Part shown: one piece after another, positions 1-64,000 of the stretch
Layout: each line of letters starts with the position of its first letter
Position numbering within the stretch: position 1 is the first letter of the stretch
NCBI RefSeq assembly: GCF_004010195.1
Contig: NC_057714.1
Coordinates: forward strand, 10,935,028 to 10,999,027
Direction: 5' to 3'
From: Chiloscyllium plagiosum
Lineage: Eukaryota
DNA length: 64,000 bases
The notes under the pieces: model-generated
Seen by the model: only the letters and a program-made list of their open reading frames with translations
Told to the model about the DNA's origin: nothing
The model's database searches: none
Position numbers and translations under genes: made by a program

Positions 1-408
1 AGGGAGAGGCTGAACAGGCTGGGGCTGTTTTCCCTGGAGCATCGTAGGCTGAGGGGTGACCTTATAGAGGTTTACAAAAATTATGAGGGTCATAGTTAGG
101 ATAAATAGACAAAGTCTTTTCCCTGGGGTAGGGGGAGTCCAGAACTAGAGGGCATAGGTTTAGGTGGGAGGGGAAAGATAAAAAGGACCTCAGGGGCAAC
201 CTTTTCACACGGAGGGTGGTACGTGTATGGAATAAGCTGCCAGAGGAAGAAGTGGTGGAAGCATTTGGATGGGTATATGAATAGGAAGGGTTTGGAGGGA
301 TATGGGCCGGGTGCTGGCAGGTGGGACTAGATTGGGTTGTGATATCTGGTCGGCATGGACAGGTTGGACCGAAGGGTCTGTTTCCATGCTGTACATCTCT
401 ATGACTCT
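1..408 (+). mobile_element. CR1/HER1 LINE 3' end (ORF2 C-terminus and 3' UTR), cut by the window edge
   Basis: Encodes a RLRGDLIEVYK...FFTRRVVRVWNKLPE-type ORF2 tail and ends in ...gtttccatgctgtacatctctatgactcta. Near-identical to 10070-10503. Confidence 0.93.
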
Positions 409-733
409 AATATGATCTCTTTCCAAAACATCACTATATATTTCGCCAAGTTCCCCAACTTCCATGCTCTTGTCCACAATAAATACTGACCCATGAAATC
501 TTCTATTTAGCAGATGCCAGAAATTCTTCTAAAGAGGTGGTATGTCAAAGGATAGTGTGTGAAAAGGGCCGAAATCACAATAAATTTACAAACAATACTT
601 TATAAGCAGTATTGACAAGAGATGAAAGCAAATAACTTAGGGTCAAAACAGTAGCTAGGCATAATAAGAGTAATTTGTAGCAGAATTTTTTTAAAAACTG
701 ATAGTAATAACTAATTTCTTCTAAAGGGCTTAC

Positions 734-817
734 CATTGAGGTAAAAGTGCCAACGAAAAGAAACATGAATAACCTTTTTAAGCCACGGATTGGAATTCAT
801 GTTAAAATAATCTTCAT
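734..817 (-). CDS. Candidate 84-nt exon of an unidentified minus-strand host gene (phase 1/1)
   Basis: Minus strand: strong acceptor gtcttttttttaggctttttctctgcag, then 84 nt, then donor ATG|GTAAGC. Only one frame is open across the exon: (x)EDYFNMNSNPWLKKVIHVSFRWHFYLN(x). Confidence 0.5.
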
Positions 818-1904
818 CTGCAGAGAAAAAGCCTAAAAAAAAGACACACGAGAAGGTAATTCTGTGCTTTGCTTCCCATACATCTTAACCATTTCCCTTT
901 AACAATGAAAATTCTGTCGTCATCTATTTTTTGTCGACTGCAAATACAGAAAGGAATGTTGCAACCAACAACAGCATAACTATCAAACAAAATATGGCAA
1001 AATGACAGAAGGAGCATTCCTAGGGCAAGATATCCAAAAAAGGAAGTGCACTATATCTTGAAAACATAGTTACATAACTGATCCTCATCAAATCAATTTT
1101 GAAAAGGTTTGCACAGGTTTAAATTCAAAATGTGAACAAATAAACACAGACTTCTACACTTCATGTTATCAAAAAGCTTTGAAATCTTTTAACAACCACT
1201 CAACGTAGCCTGGATAAAAGTTCTTTTTTAAAAAAAAACTGCTTTGTAGCGTAGTGGCCAAGTAGAAATTGATGTTGTTCTCTGACAAGAATGCTGCAGG
1301 CAGCTCAACTTCATACAATTCACTAACTCATCAGTTCAAACTCATATTTCCAATAAATCATGTTTATGAGATCATAGAATAAAAGTGAAGGAATTACCAT
1401 CAACCAACCATTGGACTGGCAGAATGGACTAATGCTATATATTCTATTTGAACGTTAAAACAAAATACTCAGTTTCTAAGTAGGGAAAGCACTGATAAGT
1501 GAAAAATGTTAAACAAGGAGGTTTTCACTCTTAGATTTATTGTTCAACTTTAATACATCATTATATTGGAATGCTGAACTTTGTGCTTCAAATAACTTTC
1601 CACGTGAATATTAAGTAGGATGGAAGGGGTTAACATTATAAGTACAATATTACCTTTCACAGACACTGATCATAACTCTGGTAGTTCACCCAAATACATA
1701 TTCTTCTACTGTGAATAGTGATAGCTTCCTCAACGATAACATAATCCTGACTTCATCCATATGGATACTTTCTTGCATAGGTCACTGGACAGCAGACAGC
1801 TTATTTTTCCTTACAGGATTTAAAAAACATTAGTATTCCCGCATCATTTTGGTTAAGCTCAGTATCTCAATAAAGAGCTGACCAAATGTGGCACACTCAT
1901 AATT

Positions 1905-2227
1905 GGGGCAGCTCAGTGGTTAGCACTGCTGCCTCACAGCGCTAGGGACCTGGGTTCGATTCCAGCCTTGGGTGACTGCGTGTGGAGTTTATACATTCTC
2001 TCCATGTCTGCGTGGGTTTGCTCCAGTTTCCTCCTATAGTCCAAAGATGTGCAGGTTAGGTGGATCAGCAATGCTGAATTACCTATAGTGTCCAGGTATG
2101 TGTAAGTGAGGTGCATTAGTCTGGGGTAAATGTAGAGTAATAGGGTCTGGGTGGGTTACTCTTCGCAGCATCGGTGTGGAATTGTTGGACTGAATGGCCT
2201 GTTTCCACACTGTAGGGATTCTATGAT
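1905..2227 (+). mobile_element. HE1-type SINE (tRNA-derived head, HER1-derived tail)
   Basis: A-box-like gctcagtggttagcactgctgcc, B-box gggttcgattcc, core ccaaagatgtgcaggttagg, tail ggcctgtttccacactgtagggattctatg resembling the CR1/HER1 3' ends. Confidence 0.9.
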
Positions 2228-5200
2228 AAGGCAAGCAGCTCCAAAGAGGAACTGACCATCAGAATATCAGAAAGCTTGAGAAACAAACATAAATATTTAA
2301 TGTTTAATTTAAATAAAATCACTTCAACAATCTGCTGAATGCAAGAACCTATACAAACTAGTTTTCTGGAGATCTACTGTTTGACAAACTGATGTTCTAA
2401 TCTTGCAGGTTCCACAAAACAATTTAAAGCTGATCTTTATTCAGTCTCTTCAATTCTAATGCCTGTATTACTCATTATAAAGCATATATGTTCCAACCAG
2501 TTCCATTCTAAAATAGCATCTGTGGTCCTAAGACCCAAATTTCATGTAAAAAAAAACAAGCCTACCATTTTGAACACCTACCACTAGATCCTTTTCAAAA
2601 TGTCACATTAATAAAGCAATTAATTTTATTTTTAGGCTGTTACTGTTCTGTTAACACCGTGCAAAATGCACACGTTGGACGAAACACATATCAAGTATGG
2701 ATTAAACCATACTGAGAAACCAAGTGCTCAGTGGTTCACAAGAAAACAAATGACTAGAAAAGGTTTCTCTTTTGCCCCTGTAGGGTTTCTCACCCAAAGG
2801 AGTGATTCAGCAAGGGGAAGAGTGACAGCTTCCCTATTAGGTTGTAACTACTGCAAATGCTGCCAGGGAGAGAGGATACTTAGAAAAGATTGTTTTACCA
2901 CTTTGTTTTTTTTTCCCTAATGGGCAACAAAGAGCAAGAGTACTCTTCCCAACCCGACATGGAATCCTCAGACGTTCCCCTTCCCCGTCCCATTCTTCTT
3001 CTCATATCTCCAACACCATCTTTTGCTGGAAGCTTGAAACTTCAGTCCCAGGCAGTGACTTCCTCTTAACAAGTTTTTTTGGTCAATTTTATCAGCAAGT
3101 GACACATTTGCTATTAGAGCTGGCCATGCTTATCCGTTGTTCATCCCAAATGGGTGACTACTCACTTTACCATATCTCTAATCAACAATTAAAAGGGAGT
3201 ATGGACTTTGTGACTAGCAAGCAATATACCTTAAACCAGTCTGCCCCAAAGGATTAGACTAGTGCATTTGGCACTTTTTTTTTAAAAAATGACAAAACAG
3301 AAGACACACTATTTAAATGTTTTTATAACAAACATAGTTCCACACGTTTCAATTGTAAATCTCAAAAATACAAGTGAAAGTGGCCCACAATAACAAAGAT
3401 TTCAAGACATTTGACTGAAGTCATTGCATCCCAGAATTTTCAATCTCAGTTGTGCTGTTAGCAATTGGATTGAGAATACATGCTTTCCAACTGCAAATGG
3501 TGTGGTTGGTGAAGGAGGGGGGAGAGGAGAGGCGTTTAAAAGAGATACTTCAAGGTGTGCCATGTGCTAGAACAGTCGTTCTCAGAGTTGTAAGCTGCCT
3601 GCTTGCTAGGTCACAGGATAACGTGGAACAAAAAACAGAAAATGGACAAAAACACTTAAGTACGCAGTTACTTTTATTATTCATCGTTTTTGCAACTGAT
3701 CAACTTTCAAAAGGAAAAAGGGAGGAAGGACAAGATAGAACATGAAAATGAGGGTTATAATTTAACAGCAACAGAAAGTTCTTATTTGAATACCACCCGC
3801 CTACACATACAGTTATGACTGCCATATTGAACCACATACTCCATCATGACTAAATCAGACAAGGGAAATTTTCAAAATAATTTTTACGAAACTGGTAAAA
3901 AGAAAACAGTCCCTTTAAAGTACAAAATGACAGATTCTGTGGTAAAAACGAAAAGTGAAACACAACATTCTGAATCAATGCGGCACTCTTCACAATTAAA
4001 AATTCACCATTAACAGAGGGAATTTCCAGTAAAGTTTTTTTTAAATTAGTTCAACAGGCTACCTGGATGCAAATTTGCAAGCATTGTATGTGTGAGAGCT
4101 TATATCCATGACAATGGGCCAAAAGCTATCATACCTACAAAATATTATGCTGATGGAATGACCAAACAAAGGATTAAAATTTACCCACACTGTTAAATTC
4201 TACCACAAAGCAAATTAGGAGCAAAATGTGTCCAATCATTAACACCTAGTTGCATGTAGAAAAAAAGGTCCAAAGTCATTGCATAAAGTAATAGTCAGGA
4301 TTAACAAAACAAGCTAAACCAAATGGAGGTAGCGATGAATGGCCAAACCTTCTTTGTTTAAGCATTTTAAAGAATATCTTAAAATGAGATGGGAAGTGGA
4401 GCAAGAGGAGTTGAATATGGAGGAAAATCTGAAAATGTAGGTGCTGTGCTGCAAAAGACACAGGAAACAATATTATAGCAAACAGAATGCATGTATGCAC
4501 GAGAGGTAGATGCATATTCATGTCGTTCACAGGACAATGTAAAATGAAGGTGGGACGAAGGCTATGGAGGGATTTTAATGCAAAAAAATGAGAAATGAAG
4601 GCCAACAGGGACATGTGCTTTTGGGAGAAATTTCAATGAAGTGTAATATGGGACATAACATTCTGATTGAGCCAAAATTTACACAGAATGTACTATGTGC
4701 CTTGTAGGAGAGTAGAAGAGGAATAGTTGAGTCCGAGAATGCATGGGTCTGCGTCTTTATGTGTATCTGCATGTGCAAATATGGGCTTAGAAACTGGATT
4801 TAGAGATTATTCTGAGTGTAAGAGAATAGTGATCATTTTACAGGATGAGTAATCCTGAGAGACTAGACTATTAATCTGGAGACATGAATTTAAATACCAC
4901 TATGACAGCTAGGGAATCTAAACTAAATGAATAAATCTAGATTTAAAAAAAAAACTAGTACCAGTAATGCTAACCATAAAACTATTAAGTCATTAACAAC
5001 ATCTCTATTTCAAAAACCTCATTTAGATGAAGGAAGCGGCCAGTTATGTGGTTCTGGTCTACAGCATGACTCCAAACCCTCAGAAATAGCAAGGCACTCA
5101 AATGAATCAAAAATATGACAAACAGTGGACCAATACTGGATGAACCACCTGCTTCAATTAGCTTCTGAATGTGGACAGAACAAAGATACACCCAAGCCAC

Positions 5201-5825
5201 TCAATTCCATAAAGTCCTCCTCAACCACATCTGGAGACTTAAATCAAAACTGGGACAGCAAAGCTTGATGTATTCATAGTCAATGAATCATAGTTTACAG
5301 TCAATGAATCAGCCACCTCTTCCCTGGTTACGACCCATGCCGTCAAAACAGACCTATAAGAAGTGACAACATAAAACCAAGAGAGTGGGTGGTTCTGAGA
5401 GCCTGTAATATTGACTCCAGACAGCATGAGGTCTCATGGGCATCAGATAAGGAAACTTCTGGTTTATTACCACCGACTGCCTTTCCTCAGCAAATGAATA
5501 TACAAATCTGTATCCTACACACTTGGAAGGACTGAGTGTAGATAGGGCATAGACTGTATTTTGGCTGGATGGTTTTGATGCACAGCCTCAACAATGACTT
5601 GATCATACAACTGATGACAAGGCCCTGAAGGGCATCGCTACCAGTCAGGGCTTATGACACTTCATGGCAGATCTTACACAAAGAAGAAATGTAGTCAACC
5701 TCATCCTCATAAGCTTGGTATGAGTGAACATGGTGAAAATGCAATCCCATCTACACACTAAGGTCAATCTGTGGCACGTGTGCTATTACCACTTTGTTAA
5801 GTGGGATATATTTAGTACAAATTTA

Positions 5826-6052
5826 AAGTTGATAGAGTGTGGTGCTGGAAAAAGCACAGCAGGTCAGACAGCAGCCGAGGAGTAAGAGAGTTGATGTTTC
5901 GGGCATAACCCTTCCTCAGGTCCTGATGAAGGGTTATGCCTGAAATGTTGACTCTCTTGCTCCTCAGATGCTGCCTGACCTGCTGTGCTTTTTCCAGCGC
6001 CACACATTATCGACTCTGACTCTCCAGGTTCTGCAGTCCTCACTATGTCCTC
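5826..6052. mobile_element. Penelope-like non-autonomous inverted-repeat element, family A, with degenerate hammerhead cores
   Basis: Imperfect inverted repeat centred at ~5920. CTGATGA-AGGGTTATGCCT-GAAA at 5923-5945. 12-bp TSD agtacaaattta (5814-5825 and 6053-6064). Confidence 0.85.
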
Positions 6053-6387
6053 AGTACAAATTTACCTAACCACAACTGGACATCAACGAGGTGCAGACAG
6101 CCTCAGCAGCAACAGAGTTGTAAGTTACCACAATTATTAAGCTAATGCCCCAGCATAGTTCTCAATGTACCATAATCCTCAAGCAGGCATTCAATCATGG
6201 TTCAATAAGCAACACAGAGGGGTCCATCAGGATCTGTACCAGGTACACCTAAAAATGAGGCTTCAACTTGGTAATGAGAGAGTGATATGCATAGTTAATC
6301 ATGATAATAGCATGCTGCTGCGACTGAGCTTGGAAGAGTGTGCCAAACACTTTCCAGTCCCATCGCCCACTTTAAATTTAACCATAG

Positions 6388-6608
6388 TCAGCATGGTGGC
6401 TCAGTGATTAGTACTGCTGCCTTATAGCGCATGGGACCTGGGTTTGATTCCACCCTGGGGTGACTGTTTGTGTGGAATTTGTATATTCTCCCTGAGTCTG
6501 GGTGGAGTTTTTCTGAGTGTTCCAGCTTTCTTCCACAGTCAGAAGATATGCAGGTTAGATGGATTGGCCATGCTAAATGTCCTGCTTCCACACTATAGAG
6601 ATTCTATG
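6388..6608 (+). mobile_element. HE1-type SINE (internally deleted)
   Basis: Head ggtggctcagtgattagtactgctgcc, B-box gggtttgattcc, tail ttccacactatagagattctatg. Confidence 0.88.
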
Positions 6609-7727
6609 TTGATGAAAAGGCCAACAACATAGTTCGCAGACTGTATCTGATTTTGTATTAAAAACTGTTCAGCCAGTTTCCTTTAATCAACAACTAATAA
6701 CAAGTTTATTACAAATAAACAAATGAATATGCAAAGATTGTTGAAGTAAAAATATTTAGGCTGCACAAGGATAGAACAGACTCCTATTCTAACATCTCAA
6801 ACTTAACTATCAACAAATAGGGGGAAGAGGATCCATGAATGATCATCAATGATGGGGAAGTCCCACACATTCAGTGCAAAAGGCAAGTTAGAAGCATTTG
6901 ACCATCTTCACTCAGAAATACCAAGTAGATGGCCCATTTCAGTCCTTAATTTGCTCATCATTAAAGATGTTAGTCATCGGACAATTCACTTCACGTGTAC
7001 CAGCTGAAGGCACTAGATAGTTCAAAGGTTGTGAGCCCCAGAACATTCCAACTCCGTGCTGACAACTTTTTGGCCAAAGGTGAAACTAGGTCTGGAGACG
7101 TCAGCAATGACACTAACACATATCTGAACACACAGTGGAAAATGATCCATTTACTTCCTGCCCAAATCAAAATCATCATAATACCAATCCAGTCATACAC
7201 TCTCAATCAGCAAAAATGTGATGAAAAGGGCCACCAATAGCCCTGTCAGGGATTGGATACTCACCATTGCTTAGTTCATGTTCTGCAAGGACCACTTAGC
7301 TCCAAACCTCATTACAGACTTTGTTCAAACACAAACAGAACAGCTAACTTTCAGAGGTGAAGTGCAAGTGACAGTGACTGCCTCTGACAACAAGGCAACA
7401 CTCGATCAAGTGTGGCCTCAAGGAGGCTGAGCAAAACTGAAGTCGATGGGAATCAAGAGAAAAATTCTCCACTTCACTGGAGTTATGCCAAGTACAACTA
7501 GAAAAGGTTTGTAGTTACTGAAGGCCAATTATCTCAATATCAGGACATCACTGCAGAAGTTCCTCATGGCACTGTCCCACTCTAAGCATCTTCTGTTGCT
7601 TCAGCAATGACTTGCCTCTTTTTTTAAGGTCAGAAGTGGGAATGTTCTCTATTGATTGCATAATGTTCAGTTCTGTTTACATTTTCTCAGATAATGAAGC
7701 AGTCAGTGATTGCTTGTTAAAAAAAGA

Positions 7728-8008
7728 ATGAGAGCACAGGTTTAAAAAGTGATGTGCAACTAAAGCAAAGGCGATGGAGAAAGAACTTTCTCACACAACA
7801 AGTATTTGCAGTTTGGAGTGCATTACCTGGAAAGGTGATAGAGGCAGGTTCAATTAAGGCATTCAAGAAGGTATTGGACAATTATTTGGATAGAAATGGA
7901 TATGGGCAAAAGCCATATGGGCAAAAGCCAGGAGAATGGCACTAAGTAACAGAACTAGTACAGACATGATGCGTCAGACAGCCTCCTTCTGTGCCATAAC
8001 AATGTTGT
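7728..8008 (+). mobile_element. CR1 LINE 3' fragment nested in the older LINE
   Basis: ORF 7754-7945 reads RKNFLTQQVFAVWSALPGKVIEAGSIKAFKKVLDNYL, the CR1 ORF2 C-terminal motif, followed by a 3' UTR. Confidence 0.85.
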
Positions 8009-9111
8009 CAAGACATAATTTTAGGCTTGAGCTCATTAATGGCAAGTAGCACTTAATCCATTTCAAGTGCCGACAATGAGTCTTATCCCCGACATTGAAT
8101 CACATTACCATCATCAAATTCCCCCATCAACAACATTTCTGGACTATCACTGACCACAAACTTACAAGGTCATCCATCTCAAAACAGATGGGATGGTATG
8201 TACTATAGGACAGGCAACTCACCTCGACTCCTGAAAGCCTGTTCCCCCATCTACAAAGCACAAGTGTCACTAATGTCAGGGCTTTCCACTTGTCAAGAAG
8301 AGTGCAGCTCCAACACTCAAAAAGCTTGCATCATCCAGGGCGAAGGAACCTTAAAACACTCACTCCAACTCTGGAGCACCTTATCAGCTGTGTGCAATAT
8401 CAATGTCACACAGCACTTCGACTCATCAACATTTTCCAAATAGTACCATCCAAGCCCACAAACTCAATTATTTAGAAGGACAAGGATAACATCTGCATGG
8501 GAACATCATAATCTTCAATTACCCCTCCAAGCCTTACTCTGTTGCCATCACTTCAATTTCATTTGGTCAAAATCCTGGGATTCTCTAAGAGTGCTGTGGG
8601 AATATTTTCACTACAGATAGCAGTAGTTGAAGGCGATAGCTCACTGTTATCTTCCTGAGGGCAGTCAGAGGAGGGACATTAACAGAGATGACCACATTCC
8701 ATGAATGAAAATTAAAAAGAATATCCAAACTTGCAAGCAATGTGACTCATCCTACAACAATAAATGGGGGCGGGAAATAGACTGAATACAAAGCACCAGA
8801 ATAATGGTATCACAATGTTTAGCTGAAGGAAATGTTTGTTCCAAGACTGGAGGTGGACAACCAATCTGACAGCACAGAAATGGAACACAGATAATCATAT
8901 CAACATGTGCGTGATATCAAATTGGAAACTTATTACATCACTGAGGACTTTCCATTATCTAACAGAAATCAGGCTGCACTCAACAAAAATGAATAAAGGT
9001 GTTTATCAACTGATATTTACACATCCAACCTCTTCAACGCGCCAAATATCTGTCTCAACTCCCCGAGTTTCCAAAAGAATAAGAACTAGATCTGTAGTGT
9101 TCTTGATATTT

Positions 9112-10503
9112 AGTCACAGGTGAGGTGCCGGGAGACTGGAGGTTGGCTAACCTGGTGCCTCTATTTCGAAAGATGGTAAGGACAAGCCAGGGAACTATAG
9201 ACCAGTGATCCCAATATTGGTGGTGGGCAACTTATTGAAGGGAATCCTGAGGGACAGGATGTACATGTATTTGGAAAGGCAAGGACTGATTAGGGATAGT
9301 CGACATGACTTTGTACGTGGGAAATCATGTCTCACAAACTTGATTGAGTTTTTTGAAGGAACAAAGAGGATTAATGAGGGCAGAGTGGTGGATGTGATCT
9401 ATATGGACTTCAGTAAGGCATACGACAAGGCTCCCCATGGGAGACTAGTTAGCAAGGTTAGATCTCACGGAATACAGGGAGAACTAGCCATTTGGATACA
9501 AAACTGGCTCAAAGGTAGTTTGCTGGAGGGTTGTTTTTTAGACTGGAGGCCTGTGACCAGTGGAGTGCCGGGTCCACTTCTTTTCATCATTTATATTAAT
9601 GATTTGGATGTGAGCATAAGAGGTACAATTACTACATTTGCAGATGACACCAAAATTGGAGGTGTAGTGGACAGTGAAGGAGGTTACTTTACGTTACAGA
9701 CGGGCTAAGTGGCAGATGGAGTTTAATTCAGATAAAATGCAAGGTACTGCATTTTGGGAAAGCAAATCTTGGCCGGACTTATACACTTAATGGCAAAGTC
9801 CTAGGGAGTGTTGCTGAACAAAGAGACCTTGGAGTGCAGGTTCATAGCTCCTTGAAAATGGAGTCACAGGTAGATAGGATAGTGAAGAAGGTGTTTGGTA
9901 TGCTTCCCGTTATTGGTCAGAGTATTGAATACAGGAGCTGAGAGATCATGTTGTGGCTGTACAGGACACTGGTTAGGCCACTGTTGGAATATTGTGTGCA
10001 ATTCTGGTCTTTTGAAAGGGTTCAGAAAAGAGTTACAAGGATGTTGCCAGGGTTGGAGGATTTGAGCTATAGGGAGAGGATGAATAGGCTGGGGCTGTTT
10101 TCCCTGGAGCGTCAGAGGCTGAGGGGTGACCTTATAGAGGTTTATAAAATCATGAGGGGCATGGATAGGTTAAATAGGCAAAGTCTTTTCCCTGGGGTGG
10201 GAGCATCCAGAAGTAGAGGGCATAGGTTTAGGGTGAGAGGGGAAAGATATAAAAGAGATCTAAGGGGCAACTTTTTCACGCAGAGGGTGGTACGTGTATG
10301 GAACAAGCTGCCAGAAGAAGTGGTGGAGGCTGGTACAATTGCAACATTTAAAAGCATTTGTATGGGTACATGAACAGGCAGGGTTTGGAGGGATATGGGC
10401 CAGGTGCTGGCAAGTGGGACTTGATTGGGTTGGGATATCTGGTCGGCATGGACAGGTTGGGCCGAATGGTCTGTTTCCGTGCTGTACATCTCTATGACTC
10501 TAT
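9112..10503 (+). mobile_element. 5'-truncated CR1/HER1 LINE (RT domain to 3' tail), frameshifted
   Basis: ORF 9205-9708 has KSCLTNLIEFF, VDVIYMDFSKAYDKAPH, GPLLFIIYINDL and FADDTKIGG. ORF 9948-10373 has LYRTLVRPLLEYCVQFW. Tail ctctatgactctat. Confidence 0.95.
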
Positions 10504-10569
10504 ACTATCAACGTTAAATTATCAAGACAGTAGCATGACTAAATGATAGACAACATGCAATCTCATGGA

Positions 10570-10585
10570 ATGCCATCTAGTGGCC
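10570..10585 (-). promoter_or_regulatory. Putative CTCF-binding motif
   Basis: Plus-strand tgccatctagtggcc is GGCCACTAGATGGCA on the minus strand, a close match to the CTCF core consensus, in unique sequence. Confidence 0.5.
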
Positions 10586-12064
10586 CTGCTCAGTACAGAC
10601 TACAGCATTTTGAAGCACCAGGTCAGAGGAATATACTAAAGCAAAGGATTATTCCAAACATTTCATAGGATTACGTAAAAGGCTATTCAATTTGAAGTAC
10701 CCCCGCCCCCTCAAATAATTTAGTTCAAAACATCCTCACTTCCACTTGTAGGGAAACAAATGCATCTCTAAAATTGTGGACAATTGCAAATCTTCCATGA
10801 CAACGCATTTTGCCGGTAGAGGGAAATTCCACTGATGAATGCCTATGAAATCAGTTCTTACTGTGAACTTAATTTGTTAGCTGTTGATCCCAGCACAATG
10901 ATGATGACTTGAAAAACTCCTGTTTCTGACCAGCCGGTGTTATACCAATAGCTAGATTTATTGCGATTAATGTGCCCAAGTAAATAAACACAAGCACTAC
11001 AAATGCCATTTCAATGGCTATTTACTGATGCAAACAGTAAAGGATTTTATTCTGTTAAAATGTTTCTGAAATTGGTGTCTGTCAGAATCTGATTTTTGAT
11101 ACCAGATCAAAGCACTGCTCTATTTGACCATCTGCACTTCAAATTTGTTAATTTAAAAAAAAGTGTAAAAGCATCATTTTCGGAAAGAGCAAATCTGTTT
11201 TTAAAAAAAACCCGCAATACAGTAAAAATATTTCAGCGATTTGTGAAGGTCAACAAGCAGACTCAAATTGAAAGCACACAGTGGATAGTATGAGTCATAC
11301 ATTGTTCACTTGCATTTGCATTCGGTGAAATCCCTGCACTAGACCAGAATTAGTAACAAGTGCACCACCTTGGGCTCCCATGGCGACAATGCTGGTCTAA
11401 ATTTAGACTCTTTTGTGATTTTCTTAAATAAATTCAAGCGTGAGAATTATGGGTGAAGATTGTATCTGTTCCTGTATTACTAAATTACTTGTGGACTAAT
11501 TCATTTCACTTAAAAAAAGAAATTGATATTCAGTATTATATTTAGAAATACCGGAAACTAGCTTTGTTGTTTCTAGAGTTCGATCTGTTGTATACAATCT
11601 TATGCCCATTAAAAACAAACAACCCTTTTCCCTTGCAAATTGAGATTTTGTTTGAGGCTTCACTGGCAAATTGACTAATTACTAAGCTGGATAATTCTGC
11701 TTGTTATCGGAGTTTCTTATTCCATAAAGTATGCAAATAAGCATATCAGTTGGGTAGATAATACGCATACTTTATAAAATTCCAAAAGCAACTTGAAAAG
11801 AAAAAATCAGTTTGCTTTATTACCAGCAATTCAAACCCAAAATAATTTACCAACTAATGTAATATTAGTACACTGTCATTCCCCAGAATAGTAGTAACAA
11901 TGGATGTTCCAAAACAAATAACATTAGAGGTGCATCTTTTGGCAGAAAGATTAGGACACTTTCTCCAGTACCTCTGGGAGACAGTGGTACCATGCGTAAA
12001 GTTAACATTTGTTTCCAATAACACTGACTCCAGAATGGTATTCTCAGCTAGACCAAGCACTTAC

Positions 12065-12182
12065 CCAAACTGCAAATGCAAGTAGCCTGAATTCCCACCA
12101 TTGGGAATAACCCAACAGCCAAAAACGACATTAATACTGTGAAATTTAATCCATTATGCAGGTGAAGGAAATTCCATTGCAT
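12065..12182 (-). CDS. Candidate alternative first coding exon (phase 1) with a hydrophobic, signal-like N-terminus
   Basis: ATG at 12182 is open to a strong donor TGG|GTAAGTG and encodes MQWNFLHLHNGLNFTVLMSFLAVGLFPMVGIQATCICSL(x). Lies in a TE-free island. Confidence 0.35.
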
Positions 12183-13872
12183 AAAATGTTTCTTACTAAT
12201 CTGGTTCACTCGACAAAACACAGAACAGGACAACACAAATAATGCAAGGAAGATACATATTTGTGACGTATCTTATTCTACGTTATTAAATTAACTTTTA
12301 GGAGACACAGTTACATTCACACAAAATCATTTTGGCATCATCAATAAGATGTGGACTTGATTCATGAGCAAACTAAAATCAAACAGCATCAACTCTCTTC
12401 AAGGAGATTGTTTCACATGCAATGCAATCTCTACCCTGGAAGAAAATATGCTTTAAAATTCAATTAGTCAATTGGCACTCCCGGAAATATTTAAATCTCA
12501 TCAAAACTTTTATTTTAAACAGATATATGAACGTGGTCACCCTACTCTCTCCAGTTGACTGCCTTGGGATGAGGCTGTACACATATCTAGACAGCAACCT
12601 TTGTGGTTTAACTCAATGGAATCTTGAGGAAAGCACGATCAACTGGCAGTTGTTCAATTATCCCATCAAGTGATTATTGGTTGATCAAACATTTAGTTTG
12701 TCTCTCCTCCTTTAATTGCTGATTTTCATGAAAAAATTCTTTCCCATATCAATTACAAAATTGTCCTTTACAAAACTGAAACTATATCATTTTAGCATCC
12801 TTCTATAGTTTACCATGCAGTCACACTCCAGTTTACTTCTTATTTCTGTGACATTCCCTCGGTCACCTTCTTTCAAGATTAAAGAGTCCCCACTTCTTTT
12901 TCAGGTCTGATAGGACTCTACCAGACAGTCAGCTGGGAAGGACTGAATGAAGTAAATGAGTAAATGGTTTTCCTTTCTGCTCCTTACAGTATGGTTTATG
13001 AACAGAATTAGCAAAGTCTTGGGAATAGGAAATCTGGACACACTGTTTATTGATGAAGGATAGTACATATACTTGGAACCAAGAATAAATATAGGTATAG
13101 ATAAGGGGAGGAGATAGGGAACAGACAGCAAGCGCTACTGTTTCACCCCTCCACTTCCCAGTAGTGGTAGTAGCAAATTGCATTCTGATATCACTAATAC
13201 CAAGAAGAACATGGGGACAGACAAGACTAGAAAACAGCATCCAACCCCATTGGTTGCACAAGAACAAAATATTATACAGCTGCAACTTTCAGGATTTAAG
13301 TTGATGAAACAAAATTCAGCATCATTTCGTCAATAGAATATTGTGCAAATACTAGGCGACAGGATACAAGTGACATTTTGTTTCCCATCAGCACAAACAG
13401 AAAAATGAAGCCAGCTTGGGATACCTAATTTAATAATTTAGTCCTTATGGGTTTCTTTTTGTGTAATATTGTGATGCACATTGCCTATGAGGACCAGGAA
13501 AAATCATCTTTTAAGCTTTTGACTCCAAATAATCAATTAAAGCAAAGAATACATACACAATTCATAATAAGTGAGTATAAATTCTTTGGAAGAGGAATAG
13601 GATTTCAAAATTAAACAAAATTATTATATTCATAAATGCATTCAAACTTATGATTTTACAACAAATTTTGCAATTGGAAAATTTGAAGCAGTCTACCAAC
13701 AGTAGTAAAGGATACTTAGCTTGCAATATCCTTTCTATTTGAAGCATGACTTGGTTCTCAAGGCATTTTCTCATCATTAAAACAATCAAAAGTGCTGAAT
13801 TTCATTGGATGTTTGTCAATAATTTAGAAACCTTCTGGATAGAGGCATTTCTTGCAATATTAAAATCACACT

Positions 13873-15580
13873 TAGTCATAGATTCATAGAGATGTACAGC
13901 ACAGAAACAGACCCTTTGGGTCTGTATTGATGATACAAATATCTCAGTAAGGGGCCCAGCAATCAATTCCCCAGCTTCCCACTGAGTTCTAGGATACACC
14001 TGATTAGGTCCTGGGGATTTATCGACTTATGTATTTCAAGACATCCAGCACTTCTTCCTCTGTAATACGGACATTTGTCAAGATGTCACCATCTATTTCC
14101 CTACATTCTATATCTTCCATGTCCTTTTCCACAGTAAGCACCGATGCAAAATATTCGTTTAGTATCACCACAATCTCCTGTGGCTCCACACAAAGGCCAT
14201 CTTACTGACTTTTGAGGGCCCTATTCTCTCCCTCGTTACCCTTTTGTCCTTAATGTGTTTGTAAAAACCTTTTGGATTCTCCTCAACTCTATTTGCCAAA
14301 ACAGTCTTATGTCACTGGCCCCAAAATGCTCCCCTACTGACACCTCAGTCACCTGCCCTGCCTCATTTTCCAAGAGTAGGTCAAGTTTTGCACCTTCTCT
14401 AGTAGGCACATCCACATACTGAATCATAAAATTTTCGTGAAAACCCTTAACAAATTCCTCTCCATCTAAATCCTTAACACTATGGCAGTCCCAGTTTGTG
14501 TCTGGAACGTTAAAATCCCCTACCATAACCACCATATTATTCTTACAGATTACTGAGATCTCCTTACAAATTTGTTTCTCAATTTCCTGTTGACGATGAT
14601 GGGGTCTATAATACAATCCCAATAAGGTGATTATCCCTTTCTTATTTCTCAGTTCCACCCAAATAACTTCCCAGGAATACCCTCCCTCAGTACAACTGTA
14701 ATGTTATCCCTTATCAAAAACACCACTCCCCCACCTCTCTTGCCTACCTTTTGGTCCTTCCTGTAGGATTTATATCCTGGAACATTAAACTGCCAGTCCT
14801 CTCCATCCCTGAGCCACATCTCTCTAACTGCTATGATATCCCAGTCCCATGTTCCTAACCATGCCCTGAGTTCATCTGCCTTCCCTGTTAGACCTCTTGC
14901 ATGGAAATAAATGCAGTTAAATTTATCAGTCCTATCTTGTTCTCTGCTTTGTCCCTGCCTGCCCTGAATGTTTGACCCATTTCTTTTCTCAACTGTACCA
15001 GTCTCAGATGGATCTCTTTCCTCACTACCTCCCTGTGTCCCACCCTCCACCCCCACCTTAATAGTTTAAATCCTCCAGAGCAGCTCTAGCAAATCTCCCT
15101 GCCAGTATATTAGCCCTCTTCCAATTCAGGTCCAATCCATCCTTCTTGTACAGGTCACTTCACCCCAGAAGAGATTCCAATGGTCCAAAAATGTGAATCT
15201 TTCTCCCATACACCAGCTCCTCAGCCTTGCATTCATCTGCTCTATCCTCCTATTCCTACCCTCACTAGCTTATAGCACAGGGAGTAATCCAGATAGTACT
15301 ACTCTAGAGGATCTCCTTTTTAAATTCCTGCCTAATTCTCTATAATCTCTCTTCAGAATCCCATCCTTTTCCCTTCCTATGTCGTTGGTTCCAATGTGTA
15401 CAATGACCTCCTGCTGGGCCCTCTCCCCACCTTGAGAACTTTCTGCACCCTCTCTGAGACATCCTTGATCCTGACATCAGGGAGGCAACACACCATTCTG
15501 CTTTTTTGCTGCTGGCCACAGAAACATCCATCTGTACCTTGGAACAGAGAGTCCCCTAACACAATTGGGCACTTACTATT
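13873..15580 (-). mobile_element. CR1/HER1 LINE: ORF1 esterase, APE endonuclease and linker, joined directly to a 3' tail (RT missing)
   Basis: ORF1 esterase motif IVLGDSL...MVCCLP. EN motifs FNCIYFHARGLTGKADELRAWL, VVMVGDFNVP, LDLLL and SD. Tail reverse complement tagtcatagattcatagagatgtacagcac at 13873-13921. Confidence 0.92.
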
Positions 15581-15670
15581 TTGGGATGGCAGGTATGTAA
15601 GATATTTGTGTGAACACTTGTGCATGTGAGTGAATGAGTGGAGTGAGTGCATGAGTGGAGCGAGTGTGGG

Positions 15671-15896
15671 AGGTAAATATAATGACTGCAGATGCTGGAA
15701 AGCAGAGTCTAGATTAGAGTGGTGCTGGAAAAGCACAGCAGGTCAGGCAGCGTCCAAGGAGCAGGAAAATAGACGTTTCGGGCAAAAGCCCTTCATCAGG
15801 AATAGATGAAGCGCTTTTGCCCAAAACGTCAATTTTCCTGCTCCTTGGACGCTGCCTGACCTGCTGTGCTTTTCCAGCACCACTCTGATCTAGACT
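15671..15896. mobile_element. Penelope-like inverted-repeat element, family A
   Basis: Inverted repeat 15706-15896. Intact minus-strand core CTGATGAAGGGCTTTTGCCCGAAACGTC at 15772-15799; the plus-strand copy is degenerate. Confidence 0.85.
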
Positions 15897-17237
15897 AATG
15901 TAAGCGAGAGAGTCAGGAAGCGAGACTGCAAGTGTGACGGTGGAGGGGGGGGGTGGGGGCAGTGGAAAAGAGGAGATGGTCAGCCACCAATCTTTGTCCT
16001 TAATACTGACTTTTTTTTTTAAAAAGACCAGCCTTAACTATTTACCTCATTATCTTTGTTTCTGCTCAATATTGGTGTCTAAAAAAGTTTGATATCAACT
16101 TCAAAATAATTTACATTACATAAATCTTGAATAATTCTGGTTTATCTAATTATTTTGTACAATAAATTACTCATTTCCAGAAAGATTTTTGCTCTTTGCA
16201 GTTACGATGCCATATTTATGTAAACTTCACAGCGAGTTCATGGATGTTCAGGCAAAACTGATGAATATTGAACAGAGCCAATGAAACAACAGCAGTTTCA
16301 CAAAAGTAGGTCCCTTACTAAAATGACATAATGCCTTTAGCCCATAATGAGGATTAATCTTTTTTTGGCCAACAGCTTGCGAAATAACCACACTGCAAAC
16401 CACTCCTCTCGAAAATTCTCCAGTTTTAGGCAAAACAGGAAACAGTATCATTTTTGTTCAAGCTTGCCATAGCTCTGGTGCCAAAGAATGCGCACTCCAT
16501 AACACAGGATTCAATAGTTTATGGGGAATCAGCTGCTTTTTTTAATTACTGCATGTGGACAACATTTGGAGGAATGCTATAGTCGTATTGGTTTCTTAAG
16601 AGAAAGCTTTCCCACAAATATGGTGACTTTTGCGCAATATACTTTCTCAACCTGCAGCCATCTCTCACCCTCACTTTAAACCACTAATCGCACAAAGTAA
16701 TAACAAATTAAGTGAGTTGGCAAATCCAAAATCCTCTCTCAAAGAACTGTCGCAGTACAATACCAACCGGGTGGTTACATACGGTCAATAATGAAGGAGA
16801 AAGAAAGAAATATATCAGAGAATGCTAAATGTACCTTAAGTAAAAATGATTTTTAAATTTCTTTTAATGGTCACTTCATTAGATTTTGGCCTGGTATTTA
16901 GGTGCAGCAGTTAAATTATGTTGTATTCCTTCTGAAACAGGTGGATGAGGAGAGGAAGGAAGGAAACTAGCTGGAAGGATTTTAAGAATCAGTCACAGAT
17001 GACAGAAAGCATACTCCTGGAGGTGGGGTGGGAGACATACCACAAGCTCAAATGGCCAACAAACAATTCAATGAGTTAACCTTTAACAGCACTGAGTGGC
17101 TTCAGATAAAAGCAAATTACAGCAGGAAGTCTGAAATAAAAACAAAGTGATGGAGAAACTGATTGATTTTAAAGTCAGTACAAAATCAATGTCTTGAAAG
17201 ATTGAAATGTAGAACCACAAAAACATATTCCACAGGA

Positions 17238-17664
17238 TTTGGAGATGCCAGTCCTGGACTGGGGTGTACAAAGTTAAAAATCACACACCAGGTTATAGTC
17301 CAACAGGTTTAATTGGAAGCACACTAGCTTTCAGAGCTCCACTCCTTCATCAGGTGGTTGTGGAGGACACAATTGTAAGACAGAATTTATAGCAAAAGTT
17401 TAGAGTGTAATGTAACTGAAATTATATATTGAAAAATACCTTAATTATTTGTTGAGTCTTTCATCGGTTCGAATACCATGATAGTTTCACTTTTTTGATG
17501 TGTAAATCACAATTTTTTTTAAAAAAGTTGCATTCTCAGGTTAACTGTAACAATTGGTGTTAGCTAGACAATATGTTGAAGGTGTTAGCCCCATTTAGAT
17601 TTTTAGATTGATTCTAATCTAAAAAGTGAGATAACAGAGTTTTACATGAATTCATGCATTCATA
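17238..17664 (-). mobile_element. Penelope-like element fragment, family B
   Basis: Minus-strand CTGATGAAGGAGTGGAGCTCTGAAAGCTA at 17325-17353. 13-bp TSD atattccacagga (17225-17237 and 17665-17677). Homologous to 39655-40229. Confidence 0.85.
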
Positions 17665-17789
17665 ATATTCCACAGGAGGTGGCAAAGGTGCAGCATTTCA
17701 ATTCCCAATGCTCAGTCAAAATAATTTTCCTCTCCTCCCCTCTTGACATTTTCCTCATAATTTTGGATGCTTGTAGTTATTAATCCAAA

Positions 17790-17970
17790 TCAAAGGCAAT
17801 TATTCCCCATTTACTGTTTCAAAACCTTGCATTATCTCAAACATTGATAGTTATCTTTAAACCTTTTCTGTTCCAAGGAAAACAACCTTAACTTTCCCAA
17901 AGTTATTCTCATTGTCCTTCATCTCTGGCAGCATCCTGGCAAAACTCTCATGCACTATTTTGAAGACTTT
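17790..17970 (-). mobile_element. Highly decayed CR1 ORF2 C-terminal fragment
   Basis: The reverse complement resembles the RMLP...LFSLE region (ccttttctgttccaaggaaaacaacc, ctggcagcatcctggc). Confidence 0.55.
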
Positions 17971-18001
17971 TAGTCAAAAAACAAGGTATCATAACAAACA
18001 T

Positions 18002-18535
18002 CGGCCAGAATTCTGTTGCTGCAGTAGCAGCTCCAAAGAAAGAGTCAGAGATGCCACCTTGGCCTTTTGGAGAACCCCAGCGATATGGTTTAGCCATACA
18101 GCAAAAGAGCTGTCCCATCCCCTTGAAGGGTAAGCACCAGCCTCAAGAGTTGCCAATCTTTTGCAGTGTATCTGGAAGCACTGGCTACTGCTGGTACTAT
18201 GCCTTGCTGTCAGGCAGGTCCTGAAAGAGGCAAGGGGGTTGTGGTTCTGGCAATGGTAGGACCACAGGAGTGGACTTGGGTATGTGGGGAGCAATTACTG
18301 CCAGTAAACCACAGAGTACCCTCTTAGGAGAGATACCCCACCAACAAGCTTATAGAGAGGTTGTCAGAGGGCAGCCATCAATGGAATAAAATATCAAGAG
18401 CAGCAGGAAGAAATCTTCAATCAGTCTGAACAGGTGATCAGCCCTTCATGTCCTCATTGTTGGTGAAATGACTCACCAACTTCCCTCACTACTCAATGGA
18501 TCCCTCCCTGACTTCATCCCCATAAAATTCAACCC
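18002..18535. mobile_element. Possible ancient non-autonomous DNA transposon remnant (Harbinger-type termini)
   Basis: GC-richer block bounded by ggccagaattct and aaaattcaaccc, imperfect inverted termini. No intact TSD. Confidence 0.3.
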
Positions 18536-19066
18536 AATAAAGACTAAATTTTATTGGAATGAACACACTTTGTTTTGATTTCAGTTCAATAGTGAATGTG
18601 TATTGCATTATTTAAGCTCCGTCTATCCAATGAGATTTGGAGTAAAAGTCCTTTCTAGCTGGGCCAGATAGACAGAACACATCCCAAAGTAACATTACCT
18701 AAAAGTGAAAAATAATTAATTTGTCCCTCGTTCATTTGCTATTCAAACACCGCCTGTTTTTCACACCTGCTAAAGCATTTACTCTATTCAATAGGAATCT
18801 AAAGGTCATTAAGTAATTGATGTCATCCCCCAATGCAACAACCATCGAACTTGAACCAATAATCCAGTGAAAGTAAGAACATAGGTCATTAAGCACTGGG
18901 TGAAGAGTGTACAGACTTTTTGGCCTATGAAGAAATGGGGAGCAAAGAGCTGCACAAGCTCAAAGTATGAAAGAGCATTTCAGCAGAACTAGGATCAGAA
19001 GCAAGCTAAGTTATGGAAGTGGAAATAGGCAGTCATTATGCTTGGCAGAGATGTATCCAAACTCAC

Positions 19067-19203
19067 CTCTACGTTTCCTGCGATTTTTTTTACTGTTACA
19101 TGTACGGCACCCAACTCACGCTTAAGACAAGGATGCATCTCAAAGCTCCTCACTTGCTGCAGCATCTCTGCCTCAGCTTACCTGACCTTTTTGTGCTTTG
19201 CAT
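19067..19203 (-). CDS. Candidate alternative first exon with two possible donors
   Basis: ATG at 19203 gives MQSTKRS(x) ending CAG|GTAAGC at 19182 (phase 1). ATG at 19165 gives MLQQVRSFEMHPCLKRELGAVHVTVKKIAGNVE ending GAG|GTGAGT at 19067 (phase 0). Unique sequence. Confidence 0.35.
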
Positions 19204-19644
19204 CCTTCAGCCAAAGTTTAAGGCTCACAGTCCTACGGACTTGATTTGCCTTTTAGAACAGATGTGCAGTTGTTGTGCAACTGTTAACATGTTTAAGCTA
19301 TAGAGTCAAGTTGTAATTCAATCTATGGAAGCTCAGTCCTGATGGGCTTGATGGTGCCTAATTAAGTCATCCATAATCACATGAAATGCAATGCAGAGCC
19401 CAACTGTTTGGGAGGCAAATCCTGGCTGCATGCAACCTCGATCATGTCACTGGTCATTTCAGAGTGAAAAATAGTAATTTCTAAGAAGAAGTGTTCACTG
19501 ACAACAGTAAAAGTAGCATCTGCAGATCAATAATTGACCAAAATAATTCAAGATTTAATATGGCTGCACAGAGTTGATTTAATCTCATCTAAGTACTTGC
19601 CAACCTGTTCTTACATACAATACTGCCTTTTTTTTTGAGAGAAC

Positions 19645-21016
19645 CAATTTGTAAATAATCCAACTTGGGCAGGGACCATACTGGACCTGTTATTAGGGAA
19701 ATAAGCCCAGTCAGGGGATTGAAGTCTTTTTTTGGGGGGGGGGCGTATTTTGGGGATACTGATCATAATTCTGTAAATTTTATGTTGCTTATGGATATAT
19801 TGTGGTATGCATAAAATGACATATTATGGTACATAAGTCTTTGAAATTTGGATCACACAGAATGGTTAAGGTGGCATTTAAGCACGCTTGCCTTCATTGC
19901 TCAGACCTTTGAGAGGTGGAGTTGGGACGCCATGTTGACGTTGGACAGGAGATTGGTGAGACTCCTTCTGGAGTATTGTGCAATTCTGCTTGCCCTGGTA
20001 TAGGAAGGATATTAATAAACTAGAGACGGTTCAGAAAAGATTTACCAGGATATTGCCAGGAAGGGAGGGTTTGTGTTCTAAAAATAGTTGGATAGGGTGG
20101 GACTTTTCTCTTCTACTAGAGCATAGAAGGTTGAGGGGTAACCTTATAGAGATTTATAAAATTGTAAGGGGCATAGAGAAGGTGATTAGCAAGAATATAG
20201 AAAAAAACCACCTTAGTTGTTTTACCGAAGGTGGGGGAGCTCAAAACTAGGGGCATATTTTTAAGGCGATGGGAGAAAGATTTTAAAATGACATGGGGGC
20301 ATTTTTTTTTAGTGTTTAGTGTGTGGAATGAACTGCCAAAGGAAGTGATGGATGCAGGTACATTAATAATGTTTAAAAGATATTTGGATAAGTACGTGAA
20401 TAAGGAAGGTTTGGAAGGATGTGGGCTAAGCACAGGCTGGTGAAACTAGATTAATTTGGGAATGTTTTCTGCATGAGCTAGCTGGACTGAAATGTCTGCT
20501 TCAATGCTGTTTGACTCTATAAAGATAGGAGTAGTCCTCAGGTGAAAGTACCAAATTAGGGGAAGGCTAACTACTACAATATCAGGCAAAAACTGGGGAA
20601 TGTAGATTGTGGGTATCTAGCAAGTGGGAATCTTTTAAAAGCCAATTGATTAGAGTTGTGGACCAGCTTGTTCCTGTGAAAATGAAGGATTAGGATGACA
20701 AGATTCAGGAACCTTGGATGACAACAGAAATTAAGGGATTAGTCAAAAAGAAAGGCATACATAAGGGTTTAGGAAACTTGAAGACAGACAGAGGCCTTGA
20801 AGAGTACACAAAGATACAAGCAAAGAACTCAAACAAGGAACTAGGAGAGCCAAAAGGGGCCATGAAATGTCTTCGGAAAACAGGGTTAAGGAAAATCTAA
20901 GATATTTTATACGCTTATAAGGAGCAAGATGGTTAACCGTTCAATGGCAAAGGAGGAAATTTATGCATGGAGCCAAAGGAAATGGAGGAGGTCCTTAACA
21001 AATACTTTGCATCAGT
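19645..21016 (+). mobile_element. CR1 LINE EN/linker fragment with a CR1 3' fragment (~19800-20520) inserted in it
   Basis: Host: ILDLLLG and DHN at 19680-19770, resuming at 20521. Insert: QFCLPWYRKDINKLETVQKRFTRILPG, ending gctgtttgactctat. Confidence 0.82.
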
Positions 21017-21017
21017 A

Positions 21018-21075
21018 CAGGTAGTTCTCCTATAACACGTGTTTCATAAACACGATTTGACTAATTTAATTTGTG
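21018..21075 (+). mobile_element. Truncated end of a Tc1/mariner-Tigger-type MITE
   Basis: TA|caggtagttctcctataacacg resembles the TIR of the MITE at 42966-43184. The second TIR is missing. Confidence 0.45.
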
Positions 21076-21099
21076 AATTGCAGACATTTTTTTTTATAA

Positions 21100-21130
21100 G
21101 TGTGTGTGTGTGCGCGCGCGCGCGTGTGTG
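21100..21130. repeat. (TG)n(CG)n(TG)n compound microsatellite
   Basis: gtgtgtgtgtgtgcgcgcgcgcgcgtgtgtg, 31 bp of alternating purine-pyrimidine. Confidence 0.95.
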
Positions 21131-21515
21131 AGAGAACTTAGAGAGATCTACGCGTACAGGTCCACACTTCCCTGAAAGTGGCAACACAAGTAAATTAGGT
21201 GGGCAAGAAGGCATATGGCATGCTTGCCTTCATCTGTCAGAGTGTGGAATATAAAAATGAGAAAGTCATGTTGCAGCTATGTAGAACTTTAGTTAGGCCA
21301 CATTTGGAATACTGCATACAGCTTTAGCTGTCACATTACCAGTAGGATGTGGAGTCTTTGGAGATGGTACAGAAATAGTTGACCAGGACATTGCCTAGTT
21401 TGGAGGGTATTAGCTATGAGGAGAGGTTGAATAACTTGGTTTGTTTAGATTGAATGTCGAAGGGTGAAGGGTGACCTGATAGAAGTTTACAAAATTATGA
21501 GGGGCATGGATAGAA

Positions 21516-24165
21516 TAGAACATAGAACATAGAAAAAACAGCACAGAACAGGCCCTTCAGCCCAAGATGTTGTGCCAAGGATTATTCCTAATCTAAAATA
21601 ACCTCACCAATGCACCCCTCAATTCACTGCTGTCCATGTGCATGTCCAGCAGTCACTTAAATGTCCCCAATGACTCTGCTTCCACCACCACTGCTGGCAA
21701 TGGATTCCATGCATTCACAACTCTCTGCGTAAAGAACCTTCCTACTAATATCTTCAAACTATGACCCCTTGTGCCAGTCAATCCTGCCCTGGGGAAAAGT
21801 CTCTAGCTATTGATTCTATCTATGACTCTCATTACCTCGCATACCTCAATCAGGTCACCTCTCTTCCTCCTCCTCTCCAGAGAGAAAAGTCCAAGCTTAG
21901 TCAACCTCTCTTCATAAGACAAGCCCTCCAGTCCAGGAAGCATCCTAGTAAACCTTCTTTGCACCCTCTTCAAAGCCTCCGTATCTTTCCTATAATAGGG
22001 CGACTAGAACTGGACACAATATTCCAAGTGTGGTCTCACCAGGGTCTTGTAGAGCTGCAGCAAACCCTCGCAGCTCTTAAACTCGATCCCCCTGTTAATG
22101 AAAGCCAAAACACCATATGCTTTCTTAACAACCCTATTCACTTGGGTGACAACTTTGAGGGATCTATGCACTTGAACACCAAGATCCCTGTGTTCCTCCA
22201 CACTACCAAGAATCCTGTCTTTAATCCTATATTCAGCATTCAAGTTCGACCTTCAAAAATGCATCACTTTGCATTGATCCAGGTTGAACTCAGCCCAGCT
22301 CTGCATCCTGTCTATTTCACACTGCAGCCTGCAATAGCCCTCGATACTATCAACGGCACCGCCAACCTTTGTGTCATCAGCAAATTTACTAACACACCCC
22401 TCAACCTCCTCATCCAAGTCATTTATAAAAACTACGAAGAGCAGAGGCCCTAAAACAGAGCCCTGTGGGACGCCACTCACCACTGACCCCCCCAGACAGA
22501 ATACTTTCCATCTACAACCACTCTCTGCCTTCTGTCAGCCAACCAATTCTGAATCCAGACAGTCAAATCTCCCTGTATCTCACACCTCCTGACTTTATGA
22601 ATGAGCCTATCATGGGGAACCTTGTCAAATGCCTTGCTGAACTCCATATATATCACTTTCATTGACCAGTCTCGTCACCTCCTCAAAGAACTCAATAAGA
22701 TTTAGAGATGTACAGCATGGAAACAGACTCTTCAGTCCAACTCATTCATGCCGACCCAGATATCCTTACCTAATCTAGTTCCATTTGCCAGCACCTGGCT
22801 CATATCTCTCCAAACCCTTCCTATTCATATACCCATCCAGATGCTTTTTAAATGTTGCAATTGTACCAGCCTCCACCACTTCCTCTGGCAGCTCATTCCA
22901 TACACATACTACCCTCTGTGTGAAAAGGTCGCCCCTTAGATCCCTTTTATATCCTTCCCCTCTCACTCTAAATCTATGCCCTCTAGTTCTGGATTCCCCA
23001 CCCCAGGGAAATGACCTTGTCTATTTACTCTATCCATGCCCCTCATAATTTTATAAACCCCTACAAAGGTCCCCCTCAGCCTCTAACGCTCTAGGGAAAA
23101 CAGCCTCAGCCTATTCAGCCTCTCCCTGTAGCTCAAACCTTCCAACCCTGGCAACATCCTTGCAAATCTTTTCTGAACCCTTTCACGTTTCACAACATCC
23201 CCTCGATAGGAAGATCAGAACTGCACGCAATATTCCAAAGCAGCCTAACCAACGTCAAGATTTGAGGTGGGACCTGTCCCTCACAAATCCATGCTGACTG
23301 CCTTTAATCACGCTATGCTTTTCCAAATAGTCATATATCCTATCCCTGAGAATTTTTTCCAAAACTTTGCTGACCACAGACGTAAGACTGACTGCTCTGT
23401 AACTGCCAGGGATTTCCCTGTTCCCCATCTTGAAAAGACGAACAACATTCGCCTCTCTCCAATCCTCCGGTACGACTCCTGTGGAGAGTGAGGAAGCAAA
23501 GATCTTTGCCAGCGGCTTAGCAATCTTCTTTCTCACTTCCCGGAGCAGCCTAGGATGAATCTAGTCTGGCCCTGGGGACTTATCAATCTTAATGTTTGCC
23601 AAAATTTCCAGCACATCAACTTCACCAATCTTGATCTGTTCAAGCCTGTTTCCCAGCTCCTCAAAGTTCTCATTCACAACAAGGTCCCTTTCCTTAATGA
23701 AAACCGAAGCAAAAAACTCATTTAGGGCTTCCCCTATCTCTTTCAGACTCCACACACAAGTTCCCTGTGCTATCTTTGACCGGCCCTATCTTCTCTTTGA
23801 TCATTCTCTTATTCCCTCACGTATGAGTAAAATGCCTTTGGGTTTTCCCTAATCCTTCCTGCCAAGTCTTTTTTGGGTCCACTCCTGGCTCCCCTCCCTC
23901 CATTTCTGAGCTCCCTTATAGTAAGCGTGTAATCCTCTAAATCTGTGCTTAGATCCTTGCTTCCTCCACCTTACGGAAGCTGCCTTCTTCCTTTTTATGA
24001 GAAGCTGCTCTGTTCTCGTCATCCAAGGCTCCATAATCTTATCCCTTCTTGCCTGCCTCAGAAGAACAAATTTGTGCATCACTCGCAACAACTGTTCCTT
24101 AAACAATCTCCACATATCTGCTGTGCCCTTTCTATGGAACAATTGCTCCCAATCTGTACTTATGT
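21516..24165 (-). mobile_element. CR1 LINE (linker, RT, 3' tail), family with a (TTCTATG)n tail
   Basis: Minus-strand ORFs [43 protein letters not shown] and LYKTLVRPHLEYCVQFW. Tail reverse complement tagaacatagaacatagaa at ~21516. Confidence 0.93.
22704..23256 (-). mobile_element. HER1 LINE 3' fragment inserted in the RT of the 21516-24165 element
   Basis: FTQRVVCVWNELPEEVVEAG and a 3' tail, flanked by a short direct repeat aagattt (22697-22703 and 23257-23263). Confidence 0.9.
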
Positions 24166-24659
24166 GCAATTAGATCTATAATTGGAGTCTTTTTTTCCCA
24201 GGGTAGAAATGACAATTACCAGCGACATAGGTTGAAGATAAAAGGAGCTAAATTTAAAGGAGATGGGAGAAGCAAGTTTTTTTCTTAAAACACAGAGTGA
24301 TAGGTGCCTGGGAAATGCTACCAGAGAAGGTGGTGTAGGCAAATATAAAAGCAACATTTAAGAGGCAGGGAATAGAGGGATGTAGACTGTGGAGTGTCAA
24401 AAGGTTTTTAGTTTAGAAAGGCACCACATGTTGGTGCAGAGTTTGTGGGTTGAAGGGCCTCTTCCTTTGCTGTACTGTTTTTTGTTCTTCGAAGTGTGAG
24501 CAATAAATCCAGCCACAGCAGGGCCTATTATTGCTGTTGCCATAATATGACAAAGGTGCAGAAAAATGGAGGAGGAATTGATGTGCTAGCAAGCCAGGTC
24601 CAGCAGCAACCTCCAGGGGCTGCTGGACAGCCTCCACATGACGAGGAGGCAGCTGAAGA

Positions 24660-25260
24660 TTCCGTTCAAATGCACAAATCCACAGAATTAGGATGGCGCA
24701 GAACACAATCACAGAATTGTGCCAACTGCTGGACCCAGATCTGCGTGGCATCTCACAACCTTTATACCACATATGTATCCGGGGAGTTACCAATGCAACT
24801 TGTGCCAGATCACACCACTTGATCTTGTTTCCCTGTGACGAGGTCAGTGCAGCAGCCTGGGCAGTAGAGCTGGCCTCCCCCAGGTGTAGTGCACTATAGA
24901 CTTTGTACACGTTGCATTGAAAGCGTAGCACAGCTAACACTGAATATGAAAAAAATTCAATTCCATTAACATGCAAGTCATCTGTAATCATCAGTACCAA
25001 ATCTTCAAAGTCTTTGCTAGGAGCTGCGTGGACATCGATATCCTTGATAACTCTCAGGTTCCTGCTTCTTATGCAACTCTCCAATTGAGACAGAGTAGAT
25101 ATAATGCGGCCCACTCTTCAACCAGGGCAAATGATAGGTTTGCTGAAAATGAGATTCTGATGCTTCAAATCGATTCTTGAGGGGCGGGGGGGTCATGACC
25201 CAGAGATGGTTTGCCACATAACCCTGGCATACTGTGCTCTGTAAAACTGCGTGGGAAAAG
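24660..25260 (+). pseudogene. Fossil PIF/Harbinger (HARBI1-like) DDE transposase, internally deleted
   Basis: Collinear motifs TITELCQLLDPDL, GISQ..HICIRGVTNA..ARSHHLILFPCDE, IDFVHVALKA, SINMQVICNHQYQIFKVFAR, DILDNSQVP, RYNAAHSSTR, MRF*C and CAL*N. These parallel HARBI1 GISQ..CVANVTEAL..IRFPADE, DCIHVAIKAP, HSLN, RYNMAHSAT, RFRCL and CCVLHN. Confidence 0.8.
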
Positions 25261-25400
25261 GGGAGATATGATGGACACAGAAGAGCTGGGAATGCAGCAG
25301 CAATCTTCTAACAAGGATAACTAGGACACACAGCAGGAGAAACATCATCTTCTGCAAAACAGAGCGCTGCAGTGTCAGACTCAAACTAGACAGGACTCAA

Positions 25401-25688
25401 TAGAATCATAGAAACTCTACAATATGGAAACAGGCCATTTGGCCCAACAAGTCTACACCCTCCCCTCCGAAGAGTAACTCACCCAGACCCATTCCACTAC
25501 CCTATTAGTCTACATTTACCCCTAACTAATGCACTTAACCTACACATCCCTGAACACTATGGACAATTTAGCATGGCCAATTCACTTAACCTGCACATCT
25601 TTGGACTATGGGAGGAAACCGGAGCACCCGGGGGAAATCCATGCAGACAAGGGGAGAATGTGCAAACTCCACACAGACAGTCACCAGA
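25401..25688 (-). mobile_element. HE1-type SINE, 5'-truncated
   Basis: Reverse complement of the HE1 tail (tagaatcatagaaactctac...ggaaacaggcc) and core (ggaggaaaccggagcacccgg, caaactccacacagacag). Confidence 0.9.
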
Positions 25689-26031
25689 GTTTAATGCCAA
25701 GTTCCAGTAAAGAAAAGGTGGGTGCACTGAGCACTCATATACTACAAATTTATTGCTGTTCAAAAGGCAAGCAGTACCTGTCTGTTCCCAGAGACAAATA
25801 CAGCCTCTGTTTGTAATTCTGTTTTGCTGTAAGTGAATAAAAGGGAAGACTCTCAATCATTTAAAAGGCCTTCCAAGATGTGATAGTCCCACACTGAACA
25901 ATGAGAACATATTCTGACACACTTGGAGAAAAAGGTAAAAACAATGACTGCAGATGCTGGAAACCAGATTCTGGATCAGTGGTGCTGGAAGAGCACAGCA
26001 ATTCAGGCAGCATCCGAGGACAGGCAAAATC

Positions 26032-26059
26032 GACGTTTCGGGCAAAAGCCCTTCATCAG
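26032..26059 (-). ncRNA. Minimal type I hammerhead ribozyme core (minus strand)
   Basis: Reverse complement is CTGATGA-A-GGGC-TTTT-GCCC-GAAA-CGTC. Confidence 0.75.
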
Positions 26060-26075
26060 GAATAAAGCTTTATTC

Positions 26076-26103
26076 CTGATGAAGGGCTTTTGCCCGAAAC
26101 GTC
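26076..26103 (+). ncRNA. Minimal type I hammerhead ribozyme core (plus strand)
   Basis: CTGATGA (26076-26082), stem II GGGC/GCCC with a TTTT loop, GAAA (26096-26099), then CGTC giving a GUC triplet inside a self-complementary ACGT. Confidence 0.75.
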
Positions 26104-27899
26104 GATTTTGCCTGTCCTCGGATGCTGCCTGAATTGCTGTGCTCTTCCAGCACCACTGATCCAGACACTTGGAGAAAAGACTGGCCTCCCTTAGATAGGG
26201 TTCTAAGATAGATGATGTCAAGGACGGGTAATCTGAGCAGCTTGCTTCTTAAGTAGCAGTACATTTCTGAATATGTACTTGTATTTGCAATAAAATGCCA
26301 GTTGTGCCACCTCTGTATCCTGAGAACCCATTTGTTTTTGGTTTGTCTCTCGTGTGCACAGTGAAAGCAACTTCTGACTCACAGCACGTGACCTGGTGTA
26401 CTGCTGGAATTGGCAATCAGGTCCTGGCTGTGGAGTACACTCCTGCCTCTGGCGAAAGGGAAGGTAGAATGATTGGGGCACTGTCGAAGCATGGTGCATC
26501 GGTAATAAGGCGAGTTTCAGAGAATAGATTGAGAAAACTCATTAGAACTCAGAGTACAAAAACTTTGCATGAAACTCGCCAAAAATCAATATTTCATCAA
26601 TTTCTGATCAATTCAGCCTATTAACTCTTTCACTTCCCATCGATGCCATTTGATTTGCTGAGCATTTCCATCATTTTCTGCAGCTTACCCAATCTTTCTC
26701 TACACTTAACTGCAATAGCAGCATTATTTTAGATCGCCCACAGGTTGCTTTGAAGTCCCAGCAGTATACTGTACCTTGTGAAAACAGCTCTAGTCATTTC
26801 CATAACCTACTCACTACATCAGCAGATTCATAGTGTGGTGAGTCAAATCAACCTTGCACATAATGGGCAAACAAAGTAAACAAATACAGCCCACAATCGT
26901 GACCTCTGAATGTTGGCAGTTGGCACCCCAGACAGTGATTATCAATTCAAAGACAATTCAGGATGTATAACTGAAAATACCTTTAAATACGTTGAGTGGT
27001 GGCAACGTGCTCAAACACATTAATTCAAGCCTACCTTCAGAAGGGAAGGACAAAGTGGCTCTTTTCTCCCTACTACCCCATATTGTTCATTTTAAGAAAT
27101 AATTTTAAATGGGGAAGATTTTGGAATATGTACATATTTGTACAACCTGATCTGATTAATGAAATCAGACACTCCTAAACTGTAGTTTGACCACTACAAA
27201 AGATAAAGCTCTCATTCGCTATCTTTAATGAAATGTGCTCCTCATAAATCATTTAACGTTCAAGGCTTCATCTATTTTATTCAATTCATTTCACTCTAAG
27301 AACAAGGTAGATTGAAAGTATCGCAGTAGGCCTGGTTTTCAAAGCAGTGAAGTTGCAAACCAATGCCGACATATGGTTTTAGGAGGAATAGTGATGTTTC
27401 AGAGTCTGAGTTCCGGCAGAGTGAATCCTCTGGATTATCAGCAACAAGATCTTTGAGGATACAGAGCAATCACAATATTTGCAAGTTCACATAATGCTCC
27501 TCTTTAGTCCCATGTTGTACCAACTGAATGAATAAAACTCAAAGATGTATTTTGCTCCATTTTTCACACTACTTATTTTGAAATCATTAATATTGATGAA
27601 TGCATTATTTTTACAGTACTAATTATCATGTTGAAAATCAAACCGTGCAAAATTTATGATCCTATTAATTCATGAAATTTCACGGTAAATAATTTGCAAG
27701 AAATGGCAGTTTCGCTATACTTGCAAGCTGCAGTTCACAAATTTAAAAAAAAGACGAAAAAAAGCTGGCAAAACCCTGATTATTATTTAGAAGTTACTTC
27801 AAACGGATGCGCGAGTGAAGACTTAGCCAGAAATTGAAGCCTTATTCTATAAAAGCACAGGAACCTTCCCAATTGTAGCAGAAGGAGCGTGATTCTTAC

Positions 27900-27919
27900 T
27901 TGGCATGCTGATTTTCCAT
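27900..27919 (-). CDS. Candidate short alternative first coding exon (MENQHA-K/N, phase 2)
   Basis: GCAATGG Kozak context, ATG GAA AAT CAG CAT GCC AA|GTAAGA. Lies in a ~2-kb TE-free island that retains CpGs. Confidence 0.4.
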
Positions 27920-28365
27920 TGCAACTTCTATTCGACAAAAAACTATCCTAGGCACCAACAACCACATCTCTGGACTAGTCACTCATTAGTGCAATAGCGC
28001 ATTACTTTAAATATGTATGGGGTTTCGTTAACGAGCAGCTAAAGCGTACAGTATTTTATCAACAGGAAGCTAGACATCCTTCATAATTTATTCATTCAGC
28101 AGTGAACAGTTGCTAGCAAGCATTAATGCAGCATTTCCTATACAATGCTTTTACAAGCTAGGTCCAGTTACTTTTTTTCCAATGCAACAATTTTGTATGT
28201 GCTCTACAGGAAGCACTAAGAAGTAACAAAAGATTGTATTGCATCAAAACCACCTAATTTCTTAGAACGAAGTTCGTTACCACTACCGGTGTTCTTAGAG
28301 TTCGAGCAATGCAACCTAACACTTCAACTAATTATAACCAATGAAGACTCACGGTTCGTGCTCAC

Positions 28366-28460
28366 CTGGTTATTAAGTATTTGCATATTCTGGACAAGTA
28401 GCACAATAATGGACCTTGCAAAGTGCAGGGTTTTGTAACATGAAACAAAATCTCAGTCAT
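28366..28460 (-). CDS. Candidate alternative first exon (phase 2; could be non-coding)
   Basis: Donor CAG|GTGAGC at 28366/28365. ATG at 28460 is open: MTEILFHVTKPCTLQGPLLCYLSRICKYLIT(R/S). Confidence 0.3.
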
Positions 28461-28513
28461 AACAAAAAAAGGGTTCTCCCCACTCCCCCAAACCAGGGCT
28501 GCAATGAGACAAG

Positions 28514-28526
28514 GCAGCCAATCAGA
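28514..28526. promoter_or_regulatory. NF-Y-type CCAAT box upstream (minus-strand sense) of the candidate first exons
   Basis: gcagccaatcaga matches the extended NF-Y consensus; a C-rich ctcccccactccccc tract lies at ~28476-28490. Confidence 0.45.
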
Positions 28527-28784
28527 AACAGTTTTAAAATCAGCATGTCTAAAAAGTCCCTGTCCTCTATAAATAATTCTTCCTAACCTAGCTACTGTTT
28601 CAGTTTGACTTTTTGGCCAAGGTTACTCAAAAGATATGTTTGTTTTTGACAACCTATCTGTAGTGAAATAATCTATAATTAGGAGTTTTTTTTAAATACT
28701 CTAGACCTGGTCAAAAAGTTAAAGTGCAGATGTAAAGTCCCTCATATCAATGCAATAAGGTAAATTGGAAGTACACCAATTTCT

Positions 28785-29064
28785 TTTAGATTCCCTACTG
28801 TGTGGAAACAGGCCCTTCGGCCCAATAAGTCTTTCCGAAGAGCAACCCACCCAGACCCATTTCCTGCTAAGTAATGCAACTAACACTATGGGCAATTTAG
28901 CATGTCCACTTCACCTGCCCTGCACATCTTTAGATTGTGGGAGGAAACTGGAGCACCCAGAGAAAACCCACGCAGACACAGGGAGGATGTGCAAACTCCA
29001 CACAGACAGTCGTTGGAATCGAACCTGAGTCCCTGGCAGCAGTGCTAACCACCAAGCCACCGTG
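28785..29064 (-). mobile_element. HE1-type SINE
   Basis: Reverse complement has head cacggtggcttggtggttagcactgctgcc, B-box ggttcgattcc, HE1 core and tail. Confidence 0.9.
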
Positions 29065-29922
29065 AATTTATTAAATGGAAAGACAATGCACAAGTGTGTT
29101 AAAATGTTGCTGAATTATATTCTCTTAAGAGCATTTATAAAATACCATCTATCGGTCTTTAGCTCGCAGTTTGCCACAACATTTCAACGACTTCTATTTT
29201 ACACACTCGCACCTCCAAATGCTGATATCTCCTCGTCCCCAGGAACACTATTGATGAAATTTTCCCATTCACTGAACAATGAGGCAATGGCAAATCGATT
29301 GAGAAAATATGATTTCTGAAGGAAAAAAAGTTCAATTTTCCACCCAAGGTTTTAACAGCAAGGTAAGAATGTAATTAGTGAGCAATGATAGGCTTATTTG
29401 CAAGCAGTAATATTTTCTTATTACCTATTACCTCAGCTCATTTATATGAGGATAGCAGCTTTCTATTTTCTGACAAGGTGGAGAGAAATTAGACAGTGAC
29501 AATTCCTGATATGAAAGTCAGGCCAGGTTCCAATTTGCCACTTGCTCCTCTGGGCCCCCACTTGGCCAGCATTCCCTAACATTTCAAGGTACACTCCACA
29601 GGCAGTGACCACTTGCACCCTTGTATGAAGGGTGGCCTCAGACATGCACCAGCCTCAGCACATCTATGACTCACTTAGCACATGGTTATCCACTTCAATG
29701 CTGCAATTTAGAGTGTACTGAAACCTTGCTTTGTAATATTGTTGCCAGGCCTGTATGTGCAGGGACAGGCATCTTACTCTCTTAGCATTCATTCACTTTG
29801 TGCCTACTTGAATGCTCACTGCATCACTGCCTTGCCATATCATTCAGAACTTACAGGCTCACAATATTCTATCTTGCCCTGCCCTTGCAGTGTAGGCAGA
29901 GCCAGGCAACTTGTCATGTTTG

Positions 29923-30097
29923 GGAGAAAGTGAGGACTGCAGATGCTGAAATCAGAGTCGAAAAGTGTGGTGCTAGAAAAGCACAGGCGTTCAGGCAGCA
30001 TCCAAGGAGCCTGACAAAGAGCTTATGCTTGAAACATCGACTCGCCTGCTCCTCGGATGCTGCCTGACTGGCTGTGCTTTTCCAACACCACACTTTT
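29923..30097. mobile_element. Penelope-like inverted-repeat element, family A, centrally deleted
   Basis: Arm gaggactgcagatgctg..., degenerate core ctgacaaagagcttatgcttgaaacatc, and an imperfect 16-bp TSD caacttgtca(tg/ca)tttg. Confidence 0.8.
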
Positions 30098-30499
30098 CAA
30101 CTTGTCACATTTGCCAATATTGATCAGTCAAGGGGCAGGATGTGTTGCTGCACAGCACTGTGTTACATTAACATGACACGAACACCATATGTCAGTAGCT
30201 CATGTGGCAAAAGCACTGTGTGTTTCAACCAAATGATCATGTCTCAAAATCAATAGGGAGCAGTCCTTAATTACATCGAGACAGACTGCCATCAATGCCA
30301 CCAAAGGCAGTCAGTCAAGGGCTGCATCTGATCTCAGTTCAACATCTTGGACACAGTCAATCAGCCATTTGGGGTGATCAGGGTCAGAAACAGAGGCAAT
30401 TTCTGATGATAGAGTGTCCGTTGGGGCTGAAGTACAAAAAAATACAGCAAAAGAAAGATAACATTGCTAGGCGTAGCGTACAGACCCCGAGACAGTCGC

Positions 30500-32930
30500 A
30501 ATTCTGTTAGAAAGACTATAAATAAACAAATAATAGCAGCATGTAAAAATATAATAATTATGGGTGACTTTAATCTTCACGTTTAGTGAGTTAACCAAAT
30601 TGGAAAGGGTAGCTATGTCAACAAACTCAGTGTACATTATGGATAGATTCCTAGAGCAATATGTCATGGAGCCAACTAGGGAAAAGGCTATCTTGGATCT
30701 GGTAATGAGTAATGAGACAAGTTTAATAAATGAATGCAACATAAAGTTCCCCATGGAACTAGTGATCACAACATGATTGAATTGAATATCAAATTCTAGA
30801 ATGAGAAACTTGGGTTGGAAACAACTGTATTTGACTTAAAGAAAGGGAATCACAATAAAATGAGGATACAGTTAGCTAAAATTATCTTGGCAGATAAATT
30901 AGCAAGAGTGACAGCAAGCAAGCAGTGGTGGACATTTAATAAAAGGATTTCAGGACTCAGGGAAATAAATCCCAGTAGGGAGGAAAGATCCCAAGAGAGG
31001 GATAAACTAACTATGGCTAACTAAGTAAGTTCAGCAAAGTATAAAGTTTAAAAAAATAGCATTTAAGGAAGTTTAAGTCAGTGCTAGCTGCAAAGACTGG
31101 GATAAAATTCAGAATTCAGCAAAGGAGGACTAAAAAAAAAGATAGAGAAAATCAACTACCAAGGCAAACTAGCAAGGAATATAAAAACTGACAATAACAG
31201 TTTCTTTAAATATATAAAAAGGAAGGGAGAAATGTTAAAGTGAACAAAGGCTTCTTAGAATAGGAAGCTGGTAAGACGGTATTAGGATGAAGGAAGTGGC
31301 AGGGGAGTTAAATAGATACTTTCCATGAGTCTTTATAGAGGAACATACTTCGAACATCCCATTAATACAAAATAATATGGGGGGGGGGAATTAAGTATCA
31401 TCACTCAAGACATAGTATTAGACAAAATAAATGGGGCGAAAGGCAAATAAGCTCCTTGGCCCTGAAGGTTTGCATCCTAGGATCCTAAAACAGGTAGCTA
31501 CAGAGATAGTTGATGCATCAATTGTAATTTTCCAAAAAGTCTTTGGATTCTGAAGGAGCATCAGTAAAATGGAAAACTGCCAATGTGACACCCTATTCAA
31601 AGAGGGAGGCAAAGAGTGGGTAATGACAGTCTGATTAGCCTAACATCTATTGTTGGCAAAGTACTGGAATCAATTATTAAGGAAGCAATAAGAGAACATT
31701 TGGAAAATCATAATCTAATCAAACAGAATCAGCATAGCTTCATGAAAGGGAAATCTTGTCTGACTAATTTACTAGAGTTTTTTGAGGAAGTCTCAACCAG
31801 ACTTGTATTCGGATTTCCAGAAGGCATTCATCAAGGTACCTCACAAAATATCAAGTCATAAGATAAAAGCCCAGTGTTGGAAGTAGTATACTAGCATGGA
31901 TAGAGAATTGGCTAATGGGTGAGGATTAGGATTTTGCTTCAGGTTGGTAACCCTTTCCACAGCAACCAGTGTTGGGATCTCAACTACTTACAATACATAT
32001 TAATAATCTGGAAGGAGGAAGTAAACCTACTAATGCCAAATTTGCACATGACACAAATATAGGTGGAAAGGCGAGAGGGATACAAACAGCTTACAGGTAG
32101 ATATTGAAAGTTGGCAAATGGAGTATAATGTGGAAAATGTGAAGTTGTTCATTTTGGAAGGGAGAACAAAAGAACTGAGTATTATTTAAGTGGAGAAAAA
32201 CACGCAGAGAGCTGCAACACAAAGGGACTTGGAGTACTTGCACATGCATCTAGAAAGCTAGCACACAGTGTGCAGCAGGGAATCAGGAAGTGAATGGAAT
32301 GCTGACCTTTATTTCAAGGGAATTGGAGTATAAGGGTAGGGAATTCTTACTGCAACTGTACAAGGTGAGACTCCATCTGGGGAACTGAACAGTTTGATCC
32401 CCTTATTTAAGGAAAGCTATCATTTCATTGGAGGCAGTTCAGTAAAGGTTCACTAGGATGATGCTTGGTATGGAGGGATTGTCTTATGAGCAAAGGCTAA
32501 ACATGTTGGGACTCTACTCACTGGAATGAGAGGTGATCTCCTTGAAATTGAAATATTTAGAATTCTTCAGGGGCTTGACAGGACAAATGCCTAATGGATG
32601 TTGCCCATCATGAGGGAAGTCTAGGACCAGAGAGCAAGGTTTCAGAATAATAAAAAAAAAACAATTTAAGGCTGAGTTGAGGAAGAATTTCTTCTCTCAG
32701 AGTGTCGTGTCTCTTTGGAACTCCTTGCCATGGGGGGCACAGAGCTCATGTGCATTTAAGGCTGAGATATTTAGATTCTTGATCAGTAGGGGAAATCAAG
32801 AGTTATGAGGAAAGGACAAGAAAGTGGGTGTAAGGAATGCGAGATCAGCCATGATGCTACTGAATGGCGGAACAGACTGAGGGCTTCAACGACCTACTCC
32901 TTTTCCTATCTCTCTCTTATGGCCTTATGC
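30500..32930 (+). mobile_element. Decayed CR1 LINE (EN C-terminal half, RT, 3' tail)
   Basis: IIMGDFN, EPTREKAILDLVMSNE and SDH; ISLTSIVGKVLESIIK and KGKSCLTNLLEFFEEV; tail cttatggccttatg. Confidence 0.9.
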
Positions 32931-33380
32931 ATCAGGGGTTCCATATTGTTACGGTCAATAGAGTGGACCATGGTCAGTCCTGCAGGTTAAAAGCAACCAG
33001 TCCAGGAATGAATATCGGTCAGAGTTGTGCAGAAACAATTGTAGTCTGGTCACTCATCAGTTGGGGCTGCCCTTTCTAGTTGGTCAGGGGTGTGGGCCAT
33101 GGTCAGTTCTAAAACAACACCCAAATTTCCCTCCTCAACCACATTAACTGATATTGTCAAATGTTGTTTTCCCTCTCTTTTATGTCTGCATCACCTTCGC
33201 CTTGCAAAAAACTTACTGACCCCACCATCCTTCCAAAGTACTGTCCCATATCCAGTCACTCCCTTTTCTCTCCAAAGTCTTTGAATAGGTTATCATTTCC
33301 CAAAGCTAATCCCATCTTTTTCAGAACACCATGTTTGAAACCCACAATCAGGTGAACTTCTCTGCCCCTGTATTGAAACT

Positions 33381-33502
33381 AGAAGAAAGTGAGGACTGCA
33401 GATGCTGGAGATCAGAGCTGAAAAATGTGTTGCTGGAAAAGCGCAGCAGGTCAGGCAGCATCCAAGGAGCAGGAGAATCGATGTTTCGGGCATAAGCCCT
33501 TC
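33381..33502 (-). mobile_element. Penelope-like element, family A, single arm
   Basis: Reverse complement is AGAAGGGCTTATGCCCGAAACATCGATTCTCCTGCTCC...CAGTCCTCACTTTC; the 5' part of the core is truncated. Confidence 0.82.
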
Positions 33503-33640
33503 TGACAAAATTGAATTTCTTGTCCTCTACCTGTTTGCAAACTTTGACATGGCTAACCATACAATCCACTTCCAATGCCTCGCCATTCTCATCCAGGTGG
33601 TATCATTGCTACTCATCTGGCCATAACCAGAGAATTATCT

Positions 33641-33950
33641 AAAGAACAAAGAACAAGGAAAACTTACAGCCCAGAAACAGGTCCTTCGGCCCTCCAAGCC
33701 TGAGCCGATCCAAATCTACTGTCTAAACCGGTCACCCAATTCCTAAGCATCTGTATCCCTCTGCTCCTCACCTACTCATAAATCTGTCCAGACACATCTT
33801 GAATGAATCTACCGTGCCTGCCTCTACTACCTCTGCTGGCAATACGTTCCAGGCACCTACCACCCTCTGTGTAAAGTATTTACCGCATGTATCTGCCTTA
33901 AGCTTTTCACCTCTCACCTTGAAAGCGTGCACTGTGGTCTCTTCTTCTGC
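33641..33950 (-). mobile_element. CR1 LINE 3' end with a (TTCTTTG)n tail
   Basis: Tail reverse complement aaagaacaaagaacaag. The minus strand encodes YFTQRVVGAWNVLPAEVVEAGTV. Confidence 0.85.
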
Positions 33951-35982
33951 AACATTACTTCTGCTGGCCTTCTGTTTCTCATCATCTGCTGCCCCTGGTC
34001 AACATTATCCTTATGCACAGCTTTATGTCGTATATGTATGTTGAAAAAAAAAAATACCCAGCTCCACTGCACCACTTTTCATAACTCCTGCACTGTTGCT
34101 AAATTATCAGAGCACTTAACTGCTGTCTTGTACTGGATGACCTGAAATTTCATCCAATTAAATACCGTTAAGTTTGGAGCCACAGTTTTTGGTTCCTGCT
34201 CTAAGCTCTGTTCTATAGCCACTGACTTCAATCTCTTTCCCTGGCAACAGTCGGAGATTAAGCCAGTCATTTGCAATCTCATGTCACATTTTATGCTGAG
34301 GTAAACTTCTGTCCTCAGGTTCGTGCTAAGACTGTATATTTCCACCTACGTAACATTTTCGTACTTCATCCCTATCTCAGCTCATGTGCTGCTCAAGCCT
34401 TTACTCATAGCTGGGTTACTTCTAGACCCTAGATACCCTATCTAGACTTCTAGATACATTTCAACACATAGCTGGCTGGTCGCTCATATTCTACTCCGTA
34501 TGAATGAGATCATTCAAAATTTTTCACTCACATCTTAACTCACAGTAAGTCCCATTCCTTTATCATGCAACACTGAGATTTTAAAATTCTGATACTTGCT
34601 TTCAAGTCCCTTTCTGGCTTTCCTTCTCCCATCTTTGTAATCTACCCCAGCCCCACAATCCTCAAAAGATATTTGTGCTCATCTTGTGTGGGCCTCTTTT
34701 GCTTTCCCATATTAATTGCTCTACCATCAGTGGCTGCCCTATACACTCCTAACCTTACACTTCACTTTTAGATACACTTAAACATTGCTCTTTGACCAAG
34801 CTCTTGGTGATCTAACTAAATACCCTCCTGTATGACTTGGTATCATACTTTGTTATGCTCCTGTTACGTACCTTTGGACATTCCATTGCACAAACTATAC
34901 CGAATAATTAATATGCATTGCTTGGACTGGCCACAATTGCCTTTATGTGAATACATTTTTAAACTGAATTCTCCAGGAAAAGCTTAGCAAGGCTATGTCA
35001 AAATAATACCAACCTAAGTAGCCACTAGAAGACAGAACAACAGCTAACTCCAGATTAATGATAGCTGAAAATGTCTACTTGTTTCGCTTCATTTGGCGCT
35101 ATACAATTTGAATGTCATTTTTACAGGAAACACCATATACTATGGCAAACGTTAAATGATTAACCTGATCATTAAACTAATTCACTAGAAGATACTCACA
35201 AATATCTCTGCAACAGCACTCAGCTTTATTCTCTCTATCTTTTCTGATGCCGATAAAATAATTATCTTGTGGTTTTCAGCTCTGACAAGAGGTTATACCC
35301 ATAAGATTACCTGGTCTTATTTTTCAACAGATACCAAGAAGTTTCCTGTACATTTCTAGAATTTTCTGGTTTTGTTTCTTATATAGACAGCAATTATGTT
35401 GTAATTCCAAATGTGGAGCAGTGAGTACAGGTGTTATAAACATACATATTTGTCCTGTTTTCTACTAGACCCTGAAATTAGAAGATCATAACTTATACAT
35501 TTTAACACACATGCTTCATAAAGTATGTTTCCAGTTTGTTTTCAATTCAAAAACAGGATTACTGTCACAGCAAACAAATTTTGAGTTTTGATTCAATTGG
35601 CATGATGTGAAGACAAAGTTTAATTATTTTTAAGACCCAAGAAACAGGAAAAACATTTGTGTTGCGACCTGGTCCATTGTTAGCATCATGTCTTGGCAGA
35701 CTCCCTTTTGGACCGATTGATCAAATCGCCAAGGGTTTCCATCTTTAACATGAATTAAAGCTTCTAAATAAGAGATTTACAATTTACGATTGGCAAGAAG
35801 GGCAAATAACTGGGCAAGTTGGGGTTGAAGAGATACTGGCCTCCTTCTCACCACCTCCACAATTGTGTTGGATACAAGGATACATTGAGGACTTTCTCCA
35901 CTCACCACTCAAGGGGTCAATTAATAGCCCCTTAAGAACGTCAACTCACTTCTTGCCAACTATATCATTGGGTCAGTGAACT

Positions 35983-36105
35983 TAAAACAAAATACCGCTC
36001 ATGCTGGAGGTGTGAAATAAAAGCAGAAAATGCTGTCTGGCCGTAACTGTGGAGAGTGAAACAAAGTTAACATTTTGACCATAATATGTCTCTTCCTCAG
36101 AATTC
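35983..36105 (-). mobile_element. Old Penelope-like element, family C, degenerate hammerhead
   Basis: Reverse complement TTCTGAGGAAGAGACATATTATGGTCAAAATGTTAACTTTG, followed by the cagcattttctgcttttatttc tail. Resembles 61478-61600. Confidence 0.6.
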
Positions 36106-36544
36106 AAGGGAAGTGGAAAAGAATAATTTTTACGTTGTTGACGGGGGGGGGGGGGGAACGGGGGAACAGGCGGTGGGAGGATGAGCGAGTGGAGCAGATG
36201 ATGAGGGAGATCCAGCCCCAAAGCTGCGTCTTTCTTTGGTTTCTCACCTATATCCACTCATGCCCTAAGCTTTTCTCATCCATTTCTATTCCTGCTAAGG
36301 TTTGACTAACCAAGTTCCCTTTGTTCAGAGTGCTAAATAGTTTTACTTAAAAGTAAAACTTTAACTCAAAACTTGTAATCAGTTTTATATCATACCTTAG
36401 GACAACTTGGCGAAATAAAGAAATTGAGAAAACTAATATCAGCATCAGGGCACACAATCTGCTATGAAAGAATCATACTTATACATGTACAGACTTTTTG
36501 TGTAAATCGGATATCCAGTGAACTGTGTTATAAATGAGAAGATT

Positions 36545-36660
36545 TGGGCTCTTGTGATTCAGTGGCAGTGTCCCTTTCTCTGAAACAGGTCAGGTTCAAG
36601 TCCCACCTGCTCCAGAGGTGTGCAATAACATCTCTGAACAGATTGATCAGAAAATAAAAA
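36545..36660 (+). mobile_element. Short tRNA-derived SINE
   Basis: A-box-like tgattcagtggcagtg, B-box ggttcaagtccc, A-rich end. Confidence 0.55.
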
Positions 36661-36881
36661 ACAATATTTTTATGTAAGATTAGTCATGTCATTGGGATTT
36701 TGTTTAATGTAGCAATATTAAACTCTCCAGTCAGCAATGTCAGGGAAATAAATAAGATGACTATGTCATCAGAGTACAACAGAATATATGTAATACTTAT
36801 AACATCCACTCAACTTTGCTTACAATGACGTGGATTGTTTTATATTGACTAAATAAAACAAAGGACACCGTTACAAAAATA

Positions 36882-37806
36882 CGGTAAAGTCACTAAAGTC
36901 CAACTCAACCATAGTTGAGCTAAACTCTCATTATAAACATATGCATGGTGCTGGTTTCATCAGAGGGTCACCGTACCATAAGACATCGGAGCAAAAATTG
37001 GACCATTCAGCCCATCAAGTCTGCTCCTCCATTCAATCATCACTGATAAGTTTCTCATCTCTGTTCTCCCACCTTCTCCCCGTAACTTTTGATCCTCTTG
37101 ACAATCAAGAACCTATCTATCTATTTCTAAATGCACTCAATGACCTGGCCTCCACAGCCTTCTGTGGCAGTGAATTCCATAGATTCACCATACTTTGGCT
37201 GAAGAAGTTTCTCCTTATCTCCATTCTAAAAAATCTTTCTGTTACTCTAAGGCTTTGCCCTCAGGTCCTAGTCTCTCCTACCAATGGAGACATTTTCTCA
37301 ACATCTACTCTGTCCAGGCAATTCAATATTCTGTATGTTTCAATTAGATCCCATCTCATCCTTATGAACTCTGGGTATAGACCCAGAGTCCTCAAATGTT
37401 TCTCTTGTGTTAAGCTTTTCATTCAGGGGACCATTCTCGTGAATGTCCCCTGAACATGCTTCAGGGTCAATACGTCTTTGCTGAGATGTGGGATCCAAAA
37501 CTGCTCCAAACATGGTCTGACCAGAGCCTTATACAGCCTCAGAAATACATCCCTACTTTTATATTCAAGTTCTCTCAAATTAACGGCCATCATTGCATTT
37601 GCCTTCCTAACTACTGACTCAACCTACAAGTTTACTTTGACAGAATCCTGGACTACAACTCCCAAGTCTCTTTACACTTCAGGCAAAGGGTAGAGGTTGA
37701 GAAGGAGAGTATGACATAACAACCTCATCCAATACAGGAATTTAACCAATATTGTTGTTGTCGTCAATCTGCAGCATAAACTAGCCATCTAGCCAACGGA
37801 GCTAAC
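36882..37806 (-). mobile_element. tRNA-derived SINE split by a CR1 insertion
   Basis: Reverse-complement head AGTTAGCTCCGTTGG...GGTTAAATTCC at ~37806-37735; the body resumes left of 36977 and ends ...gtgactttacc. Confidence 0.55.
36977..37680 (-). mobile_element. CR1 LINE 3' fragment
   Basis: The minus strand encodes LYKALVRP and RNFFSQSMVNLWNSLPQKAVEA; tail reverse complement cataagacatcggagca. Confidence 0.88.
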
Positions 37807-38289
37807 TAATTATCACATCATAATATCATAGTAAGATAAAATATTGCAACTTCTAATTTTCGACAATAATTTTTTTTTGTACAAAGTTAAGCAATCCCAC
37901 AAACATCGAAAGAGATTGAAGCTTTGCAGTTTTGCCTCATCCAGACATAAAAAGCTGTAAACAATTAAACAACAGGAGATGTCTCCAGAAATATCCCCAT
38001 TTTCAATATGGGAGCATGTACTTTAATGTAAAAAGACAATGCTGAAGCATTTTTAACCATCTTCAATCAGAAGTGCCAAGTGGGTGATCCAACTTGGCCT
38101 CCATCTGATAACCCAGCATTGCATATCCATGCTTCAGTCAATTTCATGCATTCCATGTGGTACCAAAAAACAGATATAGCCACTGGATACTGCAAAACCT
38201 TTGGGCTCTGACAACATCCTGACTTTAGGACTGAAGACTTGTGCACCACAACTGGCTGCGACAGCCTAGTTGCTTCAATACAGGCACAA

Positions 38290-38990
38290 CACTGACATCT
38301 ATAAATACTGTCATAACAAGAGCAGATCAGAGACTGGGAATTTGTGAAGAGAAACTCACCTCTTGTCTCCCTAGTGCAGGCCCAGAATCTACAAGACACA
38401 AGTCAGGTGGGTATTGGAATACTCTCTACTAACCTGGATGAGTGCAGCTCCAACAACACTGCTCACGACTAAGCGGTTGATTAGTACCCCATACATAACC
38501 TTAAAGATTCTCTCCTTCTACCAATGAGACACAGTAGCAGCACTGTGTGTTGAGTACATAATGCAAGTCACCAAACTCCTTCCATTACACCTTCAAAATG
38601 CGTGACCTCTATCTCCTACAAAGACAAAAGCAGGACATGCAATGGGAACACCTTGACCCCCTCTACCCTGTCCCCACACCTCTTGCCCCCAGTCCCAAAG
38701 TCATCCAGCATCCTGACTTGGATCACCAAAACTGTTTTTTCCACAGTCCCTTTTCAAAGCACTGGAACTCCCAACCTTACAGCACTGTGGGTTTACAGAG
38801 CAAGAGAAGGGGGGGGGAAGGAACAAAAGGTAAGATCTGTTATGGGATGGAAGGCAGGAGAGATTAAGGGATGATAAAACTCTATCCTTTGGACTGTACT
38901 AATTCAAGACAGCAGTTAACTGATGTTCTCAAGGCCGATAATCGCAGACCTGTCCAGTGCCACCTACATCCCATGTTCAAATAAAAAAAC
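38290..38990 (+). mobile_element. 3' end of the older LINE family (as 8030-8720)
   Basis: Shared blocks atctacaagacacaagtcagg and ggatgagtgcagctccaacaacact; tail cctacatcccatgttcaaataaaaaa. Confidence 0.7.
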
Positions 38991-39749
38991 CAACTGAATG
39001 AGATAATGACTCAATGGATCATTTTCAAATCACTTGGCAAAAACAAACAAAAAGTCTTTCAACAGCACGTGGAGTTGTATCTTTCCACTCACACTGGAAA
39101 TTAAGAAAATGCAAATTCTGCAGTTACACTTTTCCTTCAACTGACATCATAGTTTTGGGGAAAATACATGCTGTGTCATTCTTACATACCTACTTTATGA
39201 ACTTGAATGATGGCGCTATCAACACTGATTTACATTTCCTAAGCATTTGCTGTCCAGAAAAGAATCTCTAAAAATTTAGATGGGTTATGGTGCAGCTGTA
39301 ACGTCCCTACTTCAGGTTTAAGTTGCATCATCCCCATGGTGTGTTAGAACAGCTAAAAAAAAGGCTTACAGCAAGTTGGATATAGTAATTGTAGACGAAA
39401 CAGAAGAGACAATGAAAGGGTCGAATCAAAGATGATGTTCTGAGGACAGTGTTTCTTGGCAGGGGGTAAACAACATAATAACATTCATTTTTCCCACAAA
39501 TGTCAAACAACAACCATCCCCAGTAAGAGAAAACCTTATTTTCAACCTTTGACAGTCAATAGTGTTACCATCATGGAATCCCTCACTATCAACATTTCAG
39601 GAGAGGGGTTACTCTTGACCTGAAACTGAACTGGACTCATCGTATAAATATTGTCATGATTTGGAGATGCTGGTGTTGGACTGGGGTGCACAAAATTTAA
39701 AATCACACAACACCAGTTTATAGTCCAACAGGTTTAATTGGAAGCATAC

Positions 39750-39778
39750 TAGCTTTCGGAGCGACGCTCCTTCATCAG
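39750..39778 (-). ncRNA. Minimal hammerhead ribozyme core, family B
   Basis: Reverse complement CTGATGA-A-GGAGC-GTC-GCTCC-GAAA-GCTA with a perfect 5-bp stem II. A second copy lies on the plus strand at 39815-39843. Confidence 0.72.
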
Positions 39779-39862
39779 GTGACTGTGGAGGGCTCGATCG
39801 CAACACACAATCAGCTGATGAAGGAGCGTCACTCCGAAAACTAGTGTGCTGCCAATTAAACC

Positions 39863-40190
39863 TTAGATTTTTTTAGATTAGATTAGATTAGACTTACAGT
39901 GTGGAAACAGGCCCTTCGGCCCAACAAGTCCACACCGACCCGCCGAAGCGCAACCCACCCATACCCCTACATTTACCCCTTAAACCTAACACTACGGGCA
40001 ATTTAGCATGGCCAATTCACCTGACCCGCACATCTTTGGACTGTGGGAGGAAACCGGAGCACCCGGAGGAAACCCACGCAGACACGGGGAGAACGTGCAA
40101 ACTCCACACAGTCAGTCGCCTGAGTCGGGAATTGAACCCGGGTCTACAGGCGCTGTGAGGCAGCAGTGCTAACCACTGGGCCACCGTGCC
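39863..40190 (-). mobile_element. Young full-length HE1-type SINE
   Basis: CpG-rich. Head ggcacggtggcccagtggttagcactgctgcc, B-box gggttcaattcc, (TCTAA)n tail seen as ttagattagattaga on the plus strand. Confidence 0.95.
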
Positions 40191-41319
40191 ACCTGTTGGA
40201 CTATAACCTGGTGTTGTGTGATTTTGAACTATAAATATTGTGACTACAAGAGCAGGTTAGAGGCTAGGAATTCTGCAGTGAGTAACACACCTCCTGACTT
40301 CCCAAAGCCTGTTCACAATCTACAAAGGCACAAGTCAGAAGTGTGATAAAATATGATCAAGTGCCCAGATTAGTGCAGCTTCAAACAACACAAGAAACTC
40401 ATCATCCAGGACAAAACAGCCCATTTGATTATCACCACATTCATAAACATCCACTCCCTCCCCCACTACAGTGCACTGTAGAAATTCACCAAGCCCCCTC
40501 AGGCAACACCTTCCAAACCCCCACGTCCATTCTCATATAGAACTGCAAGTATAGCAGATACAAAGGAACATGATCATCTTCAAGTTCCCCTCCAAGTCAC
40601 TCACCACTTTGACTTGGAAGTATATAGTCAATCCTTCATTGTTGCAGAGTTAAAATCTCTCCCTAACAGCAGTGAGAGTATGCCTACAGCACACAGATTG
40701 CAGCAATTTAAGGAGGAAACTTACCACCATCTTCTCAAGGGCAACTAGGGACTGGCACTAAATGCTGCACCAGCCAGCAAAGCCCACATTCCATGAGCTA
40801 ATTTTTTAAAAACAATACAAAGCAGTCAGTTTTCTTACACTTATGAAGTGCCTGAAGGAACTCAAAAATATTAAAATATTACTTGTGCTTTATAAATGCT
40901 AACTTCTGTGGAAACAGAATGTTTCAGTGGATGGGAGTAAGGTGTTTAAAGAAACAAAAATGAAAATGCAGACAAGCACCAGAAGACCCAAGTGTCAAAA
41001 CAGGGAAATGGATTTGGAGGAGACATTGTCAAGTACTGGAGACCAATACTGTTTAAATTTGTGAAGTCTGTGGAAAAAATCAAAAAGAATAAGGAGGAAA
41101 ACTGAGCAACAATCATAATCCACAAGATGCTATTAGTGACCATAAGCAGTTCAGTTCTTTTCTGTTGTCATTGGGAGTGTATAGAGGGGGGATAGTTGGA
41201 AGGGAAAGTGAATTATGGAATATTGACGTCTGTGCTCCACAAAAGTAAATTGAGTTGTAGAGGCACAAGTGTCTTAGAGTAACCATAAAAGAATTAGAAT
41301 TTGAGAGGGCTGCAGTGTG

Positions 41320-41560
41320 CACAATGAAGAAGACTTCATTGTGAACACAGGATGATAATTAGGCCTACCTGGGAAGGATAAAATCTGGGCCAGTGAAAGG
41401 TTCAGTTGCGTGATTCAATGAGGTTGCTTTTGGATAATTATTTGAAGCAAGCCTTTACCGAGAAAGATAGACAATGGGAAATAGTTTGGATCGTTCCAGA
41501 GAAGACAGGTATAAATACAAAGGAAGAATTACCGTCTTCTGCACTGTAAACATTGTTGAT
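41320..41560 (+). mobile_element. Highly decayed CR1 3' end
   Basis: gaagaagacttcatt...ctacctgggaagg and the tail cttctgcactgtaaacattgttg resemble 7780-8008. Confidence 0.55.
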
Positions 41561-42023
41561 TGCATTCACCTTGTGTTGCCCTACAAAGGTTAAGCTCATT
41601 AAAAGACTGAATGCATCTGGCTCAGTATGTTTTGCTGCTTGTGAGTTTGCAAATTAGTTATTATTTTTCCAACTTCTTCTTCCAATGCCTTGTCCAAGGT
41701 TGACCAAAACGTCCCTACCTTTGATATTTGTAACATCTTAAGTGTTGGATAGGAAAAGCTCACTTATACATACATACATTATTCTGTTGAAACACAATGG
41801 CATCTAACTTACAACAAGAAATGCCTTCTTGACTCAGCCAATAAATGATATGAATATTGGATGTCTGGCATGAATAGAAGGCATATTTTGTTACAGATAC
41901 AAAAAGACTGTAAAACAAATAGATGCTTACGAGTGAGTAGTCCTGTACAATTCATACAATTATTCTGCTCAAACTATGTGCTCTTTAAAGGCAAAGGCAA
42001 TTTGTTAAGTAAACAAAAATGAC

Positions 42024-42142
42024 ACGTGACTCCAGAATCACAGCAATGTGGTTGACTCTTAACAGTCCTTTGGGGAATTGGGCATGGGCAATAAATGTTG
42101 CCCTAGTCAGCAAAGCACTTATCCAATTAATGAATTTTAAAA
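42024..42142 (+). mobile_element. 3' half of the SINE related to the older LINE family
   Basis: gtgactccagaatcacagcaat (compare 5066-5087 and 51129-51150) is followed closely by a tail matching the LINE 3' end at 40740-40810. Confidence 0.75.
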
Positions 42143-42299
42143 AGTTTAGGTCACTCAATATAATGGTTGTTTGATCATGAAACCTTATAGCGTACAAAAC
42201 GCCTACACTTATAATTCATCATTTGAATTACTGTAAGGAATAACAATTGTAGGTCAGCAACTCATAATAAAAACAATTAATTTGCATGTATTTCCTCTC

Positions 42300-42521
42300 A
42301 CGTAACACTTCCTGTGTCACATGTAAATTACTTGCAATAAATGGCGGAGAAACTGAAGGACCGTATTGCTGAACTTTTTATTTCTTTATTATTCTAATTA
42401 TTCTAAGATTTTGTAGCGAGGTACCTTTGTACCTAGAATGGCACCATAAGTGGTGATTGTGTAAATTTTGCACTGCACTCATGTGAGTACACGTGACAAC
42501 AAACCTAATTCTAATTCTATT
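42300..42521 (+). mobile_element. LINE/SINE 3' end with an (ATTCTA)n tail, possibly Rex1/Babar-like
   Basis: Ends tgagtacacgtgacaacaaacctaattctaattctatt. The family assignment is tentative. Confidence 0.45.
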
Positions 42522-42965
42522 TCAGAAAAACAATGCAATCGCCTGGGGTACACAGAGAGCGTACCTATTAGATAGAGGGGTGAGGGATAAATATAGACAT
42601 AGTGAACTAGAGTTTGCAATCACAAGGTACAAGAGTTTTGGAAAACAGATTTGCTCCCTGTTTCAGCATGTGGATGATGGGCACAATATCAAGAGGAATT
42701 AACTTATCTCTTCAGTGGGAGGATCAACAAGAATTTTCTTTCTAGCAATAGTAGTTTCTTGGAGCTCCTAACTCTGAATTCCTGTATCATTTTGAGGGCT
42801 CTCCAACTATAATTACATCCCAGTGTTTTGTTATTGTATATGGTATGAACAATGGGAGAATGAGGTGGAATTGTGGACTTAAGTTATTAATGTAACCAAG
42901 ACGAAATAAAGTTTGGCCTTGGCTTTATCTTTACCAGGATTAGGAGTAGGATTAGAAGCTAAATA

Positions 42966-43184
42966 CAGTCAGTTCTGATATAATGTGATAGTTCCATTCT
43001 CGTGTGATCTCACGTTATGAGAAAATAGTGCAATAGCAATGTCATTTAAACTAATGGTGACGGCATTGTGTTAAAGCCAATACAATTCAGGAAAGCTCAC
43101 AATTGACGAAAAACAGTCTAAATTCTTCAATCGTGTTAAAGCCAATTGGAATTGAAGAAACACACGTTATAGTAGAACTGACTA
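42966..43184. mobile_element. Tc1/mariner-Tigger-type MITE inserted in Copia gag
   Basis: ~22-bp imperfect TIRs cagtcagttctgatataatgtg and cacgttatagtagaactgacta; the left end is preceded by TA. Confidence 0.75.
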
Positions 43185-44061
43185 TTTTCAACATTTGATT
43201 TGTGATTTTGATTCTATTACAATGAGTGGACAAGATTTTTAAAAATTGATTATTTGTTAGAAGTATATGAGGTGCATTCGATCTTTGATAAATTTCAAAC
43301 AGTCAATCTCTCCATGGAAGAATTCATCATAGATATTGATAGGTTATATCAAAGATAATGTCAATCCAGACAATCTTGAGTCTGTGCTTGTGCTCAAATT
43401 AATAGGTTTGTACATAAGTCCCATAGATGTTTGGTTGTGCTCAATTTTAAAGTAAAGATCCTCTTTTAAATGGCAGCTACCATAAAGAAATTTTTGAGAA
43501 GACAATTGTTGCCTGCCTATTTCGTGTCACGAACTGGATGTTCCATTACAATACAGAAAATAAACGCTCTCAGTGATTCAAAATTGCTTGGTGACGGGGT
43601 GCTAAATCTAGGTATTTGCACAAAGGTAGAGCTGCTGCAAGACATTCTGAGGTGGACTGTATAAATTACCCATAAATCTTTTTACTAAATCTATGGACGA
43701 AGGCAAAACACTAGATTGGCATGGCAGCCGAGAGCAAATGAACTGCAGAAATATAAGGGAATGATTTTACTAGGTGTTTTTGCTTTGAGTCAAGGTATCA
43801 CAACTCAACTAATTATCTGATAACAATGAATTGTGTATTAATTATAAATCAAACAATTGCGTTCGAAGTAATTCATTATGTAGGTGATCCTGATTACTGT
43901 TATAATGAGAATGAATGGCATAAAAACATTGCATTTACTGCAAGTTGAGCTATGAGTATCTTACTCACTGATTCATTCAATTGTGCTACATTTAACAGTG
44001 GATACACCTCAGTTTGTGGGATTTATTGGCTCAACTATTACTTGCTACATATATCACATGA

Positions 44062-45553
44062 AACGACACTAAAGTCAGTGGAGTAGTGGACAGTGTGGAA
44101 GAACGTTACAGGTTGCAGGGGGACTTGGATAAACTGCAGAATTGGGCTGAGAGGTGGCAAATGGAGTTCAATGCAGCTAAATGTGAGGTGATGCACTTTG
44201 GGAAGAATAACAGGAAGGCAGAGTATTAGGTCAATGGAAAGATTATTGGTAGTGTGGATGTGCAGAGGGATTTTGGAGTCCATGTACATTGATCCCTGAA
44301 AGTTGCCACCAAGGTGGATAGTGCTGTTAAGAATGCATACGGGGTGTTAGGTTTCATTCATAGAGGGTTGAGTTCCGGAGCCACAATATCATGCTGCAAC
44401 TGTACAAAAAGCTGGAATACTGTGTACAGTTCTAGTCCCAATATTTCTGGAAGGATGTGGAAGCAATGGAAAAAGTGTAGAGGAGATCTACAAGGATGTT
44501 GTCTGGTCTGGAGGAAAGGTCTTATGAGGAAAGACTGAAAGACTTGGACCTGTTCTCTTTGACAAGAAGGCAGCTAAGAGGAGATTTGACAGAGACATAC
44601 AAGATGATCAGAGGATTAGATAGGGTAGACAGTGAATGTCTTTCCTAGGATGATGATGTCAGCATGTACGAGGGGGCATAACTACAAATTAAGGGGTGAT
44701 AGATTTAAGACCGATGTCAGAGGCAAGTTCTTTACTCAGAGAACGGTAAGGGCATGGAATGCCCTATCTGCTAATGTAGTCAACTCAGCCACAGTAGGGA
44801 GATTTAAACAATCCTTAGAAAAGCACATGGATGATTTTGGGATAGTGCAGGGGGACAAGCTGAGAATAGTTCACAGGTCGGCACAACATCGAGGGCCGAA
44901 GGGCCTGTTCTGCGCTGTATTGTTCTATGTTCTATACACAATGCGCATACGGGGTGTTAGGTTTCATTCATAGAGGGGTTGAGTTCCGGAGCCACAATAT
45001 CATGCTGCAACTGTACAAAAAGCTGGTGTGGCCACACTCTGAATACTGTGTACAGTTCTGGTCCCAATATTTCTGGAAGGATGTGGAAGTAATGGAAAAC
45101 GTGTAGAGGAGATCTACAAGGATGTTGCCTGGTCTGGAGGAAAGGTCTTATGAGGAAAGGCTGAAAGATTTGGACCTGTTCTCATTGACAAGAAGGCAGC
45201 TAAGAGGGGATTTGACAGAGACATACAAGATGATCAGAGGATTAGATAGGGTAGACAGTGAATGTCTTTCCTAGGATGACGATGTCAGCGTGTACGAGGG
45301 GGCATAACTACAAATTAAGGGGTGATAGATTTAAGACCGATGTCAGAGGCAGGTTCTTTACGCAGAGAATGGTAATGCCCTATCTGCTAATGTAGTCAAT
45401 TCAGCCACATTATGGAGATTTAAACAATCCTTAGAAAAGCACATGGATGATTTTGGGATAGTCAAGGGGATAAGCTGAGAATAGTTCACAGGTCGGCACA
45501 ACATCGAGGGCCGAAGGGCCTGTTCTGCGCTGTATTGTTCTATGTTCTATACA
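44062..45553 (+). mobile_element. CR1 LINE 3' fragment with a ~610-bp tandem duplication, inserted in Copia pol
   Basis: WQMEFNAAKCEVMHFG and FFTQRTVRAWNAL. Two copies of the tail ttgttctatgttctat (~44935 and ~45550). Confidence 0.93.
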
Positions 45554-46807
45554 CAATGCCAACAGAAGCTTTAACTTTTACTGAATGGTGGGGAATTGAC
45601 AATGATTTGGAAATTGCATTGACCATCTATAGAAGTCAATAATCTGTTGTGAACTTCTCAAAAATAAAATGGTTTCTGCAAAGAACAGAATTCAATAATG
45701 TTCTGATCCAGTGAATTGTTTTCCATATTACATGACAATTCCCCTGCCTCTAGATGAAACAACTGTTAGTCCAGCTTTCTCTACCTCGTAAATGAGCCAA
45801 AGCTGATAACCACAGGAAACCAAGGAATCAAAAAAAAGTTTCTGAGAACATGAGGACATTGCACAAGAAAATCTGGGGGAAGACTTCATTTCTGGTGATA
45901 TGGTCTATTATAAGGGATAGGAGAATAGGGAATGAAGACGTTGTAATGGAAAGGCTGTAATAATATAATGGGGAAATCAGACTGTGAAAGCCTTCCTTAA
46001 ATATTAGCAACGTATCACAAATTTTTAAAGACTGAGAATGTTAAGAGAAGCTGGCATGTACTGAGGTATTCCGAGAATCAGAGCCAGTGAGAGAAGATCT
46101 GATATTTTAAGGGGTAAATGTCAATGCACATAATGATTTTAATGAACAAGATAAATCAATCTCATACAGTGATCATCTGTCTCAGCTATGTTCCCAAGTG
46201 GAGTACCAACCAGAGGGGTCAGGTAACTGGAGAAAGGCTATGACAGCGGGAGGAGCAGGGGCGTCAATGGGCAAGCGCAAAAAATTGGTTAAATATACAA
46301 GAAGTGTGGCCCACGGATTGATAAAACAGAGTAAAAGAATGGAGAATAAGAAAACATGGCTACCATTCAAGTAATGATTCGGGAGCTAGGTCTAGAAAGA
46401 GTAAAAGATCATGTACTGAGGCTAGACCTTTTTGGTAAGTAGTGTGACAGGGGTAGTCATGAGAGACCTTGACAAGTGAGGAGTTAAGAGGGTACAACTA
46501 AATGAGATACACAGAGTAGTAAAGGTGCAAAAGCATTCTCAGCAAAAGGACAGAAGCAGCCCCCATGATTGGAAGACTTTTTTTTTAAGCTGCCAGTAAA
46601 CTAGAAGACAAAGCAGTAAGCAAAGTTGAACAGCAATAGGTAAAAAAATTGGAAAGAATTTGGAATGTATTCAGAGGCAGCAGATACATTCAACTGCTCA
46701 ATAATACACATCTACATTTTAAAGTCTTACGAGGGGGTGCCTACAAAGATCAAGGCTAGGTTAATAGTAGGAATGTTTGGGTAATCGAGATGAAAGTAGA
46801 CTCACCT

Positions 46808-47126
46808 AGAATAATGGAATCCCTACAGCGCAGAAACAGGCCATTTGGCCCATCAGGTCCACACTGATCCTCTGAAGGGCATCACACCCAGACCCAGTCT
46901 CCACCCTATCCCTGTGACCCCGTATTTACCCTGGCTAATCCAGCTAGCCTACACATTCCTGGACACTATGGGCAATTTAGCCAAAGCACCTAACTTGCAC
47001 ATCTTTGACCTGGGAGGAAATCAGAATACCCAGAAGAAATCCACACTGACACAGTGAGATGTCCATACTGACAGTCACCCCGAGTTTGGAATCGAACCTG
47101 GATCCCTGGCAGTGTGAGGAAGCAGT
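46808..47126 (-). mobile_element. HE1-type SINE inserted in Copia RT
   Basis: Reverse-complement HE1 tail (aatccctacagcgcagaaacaggcc), core, and B-box ggttcgattcc. Confidence 0.88.
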
Positions 47127-48359
47127 TGATTTGGAGTTTCTTTGGCCACATTATTTACTTATGTAGTGTAAATCCATAGCTATAAGTATGATTTTCCCAC
47201 AGAGTAACCTTCTTCAAAAACATGCTTCTCCAGCCTCTGAAGAATGGATCCAACATGGAGAGGAAACCGCAAAAGCAGATGCGTTTATTGATTGAACAAC
47301 ACTTTTCAAGAATGGTACTTTCCAGTGAGGGCAGCTCTACTAATGTTAGGCTATGCACAACACTCTTGGCAATATGATGGAAAACACCACAGCTTCTTCA
47401 TGATGCGTATGGACTTTTGTTCTTATGGGTTTGAAAAATCTCATTGATTAGATCAGAAAGTAAATTTCAAATTGGTCATCCAGTTTCTTGTGTTTGTAAA
47501 TTATGTTGGCTTAGAGATAACACAGGGAGAATCAAATGTAATTTTACATCAACAAACTTAAATTGAGAGAGGATCAATACCCACATAATTGGTTACACCA
47601 GGCCAAACAAAACAAAATGCAACTTCCTCCAAAGTTGGAATGGAGCAGCCGCAGAGTGTTGTCGACAGTTTAACTGGTGAGACATGCAAACAAGACTCAA
47701 TGCAAGAATTAGTCTTGAGAAATACAACAATGGAGGTCACACTGATATTCCCAATTTTGGGAAATCCCAAGAATATGATTTTTCATCTTAAGCAATTCCT
47801 CACGTGCCAACCTTGGTGATGGATTTTCTGGTGCAGGTATGGTTTGGAATATTACTCATGGGAGACAATAGAAACTACGCCCTCTGTTTTGGGAGGTGAA
47901 GAAAATAAGCAGAGTAAAGAGAGTACACTAGCCACAAACTTGTGCACATGGTGCAGTGTATATGGTGCACTATTTATCCAAGATCTTGGAAGAAATGTTA
48001 TATGGAACAGGAAATTAAAAAAAAATCTATAAAATACTATATGGATAATTTAGTCCTTTAGGATGGTATACTTTCTATGAAATGTCTAAATAGGAACCAA
48101 TATTGCAAGTGTTAGAAATATTCAAACTGAGATACAAGTGTAAATACAAAAGTCATCAATTATCAGACTATTTCACATTTTTCTTCAGTAAAACTTCCTG
48201 AAACTTGAATGTGAATTTTTTTTTTCTATGCCTGTAAATATATGTAGTTTTGATTCATGTTCAAAGGAAATCTGACAATATTATAAAAGATGTCCTTTAA
48301 AGACACACAGCAATTCAACATGCGCTGGCCATCTGAAGGAGCATTTCACCTTGCGCCAC

Positions 48360-49180
48360 TGTCCTGAAAATTAATCCTTTTTCAAATAATGATCTAATTC
48401 CCTTTTCAAAGCCTCAACTGATCATGACCCTGCTCCTACCAGACAATCAGAGATTCATTCCAGATTCACTCACTGTCTGAAAAAGGATTCCCTCCTGTCA
48501 CCATTGCTTTCTTTGCCAATTACTTTTTAAAATTGGTATCCTCCGGTTCTTGATCCTCCCATCAATTGGAAGAGTTTCTCCCTACCTATTCTATACAAGT
48601 CTCTCATGATCTTGAATATCTCTAGTAAATGTCCAATCAATGTTCTCCTCCTCTGAGAAATCAGTCTTAGCATTTCCAGTTGTTGCGCATAAAAATATTC
48701 CAAGCAGAAATTGTGAATCTTTTTTGCATTCATGCTAATGCTTTCTCATCCTTCCTAAAACGTGACGCTCGGAATCAGGCGCAAGTCTAAAATTAAGGCC
48801 AAACAAAAGATTTATAGAAGTTAGTCATAAATTCCTTGCTTTTGTACTCTGTCCCTTTTGATAAAATAGCGCATGTTGTATCCTGTGTTAACTACTCTCC
48901 TAACCAGCCTGTCACCTTCAAAGGTTTATGTACAGAAAGATCCCTCTAATCTAGCATCGCTTTAGAATTACACCATTTATAAAATCCTAACAAAATGACT
49001 TACCTTACAGTTCTTTGCATTTAAATATTATCTATTATTTGGCTACTTATTCCACAACCTATGCGCTTTTGAAATTTTATACTATCGTCCTTATGGTTGA
49101 CTAGACTTATAAATTTTATACGTGCAAGTTGTGAAATTGTGTCTTGTATGCCAAGGTCTAAATCAAAAAATACATCAGGA
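48360..49180 (-). mobile_element. Old CR1 LINE 3' fragment
   Basis: Minus ORF 48527-48733 reads QRRRTLIGHLLEIFKIMRDLYRIGREKLF...SRTGG, a decayed RRLRGDLIEVFKIM motif. Confidence 0.7.
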
Positions 49181-50919
49181 ACTTCAGTCTAAGCTTGTTT
49201 AAGTTAATCAGAACTTAAATTGCTAAATTAAGTAAACAGCCCAGTTGCCAATGGGCAGAAAGAGGAATGTGGTCCTGCTGTTAGATCAATGATACCTTGT
49301 GGTTTAAAGAAAGATTATTTAATCTTCTAAGAATGTTTAGGACACATTGCATAGTATAACAGTTCTGTCCTTATATACCAGCATACCACATAAAATACCA
49401 CATACAATGTCATATTGGATTCCCCGCATAAGAAATATTAAACATGGCCATATTCTCGACAGCAACAAATTATTCTTCCTTTCCAGGCGAGCTCATAGTT
49501 TACATTTCAATTTTGAGTTCACAGTTTTCAAACCCATATTTGATTCATACTTAATGAAATATTAGCATTAACACAAATTTAAATGGGGCTAGATTTCACA
49601 TGGAGGAATGATTGCCCAGCACAATGCTGGGCTTCAATACCACCCTTCCCAACTTGACCAGTTCATCTAACTTTAAGTTTCTGATGATGGCTTCTTGACC
49701 AATGATAGGCAGGGCTTCCAGCTGTCTCCAGGAACAAAGCCCAGCTCATAAAAGCTACCAGTCAAATGGAGGTCCAGAGCATCTCACACCGCTAGTGCCA
49801 AGCAGGAGTAATGGCTATTACTAATGCTGCAAGTAGGCTAAGGAGGAGGCATTCAGCAATAATCGGCTACATCAGGAATCTCCCTGGAGCCAAGATGACA
49901 GGTCTCAGTAAGGACTTGAGGGGGAATGCTGGTCAGGCAGTGTGGGGTGGTAGAGAAAAGGAAAAATTCTGGGAGGGGGCCTCAGATTCACAAAGTGGCC
50001 CCAGCAAGAGGCACCTTTTCACTCCTGCCTTCAACAGGCTAGCAGCCCACCAGGTTAAACCTGCTAGGCAGCATGTTGAATGCCAGCTGCTACAACTACC
50101 TATTTCATTAGACTGTTGTCAGGGTGACACCCTTAATTAGACAGTAATGGACCACTTATAGGTTTCAATTGGGCCAGAGGTGGGTGCGCACCCAATATCT
50201 CCACTGCCACACGAGGGGCTGTGGGCAGGTCCACCCATCTGCCTTTTACTAATTAAAAGCAAGACAAATTAAAGCAAGCCAGCTGGACGAGTGGGTGTGG
50301 GTGCTCACCACCATCATAAATGTGCAGGCAGTTACACTCATGCTGAAGGTTACTTGTGAAGGTGATTTGATGGAAAGAGAAAATTACATATTCCATGTCA
50401 GTAATGGCACTAGCCAGTTATTCAAATTACTGTAGCTTTGAAACAAGGAAACAGCCCATGCAATCACTTGTACTATTGACGTGGTAACAAATACAAGTGT
50501 AACTTCTGACAGATCAACTTTTCACATTCAAATTGAGGTGGAAGCAATTCATAGAGCCCTCCCTCACACACACGTGTGCAGAGTGAGATGTTCATTGCTT
50601 GCAACAATAAAGTTTCAAACTATTTAAATTTTGAATTTAGTTGGAGACTTCAGCCCAGATTTACAAAGCTACGAGGTTATACCTTTATTATGCAGCGTAA
50701 CCAAGCAATGGAAAAAAAATTAACAGTAAACATTTACTCAGTGCACATCATCTTTGAGTTCATCACTGAATTTCTGTCCAAATAACTTGAATATTAGTTT
50801 TGAAGCTTCAATAGAGAAACAAAGAAAATAACTCATGTAAATCTTGAGAAAGCTACATTGAAAATAAGCATTCTGAATCAAAAAAAATTAATGTAGCACA
50901 AAAGTGCAACTAATGAGAA

Positions 50920-51160
50920 TAGTATAGTGACAATGTTACTGAATTAGAAATCCTGGTTTAGTGTTCCTACCGTTGTAGTTGAGGGAATTAGATATGGTTA
51001 GGGAGTGACAAACTGCTAGTGTCATTATTAATGAGTATGAAATTGTCACACTGTCATGAAAACCTACCTGCTTCACTCATGTCCTTCAGCAGAGAAAAAT
51101 CTGTAATCCTTATCAAACTGATATGCATGTGACTCTAGACCCACAGCAATGGGATTGGCA
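50920..51160 (+). mobile_element. Old SINE of the family related to the older LINE
   Basis: Collinear with 4835-5090: gctagtgtc, aaaaccta..ttcactcatgtccttc, gtgactctagacccacagcaat. Confidence 0.65.
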
Positions 51161-51725
51161 ATACATTGGCATTGCTAGGGTCTGGCATGTCTACTGCAAG
51201 GATGTCAAGTTTCAAATTAACTGGTGAAATGTACCTCTTGGGCTACAGCCAAATAACTTAGGAGCTGAACCAATAAGGAAGAATTACACTTTATTATATT
51301 TAGGCCAGTAGGGTAATTTTTCAATAGTAAACTAGAAAAGTAATTATGCCTCGCTCAGTGTGGTTTTCTTTGTAAAATGCCAGTGAAGCATAAATTTCAT
51401 TATCTTGTATTACCTTATCTTTATTGGTTTGTGTTTGACAGTTACACCTTAATATAAATCACTTTCTCATGGGTAATATCTCAACTGCTGAACTCGACTA
51501 AACCTTTACAAAGAAACAATTTGGTTAAACCCAACAGATTGAATTAGCAACATGAACCAATAGCGATATAGCCACTAAGGTTTAATTACTAGGAAGTGTG
51601 TATTCTTAGAAAAAATAACACACGCATCTCAGCAAATTCCTGATAAAGCCAACGGCATAAGAAAACCACAAGCCACTTATATATACACATACATACACAC
51701 ACATATTTAAAGAGACGTAACTTAC

Positions 51726-51787
51726 CACATAACTTGGCCTATATCTTTCAAAAAATTCAAAACCACATTCTTTTCTGAATTTTGCAT
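51726..51787 (-). CDS. Candidate alternative first coding exon (phase 2)
   Basis: ATG at 51787 is open to donor GTG|GTAAGT and encodes MQNSEKNVVLNFLKDIGQVM(W/C). TE-free island. Confidence 0.33.
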
Positions 51788-52039
51788 ATGACTACCTTGC
51801 CTCAATTACAGTAAAACCTTATAGTAGTTCAACAGTTGACACAAAAATGAAAGTTTACTAAGACTTTGGTAGGCAGCAATAGCTTGCTTCAATAGGTGCT
51901 GTTATAGGATTATAAGTACCATATTGGAAATGGTTATGACTGCGCATGATCATGAGTTCAGCAATATGAACCAGTTGTTTAGGCAGCATAAACATTATTT
52001 TTATAGCTTTCACTTCTGTTATCACAGGTAACGTGAATG

Positions 52040-54213
52040 TTCTATTTTGAATCTAAAAGTCAAAAGTTCTAAATGGAGGAAGGCCAATTTTAACGGTATT
52101 AGGTAGGAAGTTTCAAAAGTTGGTTGGGGTCGAATGTTCACAGGTAAATGTTCAGCTGGAAAATGAGGAGCTTCAGTAATGAGATAATGAGAGCCCAGAG
52201 ACATTATGTTCCTTTTAGGGTGAAAGGCAAGGCTGGTAGGTGTAGGGAATGCTGGATGACTGGAGAAATTGAGCTTTTGGTCAAGAATAAGAACAAAGCA
52301 TATGTCAGGTATAAACATCAGAGATAGAATAAATCCTTAGAAGAGTATAAAGGTATGAGGAGTATACTTAAGAGGGAAATCAGGCGGGCAAAACGGAGAT
52401 ATTTGGCAAATAGGGTTAAGGAGAATCCAAAAGGGACTCTATAAATACATTAAGGACAAAAGAGTAATTAGGGAGAGAATAGGGCCCCTTTAAAATAGGC
52501 AAGGCCAGCTGTGTGTGGAACCACAGGAGATAGAAGAGATACTATATGAGTATTTTTGCATCAATGTTTTAGTGTGGAGAAAATATGGAAGATAATAGAA
52601 CGTGGGGAGATAAATAGTGACATCTTGAAAAGTGTCCATATTACAGAGGTGATGATGCTTAGATGTCTTAAAATGCATAAACCCCCAGGACCTGATCAGA
52701 TGTACCCTAGAACTCTGTGGGAAGCCAGGGAAGCAATTCCTGGGATCCTTACTGAAATAGTTGCTTCATAATAGTCACAGGCGAGATGCCGGAAGACTGG
52801 AGGTTGGTTAAACTGGTGTCACTATTTAAGAATGGTGGTAAGAAAAAGCCAGGAACTATAGACCTGACATCAATGGCGGGCAAGTTGTTGGGGAAATCCT
52901 GAGGGACAGGATTTACATGCATTTGGAAAGGCAAGGACTGATTCGGGATAGTCAACATGGCTTTGTGTGTGGGGAATCATATCTCACAAACTTGACTGAG
53001 TTTTTTCTGAAGTAGTAATGAAGAGCATTGATGAGGGAAGAGCAGTGAATGTGATCTAAATGGACCTCAGCAAGGCGTTCAACAAGGCTCTGCACAGTAG
53101 GCTAGTTAGTAAGGTTAATAACATGGAATACAGGGAGAACTAGCCATGTGGATACAGACCTGGTTCAAAGGTAGAAGATAGAGGGTGGTGGAGGGTTGCT
53201 TTTCAGACTGGAGGCCTGTGACCAATTGTGTGCCACAAGGATCGGTGCTGTGTCCACTGCTTTTTGTCATTGATATAAATTGCTTGGATGTGAACAAAGA
53301 ACATATGGTTAGTAAGTTTACAGTTGACACCGGAATTGGTGGTGTAGTGGATAGCAAAGGTTACCTCAGAGTTCAACAAGACCTTGATCAGATGGGCCAA
53401 TGGGCTGAGGAGTGGCAGATGGAGTTTAATTTAGATAAATATGAGGTGTAGCATTTTGGAAAGGCAAATCAGGGCAGGGCTTATACACTTAATGGTAAGG
53501 TCCTGGGAGTGTTGCTGAACAAAAAGATCTTGGAGTGTGGGTTCATAGTTTGTTCAAAGTGGACTTGCAGGTAGACAGGATAGTGAAGGTGCATCCTTGC
53601 CTTTATTGGTCAGTGCATTGAGTACAGGAATTGGGAGGTCATGTTACAGCTGTATAAGACATTGGTTAGGTTGCTTTTAGAAAAGTGAATTCAATTCTGG
53701 TCTCCCTGCTAATAGGAAGGATGTTGTAAAACTTGAAAGGGTTCAGAAACAATTTACAAGAATATTGCCAGGATTACAGGATTCGAGTTAAAGGGAGAAG
53801 CTGAATAGGCTGGGGCTGGTTTTCCTAGATTATCAGAGGCTGAGGGATGACCTTATAAAACTCCAATAAGGTCATGAGGGGCATGGATAGGTTGAATAGC
53901 CAAGGTATTTTCCCAGGATAGCAGACTCCAAAAGAGGCCATAGTTTTAAAGTGAGGGGGGAGGGATTTAAAAGGGATCTAAAGGGCAACTTTTTCATGCA
54001 GAGGGTGATGCATGTGTGGAATGAGCTGCCAGAGGAAGTTGTGCAGGCTAGTACAATTAGAATATTTAAAAGGCATCTGGATAGTTATATGAGTGTTTTG
54101 AGTGATATGGGCCAAATGCTGGCAAATGGGACTAGATTAATATAGGATATCAGGTCAGCATAGATGAGTTAGACCATAGGGTCTGTCTTCATGCTGTACA
54201 GCTATATGACTCT
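52040..54213 (+). mobile_element. 5'-truncated CR1/HER1 LINE (linker, RT, 3' tail)
   Basis: PGPDQMYPRTLWEAREAI, VPQGSVLCPLLFVIDIN, KFTVDT and WQMEFN; tail gctgtacagctatatgactcta. Confidence 0.94.
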
Positions 54214-56059
54214 AAATGAAATTATTGTTTCTATGAATATTAGACCTACCACTAAGAACTACAATTGGCAACAACTAAGTTGTTGCTCACATGTCTTACA
54301 CACAACAAACACGAGGAACCATCACAAGACTAAACTGCTGAAAACCTAATTTATTACAACAGCAAGAAAATGAAGCATAAAGTGGCAAGACTCCTGTTTA
54401 AGACAGTTTCGGTCAACCTCCTCCCCCTTCTGGGAAATCATGTGTTATCATGAGTATGTTAAAGACCATCCCTGATGTCCCTATTGATTCCATTTTGAAA
54501 TGATTTGCTACATATGTGGAAGGTCAGAGATGATTTATTCTGGAAAGAAGATGCTCAAGTTATTGAATATAACATTTTAATCACCTCACATCTTGCTTAT
54601 TTACTCCTCTCCACAAGAAAATATCTGGCTTCTGTTTAACCATGCAGTCAAAATAAGAACTGTGACTTGGTCCCTGACTCTCCATCTAATGTGGGATCAT
54701 TGTCCAGTGCATGGTACAAACGCACCCCCTCCACAACATCCCACTTTCACATTAAAGCTTTGTTCTCAGATTTCTGTTGGTCTCAAGAACATGAATAATC
54801 AGCTTTGTATCCTTCAAAGGCAGAGAGATCAACTTATTCAAAAGCATGCTGACTGGTGTAACAGGAATATACTTAACTCCTCGCAACCGTGCAAAATTAG
54901 TGATTTCGAACCACTGCCGGTTAAGCCCATGCCATTTTCTTTTAAAATCAACTTACTGGAAAGGAAAGTTGGGCGAGTATATAACAGGTAGCCATAGTTG
55001 CCCATGTTATACAATACTAATGTCAGGCTAATTTTAATGTTTGTTCAGTGTGAGAAACATTAGCGCAGTTTGAATTTGAAAACTTCCTTTGAATTTACTG
55101 CTAAAACACCTTGAAGACAAATATCTGCAAATGCCTTACTACAAAGCCACCCCAAATTTAAAACTTGTTCCGTGGTATAAGCAATGCAATAGCTCCCAAA
55201 ATTAATTTATTTACAATTAACTCCACATAGTGTAAACACCATTGTACAGATCAAAATAAGATACTTGAGCATATAAATAGAAGTTACAAGATAACGAAAA
55301 CTGTAGGGGAAGTGTATTACAACTACTTCCCCAAAGTAACCTTTTAAAGGACACATCAGCTTGACTAAGTAGATTACAGGATGTTGTCCCACAGTATGGT
55401 TGACAGTTTTAAAAAGTAAACAAAAATATTACATTACTATAGCATAGTAATGATAAAGGAAATGTATGACATGCGGTTGTTTTATTTAGTCAAGAAAATT
55501 GCAAGGTCGTGCAACTTTACTGCTTAAAAATATGTATTTCCATTACAACGCGATTTAATATTCTTCAACATAGCAATATTCAATTACAAAAGAAAGCCTT
55601 CTGAACAAATTCATTAGGACAGTTGCAAGGAGTCTAGCCATTTTGTTGCGATTAACTAGCTTTAGTAATTTTCAAACTTGTCTCCATGTAGGACTCCCAA
55701 CGAACACTGCAATCCTATCTTTATTTCTAGCAGCTAACATCAGAAATCACAGAAAAAAAAGTAGCTAAAAACGGCTTTAGAGGAAAAAAAAAGGACATTG
55801 CAAGCAGCAACATAGAAGTTTAATGCTTCCTTCATAGATCTAATGACATTCTGGATCCTCTCATGAATTCCAAGGTGTGGGAAACCACAATTGAAACTTT
55901 TATTAACATAGTACACTTTTTTCTAATCGTTATACTTCCTTTCAATAATCAGAGAAACATATTCCATAAATCACTGATGATTAATCTATTTTCTAAATTC
56001 TCTACTAAACAATTTCCTATTTCTCTGTAGTTGGGAAAACAGCAGAGAGGGGAAAAAAA

Positions 56060-59000
56060 GAGTTTGAGACTGGTTATGTCAGATATCTATCAAAAGCACT
56101 GGCTTGCAATATTCCCAATTCTTGGAGCAGGAAAAGCATACTTTCTCCTTTGACTGATCAGACTTCAATACAGGTAGAGGAACAGATGGGGGGGCCTAGG
56201 TGCATTAATAAATAAAAAGTACAAGGACTCTGGGTAATCCAAGATGGAGAACAGGAAAAATTTGAGGCTGTAAGGGCTGCTCCTTTTTGAAGTATTTTTC
56301 GCATTAGAGCTGCTTTGCAGGAGAAGTAATTACAAAGCCGTTGCTTTGTTTTGGAAATTTCGGGAAAAGAGATCAAAACAACAGCTCTTTAAAAAGGAGG
56401 AAGTGAGACAAAGGCAGAGACCATGTAGTCAGTGAATCAAATAAGAAAGAAACCAAAACTGCTGTCTGACACAGCAAATCTGCATGGCTACTGTCTTTGC
56501 TTTTTGAGTTCAAGTATCGCTGGATATCAGGGCGCATCTAAGGAAAATTAACAAACAGCAAAATTTACAGCTGACCTTGAGAGCTCACAGCACGGGGTAC
56601 CTAAGTGCATTTTTTTGTTTAAAAGCGCTATTTTGCTGTTCCTTTTCTTGATAAATCTACAATAATGAGTAGAGTGGGTTCTTTTTTGATTATATTCTTT
56701 GTTGAGATCTGTCTCTTGATTAAAAATATAAAACATAGTAACTAAGTTAGCCTGTAGCAGTGTTTTATAGAGCAGTGACTGTGCTATTTTCTAGGTCTGC
56801 AGAGTGACGTTCTCTTCCTGCTGCATGTGGAAGATTATGAAGAGTTTCCAGATTACTGATGATCATGTCTGCAGGAAGTGTGTTTGGTTGAGAATCCTAT
56901 CAGATTGCATGGATTTGGTAGAATAGCAGTTTGAGGCAATGAGGAATTTACAGGAGCTAAGGGGTGTGATGGATGGCAGCTATAGGAAGGGAGAAAAGCA
57001 GCAGATACACAGTCAGGTAGATGGGTTAACTCCAGGAAAGGTAGGAGAGGGAGGAAAGTAGTGCAGGAGTCTCCTGTGGCTATCCCCCATCTCAAACAAG
57101 TATGCTGTTTTGGAAAATGTAGGGCATAGTGGACTCTCAGGGAAATGTAGCACCAATAGCAAAGTTTCTGGTATCGAGACAGGCTCTAATGTAATGATGA
57201 TACATCAGGTTAGAAGCGAGCGATTGTAATAGGGGACTCTCTAGTCAGAGGCACAGACAGAAGTTTCTGCGGCCAGCAGCAAAACATCAGAATGGTGTGT
57301 TGCCTCCTTGATCAAGAGAGAGTGCAGAATATTCTCAAAAGGGAAAGGGACCAGTTGGAGGTTATTATACATATTGGAAATAACGACATAGGAAGGGAAA
57401 CAGATGAGATTCTGAAGGGAGAATATAGAAAGTTAGGCACGAATTTAGAAAGGTCGTCTTTGAGAGTAATAATATCTGGATTACTCCTGGTGCGATGAGC
57501 TAGTGAGGGTAGGAATAGGAAGATAGAGCCAATGAATGCATGGCTGAGGAGTTGGTGCTGGGGAGAAGGATTCACATTTTTGGATCATTGGAATTTCTTT
57601 TGGGATTGAGGTTACCTGTATAAGAAGGACGGATTGCACCTGAATTGGAAGGGGACTAATATATTGGCAGGGAGATTTTCTAGAGCTGCTTGGGAGGATT
57701 TAAACTAGTAAGGCGGTAGGTGGGACCCAGGGAGTGAGTGAGGAAAGAGATCAGTCTAAGACTGGTACATTTGGGAAAAGGAGTACGTCAAACAGTCAGG
57801 GCAGGCAGGGATAGAGAATGAAGTAGGACTGATAAATTAAACTGATAAATATCAATGCAAGACGCCTAACAGGGAAGGCAGAAGAACTCAGGGTTGAGTT
57901 AGGAACATGGTTCCGGATGTAAAAGTTAAAGTTTTAAATTGAAGGAAAGCTAATGTTGATGGTATTAGGCAGGAACTTTCAAATATTGACTGGGGCCAAA
58001 TGTTCGCAGGTAAGGGGATGGCTGGAAAATGGGAAACCTTCAAAAATGAGATAAGAGAATCCAGAGACAGGTGAAAGGCAAGGCTGGGAGTTGTCAGAAA
58101 TGCTGGATGACTAAAGAAATTGAGGTTTTGGTCAAGAAAAAGAAGGAAGCATATGTCAGTTATAGACAGCAGATATCAATGAATCCTTAGAAGTATATAA
58201 AGGCGGTAGGAGTATACTTCAGAGGGAAATCAAAAAGGAGTCATGAGATAGCTTTGGCAAATAGGATTAAGGAGAATCCAAAGGGATTTTATAAATATAG
58301 TAAGGACAAAAGCGTAATGAGGGACAGAATATGGCCCCTCAAAGATTTGTAAGGCAGTCTGTATGTGGAACGGTAGAAGATGGGAGAGATATTAAATGAG
58401 TATTTTGCATCAGTATTTAGAGTGGAGAAGGTCATGGAAGATTTAGAATGTGGGGAAGTAAATGGTGACATCTTGAAAAATTCCTGAACAAAGGCGTATG
58501 CCCGAAATGTCGATTCTCCTGCTTCTTGGATGCTGCCTGACCTGCTGCGCTTTCCCAGCACCACACTCTGGACTCTGATTTCCAGCATCAGCAGTCCTCA
58601 CTTTCCAAGTTGTGAAAAATATCCATATTACAGAGGTGGTGGTGTTAGATGTCTTAAAATGCAAAAAAGATAGATAAATCCCTAGCACCCAATCAGGTGT
58701 ATCCTAGAATGCTGCTGGAAGCTAGGGAGGTAATTGCTGGGCTCCTTGCTCAGATATTTGTATCATCGATAATCACAGGTGAGGTGCCAGAAGACTGGAG
58801 GTGAACTAACACGCTGCCACTATTTAAGAAAGGTGGTAAGAAAAAGTCAGGGAACTATAGACCATTTGAGCCTGACATCGGTGGTGGGCAAGTTGTTGGA
58901 GGGAATCCTGAGGGACAGGATTTACATGTATTTGGAAAGGGCTGACTCGGGATAGTCAGTGCGTGGGAAATCATGTCCCACTAACTTGATTGAATTTTTT

Positions 59001-59625
59001 GATGAAGTAACAAAGAGGATTGTTGAGGGAAGAGCAGTGGATGTGATTTAAATGGACTTTGGTAAGGCATTTGACATGGTTCTTTATGGCGGATTGTTAG
59101 TAAGGTTAAATCACATGGAATACAAGGAGAACTAGCCATTTGGATGCAGAACTGGCTAAAAGACAAGGGTGGTGGTGGAGGGTTGCTTTTCAGACTGGAG
59201 GCCTGTGACCAGTGGTGTCACAAGGATCAGTGCTGTGTCCACTGCTTTTTATCATTTATATAAATGATTTGGATGTGAACATAGCAGATATGGTTAGTAA
59301 GTTTGCAGATGACACCAAACTCTGAGGTGTAGTGGACAGTGAAGAAGGATATCTCAGACTACAATGGGATCTTGAACAGATGGGCCAATGAGCTGAGGAG
59401 TGGCAGATAGAGTTTAATGTAGATAAATGTGAGGTGCTGTGTTTTGGAAAGGCAAATCAGGGCAGGACTTATATGCTTAATGGTAAGGTCCTGGGGAGTG
59501 TTGCTGAAGAGAGAGAGCTTGGAGTTCAGGTTCATAGTACCTTGAAAGTGGAGTCGCAGGTAGACAGAATAGTGAAAGCAGCATTTAGTATTCTTGTCTT
59601 TATTGGTCAGTGCATTGCATATAGG
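56060..59625 (+). mobile_element. Long CR1/HER1 LINE: putative 5' UTR, ORF1 (Zn finger and esterase), EN mostly deleted, RT; 3' end missing
   Basis: ORF1 SSCCMW..DDHVCRKC (~56815), IVIGDSLVRG and MVCCL..IHIGNNDIG. ORF2 NARRLTGKAEEL, then a deletion at ~57915, then FADDTK (~59300). The 5' boundary (56060-56800) is inferred. Confidence 0.88.
58482..58612 (+). mobile_element. Penelope-like element, family A, single arm, inserted in CR1
   Basis: Degenerate core cctgaacaaaggcgtatgcccgaaatgtcg plus the family tail. 8-bp TSD tgaaaaat (58474-58481 and 58613-58620). Confidence 0.85.
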
Positions 59626-61477
59626 ATTCAAAACAGCAGAACCTGGGGTTGGCAAAGGGATTCCAAATGCTCAGGCAGGTGTAAATGTAATTCACAAATA
59701 TGATTAATGAAAACTGCAGCACAGATAACACATATTTAGGATGAGTATGAAGGGAAAGAATCCACACACTGCAGCTCCTCAGCAACGAATCATCCAAACA
59801 TCTTGGGACATGGATAATCAGTATGTCTTCACTGTCTAAGTTGACATGTAGTCCCTCAGCAGAAATGCAGTTTTGCATCCCCTTTCTCCATGCTTCAGGT
59901 CTCTCAAAGATTAAAAATTGATGTTTAAACATATGCATGTGTGCAGTTGTGTCAGAATGAAGAGATCTGAAACAAAATTATATTTAAAGACTAAGACATA
60001 GCATTCGATTCACAGTTGCAGTTGGAATACCTTTGTAGCTTCGGATTCGCAGTTTTGTGAAGGAAAGAGACGTCATCTTAAAAGTACAGCATAGTTACAG
60101 TAGGATCTGATCATCAATAAGCTTGAAGAAAGTCTCGAGAAGCATGGGCTTTTATGACCAGAGTTTAAGACATGACCAAATAAAACTAACTATGATTAGA
60201 TAAAGAAAGAAAAGTCTTCTTTATTGCTCAGCTGAAGGCATCAGAAAGCCAAACTATGATAATCACAAAGCAAATTAAAGGTTAGGTTTAAAAACTTATT
60301 GATAGTCCTCCAATTATTTTAAAAGATTATCCTTTCCATAAACAGCAATAATGTTCATTAGAGGATATGTGAGGAGCAACAAAAAAAAAAGATAAGGGAG
60401 GAAATTTTCCATTTTAATTTGGTATTTTGTCGAATGACATTCACGGTGTCCGGTCCACCATGACTCAGTGATTTTTCTCTCTCAATCTTCTGCTCTACCT
60501 CACATTAACAATGCAACTGGGCTCTTGCGCATCTTTCACAGAGAATTGTATAGCTAGAGAACCACATGTGCTTGCCACTGTCAGCTTCTTCCAGCATTCA
60601 AACCATTGGCATATCTTTTGCACCCTCTCCAAAGCCTCTGTATCCTTCCTATAGAATGCGAATCAGAAATGCACACAATGCACCAAATGTGGCTTAATTG
60701 AAGTTTTATACTGCTGCAACATGACGTGCCAACTTTTATGCTCAATGCCCCAACTGATAAATGCAAACATGCCGTATGCCTTCATTACCATCTTATCCAT
60801 TTGTGTTGCCACTTTAAGGGAGCAATGCACCCTTACATCCTTCTATATAACAACGTTCCACTTACTGTACACTTTCCTCTTGCAATTGACCTCTCAATAT
60901 GCAATACTTCACATTTGTCTCGATTAAGTCTGCCATTTCTCCATGCAACTTTCCAACTGATCCTATTATATCCTTTGACAACCACACCAATCTTTGCAGT
61001 GTCTGCATACTTACTAATCAGACCACCTCCATTTTCATCCAAATCATTTACATATTTTACAAACAACATCAGTCCCAGCACTGATCCTTGTGGAGCCTCA
61101 TGGATCAGTCAGAATAACACCCCTCCATAATTATCTTTTGACTTCTTTGACCAAGTTAATTTTGTATCCATGTAGACAACAGCAACTGCCCTACTATCAA
61201 TCACCTTTGTCACTTCCTCAAAAAACTCAATTGTGAGAGGAGACTACTCCACACAAAGCCATGTTGACTATCTCTAATAAGTCCATTCTTTTCCAAATGC
61301 AAGTAGATCCTGTCTCTAAGAATCATCTCCAATAATTTTCCCACCACTGATGCAACACTCATTGGCCTAAAATTTCCTGGATTATCTTGGTTGTCCTTCT
61401 TAAGTAAAGGAACCATATTAGATATTCTCCAGACTTCTGGGACATCATCTGTGGTTGAAGAGGTTATTTAAATGTTT

Positions 61478-61600
61478 CTGGTCCGGTGATCCTTCCTCAG
61501 ATTTGAGTTCTGAGGAAAGGTCACTAGACCTGAAACATTAACTTTGATTTCTCTGCACAAATGCTGCCAAACCTGCTGAACTTTTCAAGCAATCTCTGCT
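61478..61600 (+). mobile_element. Penelope-like element, family C, with a short inverted arm
   Basis: CTGAGGA-A-AGGTC-ACTA-GACCT-GAAA-CATT at 61510-61539. Inverted partial copy gtccggtgatccttcctcaga at 61481-61501. Confidence 0.78.
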
Positions 61601-61935
61601 AACTAACAAACAAATCTCCTCCCTTGCCTCCCTCAGTATCCGAGGAAAGATCCCATCAGGCCTGGGGACTTATCTACCTGAAGTGTTTTTCAAGATACCC
61701 AACAGTCATCCTCCTTAATATCGATGTGCCTCAGAATATCAATATACCTCTCTCTAACCTTACCGTCCACATCCTTCTCCTTGGTGAATACCAATGCAAA
61801 GTACTCATTAAGGAACCCACCCACTTCCTCTGACTCCTTGCATAAATTCCTCCTTTGTCCTCGAGTGGACCTACTCTCTTGCTCCTAATATACATATAAA
61901 ATGCCTTGAGATTCTCCTTAATCCTACTTGCCAAA

Positions 61936-62020
61936 ATCCACAACCACCTAAGGAAGGAGCAGCTGTTCCAAATAAACCTGTTGGACTATAACCGGGTGTA
62001 GTGTGATTTTTAAAATTTGA
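61936..62020 (+). mobile_element. Penelope-like element, family B, short deleted copy
   Basis: aaacctgttggactataaccgggtgtagtgtgattttt matches 40191-40229. 12-bp TSD ctacttgccaaa (61924-61935 and 62021-62032). Confidence 0.82.
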
Positions 62021-64000
62021 CTACTTGCCAAAGACATTTCATGGGCACTTTTAGCCCTCCTAATTCCTCCTAATTTCTTTCCTGCTTCCTTTATATCTCT
62101 CGAGAGCCTTGATTGTTTTCAGTTTGCTAAACTTGATATATGCTTCTTTTTCTTTTTGACAGAGCTTCCAAGGGTTCCCATAACTTGCCAGCGCTTTTTT
62201 TCCTCCTCACAGGGATGTGCTGGTTCTGAACTCTTATCAACTTGCCTTTAAAGGGCTCCCACGTCAGATGTGGATTTACTCTCAGACAGCTGTCCCCAAT
62301 CTAATTTCTCCAACTTCAGCTTAATACTGTTACAATTAGCTTTCCCCCAGTTTAGCACTTTCATCCAAAGACCAGTCTTATCCTTATCTGTAACTATCTT
62401 AAAACGTATGGAATTATGGTCACTGTTCCCAAAATGCTCTCTCATGACCTGACCAGGCTCATTCCCCAATATAAGGCCTAGTACGGACTATCTGCATATT
62501 GTTTTAAGAAGCTCTCCTGGATACACTTAGCAAATTCTGCCCTATGTAAGCCTTTGTTACAAAGAGAGTCTCATTCCATGTTGGGGAAGTTAAAATCACC
62601 CAATACAACAACCCCATCATTTTTACATTTTTCCACGATCTGCTTACATAACTGTTCCTCTATTTTCCACTGGCTATTGGGAGGCCTATAGTATAGCCCC
62701 ATCATAGAGGTTGCAATTTTCTTATTCTCCTTTACAACACCCAACTACAGGCTTTAAGCTCATCTGTCTTACTTGTTATACGCCTTGCATTAAAATAAAT
62801 GCACTTCAGACATCAGAGCTACCATGTTCATTAACCTGGCCCTCGCCATTATTCCCATCAAACTTGAGTTAACCTTTACTTTCTCCAGAATCACTCTGCA
62901 CACACTCTGACCTGCTGCTCTGGTTCCCAACATCCTGACACAATAGTTTAAACCATGAGTGGCTCTAGCAAATCTCCCTAGTAAATTGGTGCCCCTCCAA
63001 TTTATGTACAATTTATCCTTGTACAAATCCCAATTTTCCTGGAAGAGATCCAAATGAAGCCCTCTCTCCTACACCAGCTCTTTAGACATGCATTCACCTG
63101 TGTTATCTTCCTATTTCTGGCTCACTAGTTCATAGCACAGGGAGTAATCCTGAGATGACAATCCTATTGGTCCTGTTTTTCAGTTTTCTGCCTAACTCTT
63201 TAAATTCCTTTTGCAGAACCTCATTTCTCTTCCTGCCTCTTTTATTAGTACCAATATGGACTCATACTTCTGGCTGCTTATCTCCACCTTTCAGAATATT
63301 CCATGCCTGCTCAGAGATATCCTTGACCCTGGGCATCGGAGAGGCAACACAACATCCTGGAGTCTCACGCACAGCCACAGAAACCTCTATCTATGCCCCT
63401 GACTATGCAAGTTGCCTAACCCGACTGCTTGCCTACACTAAGAAAGCAACTCAAGATCTGTAAGATACATCTTCTGTTGTTGCACGAGTTATGCGTAGAG
63501 TATGCTCTACATGCAGACTGTGCAATTCTTAGGTGTTCATGAGTTCCAAAAGGAAAGTGTTGAAGAACTGAAGTCTGAAAGAACACATGAGGAGAACAGT
63601 GGTTTGCTGATAGAGACTTGCATGGGTGTACAGTCATTTAGGATGGCAGCCATGGAGAATGCAGGACTTTGTTGTGGCCGGAACAAGTATTGGGAACCAC
63701 AGTCTCAAGTACCCACTCTGATTTACATATCAGGAAATTGTCCATGTCATTTCCCAGGGAAGAAAAGGCAAATTGGAAGTGATCTAAAAGTAAATCAAGT
63801 TAGGGCTTCAAGATGCAAGTGCATGGAAATAAGGTAGTCCTCACTCAATGGCGAGATTCAGAAATTGCCCTTTAAGACTTGAGGGAAGGATCCCAAATGT
63901 TTTGCACGAGGAGATCAATTTTTTTTCCTCTGTATTATCCACATTTCTTGCCACTGCTCATGCAGCATTAGAAAAGGGAAAGATTCCACCCTAAGCTGCT

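Follow-up and report, generated by a model that had tools for sequence, protein, structure and literature searches.

Minimal hammerhead ribozymes are known from the pseudo-LTRs (pLTRs) of metazoan Penelope-like elements (PLEs), where they were described as mostly solo motifs with some close opposite-strand pairs and were ascribed to truncated PLEs (Cervera and De la Pena 2014, PMC4209133); cartilaginous fish do not appear in the main text or supplement 2 of that survey. Insertions of EN+ PLEs are described as carrying a head-to-head inverted copy, a tail of 30-40 nt that is optional or "often" one-sided, and a TSD (PMC3846280; PMC8557442). For PAc, a Poseidon-clade element of Anolis whose ORF begins in stem II, two internal RT starts were found to bound the tail, both strands were cut and extended from an uncleaved RNA template, and the ribozyme was dispensable in vitro (Frangieh 2024, PMC11167929); the main text of that paper does not appear to tie the two RT starts to both ends of one insertion. 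An internal promoter has been reported in a Penelope-like element (PMC2377424). Non-LTR retrozymes, reported in one chondrichthyan, are also non-coding, PLE-derived carriers of a type I hammerhead (Li, Clavereau, Pollet 2026, bioRxiv 10.64898/2026.07.22.740005). For PLEs, the minimal hammerhead, the inverted copy and the tail on one side have all been published before, and how PLEs finish insertion and what role the hammerhead plays are treated as open questions in these accounts (PMC11167929; PMC8557442; PMC3846280).

The shark motifs described here have all the parts of the published minimal type I form (CUGANGAH, a G..C helix II, GAAA, a palindromic 2-nt helix III, NUH, and a short helix I), and their core and helix consensus upholds the original identification as hammerheads of Penelope-like pLTRs; they differ from the schistosome forms (PMC4209133) in a shorter helix II (4-5 bp) and helix I (2-4 bp). 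Pattern searches of the whole genome recovered ~97,000 exact cores (about 100,000 intact-looking motifs) and none in controls, which bears out the extreme copy number that had been predicted and compares with about 9,000 in Xenopus and about 4,000 in coelacanth (PMC4209133), roughly a tenfold difference between counts made by differing methods. Insertions occur at about 190 per Mb and make up ~3% of the sampled DNA. They resemble the EN+ PLE insertions cited above in their inverted copy, tail and TSD; unlike in those descriptions, however, the tail was one-sided in 52 of 52 cases and an insertion often consists merely of two pLTR arms. Whereas PAc belongs to Poseidon, the shark elements have a Neptune-type linker and a likely ATG after the tail; and whereas retrozymes are defined as head-to-tail tandem arrays, the shark copies lie scattered, singly or paired head-to-head, and have TSDs.

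The window, that is, the whole 64,000-nt stretch analysed (positions 1..64000), lies entirely within a minus-strand BCL2-like gene, in a GT..AG intron of 158,073 bp (G000:C5:10900745-11058817), in agreement with its presumed intronic setting. In the flanks, Pfam BH4 and Bcl-2 domains were found in the exon upstream of the intron, and the last coding exon of the gene was located behind an AG acceptor; Pfam detected no host exons among 265 non-repeat frames of the window. All eleven predicted insertions were present at their positions. Seven are flanked by TSDs, as had been claimed (5826, 25933, 29923, 58482, 17238, 61936, and 39655), and inspection of the flanks found no convincing TSD at 15671, 33381, 35983, or 61478. 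Six of the eleven are head-to-head inverted pairs (palindromes), a feature missing from the original prediction.

Within family A, the palindrome at 5826..6052 has two CpG-decayed cores and a 12-bp TSD (AGTACAAATTTA at 5814 and 6053), with a no-tail inverted arm at 5838-5920 (-) and a tail-bearing direct arm at about 5921-6052 (+). At 15670..15896, a tail arm (15670-15804, -), in which the core at 15799 has a broken stem I, is paired with a no-tail arm (15805-15896, +). The young palindrome at 25933..26165 has a 14-bp TSD, a tail on the left arm only, and 98-nt arms that are 100% complementary and carry intact cores at 26059 (-) and 26076 (+); its predicted fold is one hairpin of -208.7 kcal/mol. 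At 29923..30102, between exact 10-bp TSDs, the tail arm is cut at +39 (numbered from the first C of the core) and the no-tail arm starts at -1 with a decayed core. Single tail-bearing arms occur at 33384..33503 (-), with a 5' end inside the core (+4), and at 58480..58612 (+), which starts at -4 (ATTCC) within an old LINE and has a decayed core and an 8-bp TSD. Family B comprises a tailed single copy at 17238..17664 (-) with an intact minimal hammerhead at 17353 and a 13-bp TSD, which is sense relative to the host pre-mRNA and includes ~330 nt of 3' UTR from the autonomous element (matching L032 and L112); a palindrome at 39655..40229; and a no-tail arm at 61936..62020 (+) with a 12-bp TSD and a mutated, partly deleted core. 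The palindrome consists of a tail arm (39657-39811, -) with an intact core at 39778 and a no-tail arm (about 39812-40229, +) interrupted by a younger SINE-like insert at about 39864-40190, and its 12-bp TSD (TATAAATATTGT at 39643 and 40230) is visible only after this insert is skipped. In family C, an old C-like copy at 35983..36102 (-) with a tail-like end and an internal deletion keeps CTGAGGAA beside a decayed GAAA, and inverted and direct arms at 61471..61600 carry cores at 61500 (-, the short arm) and 61510 (+) in which helix III has decayed.

The arrangement CTGA-N-GA, paired hairpin and GAAA, put forward for the best-preserved copies, was found in nine arms of six of the eleven insertions and not in the rest, the core being decayed or cut off at 29923, 33381, 35983, 58482, and 61936. 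The full minimal descriptor, which adds a palindromic helix III, UH, and a stem I of at least 2 bp to the core and hairpin, was matched by four arms in three insertions (26076+, 26059-, 39778-, and 17353-) and not elsewhere. Chance motifs were ruled out, since full motifs were nearly absent from controls: 41 in 1.215 Mb of sampled DNA against none in reversed sequence, and 25 in the first 638 kb against 0, 1, 0, and 0 in reversed and Markov sequences. The proposed Rfam search of the window, taken to E 10, matched no hammerhead model and gave only weak miRNA-hairpin matches. Two details of the original prediction did not survive: the family C stem II AGGTC/GACCT is a minority or decayed form of the usual GGGTC/GACCC, and families A and C, supposed to share little sequence, are 69% identical over 95 nt downstream of the ribozyme. 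The suspected helix covariation was observed, with changes on both sides at I.1, I.2, I.3, II.3, II.4, and 15.2-16.2 among 10 hand-picked natural copies from four related lineages. Monomer folds were not unusually stable (z -0.3 to -2.2). In palindromes the cores sit on opposite strands and the predicted fold is a long hairpin, which makes a dimer in cis impossible.

The short copies are best read, on their sequence, as stumps of autonomous elements, because the same ribozyme ends stand behind GIY-YIG and RT sequences in longer copies. The ends of families A, B, and C lie 260-770 nt behind GIY-YIG coding sequence in such copies, so that the absence of an ORF holds for the copies in the window and fails for the families, which had been taken as non-autonomous. 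The search for linked coding sequences that had been recommended found RT and GIY-YIG in family A and GIY-YIG alone in B and C. In family A, RT and then a C-terminal GIY-YIG precede the ribozyme end, the EN+ PLE layout, in L062, L113, and L155 (in L062 the order is RT, GIY-YIG, 3' UTR, ribozyme), and L169 and L164 read pLTR, tail, ORF start, gap, pLTR, which places the coding region between pLTRs. GIY-YIG is joined to B in L112, L100, and L035, to C in L108, and to a further type, D, in L115; no RT was seen in the B, C, and D copies examined. The Pfam matches (GIY-YIG, E 1.5e-4; RVT_1, E 4.5e-4) fall just under curated cut-offs, and relatives carry both domains. No gap-free full ORF was found among 50 loci picked on the ORF start, where most loci have assembly gaps. 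Direct, partially tandem pLTRs, which along with an inverted 5' copy are another EN+ PLE trait, occur in L169, L164, and L029/L030, and the tail reads on into the ORF, overlapping its start region. A zinc-finger-like CX2-5CxxC linker (CNRRRCNTC in L113 of family A, CPGNHCKVC in L100 of family B) corresponds to the motif that marks the Neptune clade between RT and EN (PMC8557442), and by this motif the elements likely belong to that clade, though Nematis shares a linker motif.

It is unlikely that the short copies are instead true non-autonomous units of ~130 nt, comprising promoter, ribozyme, and RT starts, each transcribed on its own and mobilised again in trans by Penelope protein. A stump does extend from the putative transcription start as far as the RT priming sites and may hold all cis signals, stumps far outnumber ORF-bearing copies (1.2 Mb contained ~230 insertions but 6 recognisable GIY-YIG remnants), and pLTRs are described as able to mobilise other DNA in trans (PMC3846280); however, each of the main short variants checked recurs in longer copies with a 3' UTR or GIY-YIG upstream, and palindrome centres vary between copies, with no fixed mini-element structure found.

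The end structure of these stumps of autonomous elements is strict. The sampled DNA contained 67 inverted pairs among 297 arms. The 3' ends of families A and B are bimodal, with two fixed ends, and the tail of 35-37 nt is an optional addition to the pLTR. Seven of the 61 A/B palindromes were unclassifiable, and in each of the other 54 exactly one of the two arms carried the tail (52 of 52 without two segmental duplicates). The arm reaching further 5' was the tail arm in 16 of these 52 and the no-tail arm in 20, with 16 level, a comparison that later central deletions could blur. The no-tail arm was longer by >25 nt in 10 of 52, with a difference in L062 and L155 that runs from hundreds to thousands of bases, and in the long direct copies L062, L155, L131, and L147 the inverted part is a short tail stub only. 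The 5' ends fell at -10..+9 in 94 of 163 A arms, 32 of 79 B arms, and 22 of 47 C/D arms, although ~5 of 42 single A arms so scored actually run on into unreferenced 3' UTR; only 3 of 163 A arms (at most ~3%) start in the cut-site region, +26..+32. TSDs were about 8-20 bp, against a random match rate of 10/400.

Fold-back self-priming of one cDNA or antisense template, with later trimming of the centre (Arkhipova 2013), is an improbable source of the palindromes. It would account for the greater likeness of arms within a palindrome than between palindromes (0.94 v 0.87 in A, 0.89 v 0.85 in B), for the private changes common to both arms of L014, and for several symmetric centres, some of them perfectly so (25933). 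Under fold-back, however, the tail arm could never stop short of its partner on the 5' side, yet in 20 of 52 palindromes it is the no-tail arm that extends further, and arms of differing subfamilies occur in about 3 of 14 pairs examined (L166, L247/L248, and L254). The shark arm lengths thus disfavour the self-priming model as set out in PMC3846280.

Probably, the inserts are end pieces of several endonuclease-encoding, likely Neptune-clade PLEs, formed when both nicked strands prime at two fixed RNA sites. Its observed parts are the GIY-YIG/RT link, the two fixed 3' ends, the single tail per insertion, the 5' pile-up at the front edge of the ribozyme, and the TSDs. The element protein would nick the target with a stagger of about 8-20 bp; one 3'-OH would prime at the no-tail site, about +90 from the first C of the core, and its counterpart at about +125, where the tail ends; each cDNA would extend toward the RNA 5' end, with a mode at -4, the A of an initiator-like TCATTCC or TTATTCC; and the two cDNA ends would join centrally, often via microhomology. 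Most products would be stumps or palindromes because the RT start site and the RNA 5' end are only 95-130 nt apart, and long copies would require read-through from a tandem copy. The template RNA likely starts immediately ahead of the hammerhead, and most of it would be uncleaved. The literature counted as fitting two-site priming comprises PMC11167929, PMC8557442, PMC3846280, and PMC2377424.

The placement of the transcription start at -4 was taken from DNA ends alone, and family B has no clear initiator match. Among RNA reads, 221 had loose ends before -4, the same boundary as in the DNA copies. One read run had strands of equal depth and no start or end pile-ups; its source, a single-cell poly(A) library that may belong to another species, is blind to cleavage ends. 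At the putative cap position, the first 100 of 2,736 matches contained 29 G and 21 A (hand count; p 0.013), a weak and confounded hint of cap-derived G, as some G's stem from inverted arms.

With less assurance, we lean toward the reading that PLEs insert by obligatory twin priming, in which each target nick is tied to its own fixed RNA start site, the tail marks where one of two coordinated RTs has acted, the template starts at the front edge of the uncut hammerhead, and a 130-nt promoter-ribozyme-start module is the default product.

Active processing by the ribozyme, with cleaved RNA as the regular substrate or with intronic cores cutting pre-mRNA or being co-opted, appears very improbable. 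In its favour, the stems covary across lineages, which shows that the fold is under selection, A/T positions of the core are less variable than the rest (0.8% v 4.6% in family A), and apparent starts at the cut site exceed those at a control position (2,047 vs 320), an excess from which there may be a small class of cleaved templates. Against this, 101,071 copies read through the cut site genome-wide, about a third of the 2,047 starts are plain junctions, and of 30 cut-site loci inspected ~10 reflected an internal 16-nt duplication, 2 point changes, and 7 microhomology joins; CpG sites of the motif are freely lost (17-34%), and the G/C columns of the core show no better conservation than others; in modelling, two folded monomers are favoured over the active dimer by ~6-10 kcal/mol; and published minimal hammerheads are described as cleaving weakly (PMC4209133) or needing element protein (PMC11167929). 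The ribozyme is probably instead selected on source elements, decays once inserted, and is likely silent in host introns, and its cleavage within the BCL2-like intron is likely negligible. The very high number of intronic cores originally envisaged stands, but their functional weight was overstated, as most cores have decayed. Single arms in the intron lie antisense to the host gene in 9 cases and sense in 6, too few to judge bias. A MITE or DNA transposon was rejected on its asymmetric ends (tail on one) and variable centres and TSD lengths, a tandem retrozyme on the lack of any head-to-tail array in the window (Tandem Repeats Finder), the pairs being head-to-head, and tRNA gene identity was rejected as well.

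Ribozyme motifs of a known kind are no surprise; the worth of these copies lies in their number and strict end pattern as a test bed, and that pattern likely records how the elements are copied. Sharp predictions for the in vitro assay already in use follow from three features: each palindrome has its tail on one arm, either arm may be the longer, and 5' ends cluster in front of an uncut ribozyme. In genome annotation, stumps that occupy ~3% of sampled DNA can pass for MITEs, miRNA hairpins, or new ribozyme families, and the palindromes place long double-stranded RNA in introns, here in a BCL2-like gene. If twin priming is true, such a 130-nt module can overrun a genome (here 3% of the DNA, with about 190 insertions per Mb), and the shark genome would document hundreds of thousands of events of the least understood class of retrotransposition.

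All 11 insertions that the original prediction placed in the window were found, and seven of them, as claimed, are bounded by target-site duplications (TSDs), here of 8–14 bp; the copy at 39655 is one of the seven. The reading as ribozyme-bearing Penelope-like elements (PLEs) held. CTGA-N-GA, a paired hairpin, and GAAA were present in nine arms of six insertions, whereas the core was decayed or truncated in the other five, and the full minimal descriptor was satisfied by four arms in three insertions. These motifs agree with the minimal hammerhead consensus of PMC4209133; an Rfam search of the window gave no hammerhead match. Six of the 11 insertions are head-to-head arm pairs (palindromes), and the 98-nt arms of the one at 25933, which are 100% complementary, are predicted to form a single hairpin (−208.7 kcal/mol). 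The family B copy at 17238 retains 330 nt of the autonomous element's UTR.

The window (G000:C5:10935028-10999027) sits inside an intron of 158,073 bp with GT..AG borders (G000:C5:10900745-11058817, L067 to L076), which belongs to a minus-strand BCL2-like gene with an upstream exon encoding BH4 and Bcl-2 domains in L076/L077 and the last coding exon in L067. Three intact cores are sense to the pre-mRNA; two belong to palindromic insertions, leaving 17353 as the sole free intact core. Little if any of this pre-mRNA is likely to be cleaved. The right arm of the 39655 copy, of family B, is interrupted by a younger SINE-like repeat ending in (TCTAA)n (39864-40190), presumably similar to the shark HE1 SINE, with relatives at 25553-25690, 28882-29019, 6435-6578, and 2019-2146; we take the neighboring repeats to be CR1 and HE1. 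Separately, a 626-bp tandem duplication, 97% identical, occurs in an old LINE fragment (44415-44714 and 45041-45340), and a 15-bp perfect tandem repeat at 7900-7930, within a LINE 3′ end, does not belong to family A, although GGGCAAAAGCC is common to both.

To measure abundance, 264 kb around the window and 20 blocks of 50 kb from arbitrary places on large contigs were sampled (1,214,797 non-N bases), yielding 317 merged matches, 313 alignments, and 297 arms scoring ≥50. Inserts made up 3.4% of the sample, at ∼190 insertions per Mb, and the full motif occurred 41 times in 1.215 Mb against none for the control, far beyond chance. Across the 3.56-Gb genome, exact patterns matched 40,334 + 40,389 times for family A, 8,281 + 8,169 for family B, and 127 + 140 for family C, with no reversed-control match for any; on the assumption of 3.4 Gb of non-N sequence, the descriptor extrapolates to a genome total of ∼115,000 intact motifs. 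The expectation of very many ribozyme cores in this genome was thus borne out.

Longer copies connect these ends to protein-coding PLEs. A family A locus 90 kb from the window (L062) has the order RT, GIY-YIG, 3′ UTR, A ribozyme, and two others (L169 and L164) the order pseudo-LTR, tail, ORF start, gap, pseudo-LTR. Pfam scores for family A were sub-threshold for both GIY-YIG (22.4 bits, cut-off 22.6) and RVT_1 (20.4 bits, cut-off 29.6); 45 longer relatives included RT plus GIY-YIG proteins, and the closest protein relatives of the element came from carpet sharks. In family B (L112, L100, and L035), a different GIY-YIG lies ahead of a UTR that contains (CA)n, with the B ribozyme next, and the family C and type D ends are linked to GIY-YIG coding sequence in L108 and L115, respectively. 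No RT was seen for families B, C, or D, and none of 50 loci examined held a gap-free ORF. The CX2-5CxxC linker, a Neptune feature according to PMC8557442, is present in families A and B. Because longer copies place the same ribozyme ends behind coding sequence, the best interpretation of the short copies is that they are stumps of autonomous elements, and the earlier non-autonomous reading was not upheld; independent propagation of the stumps as non-autonomous elements is possible. A literature search found no report of shark hammerheads or Neptune; bioRxiv 2026.07.22.740005, on non-LTR retrozymes, covers one chondrichthyan, whose families it may list, and the present families may be catalogued in Repbase/Dfam.

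A further PLE, presumably Poseidon-like, with a different GIY-YIG (YIGQTGRK) and the hammerhead stem GTTACC/GGTGAC, was found at L083, L033, and two sample matches, none in the window. One PLE copy (L155, G000:C1:8906500-8912800) lies within a long CTGTACT-type satellite. L155, L029/L030, and L166 are TSD-bounded or internally deleted; in them the sequence passes from the ORF start straight into the 3′ UTR or the front edge of the 3′ ribozyme, jumps that suggest template switches.

The 3′ ends were bimodal, at ∼+80-94 and +123-131 in family A and ∼+80-92 and +120-125 in family B (counted from the first C of the core). The sample held 67 palindromes, 61 of them A or B, and all 54 that could be classified paired one tail arm with one no-tail arm (52/52 without two segmental duplicates; p = 4e-16 at 0.5). 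The inverted arm of long direct copies is likewise a short tail stub. Arms were more similar within a palindrome than between palindromes, and the 67 junctions comprised 29 overlaps, nine blunt joins, and 29 with inserts. Roughly three of 14 arm pairs in fetched loci joined different subfamilies; such mixed insertions (L166, L247/L248, and L254) suggest either that two RNAs served as templates or that the element landed in an older copy. A ∼21-kb segmental duplication in G000:C8:50000001-50050000 (L181-L185) shows up as two pairs of matching insertions that share their flanks.

Since arms were located using only sequence downstream of the ribozyme, their 5′ ends are free of core bias. In family A, 94 of 163 arms (eight gap-adjacent arms were additionally left out) began at −10 to +9, with the mode at −4/−3, and three at +26 to +32, around the predicted cut site at +28; the corresponding counts were 32 and six of 79 arms in family B and 22 and two of 47 in C/D. 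Among the 42 single A arms within this peak, about five were artefacts of missing references. Reads from one RNA run showed the same 5′ boundary, with 221 loose ends before −4. Genome-wide, the cut site is read through in 101,071 family A arms and is the apparent start of 2,047 (320 at a control position); the first 30 such loci comprised ∼10 internal duplications, two point changes, seven microhomology joins, and 9-11 plain junctions. Corrected for chance letters, cut-site starts account for at most ∼3% of arms, though they may be in two- to threefold excess over background. One family A subfamily (L280, L285, L287, L289/L290, L292, L298-L300) carries a 16-nt tandem duplication whose start coincides exactly with the predicted cut site, although GAT microhomology could explain it too.

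Among 10 natural copies chosen by hand from four lineages, both-side changes occurred at six pair positions; the pairs were counted with CTGA and GAAA as anchors because the MAFFT alignment was off register. Within families, variation fell at N7, loop II, N17, and CpG sites, the last decaying at 17-34%; core A/T columns were less variable than other A/T columns (6/708 vs 93/2016 in A, 2/294 vs 65/1200 in B), and G/C core columns did not differ from other G/C columns. This pattern fits a ribozyme that would be selected on source elements and decay once inserted. Nearest-neighbor energies, which leave out core tertiary contacts, were −13.3 and −13.9 kcal/mol for the active dimer, whereas two folded monomers came to −22.8 and −20.2 kcal/mol.

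These elements thus combine an autonomous link, two 3′ ends, a single tail per insertion, a 5′ pile-up, and TSDs. In PMC11167929, both strands are cut and extended by a PLE protein whose two internal start sites delimit the tail and whose template is uncleaved RNA; PMC2377424 places an internal promoter in Penelope. Each target nick would prime at a different RNA start site, and both cDNAs would extend toward an RNA 5′ end at about −4 before being joined at their ends, often via microhomology. A simple fold-back origin of the palindromes is disfavored because a longer no-tail arm would be impossible without large deletions; of the 52 palindromes, 20 had a no-tail arm that extended further 5′ than its partner, in 16 it was the tail arm that did so, and the other 16 were level. 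The inserts are real and abundant and the kind of element is already known; it is the end statistics that make the finding of interest.

Follow-up and report, generated by a model that had tools for sequence, protein, structure and literature searches.

Does a perfect DNA palindrome with a hammerhead core on each strand give rise to a working RNA, or is it what the insertion of a mobile element leaves behind? We addressed this question for a locus in a 64,000-nucleotide stretch of Chiloscyllium plagiosum contig NC_057714.1 (positions 10,935,028 to 10,999,027), all of which was analyzed and which is referred to here as the window, numbered from its first nucleotide. The evidence makes it very probable that 25933–26164 is a recent, polymorphic and heavily 5'-truncated GIY-YIG Penelope-like element (PLE) insertion, likely formed by the joining of two cDNAs primed by nicked strands and likely functionless.

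Structure of the insertion

The 194 nt at 25971–26164 equal their own reverse complement exactly and with a spacer of 0, as the original prediction had claimed, and a repeat finder extended the palindrome by one further pair, to 25970/26165. The insert is framed by an exact 14-bp direct repeat (TSD), and the copies at 25919–25932 and 26165–26178 (plus strand) are identical, again as first described. Between the left TSD and the palindrome lie 38 bp (25933–25970) that are mirrored nowhere on the right, which makes the insert asymmetric; the insertion totals 232 bp and is without an ORF. We read these 38 bp as the PLE tail, the 3' extension of the element on the minus strand, and tails of 30–40 bp have been described in PMC8557442. 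The left arm (25971–26067, sense on the minus strand), the sole tailed arm, corresponds to the 5'-truncated 3' end (pLTR) of a GIY-YIG PLE, whereas the right arm (26068–26164, plus strand) is an exact inverted, tailless copy of the same end. Each arm contains a minimal type I hammerhead core, at 26032–26059 on the minus strand and at 26076–26103 on the plus strand. The exact length and the perfect symmetry of the palindrome are known from the assembly only, because no spanning long or raw DNA read was seen.

One-sided tails also occur in related palindromes. The window holds three further, older palindromes from this PLE family that have such tails (5827–6038, 15671–15894 and 29935–30102), and in two of them one arm is without part or all of the hammerhead core. 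Two other head-to-head hammerhead pairs, at 39696–39863 (with a further inverted arm at 40191–40228) and at 61460–61540, belong to other PLE-like ends, in which helix II differs in sequence. Weak Pfam endonuclease and RT matches at 30431–30583 and 31589–31858 likely mark a decayed LINE.

Empty site and age of the insertion

The region 25790–26340 was compared with the contigs of three DNA-like runs and with the raw reads of one RNA run; runs X1–X4, which hold 85–97% of the words and are possibly the source of the assembly, were excluded from the counts. A 988-bp contig of X5, a run from a different study with the same species label, joins 25790–25918 directly to 26165–26340, and a diverged contig of X9 (organism B) also joins 25918 to 26165, free of the insertion; the left-flank contig was absent from X6. 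Since the empty sites in X5 and X9 retain one copy of the TSD, we regard the insertion as real and recent. This bears out the earlier proposal of a recent event and gives a first presence/absence comparison of the kind suggested with it. The unbroken contig across the site further suggests that X5 is without the insertion on both chromosomes.

An empty allele of this kind also bears on whether the palindrome is a fold-back artefact of assembly, a concern raised by the general difficulty of assembling long inverted repeats, by the missing spanning read and by the many copies that adjoin N runs. Because the insert rejoins unique DNA at both junctions, at a TSD in base-for-base agreement with the empty allele, and because a fold-back gives no tail on a single arm, we judge an artefact at 25971–26164 to be extremely unlikely. 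Mismatches between arms are moreover retained at sister loci.

Identity of the element

Longer copies of the arm extend beyond the palindrome centre into a purine-rich pLTR and a GIY-YIG ORF, and it is on this continuity that the identity of the left arm is based. In one of them (L042) the arm leads to a 220-aa ORF in which GIY-YIG scores above the Pfam cut-off, as it does in a second copy (L035). A C-x4-C-x2-C linker precedes GIY-YIG in L267 and several other copies; about 620 nt downstream of it, in the same sense, comes the hammerhead. In L267, a YIDD motif is in frame with the linker (by eye, in a partial frame); Pfam did not match an RT domain in that partial frame, and the RT part of L273 consists of N. 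These sequence features identify the arm as the 3' end of an EN+ (GIY-YIG) PLE. Its linker fits the CX2-5CxxC linker given in PMC8557442, and the element would thereby fit Neptune/Nematis-type PLEs, an affiliation drawn from this one motif.

The inverted copy, tail and TSD together are an insertion form already described for PLEs (PMC8557442, PMC3846280, also PMC8969392), and the fallback offered in the original prediction, an inverted insertion typical of Penelope elements, has proved apt. Like the EN+ PLE insertions of Craig et al. 2021 (PMC8557442) and Arkhipova et al. 2013 (PMC3846280), the present one has an inverted 5'-truncated copy at the 5' end, a tail of 30–40 bp at one end, a TSD and a palindromic junction, and its family has a hammerhead in the pLTR, as well as GIY-YIG at the C terminus. 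It differs from the insertions described there in its extreme truncation (232 bp, ORF-less) and very high copy number, and TSDs are 13–20 bp long here compared with 8–10 bp in the rotifer examples.

Abundance and family-wide anatomy

Across the genome, an exact 19-mer spanning core and helix II occurs 47,925 times and exact cores are paired head to head within 15 nt at 4,704 sites from several families, with counts of 0 for reversed-pattern controls. Element ends were also surveyed in an unselected 1.23 Mb, made up of the window, the adjacent 400 kb and four 200-kb blocks, which yielded 139 ends. Among neighbors less than 3 kb apart in this sample, 33 pairs were head to head compared with 12, 8 and 7 in the other orientations, and one tailed and one tailless arm were combined in 30 of the 33. 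Of the 139 ends, 73 had no partner inside 3 kb. Tailed and tailless ends occurred at 73:66 in the full set (n = 139) and at 15:15 among 30 young ends. Partners are not visible for 16 of these 30 young ends (L016–L045) because they reach N within 400 nt, just inside the element end; perhaps they represent unassembled long inverted insertions.

Palindromes of the family turn at different points along the element end, with 11, 240, about 175 and 61 sites at four anchors that are not strictly comparable. The 240 sites are equivalent palindromes that turn before the hammerhead and are thus without a ribozyme. Of the 50 sites at the head of the list of 240, 46 were asymmetric; in the first 40 of these, a single arm was tailed in 38 cases, and 29 of those 38 had a TSD of 13–20 bp. 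A turn-point hotspot specific to the hammerhead was considered, given that the cores lie within 40 nt of each other in 25 of the 33 unselected pairs, yet it is not established because inclusion in that set called for arms of about 85 query positions or more, because 240 palindromes turn before the ribozyme and because the anchor counts are not strictly comparable. The hammerheads are passengers.

Origin of the individual palindromes

A palindrome found at many sites could be made anew at each insertion or copied whole. From 45 locus records, comprising 15 of the 51 sites in the genome that have the identical 38-nt centre and 30 others, we obtained 26 loci after dropping two records without a matched centre and merging duplicates. 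The tail was on exactly one arm at 25 of the 26 loci and a TSD of 13–18 bp was present at 20. Both arms belonged to the same variant class at 22 of the 24 loci with both motifs readable; in 10,000 permutations, concordance averaged 7.0 and reached a maximum of 15. The centre seen in the window occurs in three variant classes (5, 5 and 4 loci), and the window's own variant class has six different centres in nine loci. The palindromes are formed anew per insertion, and the centre varies independently of variant class. Concordance of variant class was used instead of identity between partner arms because a best-of-many match approaches the family consensus; in the identity test, an arm matched its partner best in just 4 of 25 unselected pairs.

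We consider it very improbable that the palindrome is mobile in its own right, as a non-autonomous unit resembling a MITE or a retrozyme that is copied in full from a palindromic master. Such a unit would agree with the recurrence of an identical centre at 51 sites and with the rank of the window's spacer-less junction, the commonest single one (12 of 53 among the sites listed, by eye), but not with one centre on three variant backgrounds, six centres on one background with the same variants in both arms, or junctions situated at other points of the end (11, 240 and 61 sites for the three other anchors). A MITE in particular was rejected: instead of a fixed unit with symmetric TIRs, we found a one-sided tail and a centre independent of variant class.

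How the two arms may be joined

In both arms the 3' end of the element faces outward and is joined to the TSD, so that each strand runs from target DNA into antisense element, which is what priming of a cDNA by each nicked strand would produce. Under such two-ended priming, the target would undergo a staggered double cut with 14 nt between the two nicks. One strand would prime at an outer RT start, which includes the tail, and the other at an inner start, which leaves the arm tailless; both cDNAs would terminate close to one and the same point of the RNA, 8 nt 5' of the hammerhead, before being joined end to end. For this complete series of steps, we see the case for and against as evenly balanced. 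Several of its components have a parallel in the Anolis Poseidon PAc element studied in vitro by Frangieh et al. 2024 (PMC11167929), whose protein cuts and extends both strands, whose two RT start sites bracket the tail and whose insertion can dispense with ribozyme cleavage. PAc belongs to another clade than the present PLE, inverted insertions are not traced to two-ended priming in the available main text of PMC11167929, and a two-ended priming model for PLEs was not found in the limited collection of literature searched.

The mirror arm could also have been produced from the same element by fold-back, with the cDNA priming on itself or making a U-turn template switch back to the tail boundary, an explanation that we regard as possible and rather doubtful. 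Self-priming has been proposed for PLE junction palindromes (PMC3846280), and a hairpin end is expected to give spacer-less centres like the one in the window; junctions at a natural AGGC/GCCT mini-hairpin (3 of 53 among the sites listed, by eye) and microhomology of 1–4 nt in 26 of 38 junctions (an upper estimate) agree with it as well. However, fold-back demands that the tailed strand come first and be longer, and that the return copy stop at the inner RT start site. In the 38 ribozyme-less junctions, the longer arm was the tailed one in 19 and the tailless one in 17, with 2 equal, a split that favors two-ended priming since tailless-longer arms are not given directly by fold-back of a tailed strand. 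Junctions with identical arms (n = 10) form a small subset in which the tailed arm tends to be the longer, with 6 tail-longer, 3 tailless-longer and 1 equal. Central deletions after insertion could be an alternative source of tailless-longer junctions. Some junctions contain expanded A runs, suggesting slippage at the turn.

Hammerhead cores and predicted RNA fold

The plus-strand core begins with CUGAUGA (26076–26082) and an extra A, continues through helix II (GGGC/GCCC, closed by a UUUU loop), GAAA and CG, and finishes with UC at 26103; a cut is predicted after C26103. The minus-strand core is its mirror (26059–26032), and 16 nt separate the two. The original prediction of an intact core on both strands holds for the conserved core, which is present in both polarities; helix III is absent and helix I is weak, with C-G, U-A, U.U and A-U where 4–5 bp are expected for a minimal type I hammerhead. 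Of the minimal type I features, CUGANGA, helix II, GAAA, UH, the extra base before 10.1 and the palindromic 15.2–16.2 are present. The min-HHR of Cervera and De la Pena 2014 (PMC4209133) is alike in its conserved core, the extra base between 9 and 10.1, G10.1-C11.1, the palindromic 15.2–16.2 and the absence of helix III. Differences from it are a helix II of 4 bp, a helix I of just 2+1 bp and the distance of 16 nt between cores; PMC4209133 records pairs of minimal PLE hammerheads on opposite strands at distances of 100–700 bp. According to the same source, a single minimal PLE motif does not cleave and dimers cleave at a low level, dimer cleavage being also the subject of Lunse et al. as cited by PMC6765202. 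The Anolis PLE ribozyme is described as requiring protein for cleavage (PMC11167929).

The RNA of the full palindrome is predicted to fold into one hairpin of -207.5 kcal/mol (z = -31 against 200 shuffles), in agreement with the rod originally proposed, and a single arm folds no better than shuffles (z = -0.97). The pairing probability of helix II drops from 0.98–0.99 in the lone arm to 0.00 in the palindrome, and forcing the hammerhead fold within the palindrome would cost about 47 kcal/mol. The model thus supports the suggestion that the mirror arm would sequester the core if the locus is transcribed, and read-through RNA, if any, is predicted to adopt the hairpin fold and to remain uncleaved.

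An Rfam search found no hammerhead family at E <= 1 and returned only sub-threshold matches to microRNA hairpins. Those to mir-722 lie at 26026–26109 and 15766–15834 of the window, and identity with mir-722 was rejected at 32.5 bits compared with a gathering score of 81. The mir-722 consensus and the PLE palindromes have GAAACGUUU and the helix II region in common; mir-722 may derive from a PLE hammerhead palindrome, or both may merely be hairpins, and the literature collection searched yielded nothing relevant on a link between the two. In a separate observation, two copies (L024 and L040) and others similar to them have, 17 nt 5' of the core, a stretch of pyrimidines closed by CAG that resembles a 3' splice site; in Penelope of D. 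virilis, an intron end at helix I is described in PMC4209133.

Is the hairpin functional?

Viroids are RNA circles with a distinct ribozyme in each polarity. At the present locus, hammerheads appear on both strands because mirror arms produce them automatically, and the two polarities on which the viroid analogy had been built are a single sequence and its mirror, both within a DNA insertion bordered by TSDs. Avsunviroid-type viroids and non-LTR retrozymes resemble the locus in their hammerhead core and possible rod-like fold, and differ from it in that here there is one head-to-head DNA insertion. A viroid-like RNA was rejected as an identity, the locus being a chromosomal TSD-flanked mirror and not an RNA replicon with two distinct ribozymes. 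So was a non-LTR retrozyme: retrozyme units, each with a type I hammerhead, are arranged in tandem from head to tail (bioRxiv 10.64898/2026.07.22.740005), and we found a single head-to-head insertion. The locus is likely an ordinary by-product of PLE insertion rather than a working viroid-like RNA.

A function at the locus, either by sequestering the ribozyme and protecting a host pre-mRNA or through edited double-stranded RNA, small RNAs or a viroid-like circle, appears most improbable. Sequestration is, in the fold model, thermodynamically certain if the locus is transcribed, and reads derived from the family are present in a polyA run; neither another sample nor organism B, however, has the insertion itself. 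The original prediction had implied an intronic position, but host-gene Pfam families, and with them any host exon domain, were found above cut-off in 0 of the 290 non-repeat window frames of at least 45 aa, a search that a very long intron could escape. The three weak Pfam matches among these frames were two LINE fragments and a sub-threshold TRIP4_3rd. Protection of a pre-mRNA also loses ground in that lone minimal hammerheads are reported to be inactive as monomers (PMC4209133) or without protein (PMC11167929), leaving little to protect against, and tens of thousands of unpaired cores persist. A host gene was not found, and palindromes short of the ribozyme form too.

RNA evidence was sought in one polyA single-cell run (1,943 million letters), of which about 2% was covered; a library of this type tests intronic or small RNA only weakly. 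Within this subset, read depth was 0 on both unique flanks, and all 1,144 placed reads fell on the repeat, with 99% continuing into other loci. The small RNAs and A-to-I editing that had been envisaged did not appear in the same weak test, which showed no pile of read starts or ends and no excess of A>G (4 places, compared with 5 for C>T and 4 for T>G). No RNA-supported joint was seen among the 15 joints listed of X21 (a polyA library, with 205 more).

Implications

The locus represents a young and ordinary PLE insertion whose form has been described before; it is one of thousands in the genome and is in itself of minor importance, serving at most as a presence/absence marker. A caution follows for genomes of this kind, in which hairpins with hammerheads in two polarities may be mistaken for viroid-like RNAs or microRNA precursors.

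The hint at mechanism that comes from the population is the sole part that may interest a specialist. Taken together, the palindromes constitute a large natural data set on how PLE insertion finishes, a final step left unvalidated in the available text of PMC11167929. They could be a fossil record of two-ended priming, in which a PLE dimer would cut the two target strands about 14–17 nt apart, begin a cDNA at each of its two RT start sites and join the cDNAs head to head, a tentative reading that we place just short of an even balance. If it is true, most insertions would have the 3' end of the element at both borders (compare the ratios of 73:66 and 15:15), and the inverted pLTR, the tail and the TSD would be explained in one step that replaces the self-priming model.
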